Source of the DNA: Candidatus Peribacteria bacterium
Lineage (GTDB): Bacteria > Patescibacteriota > Gracilibacteria > Absconditabacterales > Absconditicoccaceae
Assembly: GCA_023898485.1 (NCBI GenBank)
Contig: CP060225.1
Coordinates: 513,704-545,703 of the forward strand
Direction of reading: 5' to 3'
Length of the DNA stretch: 32,000 nt
Part shown: piece by piece, positions 1 through 32,000 of the stretch
Numbering within the stretch: position 1 is the first letter of the stretch
How the letters are laid out: every line of letters starts with the position of its first letter
Program-made: the position numbers and the translations under genes
The notes under the pieces: generated by a model
The model's input: the letters and a program-made list of their open reading frames with translations, nothing else
What the model was told of the DNA's origin: nothing
Database searches by the model: none

Positions 1-860
1 CGAGCTTTGAGTGCGTAGAAATCACGAGCAATATCATTGGAATCACTGACGGCCTGGAGCAATGCGTCCACAGCCGCTGGATCAACATCTTCGGACACTA
101 TCCTACTGGCATCAGGGCGATCATACGAGCGCAAGGTGTCGGTCGCGAGTTTGTATTCCAAGATGCTATTGAGTTCTCTCGTGGCCATGTACTCGATCTT
201 AGCTACGATCTCATGGATGTGTGTTGCTGCCTGGTCTCTGGTCGCTTTGTTGGCATGTTTGGTGAGTGTCATGAGTTCTTCAAAACTTCTCTCCGACTCC
301 TTTCCGTCCACTGTCATGGTCCTGGTCTCCTGCTTGAGAGCGTCCTCTACAAGATCACTCCAGTTTCCATACGACGATTTGGCGAGGAGTGCGACGGCTT
401 TTTCGGTCTCGCGAGAGAGATCATGCTGCGCTGATGCTCGGATGCGTTCGAGGAAGTGACGGTACGGCTGGAGTATAGGCGCACTTAAAAGCTTCTGATG
501 ATGTGAAGGATCGATTTTGCCCAGATTGAGTTCGAAAAATTGGAGACGAATCATCTGTTCTCTGGAGAGATGTTCTGCCTGACCCAAGCGCGCTTTGATC
601 TCGTCTGTGCCCTCCGTCGTATCACGGAGATATCGATAGCACATCTCACGTGTACCATAAGGATAGTCCGCCATCAGTGCTTCATAGTCATCGAGTGACT
701 GTTGTACTATCGGTGGGTCAGAAAAATCAACACTCTCCTGATCTCGCTGCGCAACGAAGGCATCGATACGTTCGATGAAGGTCTGATTATCGATTGCGAT
801 CTGTGGATCATCACCGCCAGCATATAGTGATGAGAGGTCTCGAGTGGTGGTTAGTTGCAT
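1..860 (-). CDS. pepF: M3-family oligoendopeptidase F-like peptidase, N-terminal part (gene starts at 860 and runs off the left edge)
   Basis: The minus-strand frame opens at ATG 858-860 and stays open to position 1. It is missing from the ORF track because it has no in-window stop. Translation MQLTTTRDLSSLYAGGDDPQIAIDNQTF...LQPYRHFLERIRASAQHDLSRETEKAV...DIARDFYALKA resembles the N-terminal half of M3B oligoendopeptidase F. The catalytic HEXXH would lie off-window. Confidence 0.7.
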   Translation of the reverse strand, partial: MQLTTTRDLSSLYAGGDDPQIAIDNQTFIERIDAFVAQRDQESVDFSDPPIVQQSLDDYEALMADYPYGTREMCYRYLRDTTEGTDEIKARLGQAEHLSREQMIRLQFFELNLGKIDPSHHQKLLSAPILQPYRHFLERIRASAQHDLSRETEKAVALLAKSSYGNWSDLVEDALKQETRTMTVDGKESERSFEELMTLTKHANKATRDQAATHIHEIVAKIEYMATRELNSILEYKLATDTLRSYDRPDASRIVSEDVDPAAVDALLQAVSDSNDIARDFYALKA

Positions 861-937
861 ATGTTTTGGGATAAATGTCACAATAAAAACTACGCCCCCA
901 CTCTACCAAAAGTGACAAAGAGAAGCAAGAGCAGTAT

Positions 938-1013
938 AGTAGCAAGTATCAAGTAGAACAGAGGTAGCAGGTATTCTTTACCTGTTACTTGCTACCTTTT
1001 GCTACCTGCTACC
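938..1013 (+). promoter_or_regulatory. Interleaved inverted repeats built from TGCTACC/GGTAGCA heptamers upstream of the nucleoside hydrolase gene
   Basis: GTAGCAAGTA (939-948) is the reverse complement of TACTTGCTAC (986-995). GGTAGCAGGTA (963-973) is the reverse complement of TACCTGCTACC (1003-1013). The order is A-B-A'-B' and the array ends 22 nt before the ATG at 1035. Confidence 0.3.
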
Positions 1014-1034
1014 TTTACCACTTCCTCCTCCTCT

Positions 1035-2015
1035 ATGACAGAGAAAAAACTAATCCCCGTCATCCTCGACTGCGATCCAGGCAATGATGATATTTTTGCT
1101 ATCCTGTGGGCGATGATCGCTCATCAGCATGGCTACATCGATCTCCAAGGAGTGACGACGCTCGGTGGTAATGTTTCAGCTGATCTAACCTATCGCAATG
1201 CACTCAGGATGAGAGATTTCACAGGTATTGATGTCCCTGTGGGCAAAGATCTCCGTCCCGTCGTCGGTGCGGGTGATGCGAGTCATATCCATGGTGCTGA
1301 TGGTATCGGTGGCTTAAGTAACTTATTGCCTGATGTGCAAGAACCGTCTCAGACCCTCGACAGCGTCCAGATGCTCATCGACGCGATCCAACGTCAACCG
1401 GGTCAGCTCACCATCTTGGTAACAGGACCGATGACCAATCTCGCTGCAGCGGAGCGCAAAGTGCCTGGTATCCTCCAGCAAACCAAGTATATCATCGCCA
1501 TGGGCGGTAGCTTCCATGCAGGAGGCAATGTCACTCCGACCAGCGAGTTCAATATCTGGTATGATAGCGCAAGTGCGAAAGCAGTCTTCGATGCGACGGA
1601 CCATATCGTCCTCATCCCGCTGGATGTGACACAGAGCTTCGTCTTCTCACCCGAAGATACCGAGCAGTTCTTGGCAGAAATCAATCATGGATATAAGGCG
1701 GACTTTATGCGCAAGCTCACCCAAGCCGTCATCCACACCACGAGGAACTTCAGAGAGACTCATTACCAAAACGGCTTCTTCGTCCATGATGGGCATGTGG
1801 TAGGCTTCTTGCTGTATCCACATCTGTACAGAGGCACCCTCGTCGGTGTCCATGTAGAAAATCAATGAGAGTACACCAAGGGAATGACCGTCGCAGACCG
1901 AAGAAATCACGCTCGTACGGACTATCGCAAGACCCTCGTCATCACGGATGTCGACCACTATGGATTCTTGGAAGCACTGGTGCAGGATTTTAGAGAGTTT
2001 GATTTTGGAGAATAA
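1035..2015 (+). CDS. Inosine-uridine preferring nucleoside hydrolase (IUNH) family protein
   Basis: MTEKKLIPVILDCDPGNDDIFAILWAM carries the DxDxxxDD aspartate cluster typical of IUNH enzymes. The track ORF ends at TGA 1866-1868, but reading it as Gly gives VHVENQGEYTKGMTVADRR, which matches the conserved xETxGxxTxGxTVxD block. The true stop is TAA 2013-2015, giving 327 codons in frame. Confidence 0.85.
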
Positions 2016-2063
2016 AAGTTGTTTTGTATATTTATTTTGTATCTTATAGATAAGATTAATCAC

Positions 2064-2378
2064 ATGTCTACCAACAGAAAAGCAAAACTCAACACCAACT
2101 ATATTGAGCGCATCATCAATGAGCATGAAAAAGAAAAACAACATTGAATCAATGGAGATCTCGACAAAAGGATTAATCATTTTTTCACCAACAAACAAGC
2201 TCATGAAATAGAAGCTATCAATAAAAGAATTCTGTCCATTATGCAAGAGCCACCGACGCGATATGATGGTGAATCAGAGGAATCTTTCCTCGATAAGTAC
2301 TATGAACGAGAAAATAAACAAATACACTATGTAAGCATTCTCAGCCTTATTGAGAAAAATTTATCACATCGCGTATAA
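2064..2378 (+). CDS. Hypothetical protein, 104 aa, one in-frame TGA
   Basis: ATG 2064 to TAA 2376-2378 is open only with TGA as sense. Translation MSTNRKAKLNTNYIERIINEHEKEKQHGINGDLDKRINHFF... has no recognisable family. The overlapping 199-aa minus ORF (1647-2246) runs antisense to the hydrolase and looks spurious. Confidence 0.35.
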
Positions 2379-2826
2379 GCAAACTCATGTGACTACATAC
2401 ATCCCATAGACTAGAAGATCAGATCTACGAACTCATATACGATCCATCTCTCTTGGAATGAGAGATTTATGATGTGCTCTATCCACTCCATACTCAAGCA
2501 CAAAATAATCTCGAAAAATACCTTCCTATAAACCAGAAGCCGTCGTTTGTATGGCTTCATCAAGTTGGTATACAATACAACAAAGATAGAAAAAAATGAT
2601 TTTTTATACCCACAGAAAAGACATACTATAGTCTTTATGACGCTCACCCTGATGGCACGATAGCGGACCCCATCATCATAGGAGATCAAAAAACTCACAC
2701 CTCATCCAGAAATGAGATGAGATTTTTCGTAGGGAAAAAATGAGATCAGATGATAGCTCCCTATATCATATCCACCCAAAAAGAAAAGATCATACACACT
2801 CTACTCCAAAAAAAATCATAAAAAGA

Positions 2827-2855
2827 AACCCGCGGTCCTTTCTCCGCGGGTTTTT
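2827..2855. terminator. Rho-independent terminator hairpin, usable on both strands
   Basis: AACCCGCGG (2827-2835) and CCGCGGGTT (2844-2852) form a GC-rich stem around an 8-nt loop. A T-run follows on the plus strand and TTTCTTTT follows on the minus strand. It lies 21 nt downstream of the stop of the minus-strand gene 2876-3262. Confidence 0.6.
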
Positions 2856-2875
2856 AATAGGTTTATACAAATAAT

Positions 2876-3262
2876 TTAAGCAATTTCTACTTCCATTCTT
2901 TTGGTGATAGTTATTGAATCTATAAATTCATCTACCAAACTATCATAATTGGTAATGGGAGGTTTTTGATTCTTGTTCTGAATCACATTCGCTATCTCAA
3001 ATAATTTTTTCACTCGCTTTGATTGCGAGTGGTTTTCCAAATCATCTACAGTCACCACAATTCTATTGCGGTTTTTTGATTTGAATGAGCCCCAGCAATC
3101 TCTTTCACCGGCAATGATAGCATATTTATTGCTTTTTTTTATTCTTCCTATCATGCACACGGGATCATGCGCACGCTCAAATCGCCTACCCCCTAAATGC
3201 AGGGTGTGACCTTTTTTGGATTGGCTTACTATCAATTGTTCTAATTGTTCTAATTTTGACAT
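2876..3262 (-). CDS. Hypothetical protein, 128 aa
   Basis: Complete ATG-to-TAA ORF with no TGA, followed by the terminator at 2827-2855. Translation MSKLEQLEQLIVSQSKKGHTLHLGGRRFERAHDPVCMIGR... has no family I recognise. Confidence 0.5.
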   Translation of the reverse strand: MSKLEQLEQLIVSQSKKGHTLHLGGRRFERAHDPVCMIGRIKKSNKYAIIAGERDCWGSFKSKNRNRIVVTVDDLENHSQSKRVKKLFEIANVIQNKNQKPPITNYDSLVDEFIDSITITKRMEVEIA

Positions 3263-3432
3263 AAATTTTATTATTTTTAATTTTAATTAATTTCTCATCT
3301 CTTTTTCCCTATCTTTTTTTAATTCAAAATAATTAGGGATAGCGGCAGATGATTCATCCGCTTTTTTTGGTTTTTTTAAGGTCCTCTTCTCATGTGGTTT
3401 TAGTTTTAGGATGTCAGTATATTTATCATAGA

Positions 3433-3461
3433 TTGTCAATGCAAGAGGAAATAAAGATAAT
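3433..3461 (+). promoter_or_regulatory. Candidate sigma70-type promoter (TTGTCA-N17-GATAAT)
   Basis: TTGTCA at 3433-3438, a 17-nt spacer, then GATAAT at 3456-3461, about 100 nt upstream of the PriA-like start. This is a sequence match only. Confidence 0.3.
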
Positions 3462-3561
3462 CTATAGAGCTACTATATGACCGTAGTCACAACGCTTGCT
3501 ATAACTCTTAGTATCTATATTATCTCTCTGTTTTCTTACCTCTTGCTTGCCTTCCTCCATT

Positions 3562-4305
3562 ATGTATATCTCTCTTCTCAATCGCTACTATGGACAGGAT
3601 AATATCGTATCATACACACCACCTCATGATTTGACCTGTAATGCAGGTGATGTGATGATCGTAGGATGAGAATACGGTATCGTCCTGGGAGAGTCTGTGG
3701 CGCGATGATGTGACTACGTACTGGATGATGCATCTTCCCATCAAGCAGAATCACTTCTTCTATCGCCTACCAGTATGATGATGGTGCATTGGATGGTGCA
3801 TGAGTGGTATAGTAGTTATCGCAAAGTTCTGCCACTCTGGCTAGGTAATGACATCACCAATCTTCTCAAAAGAAAACCTCAGACTCCCCCATCACCATCT
3901 CCTGCCTGATCACATCTCGTCAGATCCTGAACCTCACGGATACGAGATGACAAAAAACATCACGGACAACAGTGTATGATTTTCCCTGATTTACGGACTA
4001 TTTATAGCATGATCGACGAAAGAATAAGAACAGATAATGCTGTCGTTATTCTCTCCAGTGCTATGACTGAGAAACAGCGCAATGACGCTCGATGGGCTAT
4101 CAAATATGGCAAAAAGAGGATCATCCTCAGTACGCCTGCTGCGTTTTTTCATGATCGATATAGACTTACCGACATACAGGTGGTTGATTCACATCTTCGG
4201 TATTACAAAAATAGACAAAACCCAAGATACAATGTGAGTGCAGTCGTCGCACAGCGGAAAGCGCACCTTTCGACAACATCACATTCTATGCAAACTGAGC
4301 AATAA
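3562..4305 (+). CDS. Short, degenerate PriA-like protein (primosomal N'-like N-terminus; helicase motifs eroded)
   Basis: The frame from ATG 3562 joins the track ORF 3976-4305 through several TGA codons. The N-terminus MYISLLNRYYGQDNIVSYTPPHDLTCNAGDVMIVGGEYGIVLGES resembles the PriA 3'-DNA-binding domain. GQQCMIFPDLRTIYSM...VILSSAMTEKQRNDARWAIKYGKKRIILSTPAAFF...IQVVDSHLRYYKNRQNPRYNVSAVV is collinear with the PriA motif I-II region. No GxGKT Walker A is present, DEEH is replaced by DSHL, and the ORF stops (TAA 4303-4305) before any helicase C-domain or Zn-finger. Confidence 0.5.
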
Positions 4306-5206
4306 TCTGATAGACGATCAATAAGAATAAGAAGATAGTCAGGCCGACGATAAAGACGGTCTGCAGGATTTTTCCTGCACGTTTTGCTCATTCGCCATCA
4401 CCACCATCGGTAATATAGTTATAACCAGCTACAAAAATAGATCACAAAATACCTATACCTACCGCATATCCCAAAATTCTACTAACCTTGATAATGAGTG
4501 TGCGTGCCTGATCAAAAAATGTCGTATCCATTGCCAACAGATAGATGAAGTCGATCACTTTCATCAACACAAGAGCTATAACAACATTGATAATACCATT
4601 ACGGGCAGATTTGAGTTGCTCTTCGTGGCCCATAGCATGCATCATCCTATAACCAGCTATAACGAGTGCTATGATAGCTGCAAAAAATGACATTGCTTTG
4701 AAAAACGCCAAAAGTTGGAACCATAGATTATTTTGGAAATTGTTGACTAGCGCATTGCTACCTCATGGTGTCGTGAGATTGAGTGCAAAACCTAGTATCC
4801 AGACTGCACCAAAATACAAGAATGCACCATAGAGAAGTCGGATGAAATGTTTTTGTGCTGTTGCGAGTTTGGATTCATCATCTGCTTGTGTAAGAAATTG
4901 AATACCTATCCATATCAAGAAAATGAAAAAGATAGCTACGCCAATAATTCTTACATAACTCCACAAAAATCACCCATTCCCGCTAACGCTTGGATAAAAC
5001 AGTCTCTTAAGATTTTCTGCCAAAGAAGCATCAGGGTTGATCTGTAAGTCATAGACTTTTTCTGTGGTATTCTCACTATTGTCCTTAGGATTGGTTAAGT
5101 GATTAGCAAAATCTGTTTCAAAACTAGGAACTGTCGGCGGAGCTGCCATGCTTATGCCTACCAGGCTACATGCTGCCACTACTATGATTAGAATACTTTT
5201 CTTCAT
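4286..5206 (-). CDS. Secreted membrane protein made of three tandem VirB2/TrbC-like pilin hairpins (306 aa)
   Basis: Track ORFs 4970-5206, 4763-4966 and 4442-4711 share one frame and are joined only by TGA. A further TGA at 4442-4444 extends the frame to TAG 4286-4288. The signal peptide is MKKSILIIVVAACSLVGISMAAPP. Three TM - short charged loop - TM units follow, with loops TQADDESKLATAQKH, HAMGHEEQLKSARNG and TDGGDGEGAKRAGK. Confidence 0.6.
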
Positions 5207-5221
5207 AATGGATGTAGATAA

Positions 5222-5683
5222 TTACACATTAAAAATAAGTGCTACCAAACTTGTGACAAGTTTGATAATCAGATACACAGCCATCAGTATTACTACGCCT
5301 GTGACTATATTGAGTAGTGGTTTACGAATATCTTCAATCGTTTTGCCAAGCACTAGTTGTAGGCCCTGCCAGATGATGAGGATGACAGCTACCGATAATC
5401 CAATATAAATCATTCGATCAAGATATGGAGCAACTTTTTTTCTGATAGAATCAAAGGTATTCGCGAGACGATATGTAAAGGGATATGATCATTCTGTATT
5501 GGTCACGCTATCTAATGCAGTATCTTGTACTGGATCATATGTATTGGCATCTCTTACTACATTATCAAGAATCTCCATCGGAGATGATCCGAATTGTCAC
5601 CATCAGCCACTATTTTGTGCATAGAGGACAGATCACAATCAGATCATCATAAACATAAAACCACTGATTATATATCTTCTCAT
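5222..5683 (-). CDS. VirB2/TrbC-like (T4SS-type) pilin candidate, 153 aa
   Basis: ATG 5681-5683 to TAA 5222-5224 reads through four TGA codons. An N-terminal signal/TM segment (MRRYIISGFMFMMIGLGSVLYAQ) and a soluble spacer precede the C-terminal hairpin MIYIGLSVAVILIIWQGLQLVLGKTIEDIRKPLLNIVTGVVILMAVYLIIKLV. This architecture matches small pilins annotated in CPR and Gram-positive T4SS loci. Confidence 0.55.
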
Positions 5684-5748
5684 GTATCTATGGGTGGAGA
5701 GTAAAATACCTTACCTAGAGTATATGACAATAAAAAAGATAACACAAA

Positions 5749-6378
5749 TTATCCTATTACCTTCCATCACTTGAGTTGACACTGCTTCTGAAAATCATCA
5801 TAATCATCCCACGGAATTATTAGCACAATACCTATCTCATCTCCCATTACCTCCTGCGTAAAATGATATCACCTCTGTTCTCTCCGCTGCATCACTTCAT
5901 GAAAATCCTCAAATCAGACACGAATACGGATCTCTCTCATGATCGGAGTCTGGATTATTTTTGCCGTCTCGAGCACTGCTTGTGCTGTTTGTGTATATGC
6001 TTTGACTAATCATCACACACCTAGTAGTGTTCATCAGAAATAGCGTACTACTGCACATCAGACATTGCGAAGATCAGCTCACTGTAATACCTGCAAAATA
6101 GATCTTCCAGCTGTACCGGATGGCTCACCATCATCCTGACTATAATCACGTTCTGAATGTGTCACCACCTGTCCCATGATATCTCGCTGTATCTGCATAC
6201 CAATGCGATATGCATAACAGACATGGCTTGCCTTAGGATGCAATCACCAGATCTTCTCGATGCTATCTTTTACTTCATTTTCAGATGCTACATGAAAAAT
6301 ATACCCCTCAAACTTTGATCACTTAATCGGAGGAATAGCCATACGATGCGAGTCAATGATGGTATTATACGAAAACAT
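5749..6378 (-). CDS. yigZ: YigZ / IMPACT-family protein (UPF0029)
   Basis: Not in the ORF track because ten TGA codons break it up. With TGA=Gly it reads ...KASHVCYAYRIG...DDGEPSGTAGRSILQVLQGADLRNVGCAVVRYFGGTLLGVGGLVKAY..., matching the family motifs DDGEPxGTAG and RYFGGxxLGxGGLxRAY. Both GG pairs are TGA-TGA (6031-6036 and 6010-6015). The ORF is 210 codons and ends at TAA 5749-5751. Confidence 0.85.
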
Positions 6379-6416
6379 ACCATTATTCTAGAGAAAATAG
6401 GTATGATGTCGAGTGA

Positions 6417-7319
6417 TTATGCGTAGCCGACATTTGCGCTAATGGTCGCGTAATAGTCTTGTGTCTCTTGTGGACGAGTATTGAGTGGTTCTTTAGCATA
6501 TCATGGGCCATTATTGTATGCTATCAATGCTTGCTGCATATTGAACGTATCGCCACTTTTATATCCATATTCTGCCAAATACATAGCAGCAGCTTCTGCT
6601 GCATACACAGGATTTTTTGCAAGTGACTCTGAGTCAGGTGCCGCGACCTTTTTGTATCGATCTTTTGCTGTATCAGGCATAAATTGAAACAATCACTGTG
6701 CGCCCGCACTGCTTCCCAATGGTCTGTCTCCTTCTTTTAAGACTCATTTGCTCTCCTTTTTACACACCTCTACCAAAGTATTGATTGGCAATTTGTGTTT
6801 CCGTTCTAATCGATGTAAGTAAGAGATGTATGCGGTGTTCTTGAGGTATCCATCCTTGGGTAATTGTGACCAAGAGGTATGCTTCAAATCAATAATACTC
6901 TCTTTATCATATTGGGGCTCTTTCAGCTGTATTTTATCGGTTTCATATTTTAGTCATTTGATATCCTCTGCAGTTTTAGTTATATCATCTGATTCGACTG
7001 ATTGAGGATCTTGTAAAAATGATTTGATTATTACTGATTTTAGGACTCTCATGACAGGATTGGTTGGTTCCTCTCTCAGCCACTCAGCAATCGTACCGAC
7101 TGCGACATCTCATACCAGTGGAGATTGTATCATTTTATCATATATCTCTCTTCATCTATCATTCAGTCAGCTAGTGTCACCTTTTTCTAATGCAGATGCA
7201 AGCTGTTCATACTTACTATCTGTTTTTGTTTCCTTGGCTTCTATATTTTGTTTCTGATCATCATCCTGATCGGGCCCCTTGTTGAGGTTATTGTCTGCGA
7301 TATCACTTTTATCTACCAT
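6417..7319 (-). CDS. SLT-domain lytic transglycosylase with a long acidic N-terminal region (VirB1-like role possible)
   Basis: I translated codon by codon from ATG 7317-7319 to TAA 6417-6419 (301 codons) and found no TAA/TAG. The catalytic region is KKESKGVLKEGDRPLGSSAGAQGLFQFMPDTAKDRY...AYNNGPGY, matching ES...AGAxGLMQxMPxTA...YNxG. The Gly of GLFQFMP is TGA 6693-6695. Confidence 0.8.
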
Positions 7320-7441
7320 GGATCGATATAATAATTAAAACTCATTATATTTATTATAATACTTATGCTCCCTAAAGTCAAAAAATCCCCTCTGAAATGG
7401 AGAAGATTCTTTCTAATCTTATACAAACTTACACACTATAT

Positions 7442-8038
7442 CTACTGCCCTACCACTACCTTGGATGTAACGATCACTTGTTGATCGCCATCCTTTTTTC
7501 GTACAAATCATCTGGTAAATTCGGAGGTTATTTTGCCTTTGAGGGTGTCATCGTCTACTGGCTGTGCGCTGACTGGCTCATGGAGAGACATATCTGGTTC
7601 GAAGCCGAGCGCTTCGATCGGATAGATATTCATCTCTGCGAGCGTGGAGAGAAATTTGTCATACACGAGTTGCACACCTTCTGCGAGCTTAGAGTCCTTG
7701 ACACTTGTCTGGCACTCTTGAGATGCCTGATCATCAGACATGACTTCGAGTGATTTGCGGAGCTCATCCACAAATGGTAAGATCTTTTTCAGACTCTTGA
7801 TAAGTGCATCTTTTTCTGCCGTCTTCTTCGCTTCGTCGACTTGTCTCTGGAGGCGGTCCATATCGAATTTGATATTGACGTATTCGTTCTGCGCGCGTTT
7901 GGTCGTCTGCTCTGCTTCGGCGAGGCCTGATTCGAGTTTTTTCTTATCAGCTTCAAGCATTGCTATCTGCTCATTGAGCTGCTCGATGAGGATCTGCTCA
8001 GGGGTTTGGTCTGCTGATTTTTTGGTATCTTTGGTCAT
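7442..8038 (-). CDS. grpE: Nucleotide exchange factor GrpE
   Basis: An N-terminal coiled coil is followed by ...ILPFVDELRKSLE...GVQLVYDKFLSTLAEMNIYPIEALGFEPDMSLHEPVS. Reading through TGA 7508-7510 gives the expected C-terminal beta region EFTRGFVRKKDGDQQVIVTSKVVVGQ, with stop TAG 7442-7444. I placed the start at ATG 8036-8038 (MTKDTKK...). No dnaK is adjacent. Confidence 0.85.
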
Positions 8039-8095
8039 GATGATTACAAAAAGTATCACGTAAAGTGTGTAGGTGCTATAATAGGAAAAAATATC

Positions 8096-8113
8096 TTTTA
8101 TGCAAGATTATTT
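8096..8113. repeat. 18-bp direct repeat TTTTATGCAAGATTATTT, copy 1 (overlaps the 3' end of the toxin gene)
   Basis: Exact match to 8629-8646. Together the two copies bracket the RelE/RHH cassette. Confidence 0.8.
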
Positions 8114-8350
8114 GCCTCGTTTTTTGTAGATATCACCTCTAGATCATCATCAGACTATCTCGATCGATCACCCTTTCTCCATGAAAATAATCCTCTTATT
8201 ACCAATTCTTACTCTTTGGTATGGTGTTCCTTTGAGGGGTTTGATATCGAGTCATGTATGATCTCATGATATGAGCTGCATCAATACTTTTTTGATACGT
8301 TGTCTTTCTCATGTGGAAAGTGTATGGATCCATTTGATATAATCTTTCAT
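8108..8350 (-). CDS. RelE/ParE-superfamily type II toxin, 80 aa
   Basis: ATG 8348-8350 directly abuts the antitoxin stop. Translation is MKDYIKWIHTLSTGERQRIKKVLMQLISGDHTGLDIKPLKGTPYQRVRIGNKRIIFMEKGGSIEIVGGGSRGDIYKKRGK. The LKGxxYxRxRIGxxRIIF...RGDIY pattern is typical of RelE/ParE toxins. It has seven in-frame TGA codons, including a TGA-TGA-TGA run, so it is invisible in standard code. Confidence 0.7.
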
Positions 8351-8578
8351 CTAATCATCTAGAGCAGAGATAAACTCCTCCGCCGATATAGATTCAGAAA
8401 AAAATTCGTCACTCCATGATCCATTAATCTGCAACTGTATACGATCAGGATCAGCAATAGATCGTAACTGCATAGTTACCAGACTAGAGACACTGATACC
8501 AAGCTCTTCCGCCAGTGCCTGCAATCTCTGTTTTAGTTTGGTATCGATACGCATCGAAAAAGTGGTTTGTGTAGCCAT
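8351..8578 (-). CDS. Ribbon-helix-helix (CopG/RelB-like) antitoxin, 75 aa
   Basis: MATQTTFSMRIDTKLKQRLQALAEELGISVSSLVTMQLRS has the beta-strand/helix/helix RHH pattern. It sits immediately upstream of, and is co-oriented with, the toxin. Its stop is TAG. Confidence 0.65.
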   Translation of the reverse strand: MATQTTFSMRIDTKLKQRLQALAEELGISVSSLVTMQLRSIADPDRIQLQINGSWSDEFFSESISAEEFISALDD

Positions 8579-8628
8579 TGTATCTCTTATGTATGATAAA
8601 TGTATTACACAGTATAGTTATTTGCATG

Positions 8629-8646
8629 TTTTATGCAAGATTATTT
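8629..8646. repeat. 18-bp direct repeat TTTTATGCAAGATTATTT, copy 2 (at the presumed left end of the IS30-family element)
   Basis: Exact match to 8096-8113. It shares a TGCAAGA core, in inverted orientation, with 9708-9722 on the other side of the transposase gene. Confidence 0.8.
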
Positions 8647-8737
8647 TCACTGAATTCTATTTCAAAATAGCACACTAGCATAAATCTCTTAATAGGAGTA
8701 TAATCTATAGGATTTATACTCTATGTACTAGGTTATT

Positions 8738-9700
8738 ATGAAACACTTAAGCTATGAGGAATGTGTACATATCGAAGTATTGGTAGGTGAAGGTTATTCT
8801 CATAGACGTATTGGAACAGTCCTATGAAGAAGTAATGGAAGTATTTCTCGTGAAATAAGAGAATATAGTATGAATGGAATCTATATTGCATCACTTGCAT
8901 ACCTCAAAAGAACCATAAAGAGACAGTTATGCAATAGTCTTATGCGCTGTAGAATAGACGAGTGAAGTGATCTAGCACAGTATACAATAGACAAGATGAA
9001 GCTCTATTGGTCACCAGAACAAATAGCAGGAAGGTGGAAGAAAGAGACATGAGAAACTATTTCAAAGGACACTATCTATAGGTACATTAAGATACATCAT
9101 CCAAAGTTAGTACCTCAATATTTCAGAAGAAAATGAAGAAAATATAAGTATAACAAAGAACCCTGTGATTATATCTATAACCGTATTAGTATTCATGAGA
9201 GGCCAGACATAGTGAAGAATAAAGAAAGAATAGGCGATCGAGAATGAGATACAGTTATAGGAAAATGAAGAACATGAGGTTTTGTGACTCTCAATGAAAG
9301 GAAGAGTGGTTATGTGCTAGCTGGGGTCATTAAGAAAAAGAAAGCGCAAGAGGTGTTATATGTGATGGAAAAGTTATTCAATGAGGTATCTGAAGGTATA
9401 AGAAAAACCCTCACCTTAGACAACGGCAGAGAGTTTTCTGAGCATTATATGTTGAAGCCATTGTGCGGGTTAGACACATACTTTGCAGACCCATGATCAC
9501 CCTGACAAAGATGAGCAAATGAGAATACAAATGGCTTACTGAGACAATTCTATCCAAAACGTATGAGTCTTGCAAATATTCAGCAAGAACACCTTGAATA
9601 CTATGTAAGTCTCCTTAATAATAGACCAAGAAAAAGGTTAGGTTACACTACTCCGATAGAGGTTCTTGCTGAATATAATAAGTGTGTGGATTTGAATTAG
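8738..9700 (+). CDS. IS30-family DDE transposase, 320 aa
   Basis: ATG 8738 to TAG 9698-9700 (321 codons) is in frame with track ORF 9284-9496. It has an N-terminal HTH (SYEECVHIEVLVGEGYSHRRIG), then GDREGDTVIG, TLTLDNGREFSEH and [28 protein letters not shown]...LNNRPRKRLGYTTPIEV. These match the IS30 catalytic core (WEGD...DNGxEF...PWQRGxNENxNGLLRQ...RPRKxLG). Ten TGA codons are read through. Confidence 0.85.
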
Positions 9701-10227
9701 AATCTAGTTTCTTGCAGATAGTTTTTTATGAGAGTAAATTCCTGGGCACGAGGAAATCATGGAAATTCCATATTATTTCAAGCAAAAATATCTTCTACTT
9801 GTTCTAGAGTAAATGTCTGCATATCTTCTACTTCACCATCTTTGAATTCAAATGGCCCATCATATCATTGCAATACATAGAGATAGTTGTGTCATCTATA
9901 CTCATTCTGACCATGACAAGTATACACTTGTATAAAATCTATTTTATCTCCCGCATCCATAATCCCAGCCTCTTCCTCTGCTTCTCTTATCATAGCTACT
10001 GTAGGCTCTTCTCATAAAGCAATATGACCACTTACTGTAGCATCTCGACAATCAGGCTTAATCCATTTATCCTTAGGTCTCTTTTGTAATCGTAGTTTAT
10101 TTTCAGTATTGAATACATAGAGAATTACTGCCCTCACATACTGTCATTGCTTGTATGCCTCAGACTTCATCATGTCTCCTATCCTCATATTATTTTCATC
10201 ATAGATATTGATACGTTCGTCAGCCAT
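9697..10227 (-). CDS. Nudix hydrolase
   Basis: The Nudix box GHIALGEEPTVAMIREAEEEAGI fits Gx5Ex7REUxEExGU. The Gly of LGEEP is TGA 10012-10014. The ORF is 177 codons in frame from ATG 10225-10227 to TAA 9697-9699. Its last roughly 10 codons lie inside the presumed right end of the IS30 element and overlap the transposase stop by 4 nt. Confidence 0.8.
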
Positions 10228-10276
10228 TAAAGGATGAAGTGGATAAAATAGATGAAGTTGATGAAATAATTTTATA

Positions 10277-13200
10277 TTATCCTATAATCTCTGCTTTGCC
10301 AGCATCGATGAGGTCTTTGACTTTTTTGTATTTGACTTCGTACTCTACTTTGCCATCAGGATAGCGGACGGTGATTTTGTCATTGGGGCGGAGTTTAGAT
10401 CACTTGGTTTGTAGTTCGTGGTCAGTGGTCAGTGGTTCGCTGCCCGTCTCAATCACTTCTACTCCGTCTTCGTCAGATTGGATTTGCTTCGTTGTTTTGG
10501 GTGTAGTTGTTGGTGCTGAAGGAGACGAAGCTGCTGCCGCTTTGATAGAGTCGATAATACCTGACTGTCTGGCTTGGATTCTTGCCTGACGAGCATTGAT
10601 TTGGTCATTCACATTATCCCAGTCGATCTGTGCTGTGCGAGTCACGATATCGCGGTCGATATTGGCCTGGAGCTGAAGGAAGAGTTCGTATGCCTCCCTT
10701 TTGTACTGGACGAGTGGATCGATCTGTGCATAGGACATGAGACCGACCTTGTCGCGAACATGCTGCATTACATCGATATGATCTATCCAATAGTGGTCGA
10801 TAATGTTCAAATTATTGGTCGTGATCATCTTGTTGACAATGACAGCAGGAATATCGTGCTGGACATCGAGTCTCTGCTCCAAATGATCGGTCAAAACATG
10901 CATGAGTTCGTTGGATGAACCAGGGACGCTGTCGAGGGTCAGGTTAAATTCTTTCTGAAGGGTAACAAGAAGATCTTCATCAGACACATCCAACTGTTCT
11001 TGCTCGGTCACAAAGCCAGCAATGACGTCTGGTATGAGTGTACGGATATCCTGGATGACAGGAGAGTCTGCCAAATTGATAGTTGCCTTATCATCGGTTT
11101 GTTTTTCTGCTTCAGAAAGTGCAACAAGGAGTTTATTTCTTCTATCATACATTCTTTGGCGCTGTTTGTCGACGACGGTATCATAGTCGAAGAGGTGCTT
11201 ACGAGAAGAGAAATGTCGTGCCTCCATCTGCTTCTGTGCGCGGATGATAGAGCCACCAAATTGTTTATTCGTCAGTTCCATCTGCTCGAGCTGATCTCTA
11301 GACATGAGTGTGGCTGCGAGGGATTGGATTTTTTCTCCGCCGACTTTGCGCATGATCTCATCATCGAGTGCGACGAAAAACATCGATACACCCGCATCTC
11401 CTTGACGACCGGCACGACCACGGAGCTGGTTATCGATACGACGAGAGTCATGTTTTTCGGTAGCGAGGATCATCAGACCATAATGAATATTTTGCTCGAC
11501 AAGATCACCTGTCGCTCATGCTGGTTTGATAGTGAGTTCAAGATAGGTGTCTGATGGTTTGGATTTCTTCGTATTGAAGGTGAAGGTCCACTCTGCTCCC
11601 TCATGGGTCAGTGTGTGATTGCGCTCTGCATCACGTACCTCATCGAGTGATAACCCGAACTGTGCAACCAACGCGTCAAAGGTCAGTTCCGCTTCTTCGC
11701 GAGAGAAGATATCGAGTGACACAGGGTGAGCATTTTGGAGCTGAGTGCTGATTCGCTTAGCATAATTAGTAGCGATCTGTATATTAAGATCGTCGGGGAG
11801 TTTGATATCCGTACCACGACCGGCCATATTGGTCGCGACGACGACCGATCCCAACTTACCTGCACCTGCGACGATATTCGCTTCTTGTTCGTGAAATTTG
11901 GCATTGAGGACAGAGTGTTTGATCGCTACTTGAGTCAGTAGTGATGAGACGAACTCCGAGGTGTGAATCGATGAGGTACCAACCAAAATCGGCTGACCCA
12001 TACGATGTGCAAACTGGATAGTGTCCATGACGGCTTTCCATTTGGCGTTTTGGGAGAAGTATACTTTGTCTTCGTAGTCGACACGGATGACTGGCTTGTT
12101 GGTCCTGATCGCAAGGACACCCAACTCATAGATAGACTCAAATTCTTCACCTTCGGTCGTTGCGGTACCCGTCATACCAGCAAGTTTGTCGTATTGTTTG
12201 AAAAAGTTTTGGTAGGTAATGGTTGCGATGGTTTTGGATTCACGCTGGATAGCTACTCACTCTTTGGCTTCGATCGCTTGGTGGAGTCACTGGTTGAATC
12301 TACGACCTGGCATTGCACGTCCGGTATTGGTATCGATGATGACTACTTCGCCATTAGATACGATATATTCTTTGTCTGCGCGATAGACTGCTTGGGCTTT
12401 GATAGCGTTTTCGATGTGGTGTATCTCATCGAAGCCGAGATCTCTGTAGAGATTTTCTACTCACAAAATACTCTCAAGTTTGGCGATACCCTCGGAGGTA
12501 AGGGTAGCATTTTTGGTCTTTTCGTCGATGTAGTAGTCTCCATGTGGTTCGGATTCTGATTCATCTTTTTTCTCATCATTGAGTAGATCATGGAGAAATC
12601 ATTTTGAAACTTTTTTGCGTCCAGGAGCTGCAGTGAGGTTGCGGATGATCTTGGCGTAGTAAGTGTATTTGTCCGTAGACTCCTCTGCTGGCTGCGAGAT
12701 AATCAGCGGTGTACGTGCTTCGTCGATCAGGATAGAGTCTATTTCGTCCACAATGGCAAAATATAATGGTCTCCAGAGCAGCACTCTCTGTTCCATCGTC
12801 TTGGCGATATTGTCGCGGAGATAGTCAAATCCAAGCTCTGAGTTTTCGACGTAGGTGATGTCACATTCATACTCTTGGCGGCGAGCTTTGCCTTGAGGAG
12901 TGCTCTTGGTCACGGAGCCAATCGTCATCCCGAGAAATTGATAGAGATGTCCGATCCATGCAGCATCACGAGATGCGAGATAATCGTTCACCGTGACGAG
13001 ATGGACACCCTTACCGGTGAGAGCATTCAGATAGAGTGGTAATGCTGCTACTAGTGTTTTACCTTCACCGGTTTTCATCTCAGCGATTGCATCACGATGG
13101 AGTACGATACCTCCCAGTAACTGGACATCATACGGGATCATGTTCCAGGTCTGGAGTGTGCCTTTGACATCGTATTCGTTGCCGACCATGAGTGCACATG

Positions 13201-13423
13201 CACGTTTGACGAGTGCAAATGCTTCGGGCAAGATGTCGTCAAGATGTTCGCCTGACGCGACTCTGGATTTGAGTTCCGCGGTTTTGGTCTGGACTGCTTC
13301 TTGATCATAGTCAGCGTAGTCATGCTCGTAGATCTCATTGATCTGGCGGATAATGGGGTCGATTTTTTTGAGTTCTCTTTCGTTGTAATTTCCTGATATT
13401 TTATCAGCTAATCGGTTGATCAT
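10277..13423 (-). CDS. secA: Preprotein translocase ATPase SecA (1,048 aa)
   Basis: Track ORFs 12599-13423, 11516-12175 and 10400-11473 are in one frame. The 12176-12598 gap translates as ...[17 protein letters not shown]...[60 protein letters not shown] without TAA/TAG. GLHQ and KEGV use TGA 12287-12289 and 12257-12259. The true stop is TAA 10277-10279. The C-terminal tail lacks the Zn-binding CxCxSGxKxKxCH motif. Confidence 0.95.
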
Positions 13424-13505
13424 GTGTGAAATTTGCAGAGTGAAAAAATGAAAAAATAGTGTCGCCTAGACTACTCTTTTGGAATAATGATTGCAAGAGC
13501 AAGGC

Positions 13506-13540
13506 AACAAAAAATAGCACCTATGTTTTTTGGGTGCTAT
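13506..13540 (-). terminator. Terminator-like hairpin plus U-tract in the secA 5' region (possible attenuator or sRNA end)
   Basis: On the minus strand, ATAGCACC (13533-13540) and GGTGCTAT (13514-21) form an 8-bp stem that is followed by TTTTTGTTG. It lies about 90 nt upstream of the secA start, and no minus-strand gene lies above it. Confidence 0.35.
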
Positions 13541-13834
13541 ATGGCTCTATTATCTCCTTGGTATAGTCCTTATCTGCCTACTATGTAGAAGATTATGAGA
13601 TACCTCCTAATAATTAGTACATTATATCACATATAGAACATCATGCATTGTGTGATACAAGGTGCAGTGTGTTTTCCCTGCATTAGGATTTTCATGTGAT
13701 ACGCACAAAACTATAACTAGATATACTTTCCTATATTTGTGTATCGCAATTATATGATATAATGGTAAAAAATAGAATATCTCACCATGCATCATTATAC
13801 TCGTGGATAGTTTTATGTGTTTTGCACACTATAC

Positions 13835-16600
13835 ATGTACAATCCTAACGATATTACACTCAATCCTAACAGTACTACTACACCACCACATCAGCCACAG
13901 CCACAAAATGAGCATGATACAACAGCCGTACCAACGGTTCACGCACCAGTGTCTGATGAAAGTTTTGATGTAGATAGAGCCTTGGCGGCTATCGAGGAAT
14001 CTACGCCCAGTCCTGATCCATTGATCAAAGTCAACCCAAGAAATGCAGACGCTGTGATCGAAAATCACCAAGAGGACGTGCGCAATGGTCTTGTAAGTGA
14101 CGATACTCCCGTTCCACCGATGGTGCAACCATCAGTACCTCATGCTCCAGTCGCTCAACCACTTCCCACACAACAAATACCTTCCACTCTTCCCACTACT
14201 CCGACTATACCTACCACATCCAATACTCCTGACTCTCCTGCCAAACAAGCCGTCCATCAAGCATTTGGTGTTGCAGGCGCAGTCACTGCCGCTACCGCAG
14301 CTACATCATCCGCTACTCCGACTGTACCAACTATCCCTGTTGTCCCAGCTACTCCTACTACAACCACTCCACGTGTTATCAATACCAAAAAAAGCGGAAA
14401 ACGTATTAGTTTTATTGGTTTTACTATAGGCTGTGGAATTTTTCTTCTTCTCCTCTTAGGTGGAGGTGCTCTTGTTCTCTGGAGCATGTTCCAAGATCCC
14501 AATCAAGCATGGACTATCATAGATCGTGCATCAGGGGAACTGCTTATTAAACTCTTCACTGGTACTATATTTGGTATCTTGACGATCTTTGGAGTCTTCT
14601 TCCTTTTTGTTAATCTCTTCAGACTCGCATCCAAAAAAAACACCAGAAAAATTTCTTATATTGGTGGTATGTTGGTAGGTTTTCTCATGTTAGGTGCGTG
14701 ACTAGGTGCTGGCATCCCTGCTATCAGCTATCTCAACACACTCAGCACTAATAATGTGAGTACAGGCCTTATGGTCGAAGCATACGTACTCTTAGGAAAC
14801 AATGAATCACCACGTCATATCAATGATGATACTCCTCCACTCAGAATTGCTCCTGCCAAAATCCTCTTTGAACTCAATACTACCGTATATAAAGCCACCG
14901 TAGGACAACTTGGACTGCAGACTACACCACGTATGACATTGGATTGTGGAAATGGTGAGACATTCTCCTATAGCAATGAAAGTAATACATTCTGACCATG
15001 TTTCTATACAGAAAAGGGTGACTACCCCGTCACTATCACATTCAACTATACTGATAGATCTACCGGACAGATGACGGAACAAGTCTTCGATATGGGATCA
15101 TTTCCTATAGATGGACAAATTGCTCTTGCTAATATCAACGGTACTTCTCAGACAAAGCTCTTACTCAACAATGATAAGACCGAACTCATTGCAGGTATTG
15201 CACCTGCTAAAATCAGATTCGATGCACAAGATCTTATCAGTGATCTCCAATTACCTACCAACGATATCACATGGGACATAGATGGTGATGGTATATTTGA
15301 GCGCGCAGAGGATGTAGTATTCTCAGAAAGTTTTATCCTCTCCAAACTTCATACCATCAACTATAAAATCGGAACATCACCATATACCTATACCTTCGAT
15401 CTCAGAGTACAACAGTCTGATGTCCCTATCTGTATGATCGATGTCGAGGACACCACCAGCAAATCATATGACTTCGTCATTTCATTCGTCGAAACCAACG
15501 CCGATATTAGTCAGTACGGTTTTGAAATCATCAATACGACAACAAATCAAATCATCGACAGACGCCAAAGCACGATCGGATCACTTTCCTACGATTTCAC
15601 TCGCGAATGATCGTATGCTGTCAAAGCGTATTTTATCACCGATGATGGTAGTAGGGGTGATTGTGAGAGTGATGATTTTCGTGTCGGAGCGGTACCATAT
15701 GTCGTCGATTATACGACTACTGTACAGTGACCAGGTGAATCTAGTGCATCCACGTTGGCACAGAGCGACGTACTTACTATCAACGATGACGAGACGTGGA
15801 CTATCATGAGCATACCAACCAAACTAGCTATCACCATAGCAGATATCAGACCAAGAAGTGGCACAGTCACTCCCATAGTAGAACTCGATGGTGAACCCAT
15901 CCTCTCTACTAATAATGAAAATTTTTCACTCACGATTAGTGCAGTAGGAGATCACACACTCACTATCGGTGTACGTGACACACTTACCAATGAAACCAGC
16001 ATCATAGAAAGTCATACTATCCACGTAGAACTCCCTAGTATAGAAGGACAGCTGCAGGTAAGTCCTAACAGTGTTGGTGACGAACCGTTTACCGTCACGC
16101 TCGACGCATCGACCGTCACACTCAATGATCCTGATGATGAGGTAGTCTACTTCTCATGGGATTTTGGCGATGGAGAAGTCAAGAAAAATCAAAGCCAAGG
16201 AAGAATCCAACACACCTATTACTTTAATGAAGAAACACAAGAAGGAATCTACCACCCTACTTGTACCATCACCACTCGCAAAGGTGAAACCATGACACTC
16301 TCACTCGCAGATCCTATTACCATAAAAAGAGCACTCAGACACGCTGAGATCATCTTTGACTCGCATCCTGCACAGCTTGCCAATATCGGTGAGAATGTCG
16401 ATATGTCCCTCATAGTAGACGGCATACCAAGCACAGTAATCTGGGATTTTGGCGATGGACAGAACTTCCAATGTACAGGCAGAACCTGTAATGAAGTTAC
16501 TCACAACTTCCTAGATACAGGCACCTATGCAGTCTCTGTGACGATCTCCTATGGTGACCACCCCGACGTCACTGCCAAAAAGAATATTGTCATTCAGTAA
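13835..16600 (+). CDS. Large membrane-anchored surface protein with PKD/Ig-like repeats (about 921 aa)
   Basis: Track ORFs 13817-14701, 14756-14995, 15071-15610 and 15755-16600 share one frame. I read the gaps and they contain only TGA. A Pro/Thr-rich N-terminal region is followed by three TM segments (for example ISFIGFTIGCGIFLLLLLGGGALVLW). Repeated beta-rich modules then carry PKD hallmarks WDIDGDG, WDFGDGEVK and WDFGDGQNF. The stop is TAA 16598-16600. The start is taken at ATG 13835, with an alternative GTG at 13817. Confidence 0.8.
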
Positions 16601-16630
16601 CATAACGCATCCTATCATATCATCATTCTT

Positions 16631-16657
16631 ACCTCCTATTCTGGAGGTTTTCTTTTT
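16631..16657 (+). terminator. Weak rho-independent terminator after the PKD gene
   Basis: ACCTCC (16631-36) and GGAGGT (16643-48) form the stem, followed by TTTTCTTTTT. The stem is only 6 bp. Confidence 0.4.
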
Positions 16658-16774
16658 GCATATTCACTCGATTTCTGTATAGGGGAACAAAAGAGTAAAA
16701 AGGTACAGAAGAATAAAAAGCTCCACTACCTCTGCACCTATTGCTCCCTTTGTACCTTCTGCTCCCTATAATAT

Positions 16775-18676
16775 ATGAACTATCTCACCATCCGCGATCT
16801 ACATAAATCATTTGCTCATAAACCACTCTTCGAATGACTGGAGATGACCATCGCAGCAGGACAAAAAGTAGCTCTCGTAGGTGCCAACGGATCGGGAAAA
16901 ACCACTCTCATCCGCACGATCATGGGAGAGTCCGACTATAGTCAAGGATCAATCGAACGATCAGACCGCATTCACGTCGGACGACTTCGTCAAGAAGCGA
17001 CGTTTAATCCTGACCAACTCGTGATTGATATCCTCTTCGCAGACGATACTCCCAGAGCCCAAGCGATCAAACAGTATGAAAAAATCATCTCTCATCCCGA
17101 CTTCGATCCACAAGCATTTGCAGATATCCAACATCAGATCGACACGCTCGATGCGTGGACCTACGAGTCTAGAGTCAGATCCATCATTTCTCAACTCCAG
17201 CTGACACCGTTCTTAGAGCAAACGTTTGGCTCACTCTCGGGTGGTGAAGCCAAGAGAATCGCACTAGCCAAGGTACTGATAGAAGATCCTCAGATGCTCA
17301 TCCTGGACGAACCGACCAACCACCTGGATGTGACGATGATAGAATGGCTGGAAGACTATATCGCTCGCTATGATCTGACGATCCTGATGGTGACGCATGA
17401 TAGATACTTCCTCGACCGTGTGTGTACAGATATCTACGAGCTCTATGATGGACAGATCACGACCTATCCTGGGAGTTATCAGCACTATCTCTACGCCAAA
17501 TCGCAGCGTGACACGGCAGCAGACGACCTCCTCCATGAGACCAAAATGCTCTATCGTAAGGAATTGCAATGGATGCGCACCTCTCCTCGTGCTCGCCAGA
17601 CCAAAAGTGTCGATAGACAGAAAAAATTCTATGATCTCGAAAAAGACTACAAAACACAAAGAAAAACCTCCAAACTCAGACGCCAATGACTAGAACTCTC
17701 CACAACCACGTCCAGACTCGGGGGCAAAGTCATCAAAACAGAACGTATCAGCAAATCATACGGCGACAAGTGTCTGATTCGTGATTTTTCGTATCAGTTC
17801 CAGCAGGGTGAACGCATCGGTATCATCGGTCCCAATGGCGTGGGCAAATCGACGTTTATCCGTCTGTTGCTGGGTGCTGTCGAGCCAGACTCGGGCCATA
17901 TCATTACCGGCAAGACGGTCGTCTTCGGTCACTATCTCCAAGAGCAGCAAGAGTTCAACCCCGACAAGAAAGTCATCGATATCGTCAAAGATGTCGCTCC
18001 GTATATACGCCAAGCTGATGGATCCAAAGTCTCTGCGACCAAACTGCTCGAACAGTTTATGTTTACACCCAAGCAGCAACACAGCTTCGCCAAACATCTC
18101 TCAGGAGGCGAAAAACGTCGCCTGACCCTCCTGCTCGTCCTGCTACAGAATCCCAACTTTCTCATCCTCGACGAGCCGACCAATGACCTCGATATCGACA
18201 GTGTGCAAGTGCTCGAACAGTTCCTCCTTGCATACACGGGCTGTCTGATCGTCATCTCCCATGACAGATTCTTCATGGACAAAATCGTCGATCACCTCTT
18301 CGTATTCGAGGGAGAAGGAAAAATCGCAGACTACTGGGGAAGCTATAGCACCTACAAAATGGATAAGGAAAAAATCGATACAGTAGATAAAATTGAAGAA
18401 ATGGAAGAGGAATCCAATTCATCCATTTGATCAAATTCGTCCACTTCATCCTCCAAACCCAATAAATTAGGTTACATGGACCAAAGAGAATTCGATGCCA
18501 TCGTCCCTGCACTCGAACAGCTCGAAGCAGAAAAAGATGCCATCAATCTCCAGTTCCAAGACCCCTCTATCGATCACGAAACACTCAAAAAACTCAGCCG
18601 TCGCATGGCTGAGCTCGTCACAGAGATAGAAGAGAAAGAGATGAGGTGGATGGAGTTGGTGGAGAAGGTGAGTTAA
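16775..18676 (+). CDS. ABC-F family ATPase (two ABC domains plus C-terminal coiled coil, Uup-like), 633 aa
   Basis: ATG 16775 is in frame with track ORFs 16844-17689, 17840-18430 and 18476-18676. There are two Walker A sites (GANGSGKTT, GPNGVGKST), two signatures (LSGGEAKR, LSGGEKRR) and Walker B motifs (LILDEPTNHLD, LILDEPTNDLD). Read-through TGAs give LFEGLEMTI and an inter-domain linker. The stop is TAA 18674-18676. Confidence 0.9.
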
Positions 18677-19441
18677 TTACTCAATTACTCTATATCCATC
18701 ACTTGTCACTTCATATAGAGCGCCATTACCTGTATCAATACGCAAACTTAATCGCATTATATTCCAGCTAGCAGAAATCTCCTGATAATATGCACCTATA
18801 TTAGGAATTTCTATAATTTTACAAACTCCTGCACTTTCTGGAGTGAAGAATACCAACAAAGTATCATCATTGGCTGTTGGTGTACCATTTTCTTGATAAC
18901 CAAAAGTCACATATTCTACAAATTTACCATCTAGCACCATATTATCTTTGTCCCATGACTGTACGATTCAATCTTGGTTAACAAAATAATACATAGTATC
19001 ATCAGACAGGAACATGCTATTTCCGCAGAAAAGGTCTTTTTCTATAGTCATCGTAGACAGATTGATTGAACTGATTTTTTTATCTTCCATTCGTAGATCA
19101 TTATCATCTTGAAGCCATCTGTAAGATAGTGATCATGAAATATCCAAAGGAAAAATTGTGTCGTTAGCGGTAACTCATGATAATATAACCAATGACATAT
19201 CACCAGGATTAAAACGATTCTCATCTCGATATATATCTATGCCATCAGTATAATATCATGCATATCCACTAAATAATGGATGAATATCATGTCTCTGACT
19301 CTCATTTATGTCATTACTACCAGTCATAACGCTAGATCAAGTAGTGCTATCACTAGAATCATCTATCATAACGGATCCACAACCAGCTAGTATTACTATC
19401 AAAAGTGCACCGCTCAACCCAAATCAAAGAAGTTTTTTCAT
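18677..19441 (-). CDS. Hypothetical lipoprotein, 254 aa
   Basis: ATG 19439-19441 is in frame with track ORF 18677-18940 through several TGA codons. MKKLLGFGLSGALLIVILAGCGS contains a lipobox (LAGC). Its stop, TAA 18677-18679, abuts the ABC-F stop with no spacer. Confidence 0.6.
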
Positions 19442-19504
19442 ATCAATAAAGAGAAAAATAAAAATCCCTACTAACAATATATATGTATTCAGAAAAAGCA
19501 ATAA

Positions 19505-19693
19505 TTATTTCTTCCTCTTCCCCGACCTGACCAATGATCTTGCCTCACGGATCTTGAGCTCTCTCATGAGTGAGCGGATAGGCACACTCGCATACGATCC
19601 TGATGGTAGGGCGAAATTGATCAGGAGATCATTATCCTGATATCTGACCCAAACATTCGATGGTGTCACCCAGAGGGCGCGACTACATCTTAC
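19505..19693 (-). pseudogene. truD: Relic of the 3' end of truD (tRNA pseudouridine-13 synthase)
   Basis: One minus-strand frame reads RALWVTPSNVWVRYQDNDLLINFALPSGSYASVPIRSLMRELK and ends at TAA 19505-19507. This matches the TruD C-terminal pattern RALxxxPxxLxW...LxLxFxLPxGSYATxxLREL. A TAA sits immediately upstream (19694-19696), and there is no room for the other roughly 280 aa before the next gene. The segment is visibly more GC-rich than its flanks. Confidence 0.55.
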
Positions 19694-19868
19694 TTATTTT
19701 GGCAAGCAATTTCTGCTTCCAATACAGGTGTTTTGGTGGTAGACATGAGTATATATATATCATAAAAAGATACCATAGCGATATTATACATCGTAATCAT
19801 TTCTTATGTATTTGTCAACTATCTTTTGTGTTTTTCTGATTAAAGTATTTTTGCACGTATGGGTTTTC

Positions 19869-21257
19869 CTATAGATTCATTACACCTAAGGCAAGATGCT
19901 CCAGAAAATAGGTTCTCTTCTTGATATAATCTTCACCGTATGGACCATAACCATACAGTAGCTCGTATACTACATTGGCAAACGATTCTGCATAATCTTC
20001 GTATGGAGACGCACGAGCATAATCAGTCACAAACTGCCAATCCTGACACAGACGATCATAGGAGTCTGTTGTTTTTCACATATCTCGGCAGATGGTATTA
20101 AAAGCGGTTTCACTTTCATCTCTCCGATGTTCATAATAGTGACCAATTTCATGTAAAATAGTCATATCTAAATTGATGGAGAAATTCATCAGATGCTCAT
20201 AACTAGCACACACTGGTATTTCGAAAATAAATCCCTGGAATACAATCGTACTTCACTCATCTACCGTGATATCATGCATACTAAGTGACGATTCTATCAC
20301 AGAGTGTGCACTGTCATAGTAGTACGTAGATACCTCCGGATCTAGTGTTATAGATTCTCATGCCACTGCCCCATCTTCTGTGATGAAACTAAACTGATAA
20401 TAAGCATCTCTCGCATCACACGATGCTGGTATCACAAAATCAATATGATGTAGAATACGATCTACATCACTCTTATCTATGATAGTGTGGTGTTGCAAAA
20501 GCGTTAAATTCTTAATAATTTTGTTTTTTGCTATCGCAATGAAAAGATCTGCATACTCAGCATCTACTCATGAGAGACTCTGCAAAAAGAAATCATAACT
20601 ATACACGCCGATCTGAGGCACTTCCTGTAAAAGATATGCAGCATTATTAATATATGAAATATCTCTCTGTTTCACGTAATTCAATAAATTAAACTTGGCT
20701 TCCTGTGCACGACTTACGTCATTGTCTGATGGAGCTTTTGGTATTATGAGCGTATCGTTGATATACTGTATATGGAACTCTTGCAATATCTTTTTGTAGT
20801 GGAGGTTAGCATACTTTTGTATACAGTATTCTTCATCAGAAAAGTTTTTTAATAGATGTCTTGTAGCGATGAATTTGGTAAATCTCTCGTATGAAAGTAA
20901 TAACTTTACATCTTCTGATAGTTCGTTTTCCTTTTCTATATTGATAGTATAGTCTATCATCTCTTGATAGCGCTCTTCGCCACGACGTTTAGTATCAGTG
21001 GGACAGTGGTCCAATAAAAAACGAATCAAATCATTGTATCTAATATTGTCTTCTATAGTTTTATCAGGATGTATCTGATCTTCATAATCTTCTACTAGCT
21101 GATATATCGATGATGGAGCGCTCGCATGAAGCGAAGTATGTGTTGTGATGGAGGTGTTCTTATGGTGTATCCACCACCAAACCACGATCATAATACTAAA
21201 AATTATCAGACTCAATCACACACAGACTCGACGACGATGTCAATGACAGGAAATCAT
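19869..21257 (-). CDS. Membrane-anchored putative zinc metallopeptidase (HEXXH)
   Basis: Track ORF 20568-21215 continues through TGA 20568-20570. I read the extension codon by codon to TAG 19869-19871. It contains ILHEIGHYYEH and a downstream TDYARASPYEDYAESFANV (HEXXH ... EDxAE third-ligand pattern). The upstream ATG 21255-21257 gives MISCHGHRRRVCVGLSLIIFSIMIVVWWWI, a positive patch followed by a TM segment. Confidence 0.7.
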
Positions 21258-21392
21258 ATCATTGTGTCAGATAAAATCTCTTGATATGAAGTATATTACC
21301 TATCATCTCTTCTGTCAAATTATCATATACGAAAAATTTCCCACAAAGGGAAATATCCGAATGAAAGTAATATATGATGCGTAAGACATATC

Positions 21393-21917
21393 TTAATGAG
21401 TATTTCTCTCAAACTCCTCCAGCATCTTTTGTTCCTCTGGAGAAAGTCTTGCAGCTGATGATGTACTGTTCTCCTCCTCAGTAGTGACAGACACATCACC
21501 TAAAGTGTCTCTATCGTCATCTGTATTCGTTATAGCAGTGTCGGTAGAAGTGGTGGCATCAATATCTAATATTTTATCCATTGCATCTATCACTGCTGCC
21601 TGATTATAATCAGTTTCTTTATCAATCTCGATAACATTTATTACACCACTATCTGATGAAGTATCTACATCACCTTCTCCATTATTTGATTCTTCTCTCT
21701 CTATTGTTTCATGCTTCTTTTCGTCTTCTGTAGATACTGATAGGTCCGTTACAATCAATTCGTCATCAAGCTCCATCACACGCTCTTGTATTGGTCGTCG
21801 TTTGGTAAGTGAAGTCACTACATTGCCTGTCCATACAGGTGCTATCCATGAGAGTAAAAGCAACAATATCGTAAATACCACTGTAAACACAATGATTCTG
21901 ACTAAGAAGAAGCGCAT
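21393..21917 (-). CDS. Hypothetical membrane-anchored acidic protein, 174 aa
   Basis: Complete ATG-to-TAA ORF without TGA. It has an N-terminal TM segment (FLVRIIVFTVVFTILLLLLSWI) followed by an Asp/Glu/Thr/Ser-rich tail. Confidence 0.5.
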   Translation of the reverse strand: MRFFLVRIIVFTVVFTILLLLLSWIAPVWTGNVVTSLTKRRPIQERVMELDDELIVTDLSVSTEDEKKHETIEREESNNGEGDVDTSSDSGVINVIEIDKETDYNQAAVIDAMDKILDIDATTSTDTAITNTDDDRDTLGDVSVTTEEENSTSSAARLSPEEQKMLEEFERNTH

Positions 21918-22001
21918 AGTTAGTATTGTGACAATATAAATTATTTACATATAATAAATATTATGTCAAGTATTGCAACTTTTTCGTACCCAACATGATA
22001 A

Positions 22002-22679
22002 CTAAGAGTTTACAAGCATATGTCCTACACAAGACAACTGTAAGTGATCGGCTGACTGTCTATTGTGCTTGGTCCCATAGAGCGTTTCACCTACGAGTGG
22101 ACTACCGATGCTCGCACAGTGGATGCGAATCTGATGCCTGATACCTCCACTAATAGTGATCAAAACAGATGTTTGGTTGGTGGACTCATCATAACTTAGC
22201 GGCTCCAATTGTGTCCATCATGATTGCCACTTGCCACCACTTGCCACCATCTTGATACTATTTGCTACCACCATTCTGTCATCAAGCTGTGGATGATGAG
22301 CAATATCTCGAGCAATAATCTTCGTCTGATCGAGTCTGCCCACTATTGTTCCAGTATAATATTTGATCAATTTTCCCTCTGCTTGTGCCTGACGATAGGT
22401 ATCAAAAATTTCCTGTGACTTCGCGAAATAGAGAAGTCCCGCAGTCGGCACATCAAGTCTATTGCAGAGTCACCATTCACTTTCGAGACTGAATATTTCC
22501 TGATTCTGACGCAGAAGTGTAATGAGGGTGTTATCATGGGTCTGGATGTATTTTTCCAATACCTCAAACATCGACAAATGAAAACCCCTGACACTTGGCA
22601 CGTCATGGGGCTTCCGAATATAGAAAAAATCAGTATCGTTGTATCGTGTGAGTTTACTTATGTTTGCGAGTCAGGACAT
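22002..22679 (-). CDS. RluA-family pseudouridine synthase (no S4 domain)
   Basis: Track ORFs 22218-22451 and 22002-22208 share a frame that extends upstream through TGA to ATG 22677-22679. It contains FFYIRKPHDVPS, the catalytic-Asp motif NRLDVPTAGLLYFAKS (HRLDxxTSG-like) and GGIRHQIRIHCASIGSPLVGETLYG. The start overlaps the secF 3' end by 26 nt. The stop is TAG 22002-22004. Confidence 0.8.
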
Positions 22680-23598
22680 GGAGAGATGTCGCTGAGATAA
22701 AGATACTTGAGAAGGTACCAGCGATGATACCCCAACCGATCACGTATGCGAACTGTTTGATCACACCGTCACCGATCACAAACATCGCGATCACCACTAC
22801 CAATGTAGAGAATGATGTACCCAACGATCTTCTCATGGTCTGCCAGATAGATGCATCGATCAGGTCAGCTACTTGATGTTTACCACTGACGATAGACTTC
22901 TCGTCTGCCATGGCATTTTCTTTGATTCTATCCAAGATAATAATGGTGTCATTGATACTATAACCGATGGTCGTCAGGATCGCAATGATGAAGATACTAT
23001 TGACCTGGATCGTCGGATCGATCGCCATCCAGATACCATACATACCCGCAGGGATAGATGCATCGAAAATCATCGTGATGATCGTAATAGATGCGAGTGT
23101 ATAAGGAGGGATCACCTTACGAGCATCACCGAATGAGAGCATCATATATACTGCCATCAGCACGATACCGATACCCAATGCCCAGACAGCAGACTTCTTG
23201 ATATAGTCACCAATACTTGGTCCGATGAACGTCAAACTATCTATCTGACCCTCATCAGCGATCGCCTGACTGGTCACGAGTGTCTCCTTGACAGCATCAA
23301 GCGCAGCAGCTACCTGACTGTCATCGAGCTGCATTTTGAGGAGAAGATCGGTGCCATTTTCGCTGACACTGGTGCTCACATCCTCGAGCTTCCAACTATT
23401 GTCTGTCGCCATCGTGGTGAGTGCACCTTCGACTGCAGACTGCTCGATTTCGTTGGTCGTATGTACCTGGACACCGCCTGTAAACTCGATCGAGAGCTTC
23501 ACATTACTAAAGAACAACCACCAACTCACCGCTACCAAAACTACACCCAGACCCAACCAGAGTGTGGAGTTTTTGGTGATACTAAAACCTCGTTTCAT
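22654..23598 (-). CDS. secF: Protein-export membrane protein SecF
   Basis: MKRGFSITKNSTLWLGLGVVLVAVSWWLFFSNVKLSIEFTGGVQV... is followed by a periplasmic domain and multiple C-terminal TM segments (GYSINDTIIILDRIKEN). The ORF contains no TGA. The start is placed at ATG 23596-23598, with alternatives at 23613 and 23685. No secD is adjacent. Confidence 0.85.
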   Translation of the reverse strand: MKRGFSITKNSTLWLGLGVVLVAVSWWLFFSNVKLSIEFTGGVQVHTTNEIEQSAVEGALTTMATDNSWKLEDVSTSVSENGTDLLLKMQLDDSQVAAALDAVKETLVTSQAIADEGQIDSLTFIGPSIGDYIKKSAVWALGIGIVLMAVYMMLSFGDARKVIPPYTLASITIITMIFDASIPAGMYGIWMAIDPTIQVNSIFIIAILTTIGYSINDTIIILDRIKENAMADEKSIVSGKHQVADLIDASIWQTMRRSLGTSFSTLVVVIAMFVIGDGVIKQFAYVIGWGIIAGTFSSIFISATSLHVLTRKHK

Positions 23599-23832
23599 GT
23601 CTCTTCTGTACATATGGATAAAACAATATTTGATACTAGATATGTGGTGGGGGTTTTGCAAGAGGGAGTGATACGATACGACCATTTGTCATAAAATCTA
23701 TCTTACTTTCTTCTCATCTACAAATGATTTCCTATTTAAATCCTGTGTTATAATTGCAACAATTATGGTTACATAATGAGCACAGGAATAGTACATTGGC
23801 ATCAAGATCTCAATAGCCTAACGGAATCTGTT

Positions 23833-24246
23833 CTATATGCAATGTGATATAATAGAAGGCATCTCAACAACCCACACACAGTAATTGATCTGGCTATTTT
23901 TTGTTAGCTCATGGAAGATGATATCATCTAGTCATCTCACTCCATAGACATACTCTTTGGAGAAGGTCTGTCCACCATTACTGTCGTAGGTTTGATGCTC
24001 TTGAGCAATATTCTGTCCATCATAGACATAGGTGATGAGTCTGGATTCATTACTTCATTGGTAGACTCTCTTACTCGTTCTACATCATAGTGGATCGTAG
24101 CTATATTCGATCTTGTAGGGGTCTTGGTTTCCTTCGTGGTTATTTTTGAGATTCGCTTCGATGAGTCTATTCTGGTAGTCGTAGGTAAATGTTCGCTTGT
24201 CGTTTTCGATGAGGCTGTTGCTCGTTTCACACAATAGAGAGTCATA
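23833..24246 (-). pseudogene. Truncated rhs core remnant (no start codon; homologous to part of the main rhs)
   Basis: The frame opens right after the TAA of the upstream gene. It reads ...NDKRTFTYDYQNRLIEANLKNNHEGNQDPYKIEYSYDPLGCRTSKRVYQGSNESRLITYVYDGQNIAQEHQTYDSNGGQTFSKEYVYGVRGLDDIIFHELTK, then diverges and stops at TAG 23833-23835. Nucleotides 23905-24213 align closely with 27329-27658 of the main gene. Confidence 0.7.
23905..24213. repeat. Rhs-core repeat B, downstream copy (pairs with 27329-27658)
   Basis: Long stretches are identical by eye, for example CTCTTACTCGTTCTAC.TCATAGTGGATC.TAGCTATATTCGATCTTGTAGGGGTCTTG. There is one indel: the main copy carries extra sequence encoding DNPAEDGAGHP. 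Confidence 0.75.
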
Positions 24247-24633
24247 TTAATAGAGCTCTACCTTATACCAATTAGATCACATATCTTTAATAATAAACTT
24301 GTATTCTTCGCTATTAATGTCGTTAATACTATACATATATCATGCTCATTGTAATTTATTGTACCATCATGATTTGAGAAATACAATATCCCCATTATTC
24401 ATTCTTATGATATTGTGTATATTATTTTTTTTCATAAAAGAAATACAATCAGCACATATATCACTCTTTTTATCAATTCATGTAATTGATGGATTTCAAT
24501 TCATATATACAACCATTGCTTCATAATCTCATATACTGTTTTTGAATCCATCAATAAGTTTTATATACTTAAAGAAAACAATAGATATAATACATAAGAC
24601 TGCAGCTATAATGATGATTTTTTTTATTCTCAT
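24247..24633 (-). CDS. Small N-terminally membrane-anchored protein, 128 aa; candidate immunity protein for the orphan toxin
   Basis: ATG 24631-24633 to TAA 24247-24249 contains seven TGA codons. Translation is MRIKKIIIIAAVLCIISIVFFKYIKLIDGFKNSIGDYEAMVVYMNGNPSITGIDKKSDICADCISF.... It lies 33 nt downstream of the type-44-like toxin ORF, on the same strand. Confidence 0.5.
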
Positions 24634-24666
24634 TATCACATAAACTTACAATCTAAAAATACGCAA

Positions 24667-25582
24667 TTACTGTAAATGATCGCGTAGCTTCTCTTCCGTT
24701 ACAATAAGTCCATATTTTTGATACATGGCATATCACAATTCTACTGTATTTCGATCACTAACTTCATCATTAAATTTATCAGAATATCTGTTACTACACT
24801 CATCCATAGTTAACACCGCACATCTTAATGTCATTTTTGCTGTGAACACATTAGCACTTCAATTAATTAACTCATTCATTGGCATACCTCCAGCTGCCCC
24901 GACATACCCGTAAAGCAGATTACCAAACCAATCATACGAATACTCATTATCTGCTATTAATACAGAAAATGCTTGTAGTGTTGCTGGAGAATATTCATAT
25001 CTCTTATAGTCTCGATCTCATCGTGGGCGAACTTTATTAAAGAAGTATAGATATTTATCAATAGATAGTTTATCTAATTTTATTTGAAGAGTAGAAATTT
25101 TGAATCTTTATTAATTCATTCTCAAAAAAAGATCAATCTCATCGATTTAATTCATTTTGTAAATTTACAATACTTCTTTTTATTGCAGATTCTTGAAGGG
25201 CATAATTCTGCATTAGAGCTCAATTATTTAACAGCTTATTGAGTGCATCTATTGTCATATCTGGAAGTACTTCTTTACTACTCAACCCCCATGGATCCAC
25301 ATAATTCACACTATTGTTCCTCACATAGCTATACGGATTCGGCCCATCGATATACAGCAGTGGATCACTGGAGATGAATCTTCCGAGTCTCGGAGAGTAA
25401 TATCTCGCTCTATAATAGTACAGATCAAGTTCTGCTTCGTATTCTCTAGCGATGTAGAGTCTGTAGTTTTCTAGTCATGGTTTGGATTCTTGCATGGATG
25501 TGTTTCCATTCTGCTGATTACCACTTGGATTACTAGTATTTGTGTTACTAGCGCATTGTTGAAATTTTGATATATAGTACAT
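24667..25582 (-). pseudogene. Orphan rhs C-terminal module: core tail, DPWGL, linker, then a type-44-like toxin domain in the +1 frame
   Basis: Frame 1 runs from ATG 25580-25582 to TAA 25070-25072. It reads MYYISKFQQCASNTNTSNPSGNQQNGNTSMQESKPGLENYRLYIAREYEAELDLYYYRARYYSPRLGRFISSDPLLYIDGPNPYSYVRNNSVNYVDPWGLSSKEV.... The +1 frame is open from 25107 to TAA 24667-24669. It reads ...VRPRGDRDYKRYEY...YDWFGNLLYGYVGAAGGMPMNELINGSANV...NDEVSDRNTVELGYAMYQKYG and has no start of its own. Confidence 0.65.
25286..25533. repeat. Rhs-core repeat A, orphan copy (pairs with 26921-27168)
   Basis: About 250 bp encoding NPSGNQQNGNTSMQESKPGLENYRLY.AREYEAELDLYYYRARYYSPRLGRFISSDPLLYIDGPNPYSYVRNNSVNY. The nucleotide sequences differ at only scattered positions by eye. 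Confidence 0.85.
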
Positions 25583-25589
25583 ACACTAT

Positions 25590-26261
25590 CTATGCACTAA
25601 AACAATCTTTCATATCAATTATACCTATATAAGATATATTATTAACGATATAGAATATAAAAACCGTATCCTGTATGTAGTATATTGTAGAGACATGATC
25701 TCTAATGAATCATGCATATTCCATATCCTCAGGAGAAGCTAAGGTGCTATCGTCATTAATATTGTTATGTTTATAAAAATCTATCTTTCATTGGTTGATA
25801 TCGATTATATCCTGTACAAACTGATAGTTATTGTCATAGTCATAAGATGCAATTACATCTGGTTTATAATCATCACTGTCTCCCAACCAACATATATCTT
25901 GCCATTGCAAATCATTATTAGTTTCTAATTGGTCCACAATATCTAGATTAAAATCAAATCATGATCAGTAGTATACTGCACCAAAAAACCCGTTATAATA
26001 ATATGTCTCATATGCATCCTCAAATCATGGGAAAAATGCGATATATCAATCAGCTCCAGGATTGTAAAAGATCCCTAAGCTATCCTTCACAAAATGATCC
26101 ATCATAGCAAAATCATTACTATTAAGTGCAGATAGTAGTCAAATAATATCATCATGCTGACTATCTATGTCTATATCTCTTCAACTATTGTCTAGAATAC
26201 TGCATCAAGATAATAACATACAACACAACACCCCAAAGTATCTTAGAAATATTACTTTCAT
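25590..26261 (-). CDS. Lipoprotein, 223 aa; candidate immunity protein for the amidase-tipped Rhs toxin
   Basis: ATG 26259-26261 lies 24 nt downstream of the rhs stop, and the ORF ends at TAG 25590-25592. MKVIFLRYFGVLCCMLLSGCSILDNSG has a lipobox LSGC whose Gly is TGA 26205-26207. The mature part is acidic and aromatic-rich (FFPGFEDAYETYYYNGFFGAVYYGSGFDFNLD) and matches no family I recognise. The ORF is invisible in the standard code. Confidence 0.6.
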
Positions 26262-26284
26262 ATCTAGATCGTTAATTATAAAAA

Positions 26285-26920
26285 CTACTTTTGATTCTCT
26301 CTTACGTATTGTATTACATCATCTGCAAACGATGTTGCTTCTCAAATATTTTTACAACTTACCCATGGGTGTGCGTATATATCATCAGCACTTAAACCAT
26401 ATGTATTTGCAACCGATAATGTTAATTCTTTTAAAGACTGTAGTTGATCACTAGTTAGTGGCTCACCAGTCATTCATACATTCTCTATTCAGATGGTGTT
26501 TTGGTTATTATTAGCATACTGATTTACTTCATCTGTTTGATGCCAGTCATCTACTCATCAGTTATAAACATATTCCCTCAAGGTATTTACACAGTATTCA
26601 TTTGCTCCATTGTGTCGAGCTATCTGTGTATCAGGATCAAGTGTCCCATATATTTGACCATCAGTATCTATAATATAGTGAGCACTTGCAGTACCTTTGG
26701 GTCGCGTATAATCTAATGTAGATTCTAAGGTTGTTGCATTGGTTTGGTGTAGAATAATAGCTTGTATTCATTCTCATTGACGATCTCGATGTCAATAATT
26801 ATATTTTTCAGCATATGACCAATCAATATCAATTCATCACAAATTATCAATTCGTTCATTAATACTATTTGTAAATGTGTTACTCTTAATGTTATCATAT
26901 AGTATAGCACTACTCTCTAA
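26285..26920 (-). other. Rhs C-terminal toxin tip: Amidase_2 (N-acetylmuramoyl-L-alanine amidase / PGRP)-like domain
   Basis: After DAWGL the protein reads ...GIQAIILHQTNATTLESTLDYTRPKGTASAHYIIDTDGQIYGTLDPDTQIARHNGANEY...NTIGIENVGMTGEPLTSDQLQSLKELTLSVANTYGLSADDIYAHPWVSCKNIGE. This follows the Amidase_2 order: IxIHxT (His ligand), AHYxIDxDGxIxQ, AxHxG, NxIGIE, TxxQxxxLxxL, then IxxH....C (His/Cys ligands). Confidence 0.6.
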
Positions 26921-29900
26921 CCCCCAAGCATCCATATAATTCACACTATTATTCCTCACGTAGCTATATGGATTCGGTCCATCTATATATAGTAGTGGAT
27001 CACTGGAGATGAATCTTCCCAGTCTCGGAGAGTAGTATCTCGCCCTATAATAGTAAAGATCAAGTTCTGCTTCATATTCTCTAGCGGTGTAGAGTCTGTA
27101 GTTTTCTAGTCATGGTTTGGATTCTTGCATGGATGTGTTTCCATTCTGCTGATTACCACTTGGATTACCATTCGTATTTCATGAGTTTTTACTTCATCAG
27201 AATATTATATTACCTCGGGTATCGTATCTGTAGGATTCGACTATCTTACCTTCTTGGTTAGAGAGAGCTATGATAGATCACTGATGATTTTGATAATAGT
27301 AGTACTGATTCACCTGATCATTTCTGGTGAGTTCATGGAAGACGATATCGTCTAGTCCTCTGGCTCAGTAGACATACTCTTTGGTGAAGGTTTGTCCATC
27401 ATTGCTCTCATAGGTTCGATGTTCTTGAGCAATGTTCTGTCCATCATAGACATAGGTGATGAGTCTACTTTCATTGCTTCATTGGTAGACTCTCTTACTC
27501 GTTCTACGTCATAGTGGATCATAGCTATATTCGATCTTGTAGGGGTCTTGATTTCATGGATGGCCTGCCCCGTCTTCAGCGGGGTTATCTTTCAGATTCG
27601 CTTTGATGAGTCTATTCTGATAGTCATAGGTAAATGTTCGCTTGTCGTTTTCGATAAGGTTGCCATTCTGATCGTATGCAAAACTAGTGGCTATTGCTCC
27701 TGTTGCACCTTCTGTCCCTATTGCTACTTCTTCATATTGGTTTCTGTTATTGATGTTGTAAGTGTTCTGATACTCATCTGTCACTGCACCGACACCATTA
27801 TAGTCTGGACTGATGGTGAGCCAGTCATCTTGGACTCCACTACTACTTCATCCACTTTGTCAATTTGATCCATTTCATCCTGTATCATCTCCCGTTCCTC
27901 GTCCATAGTGATTTCCATTCCCTCCATTACCTTGGTTTTGTTGGTTTCCATTGCCATTATTGTTTCCATTTGATCCACTTGGTCCATTTCAGCTATTTCA
28001 TCCACTTTGTCCATTATTCCCATTATCTGTATTGGGTACGACTGATTGCGTCGTATTTCACTGGGTATTGCTATTAGCTTTCTGATGGAGTCGATCGAGG
28101 ATAGTGATACCTGCGATGTCATTGTATTCGGTGACTCTGTTGCCTAGTCCGTCGTAGGTATAGGTCTGTACTCGATGGTTGAGGTCGGTAGATCATTGTT
28201 CGCCATTGGATCAATTGATGAGATCACCAATATTGTAGGCAGTGGTCGTGATCTGATAGATATCATCATAGTAGTACTGATCGTGACCATCAGTGAGGAT
28301 GTTATTCATCAGATCATAGGTGTAGGTGTAGCCTATCTCGGTGGTAGGTCAGCCAGTGAAGCTATCGTGACTGAGGGAGGTAGGTCTTAGGAGATCGTCA
28401 TAGATTCGTGAAGTGGTAGTATCATTGGCTCTGGTGAGAGAGGTGAGGGTGGCGCTGTCATAGAGGTAGTCGATGATACTCTCTCCTTCTCGCTGGATAT
28501 CTGTCATGCGTCCGAGGATGTCCCACTGGTTCGTAATCGTCTTGCCTGATGGGTAGATGGTGTCTTGGAGATCAGCGGTATCAGCGTAGTAGCTATGGGA
28601 GATGGTCTGAGTAGGGAGTCACTGCTCGGTGAGTCGTAAGTTAGACTGTGATTCAGAGGTGAGCCTATCCAGACTATCATACGAGAAAGTAAGATCATGT
28701 CCGAGGTCATCGGTGATCGATGTGACCCTCCCGAGTTCGTCATAGGTGTAGTGCTCCTGAGTGACTCATCCGACTCATGGACCCAGATCAATATCCTTCT
28801 GTGTGATGCGATGCATGTCATCATAAGTATATGCTACGGTCGACCCATTGGGATCGGTAGATGAGATGATATTGCTGTCTGCATCGTAGGTGTAGGTAGT
28901 GATTGCACCATCGGGGAGTGCTTGCTGTATGAGTCTATCATAGTCGTCGTAAGTCCATGTGGTGATGTTGCCATTATCATCGGTGAGAGAGATGAGATTA
29001 CTGTGGCGATCATAGGTTTTGGTAGTGACGATAGCTTGTGATCCATCATGTTGCGTTACTTGTGTGACATTGCCCCAGTAGTCATATTCGTACTCGGTAG
29101 TATTACCCTCTGCGTCCGTCATCTGGGTGATCTGACCCAGTCCATTGTAGACGTAGGAGAATGTCTGTCCCATGTGATTGGTCGTCTGGATGAGACGATG
29201 ATCGTCATCATAGGTATTGGCTATTCGGAGCATCTTACCTTCTGCTGTGGTGATGGTTTGTTTGGTGATGAGGTTGTCATCATCATATTCATAGGTCAGT
29301 ATTTTGCCGACTGCGTCGGTGATGGTCTCTGGTCTGGCAAATGCATCATAGGTCATCGTAGTCACCGCTCCTCTCTGATCGGTCATGGCGATGATCTTCC
29401 CATGTTGATCATAGGTATAGGACATGGAGAGAGTTTCGCTGGTGTTATCTACATTGACTTTGTCTACCTGTGTCAGCTGTCATCGTGCATCATAGGTGTA
29501 GTTTCGTTGCTGTAATAGTATGTAGTTAGTGGTTTGTGGTGTGTAGTTGCTTACTATCATCCTTGTTATCATGTTGCGATTATCATCGTACTCGAAGAAG
29601 GTGGTGATATCCTCAGCAGTGGTGATAGTGGCGATCATATCATCGAGTGTTCGAGTCATGGTGGTCTCATGTCCTTCTGGATCAGTGATGGAGATCAGTC
29701 TTCCTTTGGTGTCATAGTCATAGCTGTACTTGATCAACTGTCCATCTACTGTTGCAGATTTACTGGTGAGTCTCTGGAGAGAGTCATAGGTATAGTTTCG
29801 CGCGAGTCATTCAGGAAGGATGATGGATGAGAGGTTGTCATTGGGATCATACTCCATGATAGTGGTAGCTATAGTGTCTGCATCTTGGTCAGTAGAGATG

Positions 29901-32000
29901 GATGTGAGATTGTCGAGGATGTCGTAATCGAACGTAGTGTCGACATGAGCACCATCCACATCCTGGATCATACTGGTGAGGTTATGATTGTCATCATAGC
30001 TGTATGATAAGGTGATGGCTTCTGGAGTAGTGAGCCCGGTGAGTCTATCCCACTCATCATGAGTGAGTGTGGTGGTGTGACCCTCTCCATCAGTGATGGT
30101 ACGAGGATTACCAAAATCATCATACGAGATAGTCTGTGTGATCTGACTACCATCAGTACCAATCTGGGTAATAGTGAGAGGGAGATCGTATTCGTTATAG
30201 GTGTAAGTTATCTGCTGACCATAAGGGAGAGTGATGGTATCTGGTTTGTCAGAGTCAGTGTAGGAGATAGTGGTGGTACGAGCAGGGAGAGAGCTGTCTG
30301 CTGGCTGGATGGTGTACGAAGTGAGATTGTTGTGATCATCGTAGGTGTAGCTATGGTGAATATGATGGCTGTCTACTTTTTCTGTCAGGAGATTATTGCT
30401 ATCATAAGTGAAGGTTTCGGTGAGAGATTCATCACCATCGGAGATAGTGGAAGAGGTGATATTGCCTTGGTCGTCGTAAGTGTAAGACTGTGCAGAATCA
30501 TCAGGATAGGTAATCTGCGATACCTGATGTCATATACCATCATATTCATAATGATACATGATGCCTGACTGATCAGTCAGAGACAATAAACGGTAATATG
30601 CATCATACACATGAGTTGCTGTCTGACCGCGTCTATCAGTGATATCTACCTGTAGATTACCATCAGCAAGATCGGTATATGTATAAGAAAGTATCTGATC
30701 ACCATAGGCCTGTTGGATAACACGGTCATGAGCATCATATGTGTTGTCCACATAGATATTGTCTTTGTTATCATCAATAGTTGCTAGCTGATGCGAAAGA
30801 AGATGGTTGACTACACGCTCACCTGTCACGCTATCATAACGTACATCACTATTATAAGTGAGATTGATGGTCTGATTTTGATTTTCATGATTGACCACAA
30901 ATGATGCAATATCTCCCAATACGCCATCACTGTCCTGATCACCGTAATAGGTAATATCTACTGAGCGACCATTGGCATGAGCAATGTGTGTGAGTCTCTT
31001 CTCAGGATATGATGGGTTGAGCTCTTCGTATGAGAAAATGATATTGCGTCCATGAGGATCAGTGATAGTGGTGAGATATCCCTCATCATCGTAGCTAAGA
31101 GCATAATCAGCATTATGTATGGTATAGCGAACCATTCTCCATGGCACTATATCTTCGCCCTGAGATGCAAATACTTGATAGGCGTTGGCACCTACAATAT
31201 GTAAGATGTATTCATCTCCTGATTGGGAAATCTCCATATCAGACGCATTAGTCCATTTGTCTCCCTCTTGGACGAATTTATACACATGGAGGTATCCATC
31301 ATAATAGGTGATAGTAGACCCATCGATAGTGAGATATTGATTCCAATTATGATCTCGATTTCGTCACATGATACCGTTGTATGATGCTTGATTATCATAG
31401 GTGACTACCAATTGAAAATCTTCACCCTCCGTCGGCTCATCCATGAGTGTATTGGACCAGACCATTGCACCTCTTGCAAGATCGACAGGATCACCACTAT
31501 TCTGTGTCACCTCTGTTTGAGCTTGTATGCCTCCATAGTATTCTACTATACTATTGGTATAATCAACCTGCGGATTATAGATATAAGAAGTCAGATTGAT
31601 ATTATTACTCATCTGTTCATGCTGTATCACAGGTTCTTCTTCGGTGGGAAGATTGATGCTACCATCAGGATTAGTAGTAGGATCCCATGCAGCAGGACGA
31701 GGACAATAATTATTATCTACAATAATTTTTAACTTATAGTTTCTCACCTTCACCACACAACCAGGATCAATATATTGTGATGCTGTCATTTCATTATGCG
31801 TACATTGTCCATCCCATCGTGCTATTCCTCATGGACATTGAGAAACATCAGATGTGGGACATACAAATCATGCATAATCACCATCTGTCGGCTGATACCA
31901 GTCTGCCAAATCTTCTGCAGTAGCATAGGGATCATCAAGCACTGACGCATAGACAGGACATATTTCTAGATAGGTAGGTCACTCTTCATAATATGCTCAT
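26285..32000 (-). CDS. Rhs/YD-repeat polymorphic toxin, 5'-partial (>1,900 aa in window), with C-terminal Amidase_2/PGRP-like domain
   Basis: Track ORFs 31364-31789, 30530-31285, 29480-29737, 28775-29425 and 27554-27784 are all in the frame of stop TAG 26285-26287. I read the gaps 31286-31363, 29738-30529, 29426-29479, 27785-28774 and 26921-27553 codon by codon and they contain TGA but no TAA/TAG. The Rhs shell entry motif GDPVDLARGAMVWSNTLMD is near 31440-31495. Dozens of YD repeats follow (YTYDxxGR/N...). The core ends ...LYYYRARYYSPRLGRFISSDPLLYIDGPNPYSYVRNNSVNYMDAWGL. The frame is still open at 32000. Confidence 0.9.
26921..27168. repeat. Rhs-core repeat A, main-gene copy (pairs with 25286-25533)
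   Basis: See the 25286-25533 feature. The copies diverge exactly at the DPWGL/DAWGL boundary on one side and at NPSGN on the other. Confidence 0.85.
27329..27658. repeat. Rhs-core repeat B, main-gene copy (pairs with 23905-24213)
   Basis: See the 23905-24213 feature. Confidence 0.75.
27836..28069 (-). repeat. Gly/Asn/Ser/Gln low-complexity insert inside the rhs coding frame
   Basis: The rhs frame reads NTQGNTTQSVVPNTDNGNNGQSGGNSGNGPSGSNGNNNGNGNQQNQGNGGNGNHYGRGTGDDTGGNGSNGQSGGSSSGVQDDW. Six TGA codons sit among GGA/GGT/GGC/GGG glycine codons. Confidence 0.8.

Follow-up and report, generated by a model that had tools for sequence, protein, structure and literature searches.

The change of UGA from a stop into a glycine codon in the SR1/Gracilibacteria group is credited, as cited in PMC8629427, to Campbell et al. 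2013 and Rinke et al. 2013. For the Absconditabacteria, Shulgina and Eddy 2021 (PMC8629427) used Codetta to infer a code that combines UGA as glycine with CGA and CGG as tryptophan, and this combination has been restated in PMC13092985 and bioRxiv 10.64898/2026.04.02.715157. The change of CGA to tryptophan has so far been a computational prediction, made from species with a genomic GC of 0.26-0.38 and, in all of them, fewer than 37 CGA per 10,000 codons (PMC8629427).

We analyzed a stretch of 32,000 nucleotides (hereafter the window) from the forward strand of contig CP060225.1, positions 513,704-545,703, in assembly GCA_023898485.1 (Candidatus Peribacteria bacterium; GTDB Absconditicoccaceae). 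From sequence comparison, we estimate a probability of roughly 90% that the window uses an Absconditabacterales-type variant code in which UGA would encode glycine, UAA and UAG would be the sole stops, and CGA would encode tryptophan and not arginine. The features on which the comparison draws are the following.

1..32000, both strands: whole window, about 92% coding with TGA as sense, 28 credible genes
3..860, minus strand: N-terminal part of oligoendopeptidase F (PepF, g01), no TGA, 4 CGA (840-842, 744-746, 633-635, 438-440)
1035..2015, plus strand: nucleoside hydrolase (g02), one TGA (1866-1868), one CGA (1899-1901)
5749..6378, minus strand: YigZ/IMPACT-family gene (g09), 11 TGA in frame, among them two TGA-TGA pairs
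8738..9700, plus strand: IS30-family transposase (g14), 10 TGA, 1 CGA
9697..10227, minus strand: Nudix hydrolase (g15), 6 TGA, 2 CGA (10090-10092, 10045-10047)
10277..13423, minus strand: secA (g16), 1048 codons, 6 TGA, 3 CGA (13412-13414, 11753-11755, 11216-11218)
16775..18676, plus strand: ABC-F ATPase (g18), 3 TGA, 2 CGA (16958-16960, 16982-16984)
minus strand: SecF gene (g24)
23884..24217, minus strand: orphan in-frame Rhs-core remnant, a paralogue of 27308-27662 (87-90% identical)
26285..31999, minus strand: Rhs-repeat toxin gene (g30), running off the window, 39 TGA, 21 CGA, with an Amidase_2 domain at its end and a Gly-rich tract at 27836-28069

Reading TGA as sense extended the longest open frame from 372 codons under table 11 to 1905, and raised the share of the window covered by open frames of at least 100 codons from 59% to 97%. 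When TAA or TAG was freed in place of TGA, the longest frame was still 372 codons. The gain obtained with TGA is far beyond chance. Of the 29 genes whose end lies within the window, 19 close with TAA and 10 with TAG, and a TGA stop is required for none of them. Both codon changes were found throughout the window, with in-frame TGA in 23 of the 28 credible genes (150 among 9609 sense codons) and CGA in 24. A sequence-only reading of this DNA had predicted that standard-code gene calling would miss or truncate genes, and table 11 indeed shattered 23 of the 28. Its fragment counts were right for the ABC-F gene (4 pieces) and for rhs (at least 6; table 11 gives 40), and too low for secA (3 claimed, 7 found) and the PKD protein (4 claimed, 5 found).

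CGA behaves as tryptophan in the window, judged by its aligned columns, instead of as arginine. Over 2644 aligned columns the log-odds for CGA were +35.6 bits for W, 0.0 for F and -26.2 for R, and with non-clade homologues only they were +17.6 for W and -19.3 for R. CGT, CGC, AGA and AGG all scored as Arg (R +27 to +100), and TGG columns were cleanly Trp (+53.3 bits). Every codon other than CGA with at least 5 columns scored according to table 11, TGA being set apart and scored as Gly. By the same columns, CGU, CGC, AGA and AGG stay arginine and UGG stays tryptophan. The sequence-only reading had assigned the window to table 25; the UGA-to-glycine part of that label holds, and the part that keeps CGA as arginine does not. 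Plain table 25, the official code of the group, would require the CGA codons in Trp columns to be real arginine substitutions, which we consider quite unlikely given columns that are 87-100% Trp in IS30, PepF and Rhs.

The individual genes show how these columns arise. The catalytic-region motif D-W-E-G-D of the IS30 transposase is written GAT CGA GAA TGA GAT (CGA 9239-9241, TGA 9245-9247). In an alignment with 24 standard-code IS30 proteins, W makes up 96% of the CGA column, and G accounts for 100% of TGA columns 133 and 170. CGA likewise occupies the Trp of the A-W-H motif of the amidase and the W-D-L motif of PepF; the A-CGA-H of the Rhs-borne amidase aligns to AWHAG of AmpDh2. Among 150 representative PepF homologues, the four CGA columns were W 87%, W 65%, a mixture of F/L/A/Y, and F 83%. 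Compared with 120 standard-code Rhs proteins, CGA215 falls in a column that is 100% W, and CGA783 and CGA1198 fall in columns that are 60-74% Y. Among the Rhs CGA columns to which 10 or more homologues aligned, none was Arg-rich or Arg-dominated, whereas the CGT/CGC and AGA/AGG columns were Arg-rich.

CGA also exchanges with TGG, occurring at sites where the closest relatives carry TGG. Synteny with relatives is nearly nil outside SecA, so the codon-for-codon comparison consists of SecA, PepF and the in-window paralogues. In a codon alignment of secA with 74 related genes, all three of its CGA codons lie in TGG columns of the relatives, and at two of these sites the three closest relatives carry TGG. 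The closest PepF relative (70% identity) has CGA or TGG at the window's CGA sites, with TGG at the fourth.

In profile scores, reading CGA as W on top of TGA as G raised Pfam NUDIX by 7.2 bits (49.1 with TGA=W, 52.2 with TGA=G, 59.4 with both changes), Amidase_2 by 4.3 bits (47.3, 56.7 and 61.0) and NCBIfam IS30 by 7.5 bits (222.2 with table 4, 232.3 with table 25, 239.8 with both changes). For ABC_tran in the ABC-F protein, changing CGA from R to W moved the score from 183.8 to 186.3 bits. PseudoU_synth_2, SecA_SW and P-loop_SecA lost 3.2, 2.5 and 1.2 bits with CGA=W, scoring slightly higher with CGA=R, as plain table 25 would have it, and the net Pfam gain over all domains summed was only about 6.6 bits. 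The third secA CGA column is presumably Arg in E. coli SecA, which agrees with the lower SecA_SW score. In alignments with solved ABC-F structures, CGA62 faces Y/L/P/V/W/L and CGA70 faces R/K/Y/Y/Y/S, so that this second column is R or K in two of six homologues. The Nudix CGA columns in PDB alignments read I/W/L/L and L/L/F and never R, and the nucleoside hydrolase CGA column reads F, Y, F or L. A word-indexed search with the Nudix protein matched only 4 proteins. Many CGA columns are aromatic or hydrophobic (F, Y, L) and not strictly W; phenylalanine or tyrosine is excluded as the meaning of CGA because W-dominated columns exist, not by every column.

CGA makes up 42% of TGG plus CGA in the window (62 CGA codons). 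Per 10,000 codons there are 65 CGA, 87 UGG and 8 CGG. Four of the 8 CGG codons lie in a degenerate PriA-like ORF. In PriA structures these align to G, S and Y, and the 8 CGG codons give no informative column. In SecA, the closest relatives L050 and L029 have CGG in Trp columns, and bracketing with them suggests that CGG in the window is probably Trp as well.

The high share of CGA could also be seen as an escape from ambiguous decoding, in which UGA or UGG would be decoded in part as Gly and in part as Trp, for instance through wobble of tRNA-Gly(UCA) onto UGG. A potential UGA-Gly/UGG-Trp ambiguity was noted in PMC8629427, and in the window's IS30 subfamily a Trp position that is conserved elsewhere is occupied by Gly codons. 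TGG columns are nevertheless as cleanly Trp as TGA columns are cleanly Gly, although low-level misreading is invisible to sequence comparison, and the SecA Trp columns contain no TGA cell across 75 related genes. We regard ambiguous decoding as very unlikely and favor glycine for UGA and tryptophan for UGG, each with a single meaning.

For UGA itself all lines of evidence agree. The 33 TGA columns gave log-odds of +36.8 bits for G, -34.3 for N as the next residue, and -81.5 for W. In 11 of 12 Pfam domains TGA=G outscored TGA=W; for UPF0029 in YigZ the scores were 117.6 and 96.4 bits. Across the 75 related SecA genes, the partners of TGA were G 0.73, S 0.05 and A 0.05, matching GGN (G 0.76), and 650 TGA cells fell in 34 columns with a Gly share of 95% or more. 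The TGA columns of the window's own secA contain GGN or TGA in the relatives. Between the paralogous Rhs copies in the window, TGA and GGA were exchanged, one codon in each direction. Glycine content is 6.6% when TGA is counted and 5.0% without it. The nucleoside hydrolase TGA column is G in all five solved structures shown.

The seven positions cited by the sequence-only reading all proved to be TGA on the strand given and in frame in the named genes. The pairs at 6031-6036 and 6010-6015 lie in the YigZ motif RYFxxTLLGVxxL (x, TGA), which aligns to RYFGGvkLGaGGL (2cve) and RYYGGiLLGtGGL (1vi7), placing TGA at invariant glycines. The others are 12287-12289 and 12257-12259 in SecA, 6693-6695 in the SLT motif GAQxLFQFMP, 1866-1868 in the nucleoside hydrolase block ENQxEYTKGMTV, and 10012-10014 in the Nudix box G-HIALx-E. 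The WEGD-type motif of IS30, which was said to hold a TGA, does so, reading D-CGA-E-TGA-D at 9239-9247, and TGA is interspersed with GGN in the Gly-rich tract at 27836-28069. The W of that IS30 motif is itself encoded by CGA. The claim that TGA is glycine, and neither stop nor tryptophan, is fully borne out: in profile scores and in aligned columns, G beats W at TGA, and TGA columns are not mainly Trp. The columns assign TGA to glycine rather than to termination or tryptophan.

A table 4 type recoding, with UGA as tryptophan as in Mycoplasma, is refuted by the column data and we find it scarcely credible. The public protein collection does have W at every TGA (P0121, P0125), and opposite one IS30 TGA the standard-code IS30 proteins have a conserved Trp. 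Both Pfam and NCBIfam scores drop with W, however, TGA fills invariant Gly-Gly pairs and never the SecA Trp columns of the clade, and the resulting Trp content of 2.4% is implausible. Standard-code IS30 proteins have Tyr and Trp opposite two of the IS30 TGA codons; this is explained by the window's own IS30 subfamily, which has GGN at both sites. The standard code with TGA as a true stop is also refuted and has a negligible probability, whether through pseudogenes, assembly errors, selenocysteine or programmed read-through. Nothing speaks for it except that in-frame TGA occurs at all. The 28 genes have 150 in-frame TGA against no in-frame TAA or TAG, conservation continues in frame past each TGA (SecA matches its relatives over residues 1-1048), TGA positions are Gly-specific, and the essential genes secA, secF and grpE are among those affected.

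The affiliation of the window was taken from the relatives of its SecA. SecA relatives in GTDB species genomes are 47-63% identical (best 61-63%), and scans of GTDB and metagenomes for SecA found nothing above 63% identity. An exact-protein search matched a single 5.9-kb Logan contig, SRR12358676, and nothing else. Their labels include SR1, Absconditabacteria/-ales, Absconditicoccaceae and Vampirococcus lugosii; many others are generic or Peribacteria. By these relatives, the window stems from the chromosome of an uncultured Absconditabacterales (candidate division SR1) bacterium of the Patescibacteria, in line with the SR1/Gracilibacteria lineage that the sequence-only reading had suggested. 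Since the SecA relatives are only 47-63% identical and both reassignments are already published for the clade, the organism is a new, rather divergent clade member that uses CGA unusually often and has a GC of 41%. The joint occurrence of UGA as glycine and CGA as tryptophan is itself not new.

No tRNA gene was found in the 32,000-nucleotide window, and an Rfam search of it found no RNA family. Across 161 loci of relatives (2.39 Mb in total) there was no tRNA with a UCA or UCG anticodon; these loci hold 21 tRNA-Arg(GCG) and 0 tRNA(ACG). One tRNA(CCG) was called, in relative L151, and it folds poorly. Following published work on the clade, a tRNA-Gly with a UCA anticodon would decode UGA, and release factor 2 would be lost. 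CGA (and CGG) would be read by tRNA(UCG)/tRNA(CCG) carrying tryptophan identity elements, and CGU and CGC by a tRNA-Arg(GCG) unable to reach CGA or CGG. The CGN box would thereby be split, which would allow CGA and CGG to be reassigned.

The window and the closest PepF relative have a GC of 41-45%. It is conceivable, although we think it improbable, that these represent a higher-GC branch of the Absconditabacterales in which the conversion of CGA to Trp has gone further than in any described genome (about 40-50% of Trp codons), with CGG hardly used and perhaps lacking an assignment or having a different one. CGA would then be decoupled from CGG, against the published view that a single tRNA(UCG) makes both change together; this would be consistent, too, with a model that has Trp leave UGG and so avoid being misread by tRNA-Gly(UCA).

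Under the favored code, with UGA as glycine and CGA as tryptophan, tables 11, 4 and 25 would all mistranslate this DNA. Table 4, by which public collections translated these contigs, would write Trp for Gly at 150 positions. With table 25, Arg would still stand in place of Trp at 62 positions, some of them in the catalytic motifs of the IS30 transposase and of the amidase borne by Rhs. Such errors would harm homology searches, structure prediction and toxin/immunity annotation. The window offers independent, gene-by-gene support for CGA as tryptophan, from a lineage with GC and CGA use above those reported.

Compared with known codes, the window shares UGA as glycine, UAA and UAG as stops, and its SecA-based lineage with NCBI table 25 (SR1/Gracilibacteria); table 25 has CGA and CGG as Arg, whereas CGA in the window behaves as Trp. 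Table 4 (Mycoplasma/Spiroplasma and several insect endosymbionts) captures the same stop codon, likewise in small reduced genomes, but assigns it to Trp where the window has Gly, and the lineages differ. Anaerococcus and the RFN20 Bacilli (Onthovivens) likewise move an Arg codon of the CGN box to Trp (PMC8629427, PMC13092985). There only CGG changes and CGA stays Arg, while the demonstrable change in the window is CGA. The closest match is the code of Shulgina and Eddy, with the same UGA as Gly, CGA as Trp, and CGU, CGC, AGA and AGG as Arg; the tRNA-Arg(GCG) described for that group (PMC8629427) is also present in the window's relatives. The window differs from the species in that study by its GC of 0.41 and its CGA frequency of 65 per 10,000 codons, which is near that of UGG (87).

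Under table 11, the standard bacterial code, 59% of the window (32,000 bases, G+C 41.0%) lies in open reading frames of 100 codons or more, the longest having 372 codons. Reading TGA alone as sense raises this coverage to 97% and the longest frame to 1905 codons; with TAA or TAG as sense instead, the longest frame in the window still has 372 codons. The non-overlapping corrected set holds 28 credible genes at a coding density of about 92%, and 23 of them carry at least one in-frame TGA (150 in 9609 sense codons). Of the 29 genes finishing within the window, 19 stop at TAA and 10 at TAG. Frame coverage, gene set and stop usage thus confirm the in-frame TGA codons that the sequence-only reading had seen throughout the window, and each coordinate it had named is a TGA triplet on the implied strand, in frame in the named gene. 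Its count of four fragments for the ABC-F gene was also correct, but SecA and the PKD protein fall into seven and five pieces rather than three and four. The Rhs gene would be split into 40 pieces if TGA were a stop.

As judged from sequence comparison, TGA is read as glycine, and five independent kinds of evidence agree on this and point away from tryptophan: profile scores, solved structures, SecA codons, Rhs paralogues and a column tally. The core claim of the sequence-only reading therefore holds. It had also proposed comparing profile scores across translations, and with TGA as glycine rather than tryptophan the score was higher for 11 of 12 Pfam domains in ten proteins, the twelfth differing by 0.6 bit. 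Examples are UPF0029 (117.6 versus 96.4 bits), Amidase_2 (56.7 versus 47.3 bits) and SecA_PP_bind (117.4 versus 110.8 bits); the NCBIfam IS30 model gave 232.3 versus 222.2 bits. The segment RYFxxTLLGVxxL of the YigZ homologue lies opposite RYFGGvkLGaGGL in Thermus TTHA1053 and RYYGGiLLGtGGL in E. coli YigZ, both solved structures from standard-code organisms, and the nucleoside hydrolase TGA is opposite glycine in all five solved structures shown.

The SecA codons were compared with those of 74 related genes, independently of any annotation. Residues opposite TGA (G 0.73, S 0.05, A 0.05) have the same profile as those opposite GGN (G 0.76, S 0.05, A 0.04), unlike TGG. There were 650 TGA cells within 34 columns whose other cells are at least 95% glycine, and no TGA cell in a tryptophan column of the alignment of the window's secA with the 74 related genes. 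An orphan Rhs core remnant (23884-24217) and its paralogue (27308-27662) differ by a TGA/GGA exchange at two codons, once in each direction. Finally, we computed our own Codetta-style tally over 2644 columns, drawn from comparisons of Rhs with 120 Rhs proteins and of IS30 with 24 transposases, all of standard code, of PepF with 150 representative homologues, and of SecA with clade genes stripped of their TGA, CGA and CGG cells. For TGA, glycine scored +36.8 bits, the next best residue, asparagine, -34.3 and tryptophan -81.5. Counting TGA puts glycine content at 6.6%, against 5.0% if it is left out, in agreement with this assignment; under table 4 (UGA as tryptophan) tryptophan content would be 2.4%.

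A second REASSIGNMENT was found: beside TGA, CGA departs from table 11. It occurs 62 times (65 per 10,000 codons), versus 84 TGG, and in 24 of the 28 genes. In the SecA codon alignment the relatives' CGA and CGG are mostly opposite tryptophan (0.61 and 0.54), and their CGT, AGA and AGG opposite arginine. All three CGA codons of the window's secA fall in columns with TGG in relatives, two of them with TGG in all three closest relatives (61-63% identity). In IS30 the motif reads D-CGA-E-TGA-D; across standard-code homologues its CGA column is 96% tryptophan and its TGA column 100% glycine. Tryptophan makes up 87% and 65% of the first two PepF CGA columns, the third holds F/L/A/Y and the fourth is 83% phenylalanine; the closest relative, on Logan contig L162 (70% identity, 44.8% GC), has TGG at the fourth site and CGA at the other three. 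Rhs CGA215 is opposite tryptophan in 12 of 12 aligned homologues and two more Rhs CGA columns are 60-74% tyrosine; none of the Rhs CGA columns covered by 10 or more aligned homologues is arginine-rich, while those of CGT/CGC and AGA/AGG are. A-CGA-H of the amidase lies opposite AWHAG of AmpDh2. CGA columns of the Nudix, nucleoside hydrolase, ABC-F and PriA-like frames hold W, Y, F, L, I or V, with arginine or lysine in only two of six ABC-F comparisons, at one site.

Translating CGA as tryptophan instead of arginine raised the scores of NUDIX (7.2), Amidase_2 (4.3), ABC_tran (2.5) and NCBIfam IS30 (7.5 bits) and lowered those of PseudoU_synth_2 (3.2) and SecA_SW (2.5 bits). In the tally CGA scored W +35.6, F 0.0 and R -26.2 bits, and W +17.6 and R -19.3 with non-clade homologues only. 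CGT, CGC, AGA and AGG came out as arginine (+27 to +100) and TGG as tryptophan (+53). TGA and CGA alone deviate from table 11 among the codons that have five or more tally columns.

Two IS30 codons are an apparent exception. In the FADP-Y-SP-W-QRG motif of standard-code IS30, TGA at 9494-9496 and 9503-9505 lies opposite tyrosine (92%) and tryptophan (96%). In public table-4 translations of the window's IS30 subfamily these two sites switch between 'W' and G (as in YFADVGNAGQRGLNENT of the public protein P0129) and are never R. A G in such a translation must be a GGN codon, whereas 'W' may stand for TGA or TGG; if it is taken as TGA, as here, the subfamily would have glycine at both sites. In a more distant subfamily the tryptophan site alternates between W and R, the signature of TGG/CGA. 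Taken together, the two patterns make the exception fit the code without contradiction. Under the window's code, tryptophan changes to glycine by one TGG-to-TGA transition. Glycine at these sites may be the trace of such a code-shaped substitution, or may mark a transposase with altered activity.

CGG occurs eight times in the window and in no informative column; in the closest relatives it sits in tryptophan columns of SecA. Since four of the eight lie in one degenerate frame, CGG may cluster in sequence that is decaying:

3562-4305, + strand, truncated, degenerate PriA-like ORF (weak PriA structure match, E = 0.006)

This frame has DSHL in place of the helicase motif DEEH.

The window is cellular chromosome rather than phage or plasmid; it carries secA, secF, grpE, an ABC-F ATPase, an RluA-type pseudouridine synthase, PepF, a nucleoside hydrolase and YigZ. 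A SecA scan of GTDB species genomes gave 80 loci at 47-63% identity. The informative names among them are candidate division SR1, Absconditabacteria/-ales, Absconditicoccaceae and Vampirococcus lugosii, and many other records have generic or Peribacteria labels. The metagenome scan gave no closer SecA, so the organism is an uncatalogued, fairly divergent clade member. The PepF gene on contig L162 (SRR24908208, 2794 nt) is, among the relatives found, the closest to any window gene; it uses CGA five times, TGG five times and TGA seven times, which suggests a sub-branch of higher GC that uses CGA heavily.

Known members of the lineage are epibionts or predators. Three further groups of loci were noted:

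26285-31999 (off the window edge), - strand, main Rhs gene with an Amidase_2 (peptidoglycan amidase) end
25590-26261, - strand, lipoprotein-like ORF, no family
25070-25582, - strand, orphan Rhs C-terminal core (TIGR03696, 71.5 bits)
24247-24885, - strand, two small ORFs
23884-24217, - strand, second Rhs core remnant, in frame
8351-8578, - strand, RelB-type antitoxin (Pfam RelB, 27.3 bits)
8108-8350, - strand, adjoining RelB partner, 80 codons, no family match
6417-7319, - strand, SLT lytic transglycosylase
5222-5683, - strand, TrbC/VirB2-like protein (weak match)
4286-5206, - strand, T4SS_pilin (44.8 bits)

The orphan core at 25070-25582 shares 94% identity with 26919-27168 over 250 nt and differs at its tip; 23884-31999 looks like a toxin/immunity array with orphan cassettes. 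The RelB partner has seven TGA in 80 codons, three of them consecutive (TGATGATGA, 8144-8152), and would be missed by any standard gene caller. The cluster at 4286-7319, with the YigZ gene between its members, bears some resemblance to a type IV secretion or conjugative-pilus system.

In Absconditabacteria, UGA is read as glycine with tRNA-Gly(UCA), tRNA-Arg with an ACG anticodon is absent, tRNA-Arg(GCG) serves CGU/CGC, and tRNA(UCG)/(CCG) of Trp-type identity read CGA/CGG, both predicted as tryptophan (Shulgina and Eddy, PMC8629427); the same code was repeated later (PMC13092985; bioRxiv 10.64898/2026.04.02.715157). Codon meanings, stop usage and lineage come from the present analysis; going by that literature, decoding in the window's organism would use the tRNA set of PMC8629427. 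No tRNA gene lies within the window. In 2.39 Mb of relatives' DNA (loci L002-L161), ARAGORN found 21 tRNA-Arg(GCG) and no tRNA(ACG), consistent with the published picture, and no tRNA with a UCA or UCG anticodon. The tRNA-Arg(GCG) genes are often beside tRNA-Val(GAC), a few kb from secA. One tRNA-Trp(CCA) was found in L026 and one doubtful tRNA(CCG) in L151 (22968-23046).

The window's proteins stand in public collections in table-4 translation. P0121 (Nudix, 9697-10227) and P0125 (IS30, 8738-9700) show every TGA as W and CGA as R; gene calls on Logan contig L001 read through TGA as well. Annotation downstream suffers, the table-4 IS30 protein scoring 222.2 bits versus 239.8 for the corrected translation (NCBIfam).

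The UGA change has been known since 2013 and the CGA change since 2021, and the finding is real. The window agrees with the code published for Absconditabacteria (UGA as glycine, CGA as tryptophan) and does not strictly match NCBI table 25, in which CGA is arginine. The sequence-only assignment to table 25 was thus right for UGA but not for CGA, and table 25 is insufficient for this DNA. The genomes of the Codetta paper have a GC of 0.26-0.38, with CGA below 37 per 10,000 codons in all species (PMC8629427), whereas the window has a GC of 0.41 and 65 CGA per 10,000, or 42% of TGG plus CGA; as a 32-kb sample rather than a genome, it offers this higher GC and CGA use as a lead only.

What the first reader, a model, noticed from the sequence alone, without database searches (positions are those of the whole stretch)
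4286..5206. Three VirB2/TrbC-like pilin hairpins fused into one secreted polypeptide
Seen: three standard-code ORFs are one 306-codon frame joined by TGA. The order is signal peptide, a roughly 55-aa soluble segment, then three consecutive TM - 14-15-residue charged loop - TM units. Established: VirB2/TrbC conjugative pilins, and the small T4SS-type pilins common in CPR and Gram-positive loci, are single hairpins of this kind. Inference: a covalent triple repeat could be a polyprotein processed into subunits, a pilus base or adaptor, or an unrelated 6-TM protein. The adjacent single-hairpin pilin candidate (5222-5683) and an SLT lytic transglycosylase two genes upstream (6417-7319) support a surface-filament context. 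No VirB4, VirD4 or VirB6 genes are in the window.
Basis: partly seen in the sequence, partly recalled or inferred. Interest (0 to 1): 0.65.

Follow-up and report, generated by a model that had tools for sequence, protein, structure and literature searches.

The report
Three pilin hairpins fused in one protein
This gene from an uncultured SR1 (Absconditabacteria) bacterium encodes three type-IV-secretion pilin units joined into one membrane protein, a conserved but undescribed variant of the small pilins that related parasitic bacteria need to live on their hosts.

Summary
Window 4286-5206 (- strand) is one 306-codon gene once TGA is read as glycine (code 25). It has four in-frame TGAs, not two. 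The protein has a signal peptide, a roughly 57-aa soluble segment and three TM-loop-TM hairpins.

Pfam T4SS_pilin (PF18895) matches in three stretches; units 1 and 2 each pass the curated cut-off alone. Profile-profile comparison shows the units are homologous and in register.

The fusion is not an artefact. All 65 homologues and 61 species-level SR1 loci keep one ORF of about 300 aa. It is preceded by a single-hairpin partner gene (window 5222-5683) in 56 of 57 loci with upstream sequence.

The sister BD1-5 lineage has collinear triple-hairpin genes, commonly in an operon directly after a VirD4-type coupling ATPase. Other CPR bacteria encode fusions of 4-9 hairpins.

The SLT gene nearby is coincidental (0 of 61 loci). 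No T4SS ATPase lies within 10 kb in any SR1 locus.

Most likely it is an unprocessed "pseudo-trimeric" VirB2-like pilin working with its single-hairpin partner. A membrane-platform role and a polyprotein remain open. I found no description of fused VirB2-type pilins in the literature searched. It is a new variant of a known kind.

The parts
4286..5206 (-). Triple-hairpin T4SS_pilin-family gene (306 codons under code 25, TAG stop at 4286-4288)
   Evidence: ORF; PF18895 41.2 bits, 3 stretches; 65 homologues of 253-361 aa, 59 of them 291-319 aa
5144..5206 (-). Signal peptide, codons 1-21 (MKKSILIIVVAACSLVGISMA|AP). The cleavage site is inferred by eye
   Evidence: Hydropathy peak at residues 10-17; helix 2-23 in the model of P0001; conserved K-rich n-region and A-x-A-like c-region in the family
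4973..5143 (-). N-terminal soluble segment, codons 22-78, acidic. It carries the family-conserved motifs APSF..F(A)..L and N65-x4-F70-Y-P72
   Evidence: invariant N65, F70, P72; low pLDDT and mostly coil; no Pfam hit
4766..4972 (-). Hairpin unit 1, codons 79-147: TM1, loop TQADDESKLATAQKH, TM2
   Evidence: PF18895 27.7 bits alone; helices 80-106 and 111-142; hhalign to units 2 and 3
4523..4765 (-). Hairpin unit 2, codons 148-228: TM3, loop HAMGHEEQLKSARNG, TM4. It has invariant intramembrane K170, K216 and D219
   Evidence: PF18895 29.1 bits alone; helices 150-193 and 195-226; invariant columns; position-specific match to BD1-5 unit 2
4289..4522 (-). Hairpin unit 3, codons 229-306: TM5, loop TDGGDGEGAKRAGK, TM6, with invariant F292, F294-L-L296 and Q300
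   Evidence: PF18895 12.9 bits alone, below cut-off; hhalign probability 88-92% to units 1 and 2; best match to BD1-5 unit 3, score 66-70
5222..5683 (-). Single-hairpin partner gene (153 aa, 5 TGA codons): signal peptide, soluble segment of about 70 aa, one TM-loop-TM hairpin. It lies 15 nt upstream of the triple gene
   Evidence: weak TrbC 16.6 bits; orthologues have PF18895 as top or near-top hit at 12-28 bits; immediately upstream on the same strand in 55 of 57 SR1 loci, 56 counting L135
4970..4972 (-). In-frame TGA (Gly79). The others are at 4763-4765 (Gly148), 4442-4444 (Gly255) and 4388-4390 (Gly273)
   Evidence: TGA makes up 41% of Gly codons in this gene family with no enrichment at unit boundaries

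Best explanation
What it is (shown): a real, single gene of a code-25 (TGA = Gly) SR1/Absconditabacteria genome. It encodes a Sec-signal-bearing protein made of three homologous VirB2-like (Pfam PF18895 T4SS_pilin) alpha-helical hairpins in tandem. It forms a conserved two-gene module with a single-hairpin paralogue directly upstream.

The triplication is ancient. Units 2 and 3 have position-specific counterparts in the sister BD1-5 Gracilibacteria. There, triple-hairpin genes commonly sit in a tight operon directly after a VirD4-type coupling ATPase.

How it most likely works (inferred):
1. The signal peptide is removed.
2. The protein inserts N-out/C-out with six TM helices. All three charged loops then face the cytoplasm and all hairpins are parallel, which is the orientation VirB2 pilins have in the membrane pool and in the pilus lattice.
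3. It is not cut into subunits. It acts as a covalent 'pseudo-trimer' of three diverged pilin protomers.
4. Together with the 1x partner it builds the pilin part of the Patescibacteria-type T4SS, either a short filament or an envelope-spanning conduit at the contact with the prey or host cell.

On this reading, fusion fixes the order and 1:1:1 stoichiometry of paralogues that other CPR bacteria encode as arrays of 2-11 separate pilin genes. The roughly 57-aa N-terminal segment would be displayed on the outside.
For: Single ORF under code 25.

PF18895 above cut-off for the whole protein and for units 1 and 2 alone, and in 61 of 62 family members.

Internal homology in register, well above shuffled and reversed controls.

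Six long helices separated by breaks of only 1-7 residues in the AF2 model.

Fusion kept in 65 homologues and 61 species loci. The hairpin HMM gives the pattern '1x 3x' in 53 of 61 loci.

The partner is the only universally linked gene.

BD1-5 arrangement: coupling protein, 3x, 3x, 1x with gaps of 16-34 nt in a complete genome. A multi-hairpin gene lies directly downstream of the ATPase in 39 of 61 loci with room. Unit-by-unit collinearity SR1 to BD1-5.

In another CPR genome a 7-hairpin fusion lies inside an array of single pilin genes and looks like concatenated mature pilins without internal signal peptides.

Literature: VirB2-like pilin arrays are widespread in CPR (PMC12102498), and the array in Southlakia is essential (PMC10633639, PMC12857230). 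N and C termini of VirB2-type pilins lie together on the pilus surface, being joined by cyclisation in TrhA (abstract of PMC13031515). Head-to-tail linkage of neighbouring protomers is therefore geometrically plausible (inference).
Against: No T4SS ATPase lies within 10 kb of the module in any of 61 SR1 loci or in the 32-kb window. Whether SR1 genomes encode VirB4 at all was not established (searches were uninformative or saturated).

No filament has been seen, and no communication bridges were observed in Vampirococcus TEM sections (PMC8080830).

Pulling a 6-TM protein out of a membrane to polymerise it has no precedent.

Invariant charged residues inside TM3 and TM4 (K170, K216, D219) fit a resident membrane protein as well as a pilin.

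AF2 packing of the three hairpins is uncertain (pTM 0.46).

Absence of processing is inferred only from short helix breaks and the lack of a shared junction motif.
Confidence: 0.5

Rival explanations
1. Resident membrane platform or channel. The fused six-helix protein stays in the cytoplasmic membrane and serves as the polytopic core of the translocon (a VirB6-like role or pilus base). Only single-hairpin paralogues such as the 1x partner polymerise, if anything does.
For: It is a six-TM polytopic protein with invariant intramembrane K170, K216 and D219.

The survey of 3,035 Patescibacteria genomes found VirB6 homologues 'scarce or absent' in Gracilibacteria (PMC12102498).

In BD1-5 the triple genes follow a VirD4-type coupling protein directly. 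Coupling proteins dock on inner-membrane components. In pLS20 a VirD4-like gene is likewise followed directly by a polytopic TM protein.

Each unit has diverged in a position-specific way, as expected for a fixed asymmetric assembly.
Against: There is no sequence similarity to VirB6/TrbL: no such Pfam hit at E <= 10. There is none to pLS20 p028 either (hhalign probability 0.3%).

Every unit is homologous to the pilin family, not to a channel family.

In other CPR genomes fused poly-hairpins sit inside arrays of ordinary pilin genes.
Confidence: 0.25
2. Polyprotein. The 306-aa precursor is cleaved between hairpins after membrane insertion, releasing three different mature single-hairpin pilins in equal amounts.
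For: VirB2-type pilins are normally proteolytically matured (established knowledge of TrbC, VirB2 and TraA).

The extracellular linkers are about 12-20 residues (consensus).

In the 7x fusion of L006 every junction carries a similar 'SF[DG][IFL]P' motif that could be a protease site.

Fusions with nearly identical repeats (P0141, P0161) look like subunit concatemers.
Against: The two SR1 junctions share no motif with each other or with the C-terminus.

AF2 predicts nearly continuous helices across the junctions, with a single-residue break between helices 195-226 and 228-267.

No protease gene is linked to the module: only the 1x partner recurs in all loci.

Separate genes would give the same products and are the common solution elsewhere (PMC12102498), so long-term retention of the fusion suggests the covalent link matters.
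Confidence: 0.15
3. A 6-TM membrane protein unrelated to type IV secretion. The pilin-profile hits would then reflect generic TM-hairpin composition, for example a holin-like or transporter-like protein.
For: Single-sequence unit-versus-unit alignments are not significant (z 0.3-1.3).

Isolated unit 2 gives a sub-threshold Phage_holin_3_1 hit (19.2 bits against 23.8).

Neighbours in SR1 are housekeeping genes.

No structural or sequence match in the PDB.
Against: PF18895 passes curated thresholds for two units separately, and in 61 of 62 members it is essentially the only family hit.

Profile-profile scores are about 8 sd above column-shuffled controls and are in register.

The same profile retrieves proteins scoring 160-236 bits on PF18895 (eight of ten examined), and five of those ten also pass TrbC/VirB2.

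BD1-5 orthologues are in an operon with a T4SS coupling ATPase.
Confidence: 0.07

Closest known systems
VirB2/TrbC/TraA conjugative pilins and Pfam PF18895 T4SS_pilin (single-hairpin pilins of CPR and monoderm elements)
   Same: N-terminal signal peptide. A TM, short charged loop, TM hairpin of about 70 aa. Profile match above the PF18895 cut-off. Topology with termini outside and loop inside (inferred).
   Different: Three hairpins are joined covalently in one 306-aa chain instead of one hairpin in a protein of about 100-150 aa. There is an extra N-terminal soluble segment of about 57 aa. The PF04956 TrbC model itself is not matched (13.3 bits against 27.9). The gene is not next to virB4 or any T4SS gene in SR1.
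Arrays of separate VirB2-like pilin genes in Patescibacteria (for example the essential six-pilin cluster in the Southlakia epibionticum T4SS locus; 441 arrays of 2-11 genes in PMC12102498)
   Same: Several sequence-divergent paralogous pilin hairpins are encoded side by side in a CPR genome. The total is four hairpins per SR1 module and seven per BD1-5 module. The presumed role is in the epibiotic T4SS.
   Different: Here the paralogues are fused into one polypeptide with fixed order. The module is detached from the rest of the T4SS genes. Fusion is not mentioned in those papers.
Cyclic T4SS pilins (RP4 TrbC, Agrobacterium VirB2, R27 TrhA)
   Same: A peptide bond is made at the pilin termini, which lie together on the outer face of the pilus (abstract of PMC13031515). 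This shows that covalent linkage at that end of the hairpin is compatible with assembly.
   Different: Cyclisation joins the two ends of the same subunit after translation. Here the genome encodes head-to-tail links between different subunits.
VirB6/TrbL polytopic inner-membrane T4SS subunit, and pLS20 p028
   Same: A polytopic membrane protein with five or more TM helices. Gene position directly after a VirD4-like ATPase, seen for the BD1-5 triple genes and for pLS20 p028.
   Different: No detectable homology. The protein here is built entirely of pilin-type hairpins.
Longer poly-hairpin PF18895 proteins in other CPR lineages (P0141, P0161/P0215 of Andersenbacteria, P0168, P0171, P0184, P0187, P0190, P0203)
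   Same: The same principle of covalent tandem pilin hairpins behind one signal peptide. All are annotated only as hypothetical proteins.
   Different: They have 4-9 hairpins that are often nearly identical to each other, which points to recent amplification. The SR1 and BD1-5 triple has three old, strongly diverged, position-specific units.

Membership tests
Pfam PF18895 T4SS_pilin (VirB2-like pilins) | Profile HMM match at or above the curated gathering score (26.6 bits) | tested here: met
   Whole protein 41.2 bits in 3 stretches. Unit 1 alone 27.7, unit 2 alone 29.1, unit 3 alone 12.9. 61 of 62 family members hit, best E 8e-18.
Pfam PF18895 T4SS_pilin (VirB2-like pilins) | Signal peptide followed by a TM, short charged loop, TM helical hairpin | tested here: met
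   Hydropathy, AF2 secondary structure of P0001 and the sequence. The signal-peptide cleavage site was judged by eye only.
Pfam PF18895 T4SS_pilin (VirB2-like pilins) | A small protein with a single hairpin per polypeptide (the usual architecture) | tested here: not met
   Three hairpins in 306 aa, conserved in 65 homologues and 61 species loci. This is the feature that makes it a variant.
Pfam PF18895 T4SS_pilin (VirB2-like pilins) | Genetic association with T4SS machinery | tested here: inconclusive
   SR1: no coupling ATPase within 10 kb in 61 loci and none in the window. Sister lineage BD1-5: collinear triple genes lie directly downstream of a VirD4-type ATPase in 39 of 61 loci with room. 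Presence of VirB4 in SR1 genomes was not determined.
Pfam PF18895 T4SS_pilin (VirB2-like pilins) | Polymerisation into a T4SS pilus or filament | not testable with these tools
   Needs biochemistry or cryo-EM. No filament of this kind has been reported for any Patescibacterium (PMC12857230 calls it a possibility).
Pfam PF04956 TrbC/VirB2 | Profile match at or above 27.9 bits | tested here: not met
   Best is unit 1 at 13.3 bits and the partner at 16.6 bits. The related poly-hairpin proteins P0168, P0171, P0184 and P0203 pass both PF18895 and PF04956, which links the two families.
VirB6/TrbL | Sequence-profile similarity to VirB6/TrbL | tested here: not met
   No such hit at E <= 10 in Pfam or NCBIfam.
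VirB6/TrbL | Polytopic inner-membrane protein with at least 5 TM helices | tested here: met
   Six TM helices after the signal peptide. This is a functional resemblance only.
NCBIfam NF045890 pLS20_p028 conjugation transmembrane protein | Profile score at or above 150 bits, or homology to pLS20 p028 | tested here: not met
   The partner scores 23.8 bits over one hairpin. hhalign of the triple family against the p028 N-terminal region gives probability 0.3%. p028 has no pilin Pfam hit.
Holins (PF05106 Phage_holin_3_1) | Profile match at or above 23.8 bits | tested here: not met
   Only isolated unit 2 hits, at 19.2 bits. There is no hit for the whole protein or for any of the 62 family members.

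The most novel reading that the evidence does not exclude
Covalently concatenated VirB2-like pilins are a distinct, previously unrecognised class of T4SS building block. There are three hairpins throughout the code-25 clade (SR1, Vampirococcus, BD1-5) and up to nine elsewhere in the CPR.

On this reading they are not processed. They either polymerise as pre-assembled pseudo-oligomers or form the membrane conduit itself. In the code-25 clade they would work with a VirD4-type ATPase rather than in a classical VirB4-centred locus. That would define a minimal pilin-plus-ATPase translocon that epibiotic and predatory ultrasmall bacteria use to bridge to their prey.
Probability: 0.2. Interest if true: 0.8.

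Novelty: new variant of a known kind. Interest (0 to 1): 0.6.

Why it matters
T4SS pilins are treated as small single-hairpin subunits that are pulled from the membrane one at a time. A conserved, genome-encoded trimer (and 4-9-mers elsewhere) challenges that picture.

It also offers a direct handle on an open question raised by recent work: do the essential pilin arrays of Patescibacteria really build a pilus on a monoderm cell, and if so, as a heteropolymer? A fused protein fixes subunit order and stoichiometry. A single structure or mass measurement would therefore reveal the arrangement.

The orthologue occurs in Ca. Absconditicoccus praedator, which has been grown in co-culture with its prey, and in Vampirococcus lugosii, so experiments are feasible.

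Practically, gene callers using the standard code split this gene into fragments. Surveys that count 'VirB2 homologues' per genome will miscount such fusions.

Tried and rejected
1. Single-sequence Smith-Waterman between units: not significant (z 0.3-1.3). Superseded by profile-profile tests.
2. Foldseek of the AF2 model against the PDB: nothing below E = 3. Family-profile hmmsearch against PDB sequences: no hit. Simple helical hairpins and an uncertain bundle (pTM 0.46) make this uninformative.
3. SLT, YigZ, GrpE, the PKD protein and SecA as conserved neighbours: 0-1 of 61 loci. The SLT context is rejected.
4. Programmed termination or read-through at TGA between units: rejected. TGA is 41% of all Gly codons in the family and 53% at the U1/U2 boundary column.
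5. Looking for a coupling ATPase or VirB4 in SR1 genomes:
   - The single-sequence scan reached only Gracilibacteria and Peregrinibacteria, with no assembly shared with the 61 SR1 loci by eye comparison of the two lists.
   - The alignment scan was saturated (326 relatives, best 80 kept).
   - The deep protein search was saturated (7,996 hits, 120 listed).
   - Supplement look-ups found no SR1 genomes in the stored tables.
   - The question is unresolved.
6. pLS20_p028 as a precedent for fused pilins: rejected. A tblastn of a BD1-5 pilin against plasmids found no match.
7. Promoter and terminator scan: counts at chance level for promoters. Rfam and tRNA scans of the window found nothing.
It was repeated with database homologues only.
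Full report
**Observation.** On the - strand, window 5206 to 4286 reads as one frame of 306 sense codons from ATG to TAG, interrupted by four TGA codons (codons 79, 148, 255, 273). Under table 11 this appears as fragments of 78, 67 and 89 aa plus two shorter pieces. TGA is a sense codon in this genome:
- The SLT gene at 6417-7319 has TGA exactly at the glycines of 'GAQGLFQF' and 'AYNNGPGY'.
- Table 25 restores long ORFs across the window, including a 1048-aa SecA.
- Database homologues show G, or W where a pipeline used code 4, in shared columns.

Named homologues come from candidate division SR1 / Absconditabacteria. The window is therefore from a code-25 SR1-lineage bacterium.

**Anatomy.** The protein starts with a typical signal peptide (MKKSILIIVVAACSLVGISMA|AP). 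An acidic segment of about 57 aa with family-invariant N65, F70 and P72 follows. Then come six hydrophobic helices arranged as three TM, 14-15-residue charged loop, TM units. AlphaFold2, run on the 65%-identical, equal-length homologue P0001 with the family alignment, gives mean pLDDT 72. It predicts six long helices (80-106, 111-142, 150-193, 195-226, 228-267, 272-305) with breaks of only 1-7 residues. Their mutual packing is uncertain (pTM 0.46).

**Is it pilin-like, and is it a true repeat?** Pfam PF18895 (T4SS_pilin) matches the whole protein at 41.2 bits in three stretches (cut-off 26.6). Submitted separately, unit 1 scores 27.7, unit 2 scores 29.1 and unit 3 scores 12.9 bits. 61 of 62 family members hit PF18895, and essentially nothing else is hit.

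Plain pairwise alignment of the units is not significant. Profile-profile comparison of the three unit sub-alignments aligns them in register (TM1-loop-TM2), with probabilities of 82-92% and scores of 32-37. Column-shuffled controls give 11 +/- 2.5 (max 20) and reversed profiles 9-19. The three units are therefore old, strongly diverged duplicates of one pilin-type hairpin.

**Is the fusion real and conserved?**
- A deep search found 65 homologues. Nearly all are 291-319 aa and every one has all three hairpins.
- An exhaustive profile search found 986 relatives. Many short ones start at residue 1 of a fragment and look like table-11 pieces cut at TGA.
- Scanning one genome per species returned 61 SR1-lineage loci, including Vampirococcus lugosii and the complete genome RAAC1_SR1_1.
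- Under code 25, nearly all 61 carry one ORF of about 290-350 aa; two are cut by contig ends.
- TGA is not enriched at unit boundaries (53% at the U1/U2 Gly column against 41% overall). Programmed termination between units is therefore not supported.

**Context.** The gene at 5222-5683 encodes a 153-aa signal-peptide plus single-hairpin protein, 15 nt upstream. Its orthologue lies immediately upstream on the same strand in 55 of 57 loci that have room. One further locus has a 380-nt insertion between the genes. Vampirococcus is the exception. Orthologues of this partner have PF18895 as top or near-top hit in nine of ten tested, in register, at 12-28 bits.

Unbiased clustering of all ORFs within 10 kb shows that the partner is the only universally linked gene. 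The next families occur in at most 27 of 61 loci and are housekeeping genes or subclade-specific.

No coupling-ATPase homologue lies within 10 kb in any SR1 locus. No T4SS ATPase or VirB6 was found among the window ORFs scanned.

**The sister lineage supplies the link to type IV secretion.** A distant hit, P0195 (306 aa, three PF18895 stretches), comes from a Gracilibacteria MAG. Its locus reads: VirD4/TraG-type ATPase (PF02534), a 328-aa triple-hairpin gene, P0195, then a 136-aa single-hairpin gene.

In the complete genome CP042461 the four genes are separated by 16-34 nt and flanked by housekeeping genes. Their Pfam scores are 51 (PF02534), 65, 81 and 37 bits.

Among 74 such ATPase loci, 61 have at least 1.2 kb of downstream sequence. 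A multi-hairpin gene follows directly in 39 of these (median gap 26 nt). The full 3x-3x-1x array follows in 27 of 58 loci with enough room. Peregrinibacteria ATPase loci have none.

Units 2 and 3 of both BD1-5 triples match SR1 units 2 and 3 best (scores 49-70 on the diagonal against 41-45 off it). The BD1-5 single matches the SR1 single. The fused architecture is therefore collinear and predates the SR1/BD1-5 split.

**A wider phenomenon.** The same search retrieved proteins with 4-9 PF18895 domains behind one signal peptide: P0190 (4), P0184 (5), P0141, P0161 and P0187 (6), P0168 (7), P0171 (8) and P0203 (9, also seven TrbC stretches at 137 bits). One cluster includes an Andersenbacteria protein. 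All are unnamed or annotated as hypothetical.

P0168 is an uninterrupted table-11 ORF inside an array of seven single pilin genes. Its units look like concatenated mature pilins: each junction resembles a single pilin's C-terminus followed by the amphipathic mature N-terminus, with no internal signal peptides.

**Comparison with the literature.** VirB2-like pilins (PF04956/PF18895) are reported in 1,948 Patescibacteria assemblies, with 441 arrays of 2-11 separate genes. Coupling-protein homologues occur in 2,918 of 3,035 genomes, mostly far from virB4. In Gracilibacteria the T4SS genes are scattered and VirB6 is not detected (PMC12102498). The pilin series of Southlakia is essential (PMC10633639). 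A December 2025 review still treats a Patescibacteria pilus as a possibility (PMC12857230). Term searches of these papers and a full-text search for 'tandem fusion' or 'fused pilin' found no mention of fused pilins.

**Mechanism.**
- Shown: gene structure, homology of the units to T4SS pilins, conservation of the fusion and of the partner, and operon linkage to a T4SS ATPase in the sister lineage.
- Inferred: N-out/C-out topology with loops in the cytoplasm and all hairpins parallel, no processing, and function as a covalent pseudo-trimer that builds the pilin part of the CPR T4SS together with the 1x partner.

I put this at about 0.5. The alternatives are a resident VirB6-like platform (0.25), a processed polyprotein (0.15) and an unrelated membrane protein (0.07). 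The main gap is that I could not determine whether SR1 genomes encode VirB4 or a coupling protein elsewhere. The three attempts were uninformative or saturated.

**Verdict.** It is a new architectural variant of a known family, ancient and fixed in the SR1 and BD1-5 code-25 lineages examined. It belongs to a broader, apparently undescribed class of concatenated T4SS pilins in the CPR.

Noticed in passing
window 23833-31942 (- strand): A polymorphic-toxin locus. It holds a 1885-aa RHS/YD-repeat protein (26285-31942) whose C-terminal 330 aa carry an N-acetylmuramoyl-L-alanine amidase domain (PF01510, 57 bits). Two orphan RHS C-terminal cassettes follow (25070-25582, 23833-24234). Small signal-peptide or lipoprotein-like ORFs (25590-26345, 24247-24639) could be immunity genes. 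This is plausibly prey-wall-degrading weaponry of a predatory SR1 bacterium.
   Followed up: partly
L008, L014 and other loci L009-L082: In BD1-5 Gracilibacteria a VirD4/TraG-type coupling ATPase (935 aa with an N-terminal TM region in CP042461) forms a tight operon with two triple-hairpin genes and one single-hairpin pilin gene. The operon is flanked by housekeeping genes, and no VirB4 was recognised among the 14 ORFs of the 18-kb L014 locus (by inspection of the sequences; only the four operon proteins were scanned with Pfam). A coupling protein paired with pilins, rather than VirB4 with pilins, is unusual.
   Followed up: partly
L006 9005-14262; L007 9925-16481: Other CPR genomes encode 7- and 8-hairpin pilin fusions. 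One lies inside an array of seven single pilin genes. The other is followed by a 155-aa PF18895 gene, then a pilin-PKD fusion and a 718-aa multi-PKD protein. Junctions of the 7x protein repeat an 'SF[DG][IFL]P' motif.
   Followed up: partly
L002 7945-9369, L004 331-1764 and about 26 other SR1 loci: In 26-27 of 61 SR1 species a 147-aa TM protein (weak tetraspanin hit) and a 321-aa von Willebrand A-domain protein sit directly upstream of the 1x-3x module. The VWA protein could be an adhesin that works with the module. Alternatively this is only subclade synteny. Neither gene is present in the window.
   Followed up: no
window 13817-16600 (+): A 927-aa protein with a Pro/Thr-rich N-terminus, TM helices and C-terminal PKD domains (62 bits). 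PKD proteins also flank pilin genes in L007, and a PKD-like gene lies about 10 kb from the module in L002.
   Followed up: no
window codon 204 of the target (4595-4597) and the same column in 61 species: The Gly at the end of loop 2 is encoded by TGA in 49 of 59 species (83%), against 41% TGA among all Gly codons of the gene family. This is unexplained and may be chance or a mutational bias. I did not check which codon the window itself uses at this position.
   Followed up: no
window 5703-5730, 5232-5259 and 5242-5268 (- strand): The same hexamer pair TTGTCA-16 nt-TATTTT precedes both the 1x and the 3x gene. A 12-bp AT-rich stem-loop with a T-run lies in the last codons of the 1x gene, which could lower expression of the 3x gene relative to the 1x gene. 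Promoter-like counts in the region are at chance level.
   Followed up: no
window 1-2015: GC content is 0.49-0.51 here (a PepF-like fragment at 1-881 and an inosine-uridine nucleoside hydrolase at 999-2015, 246 bits). It is mostly 0.32-0.45 elsewhere in the window, with other rises to 0.46-0.49 at 11-13 kb, 17-18 kb and 28-30 kb. The difference may reflect horizontal acquisition or highly expressed salvage genes.
   Followed up: no
window 8108-9700: An IS30-like transposase (8738-9700, HTH_38) lies next to a RelB-like antitoxin (8351-8578) and an 80-aa partner ORF (8108-8350). This marks a mobile-element insertion between grpE and the Nudix/secA genes.
   Followed up: no
window 3547-4305 (+): A convergent 252-aa ORF (code 25) with no Pfam hit overlaps the 3' end of the triple-hairpin gene by 20 nt. 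A homologue is present near the module in only 1 of 61 SR1 loci.
   Followed up: no
L127 (Vampirococcus lugosii) 8800-10762: Vampirococcus keeps the triple-hairpin gene (291 aa) but has a DnaG-like gene and an AT-rich spacer upstream instead of the single-hairpin partner. The partner may lie elsewhere in the genome or be lost.
   Followed up: partly
NC_015148 (pLS20) 16910-22208 = L224 1911-7209: In the Bacillus plasmid pLS20 a VirD4-like gene is followed directly by the 974-aa p028 protein. p028 has a polytopic N-terminal TM region and a long repetitive, low-complexity C-terminus. It shares the gene order of the BD1-5 operon but shows no homology to the pilin fusions.
   Followed up: yes

Follow-up and report, generated by a model that had tools for sequence, protein, structure and literature searches.

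Behind the full-length Rhs/YD-repeat gene of this locus lies a short cassette that repeats the end of the Rhs core, while a different toxin domain follows in another reading frame. The first-pass annotation read it as an orphan rhs-CT cassette interrupted by a +1 frameshift. This raises the question of whether the cassette is a genuine orphan module, and of what the break means for the toxin that it encodes. We addressed both points in the window, that is, the whole stretch of 32,000 nucleotides that was analysed, and in the relatives found in public sequence collections. The features of the locus are collected in Table 1.

Table 1. Features of the Rhs locus, in positions of the window
Feature	Position	Strand	Description
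Main full-length Rhs/YD-repeat gene	26285-31999	-	1904-aa ORF; 5' end beyond the window; stop TAG 26287-26285
Predicted lipoprotein	25590-26261	-	223 aa; signal peptide and lipobox LLS-G-C; stop TAG 25592-25590
Frame A of the orphan cassette	25070-25582	-	170 codons and stop; ATG 25582-25580 to TAA 25072-25070
Frame A leader	25534-25582	-	Unique; precedes the core-end copy
Rhs core-end copy in frame A	25277-25533	-	Nucleotide match to main gene 26909-27168
DPWGL boundary in frame A	25283-25297	-	Within NSVNYVDPWGL
Frame A linker	After the DPWGL region to TAA 25072-25070	-	68 codons; lineage-specific
Frame-change zone	25073-25107	-	35 nt; +1 (one extra base or two missing bases)
Frame B of the orphan cassette	24667-25107	-	146 codons and stop; open to TAA 24669-24667
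Ntox44 domain	24715-25044	-	PF15607 match
Ntox44 motif DYK (DxK)	25003-25011	-	Aligned with annotated members
Ntox44 motif GNLLYG (GNxxxG)	24907-24924	-	Aligned with annotated members
Ntox44 motif DEVSD (DxxxD)	24754-24768	-	Aligned with annotated members
128-aa ORF	24247-24633	-	N-terminal transmembrane helix; intact; 33 nt past the toxin stop
Second, older Rhs remnant	23833-24246	-	Internal core fragment just upstream of secF

Genetic code and gene order of the locus

The window uses genetic code 25, in which TGA encodes glycine. Translation with table 11 yields short fragments, and reading TGA as a sense codon yields long genes, including the 1904-aa Rhs ORF. First, two TGA codons of the SecA gene (10277-13423) sit on invariant glycines of the SecA motif. 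Second, the glycine in the lipobox of the predicted lipoprotein (25590-26261) is a TGA codon. Third, the Pfam score of the Ntox44 domain is 45.9 bits with TGA as glycine versus 31.9 bits with TGA as tryptophan, and that of the Amidase_2 domain is 58.5 versus 49.7 bits. Lastly, the TGA codons of the Ntox44 domain line up with conserved or invariant glycines of annotated Ntox44 proteins. Therefore, the host reads TGA as glycine and not as tryptophan. Code 25 suggests a host of the Gracilibacteria/Absconditabacteria type; no tRNA genes were found within the window. The first-pass annotation had implicitly taken TGA as glycine, and its statements about the sequence hold once this code is applied. 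Code 25 leaves the remaining genes of the window intact, and a Logan contig of 5.9 kb (L001) agrees with the window at 100% identity; thus, the sequence quality is good.

The core of the main Rhs gene ends in ...NSVNYMDAWGL and matches TIGR03696 with 65.8 bits, along with matches to YD repeats. The C-terminal tip of this gene (about 26288-26908) is an Amidase_2 domain (PF01510, 58.5 bits). The lipoprotein encoded behind it gave no Pfam or NCBIfam match and is, from its position, a candidate immunity protein of the amidase tip. At the far end of the array, the second remnant (23896-24217) is 83.7% identical over 343 nt to an internal part of the main gene (27320-27662), with a dN/dS of 0.125; it then loses homology and ends without a toxin tip, and its matches to RHS_core and RHS_repeat are weak. 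A related species (L019, 82.7% identity over secF-rluA) carries a HAD hydrolase in place of the Rhs array, so the array sits at a synteny break. Promoter and terminator scans gave the same results as shuffled sequences.

The orphan cassette and its toxin domain

The first-pass annotation had placed the ATG of a second core-end copy 7 nt past the lipoprotein stop, and had followed this copy through YYYRARYY...NSVNYVDPWGL to the TAA at 25070-25072. Both ends were verified (TAG 25592-25590, a spacer and ATG 25582-25580 at the start). The copy (25277-25533) matches the main gene (26909-27168) with 92.7% identity over 260 nt (E = 1e-108), which corresponds to 87 aligned codons, and it scores 71.5 bits against TIGR03696 (cutoff 32.5), reaching the end of the profile. 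Homology to the main gene stops abruptly at 25277, two codons past DPWGL. The two core ends differ by 16 synonymous and 4 non-synonymous changes over the 87 codons, with a dS of 0.37 and a dN/dS of 0.053. These values indicate that the copy diverged inside a working rhs allele and is not a fresh, drifting duplicate; this divergence fits the displacement/acquisition model of orphan modules (PMC4436062). The cassette retains about 86 core codons, and the N-terminal trafficking region and most of the YD-repeat shell are absent. The core-end copy, the DPWGL boundary, the loss of homology behind it, the place after an rhs gene and an immunity gene, and the small ORF that comes next all bear out the reading as an orphan rhs-CT cassette.

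The toxin of the cassette lies in frame B, which matches the Ntox44 profile (PF15607) with 45.9 bits (cutoff 24, E = 7.7e-12) over profile positions 2-104 of 104; in a conceptually repaired 304-aa protein, the domain still scores 43.7 bits. The motifs that define the family, DxK, GNxxxG and DxxxD (Zhang et al. 2012, PMC3482391), are all found in frame B. In a tblastn search against plasmids, Streptomyces and Kitasatospora genes align with 27-33% identity over 87-88% of the query, and these genes are annotated as 'polymorphic toxin type 44 domain-containing protein'. A match on a Hymenobacter plasmid (H7) was rejected as a toxin relative, since it hits a membrane protein spuriously, and a PDB sequence search with the toxin returned no relative. 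Judged by its sequence, the predicted toxin is a bona fide though divergent member of Ntox44, the family that the first-pass annotation had named. The family carries the label 'predicted RNase' in the literature, and no experimental work on it was found in the searchable literature.

The 128-aa ORF behind the toxin is, from its position, a candidate cognate immunity gene. It has no family match in Pfam or NCBIfam, and its similarity to the ORFs downstream of related toxins is not above that of shuffled sequences. A likeness to these ORFs noticed by eye ('NWY[KR]VE', 'Y.YS..D[IL]') failed the shuffle test and was dropped.

As a separate observation, the next gene after Ntox44 encodes an exported or membrane protein at every locus examined. 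This protein has a lipobox or a transmembrane segment in three of the relatives described below (L013, L014, L016) and a transmembrane helix in the window; it is a multi-pass membrane protein in L017, L011 and the Streptomyces plasmids. In another relative (L018), a PG_binding_1 domain (27.5 bits, cutoff 23) immediately precedes Ntox44.

The frame break in the linker

The Ntox44 domain is not in frame with the core end and the linker, and sits in the +1 frame. The position of the change is bounded by two frame-B TAA codons at 25113-25108 and by the frame-A stop at 25072-25070. The first-pass annotation had confined the shift to the same 35 nt and had pointed to short A-runs within them; the longest homopolymers of the zone are indeed two A4 runs (25098-25101 and 25078-25081). 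In a codon-usage score trained on other genes of the window, frame A scores best as far as about 25110, and frame B scores best from about 25000 onward. Coding potential thus moves from one frame to the other, as expected for one coding region with a frame change. The first ATG, GTG or TTG codon of frame B is residue 75 (ATG 24885), inside the toxin domain, in agreement with the earlier statement that this frame has no start codon of its own. Thus, the warhead appears to be disarmed. The first-pass annotation had left decay, a sequencing error and programmed frameshifting side by side as causes. Decay, or a scar of out-of-frame recombination, is the most likely cause; an error is unlikely, and programmed frameshifting found no support, as set out below.

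A sequencing or assembly error, or a collapsed variant, would mean that the real genome carries an intact orphan ORF of 304 aa. Deletion of one base anywhere in 25073-25107, with the exception of one position, restores such an ORF with a perfect toxin domain, and an undamaged toxin domain is what an intact gene would show. However, two further assemblies span the whole zone and show no base difference from the window: an ENA contig with a MEGAHIT-style name (L003, ERZ27309361), covering about 26201-25054 of the window, and a Logan contig (L004, SRR12358676), covering 25482-24054, each recorded in 2 samples. The base-for-base agreement of the three assemblies makes an assembly error unlikely, with the qualification that their read sets possibly overlap. 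In addition, no homopolymer longer than 4 occurs in the zone, the other genes are intact and the 5.9-kb contig is fully identical. We therefore regard an artefact as distinctly improbable. In translations with TGA as tryptophan, the frame-A ORF, the truncated frame-B ORF and the 128-aa ORF are also present in other public assemblies. Literature searches with the run and assembly accessions returned no publication.

The first-pass annotation had proposed a comparison with sibling genomes for an intact fusion. A word-indexed protein search with the repaired linker and toxin, as well as exact DNA and peptide-pattern scans of genome and metagenome contigs, gave no close relative of the cassette. 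An exhaustive HMMER search with a TGA-free stretch of 52 aa yielded, besides two repetitive false positives, only a code-11 fragment of this locus. A profile-guided metagenome scan recovered ten distant relatives; among those read, five carry Rhs cores (L013, L014, L016, L017, L018). In these five, the core end (DPxG), the linker and Ntox44 follow each other in a single frame, with Ntox44 scores of 59.6-65.9 bits where tested; the frameshift is seen in none of them, all being distant. The intact fusion was thus found at the level of distant relatives and not of close ones. Accordingly, the ancestral in-frame state is inferred from relatives of 28-44% identity, and the exact mutation is not reconstructable. 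In the actinobacterial type-44 proteins, the domain lies near the C-terminus of a larger protein; one weak match falls under no annotated gene.

A profile built from three intact relatives aligns on either side of the break: to the core end in frame A, and in frame B from 'LYFFNKVRPRGDRDYK...' on, beginning only at residue 20. Homology across the shift into the frame A linker is undetectable with this profile. Since the profile of the relatives skips the linker, the break lies in this variable part, about 8-20 codons before the conserved domain. The stretch from DPWGL to Ntox44 comprises about 80 residues here versus 46-56 in the closest intact relatives. This excess length and the lack of detectable linker homology would suit an out-of-frame deletion or recombination that joined two cassettes, one of which contributed the 5' part (the core end and the N-terminal part of another tip), and an Ntox44 cassette the 3' part. 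The locus has been rearranged before, as the second truncated core fragment and the synteny break indicate. However, linkers are lineage-specific in the Ntox44 family anyway, and that of L018 reaches about 167 residues, including the PG_binding_1 domain. Furthermore, the coding potential of frame A is positive right up to the zone, and no repeat or other junction signature is found at the site. We consider a join of two cassettes rather unlikely; it would still leave a dead orphan, with a different history and no route back by a single-base reversion.

The intact appearance of the toxin domain is the point at which a functional break has to be weighed. Programmed +1 ribosomal frameshifting, or another form of recoding, could inefficiently join linker and toxin, which would keep a dangerous toxin at a low or conditional level of expression. 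In its favour, the toxin domain is pristine although the frame is broken, and the A AAA T context at 25078-25081 would let tRNA-Lys re-pair in the +1 frame. Code-25 organisms also have an altered termination apparatus, which can be counted in favour of recoding. However, the A site of the candidate slip site holds no stop or known hungry codon, and the AGA ahead of the frame-A stop is unable to re-pair in the +1 frame. Folding gave no stimulatory RNA structure (z = +0.75; 154 of 200 shuffles fold as well), and no Rfam family matches. Slippage at the T7 run (25124-25130), the only longer run, meets two TAA codons; phase variation at this run was likewise rejected, as the T6 and T8 versions both terminate early. 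Finally, the intact relatives use no frameshift, and the product, even if translated, would be without the Rhs shell needed for delivery. Programmed frameshifting is therefore, in our judgement, very improbable.

The same undamaged domain would suit a break that is functional in itself, either as a recoding signal or as a one-base 'safety catch' that silences a spare toxin. If so, the catch would be bypassed or reverted at low frequency in a code-25 host whose termination apparatus is altered, and the cassette would be a conditionally armed warhead and not a pseudogene. We give this idea very little credence. Translation of the Ntox44 frame alone, independent of frame A, from a non-canonical start (ATT or ATA in 25060-25098) is more improbable again. 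Twenty-one open codons of frame B precede the domain, and ATT and ATA codons are present there; however, no ATG, GTG or TTG occurs before residue 75, the Rhs-linked relatives carry the domain as a C-terminal tip and the actinobacterial ones have it towards the C-terminal end of a larger protein, and there would be no way to export a free toxin.

Taken together, the locus probably holds a genuine orphan Rhs C-terminal toxin/immunity module of a code-25 host with its toxin frame broken in the linker. The core end of about 86 codons could act as the arm through which the module recombines with the main rhs gene; it includes the DPxGL self-cleavage boundary and is followed by the linker, the Ntox44 domain and the membrane-anchored candidate immunity gene. 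The toxin frame is broken in the variable linker by one base too many or an equivalent change. In its present form the cassette encodes a 170-aa stub of core end and linker, and the candidate immunity gene behind it is undamaged. The break probably inactivates the toxin and does not regulate it, and the cassette has most likely been disabled recently, since the toxin domain keeps every family motif. An undamaged toxin domain would, however, also be expected if it were still expressed by recoding. Loci of this kind are expected to contain degenerate orphan cassettes. The first-pass description as a 'stored alternative warhead' fits the type of module, but not the present copy, which would turn the main gene into a toxin-less Rhs if recombined onto it. 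The 257-nt arm could swap the module onto the main gene, and a working toxin would then require a one-base reversion.

Relation to known orphan modules and toxins

The orphan-module model is established (PMC4436062; PMC3482391), and the orphan rhs-CT/rhsI modules of Enterobacteria (E. coli, Salmonella Typhimurium LT2, Dickeya) have been reviewed (PMC4436062). Such modules recombine with the main gene (Koskiniemi et al. 2014, as cited in PMC4436062). The cassette shares with them its place behind a full-length rhs gene and the associated immunity gene, the short 3' end of the core as a homology arm, the DPxGL boundary, a different tip followed by a small candidate immunity gene, and a degenerate fragment behind. 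Unlike the enterobacterial modules, it has its own ATG, its toxin frame is broken by a frameshift and is not merely without a start or promoter, and its host uses code 25 with a genome of apparently about 1 Mb. A host of this kind suggests that the Rhs protein, whose N-terminus lies outside the window, is probably not delivered by a T6SS.

As a member of Ntox44 (PF15607), the toxin shows a full-length profile match, the three motifs and, as in the five Rhs-linked relatives, a C-terminal position after an Rhs core. It differs in being only 28-44% identical to any relative found, in carrying about 20 inserted residues (VFTAKMTLRCAVLTMDECSNRYSDKF) when compared with actinobacterial members, and in lying out of frame with its delivery module. 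The gene contexts hint at an envelope target for Ntox44 rather than a role as an RNase, and the locus is one of several suggesting that this uncharacterised family may act on the cell envelope.

The frameshifted tip itself would be an ordinary, probably dead spare part, and its value lies mainly in being a correctly annotated example. Annotation with code 11 shreds these genes in such lineages; thus, most protein databases do not show the loci. The WapA-type Rhs/YD toxins of Gram-positives (e.g. PMC12704120) may offer a further parallel, with an Rhs/YD shell and polymorphic tips in hosts for which no T6SS is expected; they are exported by Sec, whereas the corresponding N-terminal region of the Rhs gene here lies outside the window. 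In summary, a bacterium with a small genome and with TGA read as glycine also appears to have the full Rhs toxin-swapping architecture: the main gene and an immunity gene, an orphan tip that keeps its homology arm, and debris of older origin.

Tip and cleavage boundary of the main Rhs gene

As its active tip (26285–26908), the main Rhs gene carries an Amidase_2 domain (N-acetylmuramoyl-L-alanine amidase; 58.5 bits), and a lipoprotein without a known family is encoded after it (25590–26261). The two plausibly form a predicted pair, a cell-wall toxin with extracytoplasmic immunity. The self-cleavage boundary reads DAWGL in the main gene (about 26909–26923), whereas the orphan cassette has the canonical DPWGL (25283–25297); the main gene, with its DAWGL boundary, is presumably the active copy. 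The main gene's Rhs repeats are interrupted at about 27790–28120 on the minus strand by a long low-complexity insert rich in Gly, Asn, Ser and Gln (…NGNNGQSGGNSGNGPSGSNGNNNGNGNQQNQGNGGNGN…).

Rearrangement of the locus and its public records

A second Rhs remnant (23833–24246) is an internal piece of the core with 83.7% identity to 27320–27662 and a dN/dS of 0.125. It is truncated, carries no tip and adjoins secF on the upstream side of that gene, which indicates that the locus has been rearranged at least twice. The related-species contig L019 (Logan SRR28385528, positions 1–1423) is 82.7% identical to the window across secF–rluA, and synteny stops exactly upstream of secF (window 23662–23700). 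In L019, a HAD-family hydrolase takes the place of the Rhs array, indicating that the array occupies a variable region.

The breaks of short-read public assemblies fall within the Rhs repeats: Logan contig L001 ends at 24040, and L004 covers 25482–24054. In the ENA assembly, L003 ends at 25054, 19 nt beyond the zone of the +1 frame change in the orphan cassette, and L005 starts only at 24909, which leaves an unexplained gap. Code 25 (TGA = Gly) applies throughout the window, for example in SecA (10277–13423) and in the lipoprotein gene. All public gene calls for the window are code-11 fragments, on a 1.0-Mb NCBI contig (P0001, 32 aa; P0009, 77 aa), or, in Logan and ENA, Trp translations; thus, the window proteins are misrepresented in protein databases and missed by word-based searches.

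Elsewhere in the window, the upstream member of a small ORF pair starts, by eye only, like a ribbon-helix-helix antitoxin, so the pair is possibly a putative type II toxin–antitoxin system.

Genes next to Ntox44 toxins

At all loci examined, an exported, lipobox-bearing or membrane protein is encoded directly downstream of the Ntox44 toxin.

Coordinates of the small ORF pair and of the loci in the Ntox44 neighbour-gene comparison
Feature	Sequence	Position	Strand	Remark
Abutting ORFs, 80 and 75 aa	Window	8108–8350, 8351–8578	−	Judged by eye
Ntox44 neighbour gene	Window	24247–24633	−	Directly downstream
Ntox44 locus	L013	831–1418		
Ntox44 locus	L016	774–1364		
Ntox44 locus	L014	1222–1791		
Ntox44 locus	L017	5481–6095		
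Ntox44 locus	L011	962–1405		
Ntox44 locus	L002	4417–4704		
Ntox44 locus	L008	2893–3204		
Ntox44 locus	L018	772–2310		With PG_binding_1

In one relative, the Rhs-linked contig L018, a PG_binding_1 domain (27.5 bits) lies just N-terminal of Ntox44. Zhang et al. 2012 (PMC3482391) give no immunity family for Ntox44. The family is labelled 'predicted RNase' in the literature; given the exported or membrane neighbours and the PG_binding_1 domain of L018, an envelope or peptidoglycan target would fit Ntox44 better than this label.

Follow-up and report, generated by a model that had tools for sequence, protein, structure and literature searches.

The closest described systems are the Rhs polymorphic toxins, exemplified by enterobacterial rhs loci in which a main gene is combined with arrays of orphan modules (PMC3482391). 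The locus described here shares with them a YD-repeat shell bearing a DUF6531 plug, a DPxGL-type core end (here DAWGL, and DPWGL in the orphan) followed by a variable tip, a small ORF on the same strand directly downstream, and orphan tips that carry a homology arm for exchange. Unlike those loci, it belongs to a host of the CPR type that uses genetic code 25, with TGA supplying 56–78% of the glycine codons in its cassette genes, and its immunity candidate is a predicted lipoprotein. Among polymorphic toxins, those acting at the cell surface are matched by immunity proteins that are secreted or transmembrane, and a lipoprotein is found in one immunity family only, Imm65 (PMC3482391).

Type VI secretion system (T6SS) pairs such as Tae/Tai, Tse1–Tsi1, Tse3–Tsi3 and VgrG2b–PA0261/Tpe1–Tpi1 likewise set a wall-degrading toxin against an immunity protein exported to the compartment of the wall. 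The immunity proteins for T6SS toxins that act in the periplasm are periplasmic or lipoproteins, and some of those directed against peptidoglycan effectors are lipoproteins (PMC6899460, PMC3792639). However, in those pairs the T6SS of a diderm bacterium delivers an NlpC/P60-type amidase, a muramidase or a metallopeptidase, whereas here an Amidase_2/PGRP-type domain is carried on an Rhs shell and the source organism is probably monoderm-like. In concept, the locus also resembles the Bdellovibrio arrangement in which a wall-degrading weapon is accompanied by a dedicated protector of the cell's own wall, the ankyrin protein Bd3460 (cited in PMC8080830). Bd3460, which is soluble and periplasmic and made of ankyrin repeats, is directed against DD-endopeptidases and has no sequence relation to the protein studied here. 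A wall-degrading polymorphic toxin with envelope-exposed immunity is a kind of system already known; the present case is an ORFan, and its host is unusual.

The target gene lies directly downstream of the rhs gene in the window, by which we mean the whole 32,000-nt stretch analysed (Table 1). In a minus-strand translation it runs from ATG 26261-26259 through 223 sense codons to TAG 25592-25590, with nine in-frame TGAs (codons 19, 27, 41, 72, 79, 99, 101, 158 and 184), the first of them at 26205-26207. The original prediction had described an ORF of 223 codons starting 24 nt after the rhs stop that is cut short in the standard code and is therefore absent from the ORF track. This description held: the gap is 23 nt, the ATG being the 24th base past the rhs stop, table 11 closes the ORF after 18 codons, no minus-strand ORF of at least 60 aa is listed there under that table, and the N-terminal and internal peptides that had been quoted are both found in the translation. 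No Shine–Dalgarno-like motif was found in the 23-nt spacer, and likewise none for other genes of the window; promoter and terminator scans around the spacer gave no signal above background. We propose that the ORF is a real code-25 gene for a prelipoprotein, held in one cassette with the Amidase_2 tip of the Rhs protein, and that on balance its product is most likely the cognate immunity protein of that tip.

Table 1. Features of the rhs locus, of the window around it and of sister contigs, with base composition and share of glycine codons read from TGA.
Feature	Position	Strand	GC	TGA share of Gly codons	Description
rhs gene, 3' part	26285..31999	-			at least 1904 codons, 39 in-frame TGAs; stop TAG 26285-26287; N-terminus beyond window
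Rhs core			0.43	21%	
DAWGL core-end motif	26918..26932	-			Rhs aa 1690-1694; boundary between core and variable tip
Variable C-terminal tip	26288..26917	-	0.33	62%	210 aa, pI 4.4; Amidase_2 match ~26366-26770
Spacer, rhs stop to target start	26262..26284	-			23 nt
Target gene	25590..26261	-	0.30	56%	223 codons + TAG; 9 TGA=Gly; predicted prelipoprotein, candidate cognate immunity protein
Predicted signal peptide and lipobox	26202..26261	-			MKVIFLRYFGVLCCMLLS-G(TGA 26205-26207)-C20(TGC 26202-26204)
Orphan-1 homology arm	25284..25533	-			94% to rhs 26919-27168; DPWGL at 25283-25297
Orphan-1 module	24667..25585	-			Rhs core end ORF 25070..25585, then Ntox44 24667..25107 in other frame
imm2	24247..24633	-	0.24	78%	128 aa, after Ntox44 tip; N-terminal TM anchor (MRIKKIIIIAAVLCIISIVFF)
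Orphan-2	23833..24246	-			truncated Rhs core fragment, 87-90% to rhs 27308-27662
Second predicted lipoprotein	18677..19441	-			MKKLLGFGLSGALLIVILAGC...; canonical ILAGC lipobox; one TGA=Gly within signal peptide
IS30-family transposase	8732-9700	+			10 in-frame TGAs
ORF after L040 tip	L040 1030-1515				N-terminal TM anchor
ORF after L044 tip	L044 2073-2672				N-terminal TM anchor
Housekeeping genes			0.44-0.48	0-19%	
SecA, SecF, ABC-F			0.46-0.48	0-10%	
Toxin-tip and candidate immunity cassette genes			0.24-0.33	56-78%	

The genome uses code 25, in which TGA encodes glycine, and the evidence for this is strong and independent of the target gene. Under table 11 the ORFs of the window are heavily fragmented. 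When TGA is read as sense, the DNA contained in ORFs of at least 100 codons rises from 28 to 74 kb, including an ORF of 1905 codons; recoding TAG or TAA gave no such gain. In SecA (10277..13465, minus strand), the three TGAs that can be aligned to solved SecA structures all fall on invariant glycines, one of them in an FFGI block. We also aligned the Rhs protein with 13 Rhs loci from standard-code organisms. Glycine was the commonest residue opposite its TGAs (61/300, against a background of 8.5%), while Trp occurred 7 times; at the conserved YD-repeat positions 731, 840, 1497 and 1574 the residue opposite TGA was predominantly Gly, in 11, 13, 8 and 6 cases, respectively. Code 4, in which TGA encodes Trp, is ruled out by the SecA and Rhs evidence. 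Code 25 is a hallmark of Gracilibacteria and Absconditabacteria (PMC11452946).

Compared with an Enterococcus IS30 transposase, the TGAs of the IS30-family transposase stand opposite G, G, A, A, A, S, P, K, L/T and, in one case, W. This single exception is the conserved Trp of an SPWQRG motif; it could be a change of TGG to TGA that replaced W by G, or a vestige of a different decoding history, and it stays a curiosity.

Across the window, the share of glycine codons read from TGA is inverse to local GC content. The Rhs tip and the target gene have a low GC content and a high TGA share in common, and both differ in this from the Rhs core. The heavy use of TGA in the cassette genes indicates that the cassettes evolved inside code-25 genomes and are not recent imports.

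Within this code, the target ORF has the properties of a coding sequence. When the surrounding 2 kb was shuffled 2000 times, a run of at least 223 codons free of TAA and TAG, at 30% GC, turned up twice. The coding likelihood, from a codon-usage model trained on low-GC genes elsewhere in the window, was +0.27 bits/codon in the target frame, whereas the remaining five frames scored from -0.23 to -0.61. As in other genes of the window, GC1 exceeds GC2 and GC3. The mature part of the product would comprise 203 aa with a pI of 4.05, a net charge of -30, 15.8% Asp and 36 aromatic residues, and we found neither internal repeats nor a paralogue. A non-functional ORF, either open by chance or a decaying remnant beside the toxin tip, could be proposed on the grounds that the protein is without a homologue and that the neighbouring orphan module is frameshifted, so that decay does occur at this locus. 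However, the rarity of such long frames in shuffled DNA, the single positive coding frame among six, the GC1 bias, an intact signal peptide and the tight, operon-like spacing all argue against it, and we regard it as very improbable. We take the target ORF to be a real gene, and its host to be a code-25 bacterium of the Gracilibacteria/Absconditabacteria type.

With TGA read as glycine, the N-terminus of the target protein is MKVIFLRYFGVLCCMLLSGC, and it agrees with every clause of PROSITE PS51257. This pattern describes a lipoprotein signal by a positive n-region, a hydrophobic h-region and the lipobox [LVI][ASTVI][GAS]-C, whose Cys must lie at residue 15-35. In the target, Lys or Arg occurs in the first seven residues, the required six uncharged residues are present, and L-S-G-C places the Cys at residue 20. 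The n-region contains K2 and R7, the h-region is YFGVLCCMLL (10 aa), a polar acidic linker follows Cys20, and residues 8-23 have a Kyte–Doolittle hydropathy of about 2.1. The claim that the lipobox depends on reading TGA as glycine proved correct, since the pattern matches with Gly (LSG-C20) and fails to match with Trp. The glycine encoded by TGA is nonetheless no sign of special biology, because 56% of the glycine codons of the gene are TGA; it is a consequence of code 25 and is relevant to annotation, not to mechanism. The lipobox is there in the translation; lipidation and localisation are predicted from it. Neither Lgt nor LspA is encoded in the window, and we found no literature on these enzymes in CPR bacteria.

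How specific is such a signal? Among 340 Met starts taken from all six frames of the window, 5 match PS51257, three of the five lying in non-genes, and 1.0% of shuffles of the target N-terminus match it as well (p ~0.01). With a match in about 1% of random N-termini, the lipobox might be fortuitous, in which case the protein would be exported or membrane-anchored without being lipidated, by a plain signal peptide or signal anchor or from another start; the putative immunity ORFs nearby do carry plain TM anchors. An in-frame TTG (26345-26343, 28 codons upstream and inside rhs) and Met15 are conceivable as alternative starts. Yet the tripartite signal is canonical throughout, ATG 26261 is the first ATG of the frame and lies outside rhs without overlapping it, and a second gene of the window, for which no Pfam family was found, has a textbook ILAGC lipobox. 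That second gene indicates that the lineage uses lipoboxes. A non-lipidated product is thus clearly unlikely in our assessment, and we proceed with the target as a predicted prelipoprotein.

The upstream gene encodes a typical Rhs shell, with 12 RHS repeats (Pfam RHS_repeat, E=1.4e-90), a DUF6531 plug and an Rhs core domain (TIGR03696, 66.5 bits). The tip had been called an amidase, and profile searches agree, with Amidase_2 (PF01510) scoring 57 bits against a cutoff of 26 (E=3.4e-15). Like other members of this family (AmpD, AmpDh2, T7 lysozyme, PGRPs), the tip passes the gathering score and has two His motifs and the catalytic Glu motif; alignment with the periplasmic amidase AmpDh2 (4bj4) showed that LHQT, SAHY, RHNG, GIE and YAH motifs are kept, among them both of the first two His motifs for Zn binding as well as the catalytic GIE. 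It differs from the family in being a polymorphic toxin tip, in its very low identity to solved members (E=0.02) and in the region of the third Zn ligand, where HPWVSCKNIGE departs from the K-x-D/C consensus and falls outside the Pfam alignment, with Cys +5 and Glu +10 as candidate ligands. Since this third ligand is not aligned to the consensus and the Pfam match ends at model position 120/131, amidase activity is likely rather than assured. We classify the tip, from its sequence, as a divergent Amidase_2 domain of N-acetylmuramoyl-L-alanine amidase type. A search with the tip alone found no relatives.

Three further observations concern the Rhs protein and its surroundings. A low-complexity insert rich in Gly, Asn, Ser and Gln (NGNNGQSGGNSGNGPSGSNGNNNGNGNQQNQGNGGNG...) lies within the repeat region (~27830-28072, minus strand; Rhs aa ~1310-1390); it contains many TGA codons and is left unaligned by other Rhs proteins. 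In the main rhs gene the core-end motif reads DAWGL, against the canonical DPWGL of the orphan and of the sister contigs, a Pro-to-Ala change in a motif tied to autoproteolytic release of the tip. Elsewhere in the window, two minus-strand genes, one for a T4SS-pilin-like membrane protein (PF18895, 4286..5221) and the other for an SLT lytic transglycosylase (6417..7334), may be a remnant of a type IV secretion or conjugation system.

The boundaries of the cassette are marked by a 250-nt direct repeat of 94% identity, in which rhs 26919-27168 recurs at 25284-25533. Homology between the main gene and the orphan stops exactly at DAWGL, and the orphan-1 arm closes the cassette 56 nt past the target stop. 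Since the repeat boundary is the last DAWGL codon, the unique DNA between the two copies consists of the tip and the target ORF together with two short spacers. The tip and the target ORF therefore form one swappable Rhs toxin/immunity recombination cassette. This architecture, with unique DNA that holds the tip and the target alone and with their common composition, lends additional support to an immunity role.

The downstream orphan modules repeat the layout of a tip followed by a small ORF. The toxin domain of orphan-1 is Ntox44 (Pfam, E=7.7e-12), but the module is split: the core end and about 70 further aa run to a TAA (25070), and the Ntox44 frame overlaps this ORF at 25070-25107. Either orphan-1 is an orphan toxin silenced by a frameshift, or the split stems from an assembly indel near T7/A4 runs.

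Two sister contigs, L040 (NCBI) and L044 (JGI), also use code 25. The tip of L044 is Ntox44 (31 bits), and that of L040 is related to it (E=5e-5). The ORFs that follow these Ntox44-type tips (imm2 and those of L040 and L044) all start with a TM anchor (3/3) and show no mutual similarity. At the locus and in the sister contigs, each tip is followed by one unrelated small ORF, a robust pattern that supports the immunity label. The target differs from these three ORFs in having a short h-region and a lipobox in place of a long TM anchor.

The original prediction had held that a cell-wall toxin and an extracytoplasmic lipoprotein reinforce each other as calls. One half of this stands, as an envelope location does fit a cell-wall toxin; the other does not, as the ORFs adjoining Ntox44 in this lineage are membrane-anchored too, so that an envelope signal is not specific to cell-wall toxins and does not discriminate between toxin types. 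We found no established activity for Ntox44. The shared TM anchors suggest either that Ntox44 acts at the envelope or that the immunity proteins of this lineage are generally membrane-anchored.

Searches for relatives of the target protein were uniformly negative. The statement that it matches no immunity family was confirmed at E<=0.1 in Pfam and NCBIfam, and there was no match in PADLOC, PHROGs or PDB sequences. Its code-25 translation had no match among 5.8 billion proteins (word-seeded search), in GTDB representative genomes or in JGI metagenomes, and no sequence similarity to the Tai or Tsi families was found. These negatives are meaningful, since sister-lineage Rhs proteins do sit in the database (as the code-4 translations P0008 and P0005) and a code-4 relative of the target would still be detectable. 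An exhaustive phmmer search, for which the query was a 56-aa TGA-free piece of the target, returned the target's own code-11 fragment and three repeat-motif matches. The latter (FG-GAP-like DFNGDGKPD..YDYGNND; HEAT YWLGDSD) are similar at the level of the motif only and were rejected as relatives. Exact look-up with code-11 fragments from the tip and from the core gave nothing, and scans with the Rhs core end returned 38 distant standard-code Rhs loci, none of which (0/38) had a similar tip or ORF. By these comparisons the target protein is an ORFan, without a relative in protein families, the PDB, genomes or metagenomes. As no homologue was found, there is no conserved pairing of tip and ORF, a point against the immunity reading.

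It is the position of the gene that points to an immunity role; toxin binding and protection are what we infer from it. An envelope lipoprotein in this position could also be something else: an accessory that anchors, presents or releases the toxin, on the model of the proposed role of the MafA lipoprotein with MafB toxins or of colicin lysis lipoproteins, or an unrelated hitch-hiker of the cassette. Colicin lysis lipoproteins are about 50 aa long, against 223 aa for the target. The absence of homology to any immunity family is compatible with such an accessory, as is the lack of charge complementarity between the tip and the target, which is ruled out by both being acidic (pI 4.4 and 4.05, respectively). 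On the example of MafA, lipoproteins linked to toxins may serve as anchoring partners instead of conferring immunity, but partners of the MafA type are encoded upstream, conserved and not polymorphic (PMC3482391), whereas the target is encoded downstream, within a variable low-GC cassette whose composition it shares with the tip. Moreover, every other tip of the locus and of the sister contigs has one unrelated small ORF after it, as is usual for immunity genes. We consider an accessory or hitch-hiking lipoprotein rather unlikely and retain cognate immunity as the preferred reading.

The envelope in which such an immunity protein would act can be sketched from related organisms. Vampirococcus has a Gram-positive-type wall (PMC8080830), and Gracilibacteria, which are code-25 CPR bacteria, encode complete peptidoglycan synthesis (PMC11452946). 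We hypothesize that the prelipoprotein, with residues 1-19 as a Sec/SPase-II signal ending in the LSGC lipobox, would be exported by Sec and lipidated at Cys20, and would then be anchored on the membrane's outer leaflet, under a wall of the Gram-positive type; the membrane meant is the cytoplasmic one. Its tethered part, a very acidic and aromatic-rich domain of 203 aa, would adjoin the cell wall. There it could bind the amidase tip that an incoming Rhs shell releases and so keep it from cleaving the MurNAc–L-Ala bond. The amidase might be delivered by sibling cells or leak from the producer itself.

A bolder version of the immunity reading can be formulated, which we offer as speculation and think quite unlikely to hold. 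Here the mature domain would be a new fold and family that inhibits PGRP/Amidase_2 amidases, an epibiotic or predatory code-25 CPR bacterium would turn the Rhs-amidase against the wall of its host, and the lipoprotein would protect the predator's own wall, of the Gram-positive type, as in Bdellovibrio self-protection; from the membrane-anchored partners of the Ntox44 tips, action of Ntox44 at the envelope would then be suggested as well. Unlike in Bdellovibrio, there is no evidence at the locus for the use of this Rhs protein in predation.

The choice of genetic code matters for the annotation of such pairs. Under the standard code the target gene vanishes, and its lone trace in the public protein collection is a 49-aa code-11 fragment with a GTG start (P0001). 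A code-4 reading turns the lipobox into LSWC and forfeits the localisation call. Public Rhs fragments from sister lineages (P0008, from L040, and P0005, from L045) are translated in code 4, with Trp at every TGA (e.g. MQESKPWLENY). Because toxin loci of code-25 organisms are systematically mistranslated, surveys of toxins and immunity proteins are likely to under-count these lineages.

If confirmed, the tip and the target would constitute the first toxin/immunity pair for an Rhs protein with an Amidase_2 tip, and the target would provide a new inhibitor scaffold for PGRP-type amidases. Confirmation would also mean that code-25 CPR bacteria, uncultured episymbionts or predators, carry complete, swappable Rhs arsenals with protection located in the envelope.

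Follow-up and report, generated by a model that had tools for sequence, protein, structure and literature searches.

A putative Sec-exported Rhs toxin with an Amidase_2-family tip in a bacterium that reads TGA as glycine

The experimental example of a Sec-dependent RHS toxin is WapA of Bacillus subtilis, the tip of which, a tRNase, has to enter the cytoplasm. A Sec-dependent class of RHS toxins (the 'T2SS/Sec-dependent system') is listed by Zhang et al. (2012; PMC3482391), who also predicted peptidoglycan-degrading tips on Rhs/polymorphic toxins, namely NlpC/P60, an L,D-peptidase with RHS repeats and a FlgJ-like glycohydrolase. A further set of close counterparts is formed by the T6SS Rhs effectors Tse5, RhsA and Rhs1/Tre23, whose structures have been solved and which depend on PAAR/VgrG and a T6SS, combine a DUF6531 plug with a YD shell and two aspartates spaced 23 residues apart, and hold a self-cleaved pore-forming, nuclease or ADP-ribosyltransferase tip inside the shell (PMC10684867). 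In Tse5, the two aspartates are D1141 and D1164, and cleavage takes place between L1168 and I1169 (PMC10684867). In addition, an Amidase_2-fold peptidoglycan amidase with cognate immunity is listed as an interbacterial toxin of the Pseudomonas aeruginosa H2-T6SS, the pair being AmpDh3 (PA0807) and PA0808 (PMC10281587).

The window analysed here, a stretch of 32,000 nucleotides from a Candidatus Peribacteria bacterium (GCA_023898485.1 CP060225.1:513704-545703), encodes a locus that resembles each of these systems in part. Like the Sec-dependent RHS toxins, it combines a signal sequence (inferred in this case), a lineage-specific N-terminus, a YD shell and a DPxGL-type core end with a variable C-terminal toxin, a downstream candidate immunity gene and orphan cassettes. 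It departs from WapA in a cargo that would act on the wall, in an N-terminal domain without a known family, and in belonging to an organism with TGA as glycine and a genome of ~1 Mb. With Tse5, RhsA and Rhs1/Tre23 it shares the plug, the shell and the aspartate spacing, but no PAAR domain is seen in it, its motif reads DPLL...DAWG, and its cleavage is predicted from sequence. AmpDh3 is among the fold and profile matches, but is distant in sequence (family profile E 2.8e-5) with an AmpD-type C-terminal motif, and it is delivered by a T6SS, not carried as the tip of an Rhs protein. An RHS carrier, a wall-degrading C-terminus and a linked immunity gene occur together in the toxins of Zhang et al. 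as well, though Amidase_2/PGRP is not among the catalytic domains listed there and the term 'PGRP' has 0 occurrences (PMC3482391). The preliminary description of this DNA, which set a wall-degrading Rhs cargo apart from the usual cytoplasmic toxins, thus overstated its novelty, given those predicted tips (PMC3482391) and AmpDh3 (PMC10281587). The literature search returned no paper with RHS and Amidase_2 in one protein and nothing specific on Rhs in Gracilibacteria or Absconditabacteria, and the locus would add an Amidase_2/PGRP-fold amidase to the cargoes of Rhs cages. The features of the locus are as follows, with L003 denoting the closest code-25 relative.

26285..31999, minus strand: Rhs polymorphic toxin gene, 1904 codons plus stop (26285-26287); 5' end ~22 codons past the window by homology
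31694..31999, minus strand: lineage-specific N-terminal domain with six Cys, ORF aa 1-102 (homology to the start of the L003 Rhs)
31292..31495, minus strand: DUF6531 N-terminal plug of the shell, aa 169-236, starting GDPVDLARG (PF20148)
27122..31291, minus strand: YD/RHS-repeat shell, aa about 237-1626 (14 PF05593 stretches; 36% identity to P0021/L003)
27830..28075, minus strand: 82-residue Gly/Asn/Ser-rich low-complexity shell insert, aa 1309-1390, containing GGNGNHYGRG (sequence)
26918..27121, minus strand: Rhs-associated core and C-terminal plug with aspartyl-protease motif (TIGR03696)
26288..26917, minus strand: variable toxin tip, 210 aa, predicted Amidase_2-family N-acetylmuramoyl-L-alanine amidase domain (PF01510, Pfam match 26366-26770)
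Key codons of the tip, minus strand: H57 26747-49, E145 26483-85, H183 26369-71, K189 26351-53, E193 26339-41 (alignment)
25590..26261, minus strand: candidate immunity gene, 223-aa lipoprotein, MKVIFLRYFGVLCCMLLS-G-C, lipobox LSGC with TGA-encoded Gly (position and export signal only)
24667..25585, minus strand: orphan Rhs C-terminal cassette in which a core end and DPWGL precede an Ntox44-type tip, frameshift near 25090-25110 (DNA repeat, TIGR03696, PF15607)
24247..24633, minus strand: candidate orphan immunity gene, 128 aa, with N-terminal membrane anchor (position after the orphan tip; sequence)
23833..24246, minus strand: a second and older Rhs fragment, matching aa about 1450-1560 of the main ORF (DNA repeat)

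The assignment of the carrier follows from its domain content. The two carrier profiles proposed in the preliminary description both match, PF05593 (RHS_repeat) with 289.6 bits in 14 stretches of the whole protein and the TIGR03696 core with 66.1 bits (cut-off 32.5), and DUF6531 (PF20148) adds 34.3 bits (cut-off 24.1) over aa 169-236. All of the carrier motifs quoted there, from shell entry through the YD repeats to the core end, are present, including GDPVDLARG at aa 169-177 and MDAWGL at aa 1689-1694, and YYYRARYY lies at aa 1649-1656. Judged by these matches, the protein is an Rhs/YD polymorphic toxin. Within the core, both aspartate motifs are off consensus, with DPLL and DAWG each standing in place of DPxG, yet D1667 (SSDPLL) and D1690 (MDAWGL) are 23 residues apart, and the conservation of this pair predicts an autoprotease that cuts after L1694. 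At the other end of the protein, aa 1-102 match no family in a Pfam scan but align with the N-terminus of the L003 Rhs at 46% identity across 101 aa (E 1e-32); the shell of that protein also bears the same low-complexity insert.

The start of the L003 Rhs also bears on the route of export. Directly before the residues that align to the first codons in the window, L003 begins with MLKKILGIIVSACFLLCGIIFAG, a hydrophobic signal sequence. Judged by L003, the protein extends only ~22 residues past the window, all of them in such a signal, and export of the Rhs protein via Sec is therefore inferred. Two further code-25 Rhs proteins, L022 and L027, have classical signal peptides of the AxA type. Pfam scans of the Rhs protein and its neighbours within the window detected no T6SS or T7SS genes, no Hcp, and no PAAR, VgrG or SpvB/TcB partner domains. 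The earlier statement that no such machinery is visible in the window stands, while its reading of the delivery route as wholly obscure does not, as the signals of L003, L022 and L027 suggest Sec. The window also encodes an SLT lytic transglycosylase beside T4SS pilin-like genes.

The residues following MDAWGL had been described as resembling an Amidase_2/PGRP amidase, and profile comparison bears this out, although the tip counts 210 residues instead of the 211 first given. PF01510 (Amidase_2) matches the tip alone with 58.5 bits and the whole protein with 52.6 bits, against a cut-off of 26, and the match to the tip spans profile positions 4-120 of 131. The motifs IILHQT, AHYIIDTDGQIY, ARHNG, NTIGIENVG and IYAHPWVSC are all present. 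Taken with its profile match, the segment after DAWGL is a bona fide Amidase_2-family domain. As a proxy for the tip itself, the family member P0171 was modelled with AlphaFold from 118 further sequences. The model reached a pLDDT of 96.6, and its fold matches AmpDh2, XlyA, AmpD, AmiD, AmpDh3, PlyL and PGRPs, with a Foldseek probability of 1.00 to AmpDh2, XlyA, AmpD, PGRP-SD and PlyL. By sequence, the family profile matches AmpDh2 with an E value of 2.7e-9.

The relatives of the tip place it in a family of stand-alone amidases. Queried alone, the tip gave no match in a word-based search for homologues, and tblastn against 50,697 phage records was likewise negative. An exhaustive HMMER search with a 69-aa TGA-free fragment of the tip gave P0016 and P0010, whereas its top multi-stretch matches, P0002 and P0003, are fn3 repeat proteins and were rejected as spurious. 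A wider search with a profile of the tip and two relatives then returned 1360 proteins, and the best 120 matches, between 144 and 261 aa long, all belong to PF01510. They share 27-34% identity with the tip across 85-92% of its length, except for the truncated 144-aa P0010. Among these best 120 of 1360, the nearest relatives are ~200-aa stand-alone amidases in Burkholderia, Cupriavidus, Pseudomonas and Erwinia, and an HMM of this effector family built without the tip scores the tip at 74.7 bits. In Pseudomonas and Cupriavidus, the gene order is Hcp, amidase and an overlapping 144-aa gene; in Burkholderia, Hcp and the amidase are followed by an uncalled homologous ORF; and Erwinia has an overlapping 143-aa gene after the amidase but no Hcp. 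The partner proteins of Erwinia and Burkholderia have hydrophobic signal-like N-termini. As they lie in islets of Hcp, amidase and secreted protein, the amidases and their partners are read as T6SS effector/immunity pairs.

The tip and the Hcp-linked amidases, which are annotated as 'peptidoglycan recognition protein family protein', share the same invariant residues and a partner gene directly after, and they are co-linear from four residues past the Rhs cleavage site to the C-terminus of the family. Both carry the C-terminal signature HPxVSxKxxxEA, in the form AHPWVSCKNIGEA in the tip and RHPEVSYKNxTEA in the family. In contrast to the Rhs-borne tip, the Hcp-linked enzymes are free-standing, Hcp-adjacent and without a signal peptide, and the secreted proteins of ~144 aa that partner them are homologous to one another and share no relation with the lipoprotein in the window. 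The tip also lacks the helical insert of the family (HEHKK..P.RYP, with a second invariant Cys), having a shorter segment with D129, N132 and A135 in this region. No paper characterising the Hcp-linked ~200-aa amidases was found in the literature, and the tip is tied to a large and apparently uncharacterised family of amidase/partner pairs in these four genera. In a search of this family HMM against six-frame translations (TGA as Gly) of 93 Rhs-core loci, a small sample drawn from genome and metagenome collections, no second Rhs with an amidase tip was found.

In combination, these features make it reasonably probable that the locus encodes a Sec-exported Rhs toxin with a self-cleaved cage, a wall-cutting amidase tip, a lipoprotein for immunity and an origin by cassette exchange. 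A single chain of ~1925 residues would comprise the signal sequence, the six-Cys N-terminal domain, the DUF6531 plug, the YD shell and the aspartyl autoprotease of the core, which, given D1667 and D1690, would cut after L1694; the tip of 210 residues would then remain inside the shell. The tip, as a zinc N-acetylmuramoyl-L-alanine amidase of the Amidase_2/PGRP fold co-linear with the Hcp-islet amidases, may be freed at the surface of a neighbouring cell, where it would strip stem peptides off the glycan strands and weaken or lyse that cell. Its action would require no entry into the cytoplasm, and a cargo of this kind would therefore simplify delivery for organisms without a T6SS or T7SS. On the outer face of the producer membrane, the lipoprotein would block the amidase and protect kin. 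The tip and lipoprotein recombined onto the core as a cassette, leaving an older Ntox44 tip downstream as a frameshifted orphan. The toxin is a concrete candidate for cell-envelope attack in ultra-small bacteria with TGA as Gly, whose cell interactions are poorly understood.

The same components could instead serve predation or attack on a host, in which an episymbiotic or predatory bacterium with TGA as Gly and without an injection machine would turn the Sec-exported Rhs cage into a weapon used on contact. While attached to a bacterial host larger than itself, the producer would open the host's sacculus at the point of contact and take up the contents, with the lipoprotein only shielding the producer's own wall. 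TGA as Gly and a genome of ~1 Mb fit lineages whose studied members are episymbionts or predators. Absconditabacteria predation is cited in a preprint (bioRxiv 10.1101/2023.11.21.568195). The independence of a wall-lytic cargo from cytoplasmic entry and the lack of detected T6SS/T7SS genes in the window agree with such a weapon too. However, the locus resembles those of classical Rhs competition between kin, with its polymorphic tips, linked immunity-like gene and orphan cassettes, the related amidases reside in islets typical of T6SS effectors deployed by bacterium against bacterium, and nothing in the data points to a particular host or lifestyle. Host attack is thus an unlikely use of the toxin. 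Were it true, the toxin would provide a first molecular foothold for understanding how ultra-small bacteria break into their hosts, and translation of the genome with the wrong code would have concealed it in the public record.

The catalytic residues bear on whether the tip cuts peptidoglycan or only binds it. The third zinc ligand of Amidase_2/PGRP enzymes is Cys in T7 lysozyme and PGRP and Asp in AmpD, and in AmpD the zinc His and Asp are separated by an H+10 spacing. In an alignment of 22 sequences, the tip keeps every invariant residue, including H57, H80, H102, E145, H183-P184, K189 and E193-A194. The proposed zinc ligands hold in part: H57 (ILHQT) and H183 (AHP) are invariant and align with His of AmpDh2, but the Cys of AHPWVSC (C188 in 'VSC') is Y/R/H in the relatives and was ruled out as a ligand. 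E193, at H183+10, is invariant, and Glu in this position probably replaces Cys as the third zinc ligand. In AmpD and T7 lysozyme, the conserved Lys is spaced differently. A catalytically dead PGRP-like module would anchor or target the Rhs protein to walls, with any toxicity residing elsewhere. Non-catalytic PGRPs exist, typically without the third zinc ligand, and the variability at C188 would suit such a module, as would the peptidoglycan-binding C-terminal domains of some toxins (PMC3482391). Despite these parallels, a dead module is highly improbable: the tip keeps both His, the GIE Glu, the Lys and the H+10 Glu, all of them invariant (n=22), and the domain occupies precisely the place of the polymorphic toxin, directly after the cleavage motif, with an immunity-like gene following it.

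Downstream of the Rhs gene, the lipoprotein gene noted in the preliminary description is present and begins 23 nt past the Rhs stop. Searches of Pfam, NCBIfam and PADLOC gave no match for its product, and BLASTP gave no similarity to the proteobacterial partner protein (E 0.34); it is a candidate immunity protein for the tip by virtue of its position and export signal. Beyond it lies an array that the preliminary description did not mention. At the DNA level, the core of the orphan cassette (25276-25533) shares 93% identity with 26911-27168 and the older fragment (23896-24214) 84% with 27320-27659, and these repeats stop at the core/tip junction. The orphan cassette scores 71.5 bits with TIGR03696 and 45.9 bits with Ntox44 (PF15607), and, once its frameshift is repaired, its tip is 30% identical (E 3e-13) to the functional Ntox44-type tip on the main Rhs of L003. 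The 128-aa candidate orphan immunity protein has no family match in Pfam or PADLOC and no similarity to the lipoprotein downstream of the L003 Rhs. This region has the makeup of a typical Rhs orphan array, which is strong evidence for a working polymorphic-toxin locus.

Composition changes at the same junction, with a GC content of 0.33 in the tip and 0.30-0.33 in tip and lipoprotein against 0.43 in the shell, and a TGA share of Gly codons of 62%, 56-62% and 21%, respectively. This shift and the repeat structure mark tip and lipoprotein as a cassette that recombined onto the conserved core and displaced the older Ntox44 tip. The exchange bears on a reading in which the amidase acts in cis as a housekeeping autolysin, opening the producer's own wall for passage of the Rhs cage or serving cell separation. 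Secretion machines often carry wall hydrolases of their own, and the lytic transglycosylase beside the T4SS pilin-like genes in the window would match this habit. Such a role is even harder to credit than a dead module, as the tip lies behind an autoproteolytic site on a swappable cassette with a partner gene and a distinct composition, is related to Hcp-linked islet amidases, and is replaced by non-amidase tips in the similar Rhs proteins exported by L003, L022 and L027.

The toxin emerges when TGA is translated as glycine. The continuous minus-strand frame of more than 1,900 codons described earlier holds 1904 sense codons in 26285-31999 before the TAA/TAG stop at 26285-27, and is open at the window end with ~22 residues missing, as judged by homology to L003. 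It contains 39 in-frame TGA codons and 0 internal TAA/TAG, so that no such stop had been overlooked; from base composition, 1904 codons without TAA/TAG have a probability of ~7e-39. TGA occupies conserved Gly positions of SecA (RRFNQ[TGA]LHQAIEAKE[TGA]V) and in motifs of the IS30 transposase, completes the lipobox of the downstream lipoprotein (LLS[TGA]C), and encodes G27, G143 and G148 of the tip, which show no variation among the 22 aligned amidase sequences. These placements show that the source organism reads TGA as Gly and not Trp, in agreement with the code 25 proposed before. The idea that the long frame is an artefact, hiding a decayed pseudogene or ~40 small genes of standard code as in the public annotation, can practically be discarded: a 69-aa piece of the tip is indeed a separate protein in the NCBI record (USN57630.1, i.e., a table 11 translation), but the stop-codon count, the TGA-encoded conserved glycines, and Pfam/TIGR HMM matches that continue unbroken across the TGA codons of the frame all oppose it. 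Annotation with the standard code splits the ~1900-residue toxin into ~40 fragments and so hides it.

The Rhs gene occupies a single minus-strand frame at window positions 26285-31999, with 1904 sense codons and a stop at 26285-26287, in agreement with the continuous frame of more than 1,900 codons described from the sequence alone. It holds 39 in-frame TGA codons and no internal TAA or TAG that this preliminary description might have overlooked; by base composition, a run of 1904 codons lacking both would have a probability of about 7e-39. Chance alone would give approximately 35 TGA codons, and there is thus no sign that TGA is avoided. As judged from conserved positions, TGA is glycine in this genome, and neither tryptophan nor stop, which upholds the earlier code-25 reading. 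In the window SecA, two TGA codons (RRFNQ[TGA]LHQAIEAKE[TGA]V) fall where E. coli SecA has glycine. Glycine is also required at TGA by motifs of the IS30 transposase and by the lipobox LLS[TGA]C, and the TGA-encoded G27, G143 and G148 of the variable C-terminal domain (the tip) are all invariant glycines in a 22-sequence amidase alignment.

A 69-residue piece of the tip (window 26339-26770) is deposited as a separate protein under the accession USN57630.1, on a contig of 1,001,997 bp and with the title 'MAG: N-acetylmuramoyl-L-alanine amidase [Candidatus Peribacteria bacterium]', indicating that the genome was annotated with the standard code despite its TGA glycine codons. The public record has evidently cut the Rhs gene into about 40 pieces in this way. 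The Peribacteria (Peregrinibacteriota), the group on the record's label, are not known to read TGA as glycine. Elsewhere in the window, the IS30-family transposase at 8732-9700 (plus strand) appears intact with 10 in-frame TGA glycine codons, and is thus a mobile element adapted to this code.

All motifs quoted in the preliminary description are found in the translation, and the profile searches that it suggested recover the RHS_repeat family (Pfam, 289.6 bits over 14 stretches of the ORF), the Rhs-associated core TIGR03696 (NCBIfam, 66.1 bits, ending exactly at DAWGL) and, on the tip alone, Amidase_2 (58.5 bits). A DUF6531 plug is matched at aa 169-236 (Pfam). The aspartyl-protease plug carries D1667 (SSDPLL) and D1690 (MDAWGL), 23 residues apart. 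This spacing is shared with Tse5, in which the catalytic D1141 and D1164 are likewise separated by 23 residues and cleavage occurs four residues past the second aspartate (PMC10684867). The protease motif is degenerate in the window Rhs, with DPLL and DAWG where DPxG is expected. In addition, the shell is interrupted by an 82-residue Gly/Asn-rich insert (aa 1309-1390, 27830-28075, minus strand), which may form a surface loop; an insert of about 80 residues, with GGNGNHYGRG conserved, is also present in the closest Rhs relative (P0021, locus L003, about 13300-13500).

Downstream of DAWGL, the tip counts 210 residues, rather than the 211 first given. Its proposed membership of the amidase family is supported: Amidase_2 matches aa 1744-1878 with 52.6 bits in the whole protein and 58.5 bits in the tip, against a Pfam cut-off of 26 bits. 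A word-based homologue search with the tip was empty, tblastn of the tip against phages gave no match, and among PDB entries AmpDh2 came closest to it by sequence (E 0.018). When a 69-residue TGA-free stretch was searched against 1.84 billion representative proteins, the useful results were the identical fragment, USN57630.1, and two divergent Amidase_2 proteins, P0016 and P0010, with the same unusual C-terminal motif as the tip; P0016 is 33% identical to it over 183 residues (E 6e-18). A profile built from the tip, P0016 and P0010 retrieved 1360 proteins, the best 120 of which are all PF01510 proteins of 144-261 residues from Burkholderia, Erwinia, Pantoea, Pseudomonas, Serratia, Cupriavidus, Comamonas and metagenomes. 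Excepting the truncated, 144-residue P0010, these align with 85-92% of the tip at 27-34% identity.

The tip retains every residue that is invariant in the 22-sequence alignment, namely H57-Q-T, H80, G87, Y90, T92, H102, G104 and C109 in its N-terminal half, and G143-I-E145, V147-G148, Q158, H183-P184, K189 and E193-A194 in the rest. A family HMM built from 119 members, with the tip left out, scores it at 74.7 bits. The first methionine of the family aligns four residues past the predicted Rhs cleavage site, and the tip is therefore co-linear with a complete stand-alone enzyme. A conserved helical insert and a second invariant cysteine of the family are missing from the tip. An AlphaFold model of one family member (pLDDT 96.6, pTM 0.92) has the Amidase_2/PGRP fold, its top structural matches being AmpDh2, XlyA, PGRP-SD, AmpD, AmiD, AmpDh3 and PlyL (probability 1.00 each). 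By sequence, the family profile finds AmpDh2 (2.7e-9), AmpDh3, AmpD, XlyA, T7 lysozyme and AmiD. The cysteine of AHPWVSC, earlier proposed as a zinc ligand, was rejected as the third ligand, since relatives have Y, R or H at this position and it is not conserved. In its place, E193 may complete the zinc site: it is the invariant acid of the family, at H183+10, the spacing of His154 and Asp164 in AmpD. The heptapeptide YDNIKSN at the start of the tip (26879-26899, minus strand, ORF aa 1701-1707) recurs in the L003 Rhs, immediately ahead of the plug domain (about 9980-10000), either by chance or as a trace of recombination.

The sole annotation of the more than 1,000 members of the amidase family is 'peptidoglycan recognition protein family'. 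In Burkholderia ubonensis, Cupriavidus campinensis and Pseudomonas cerasi, an orphan 160-residue Hcp gene lies directly upstream of the amidase gene, whose end is overlapped by a 144-residue gene in Pseudomonas and Cupriavidus. Erwinia has the amidase and an overlapping 143-residue gene without Hcp. Homology is evident between the Erwinia 143-residue protein and the product of an ORF left uncalled in Burkholderia, both of which have hydrophobic, signal-like N-termini.

Loci with the order Hcp (160 aa), amidase (204-207 aa), secreted protein of about 144 aa (without Hcp in Erwinia)
L007, 7504-9100
L102, 5501-6615
L104, 5497-7052
L004-L006, 8001-9049

The genes of a T6SS cargo effector and its periplasmic immunity protein are as a rule arranged in this order, and on this basis we read the stand-alone family as a probable wall-directed interbacterial toxin. 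An earlier example of an Amidase_2 toxin, AmpDh3/PA0808 of P. aeruginosa, appears in a list of H2-T6SS toxin/immunity pairs (PMC10281587). No paper characterising the family, or naming it as a T6SS effector/immunity pair, was found in the literature.

Downstream of the Rhs gene, the locus is a classical array of displaced tips.

Features downstream of the Rhs gene, in order
Starting 23 nt past the Rhs stop: lipoprotein gene, 223 residues (MKVIFLRYFGVLCCMLLSGC...)
25276-25533: repeated core end, 258 bp, 93% identity, before DPWGL and an Ntox44 domain
After the orphan Ntox44 cassette: 128-residue membrane-anchored protein
Last in the array: second Rhs fragment, 84% DNA identity to 27320-27659

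The lipoprotein matches no family and does not resemble the partner proteins of Proteobacteria; its position, export signal and shared composition make it a candidate immunity protein. The orphan Ntox44 domain scores 45.9 bits, and its cassette has a frameshift in an A-rich run (25090-25110, minus strand). In L003 the main Rhs gene is itself broken in frame at two places, about 9990 and about 12800; the breaks in both could be assembly errors or decay.

Composition of genes in the window
Housekeeping genes: GC 0.44-0.51, TGA share of Gly codons 0-14%
Rhs shell: GC 0.43, TGA share 21%
Amidase tip: GC 0.33, TGA share 62%
Lipoprotein: GC 0.30, TGA share 56%

The composition of the tip and lipoprotein relative to the shell supports an exchange of cassettes. 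Given their low GC and high share of TGA glycine codons, the cassette has therefore long been resident in genomes of this code, and is no recent import from Proteobacteria. Counted per gene over the whole window, the extent of recoding varies strongly, following local GC and probable mobile DNA. TGA makes up 0-10% of glycine codons in SecA, ABC-F, SecF and other GC-richer housekeeping genes; the IS30 transposase, the tip, the two immunity candidates and other genes of low GC reach 38-78%.

The L003 Rhs, 36% identical to the window Rhs, also reads TGA as glycine (more than 80 in-frame TGA) and carries an Ntox44-type tip, which is 30% identical to the repaired orphan tip (E 3e-13). From its residue 23, it aligns with the first residues of the window Rhs (G-AYYEEGPTYLEICPV...) at 46% identity over 101 residues, and directly ahead of the aligned residues stands MLKKILGIIVSACFLLCGIIFAG. 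Two more Rhs proteins from TGA=Gly organisms, each about 1900 residues long, open with classical signal peptides such as ...LTNNAFA|DD.

Rhs genes with a signal peptide
L022, 1609-8994
L027, 1540-7284

The L003 alignment and these signal peptides suggest that a signal sequence of some 22 residues is all that the window Rhs lacks, and that the protein would belong to the Sec-dependent class of RHS toxins, in which a lineage-specific domain often follows the signal peptide (PMC3482391). PAAR, VgrG, Hcp, LXG and TcB were not found in the window, as first noted for T6SS, T7SS and Tc partners; the accompanying view that no delivery route could be named gives way to probable Sec export, based on the L003 N-terminus. 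L022 and L027 contain 29 and 94 in-frame TGA codons, one organism's locus lying on a 540-kb contig; their Rhs proteins share an N-terminal domain unlike that of the window and have non-amidase tips, and L022 also has an orphan cassette. Sec-type Rhs loci thus seem common in TGA=Gly lineages.

Sequence comparison establishes the domain architecture of the window Rhs, the conservation of its family-invariant residues and its cassette structure. As to its action, the protein would be exported by Sec and cleave itself after L1694, the 24-kDa tip staying within the shell. Set free at the surface of a neighbouring cell, the tip would hydrolyse the MurNAc-L-Ala amide bond, and kin would be protected by the lipoprotein, located on the membrane's outer face. 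Kin competition, with a competitor as the victim, agrees with the polymorphic locus; attack on a host cell is a possibility in keeping with the biology of some lineages that read TGA as glycine.

Tips that degrade the cell wall were predicted on Rhs carriers in 2012, the domains being NlpC/P60, an L,D-peptidase (with RHS repeats) and a glycohydrolase like FlgJ (PMC3482391). The logic of the window Rhs would thus be no surprise to a specialist in polymorphic toxins. A Saccharibacteria genome is noted to encode an RHS/YD toxin next to an immunity gene (PMC6031116). An Rhs protein with an Amidase_2 tip was found neither in the literature, nor among the best 120 of the 1360 family matches, all of them short, nor by the family HMM in a small sample of 93 Rhs-core loci. 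In a lineage that is still poorly understood, the window locus offers a clean toxin/immunity candidate that can be tested.

About 20 kb away from the Rhs gene, the stretch at 4286-7334 (minus strand) has the look of a VirB2/VirB1-like cluster. It encodes a membrane protein resembling T4SS pilins (PF18895, 41 bits), another small membrane protein of similar style and a lytic transglycosylase of the SLT type (53 bits). Further candidate surface or attack proteins are encoded at 19869-21299 (minus strand) and 13811-16600 (plus strand). The first is membrane-anchored and has a HEIGH zinc-peptidase motif, its Peptidase_Mx score of 22.7 bits falling below the cut-off; the second is a surface protein of 929 aa that contains PKD domains.
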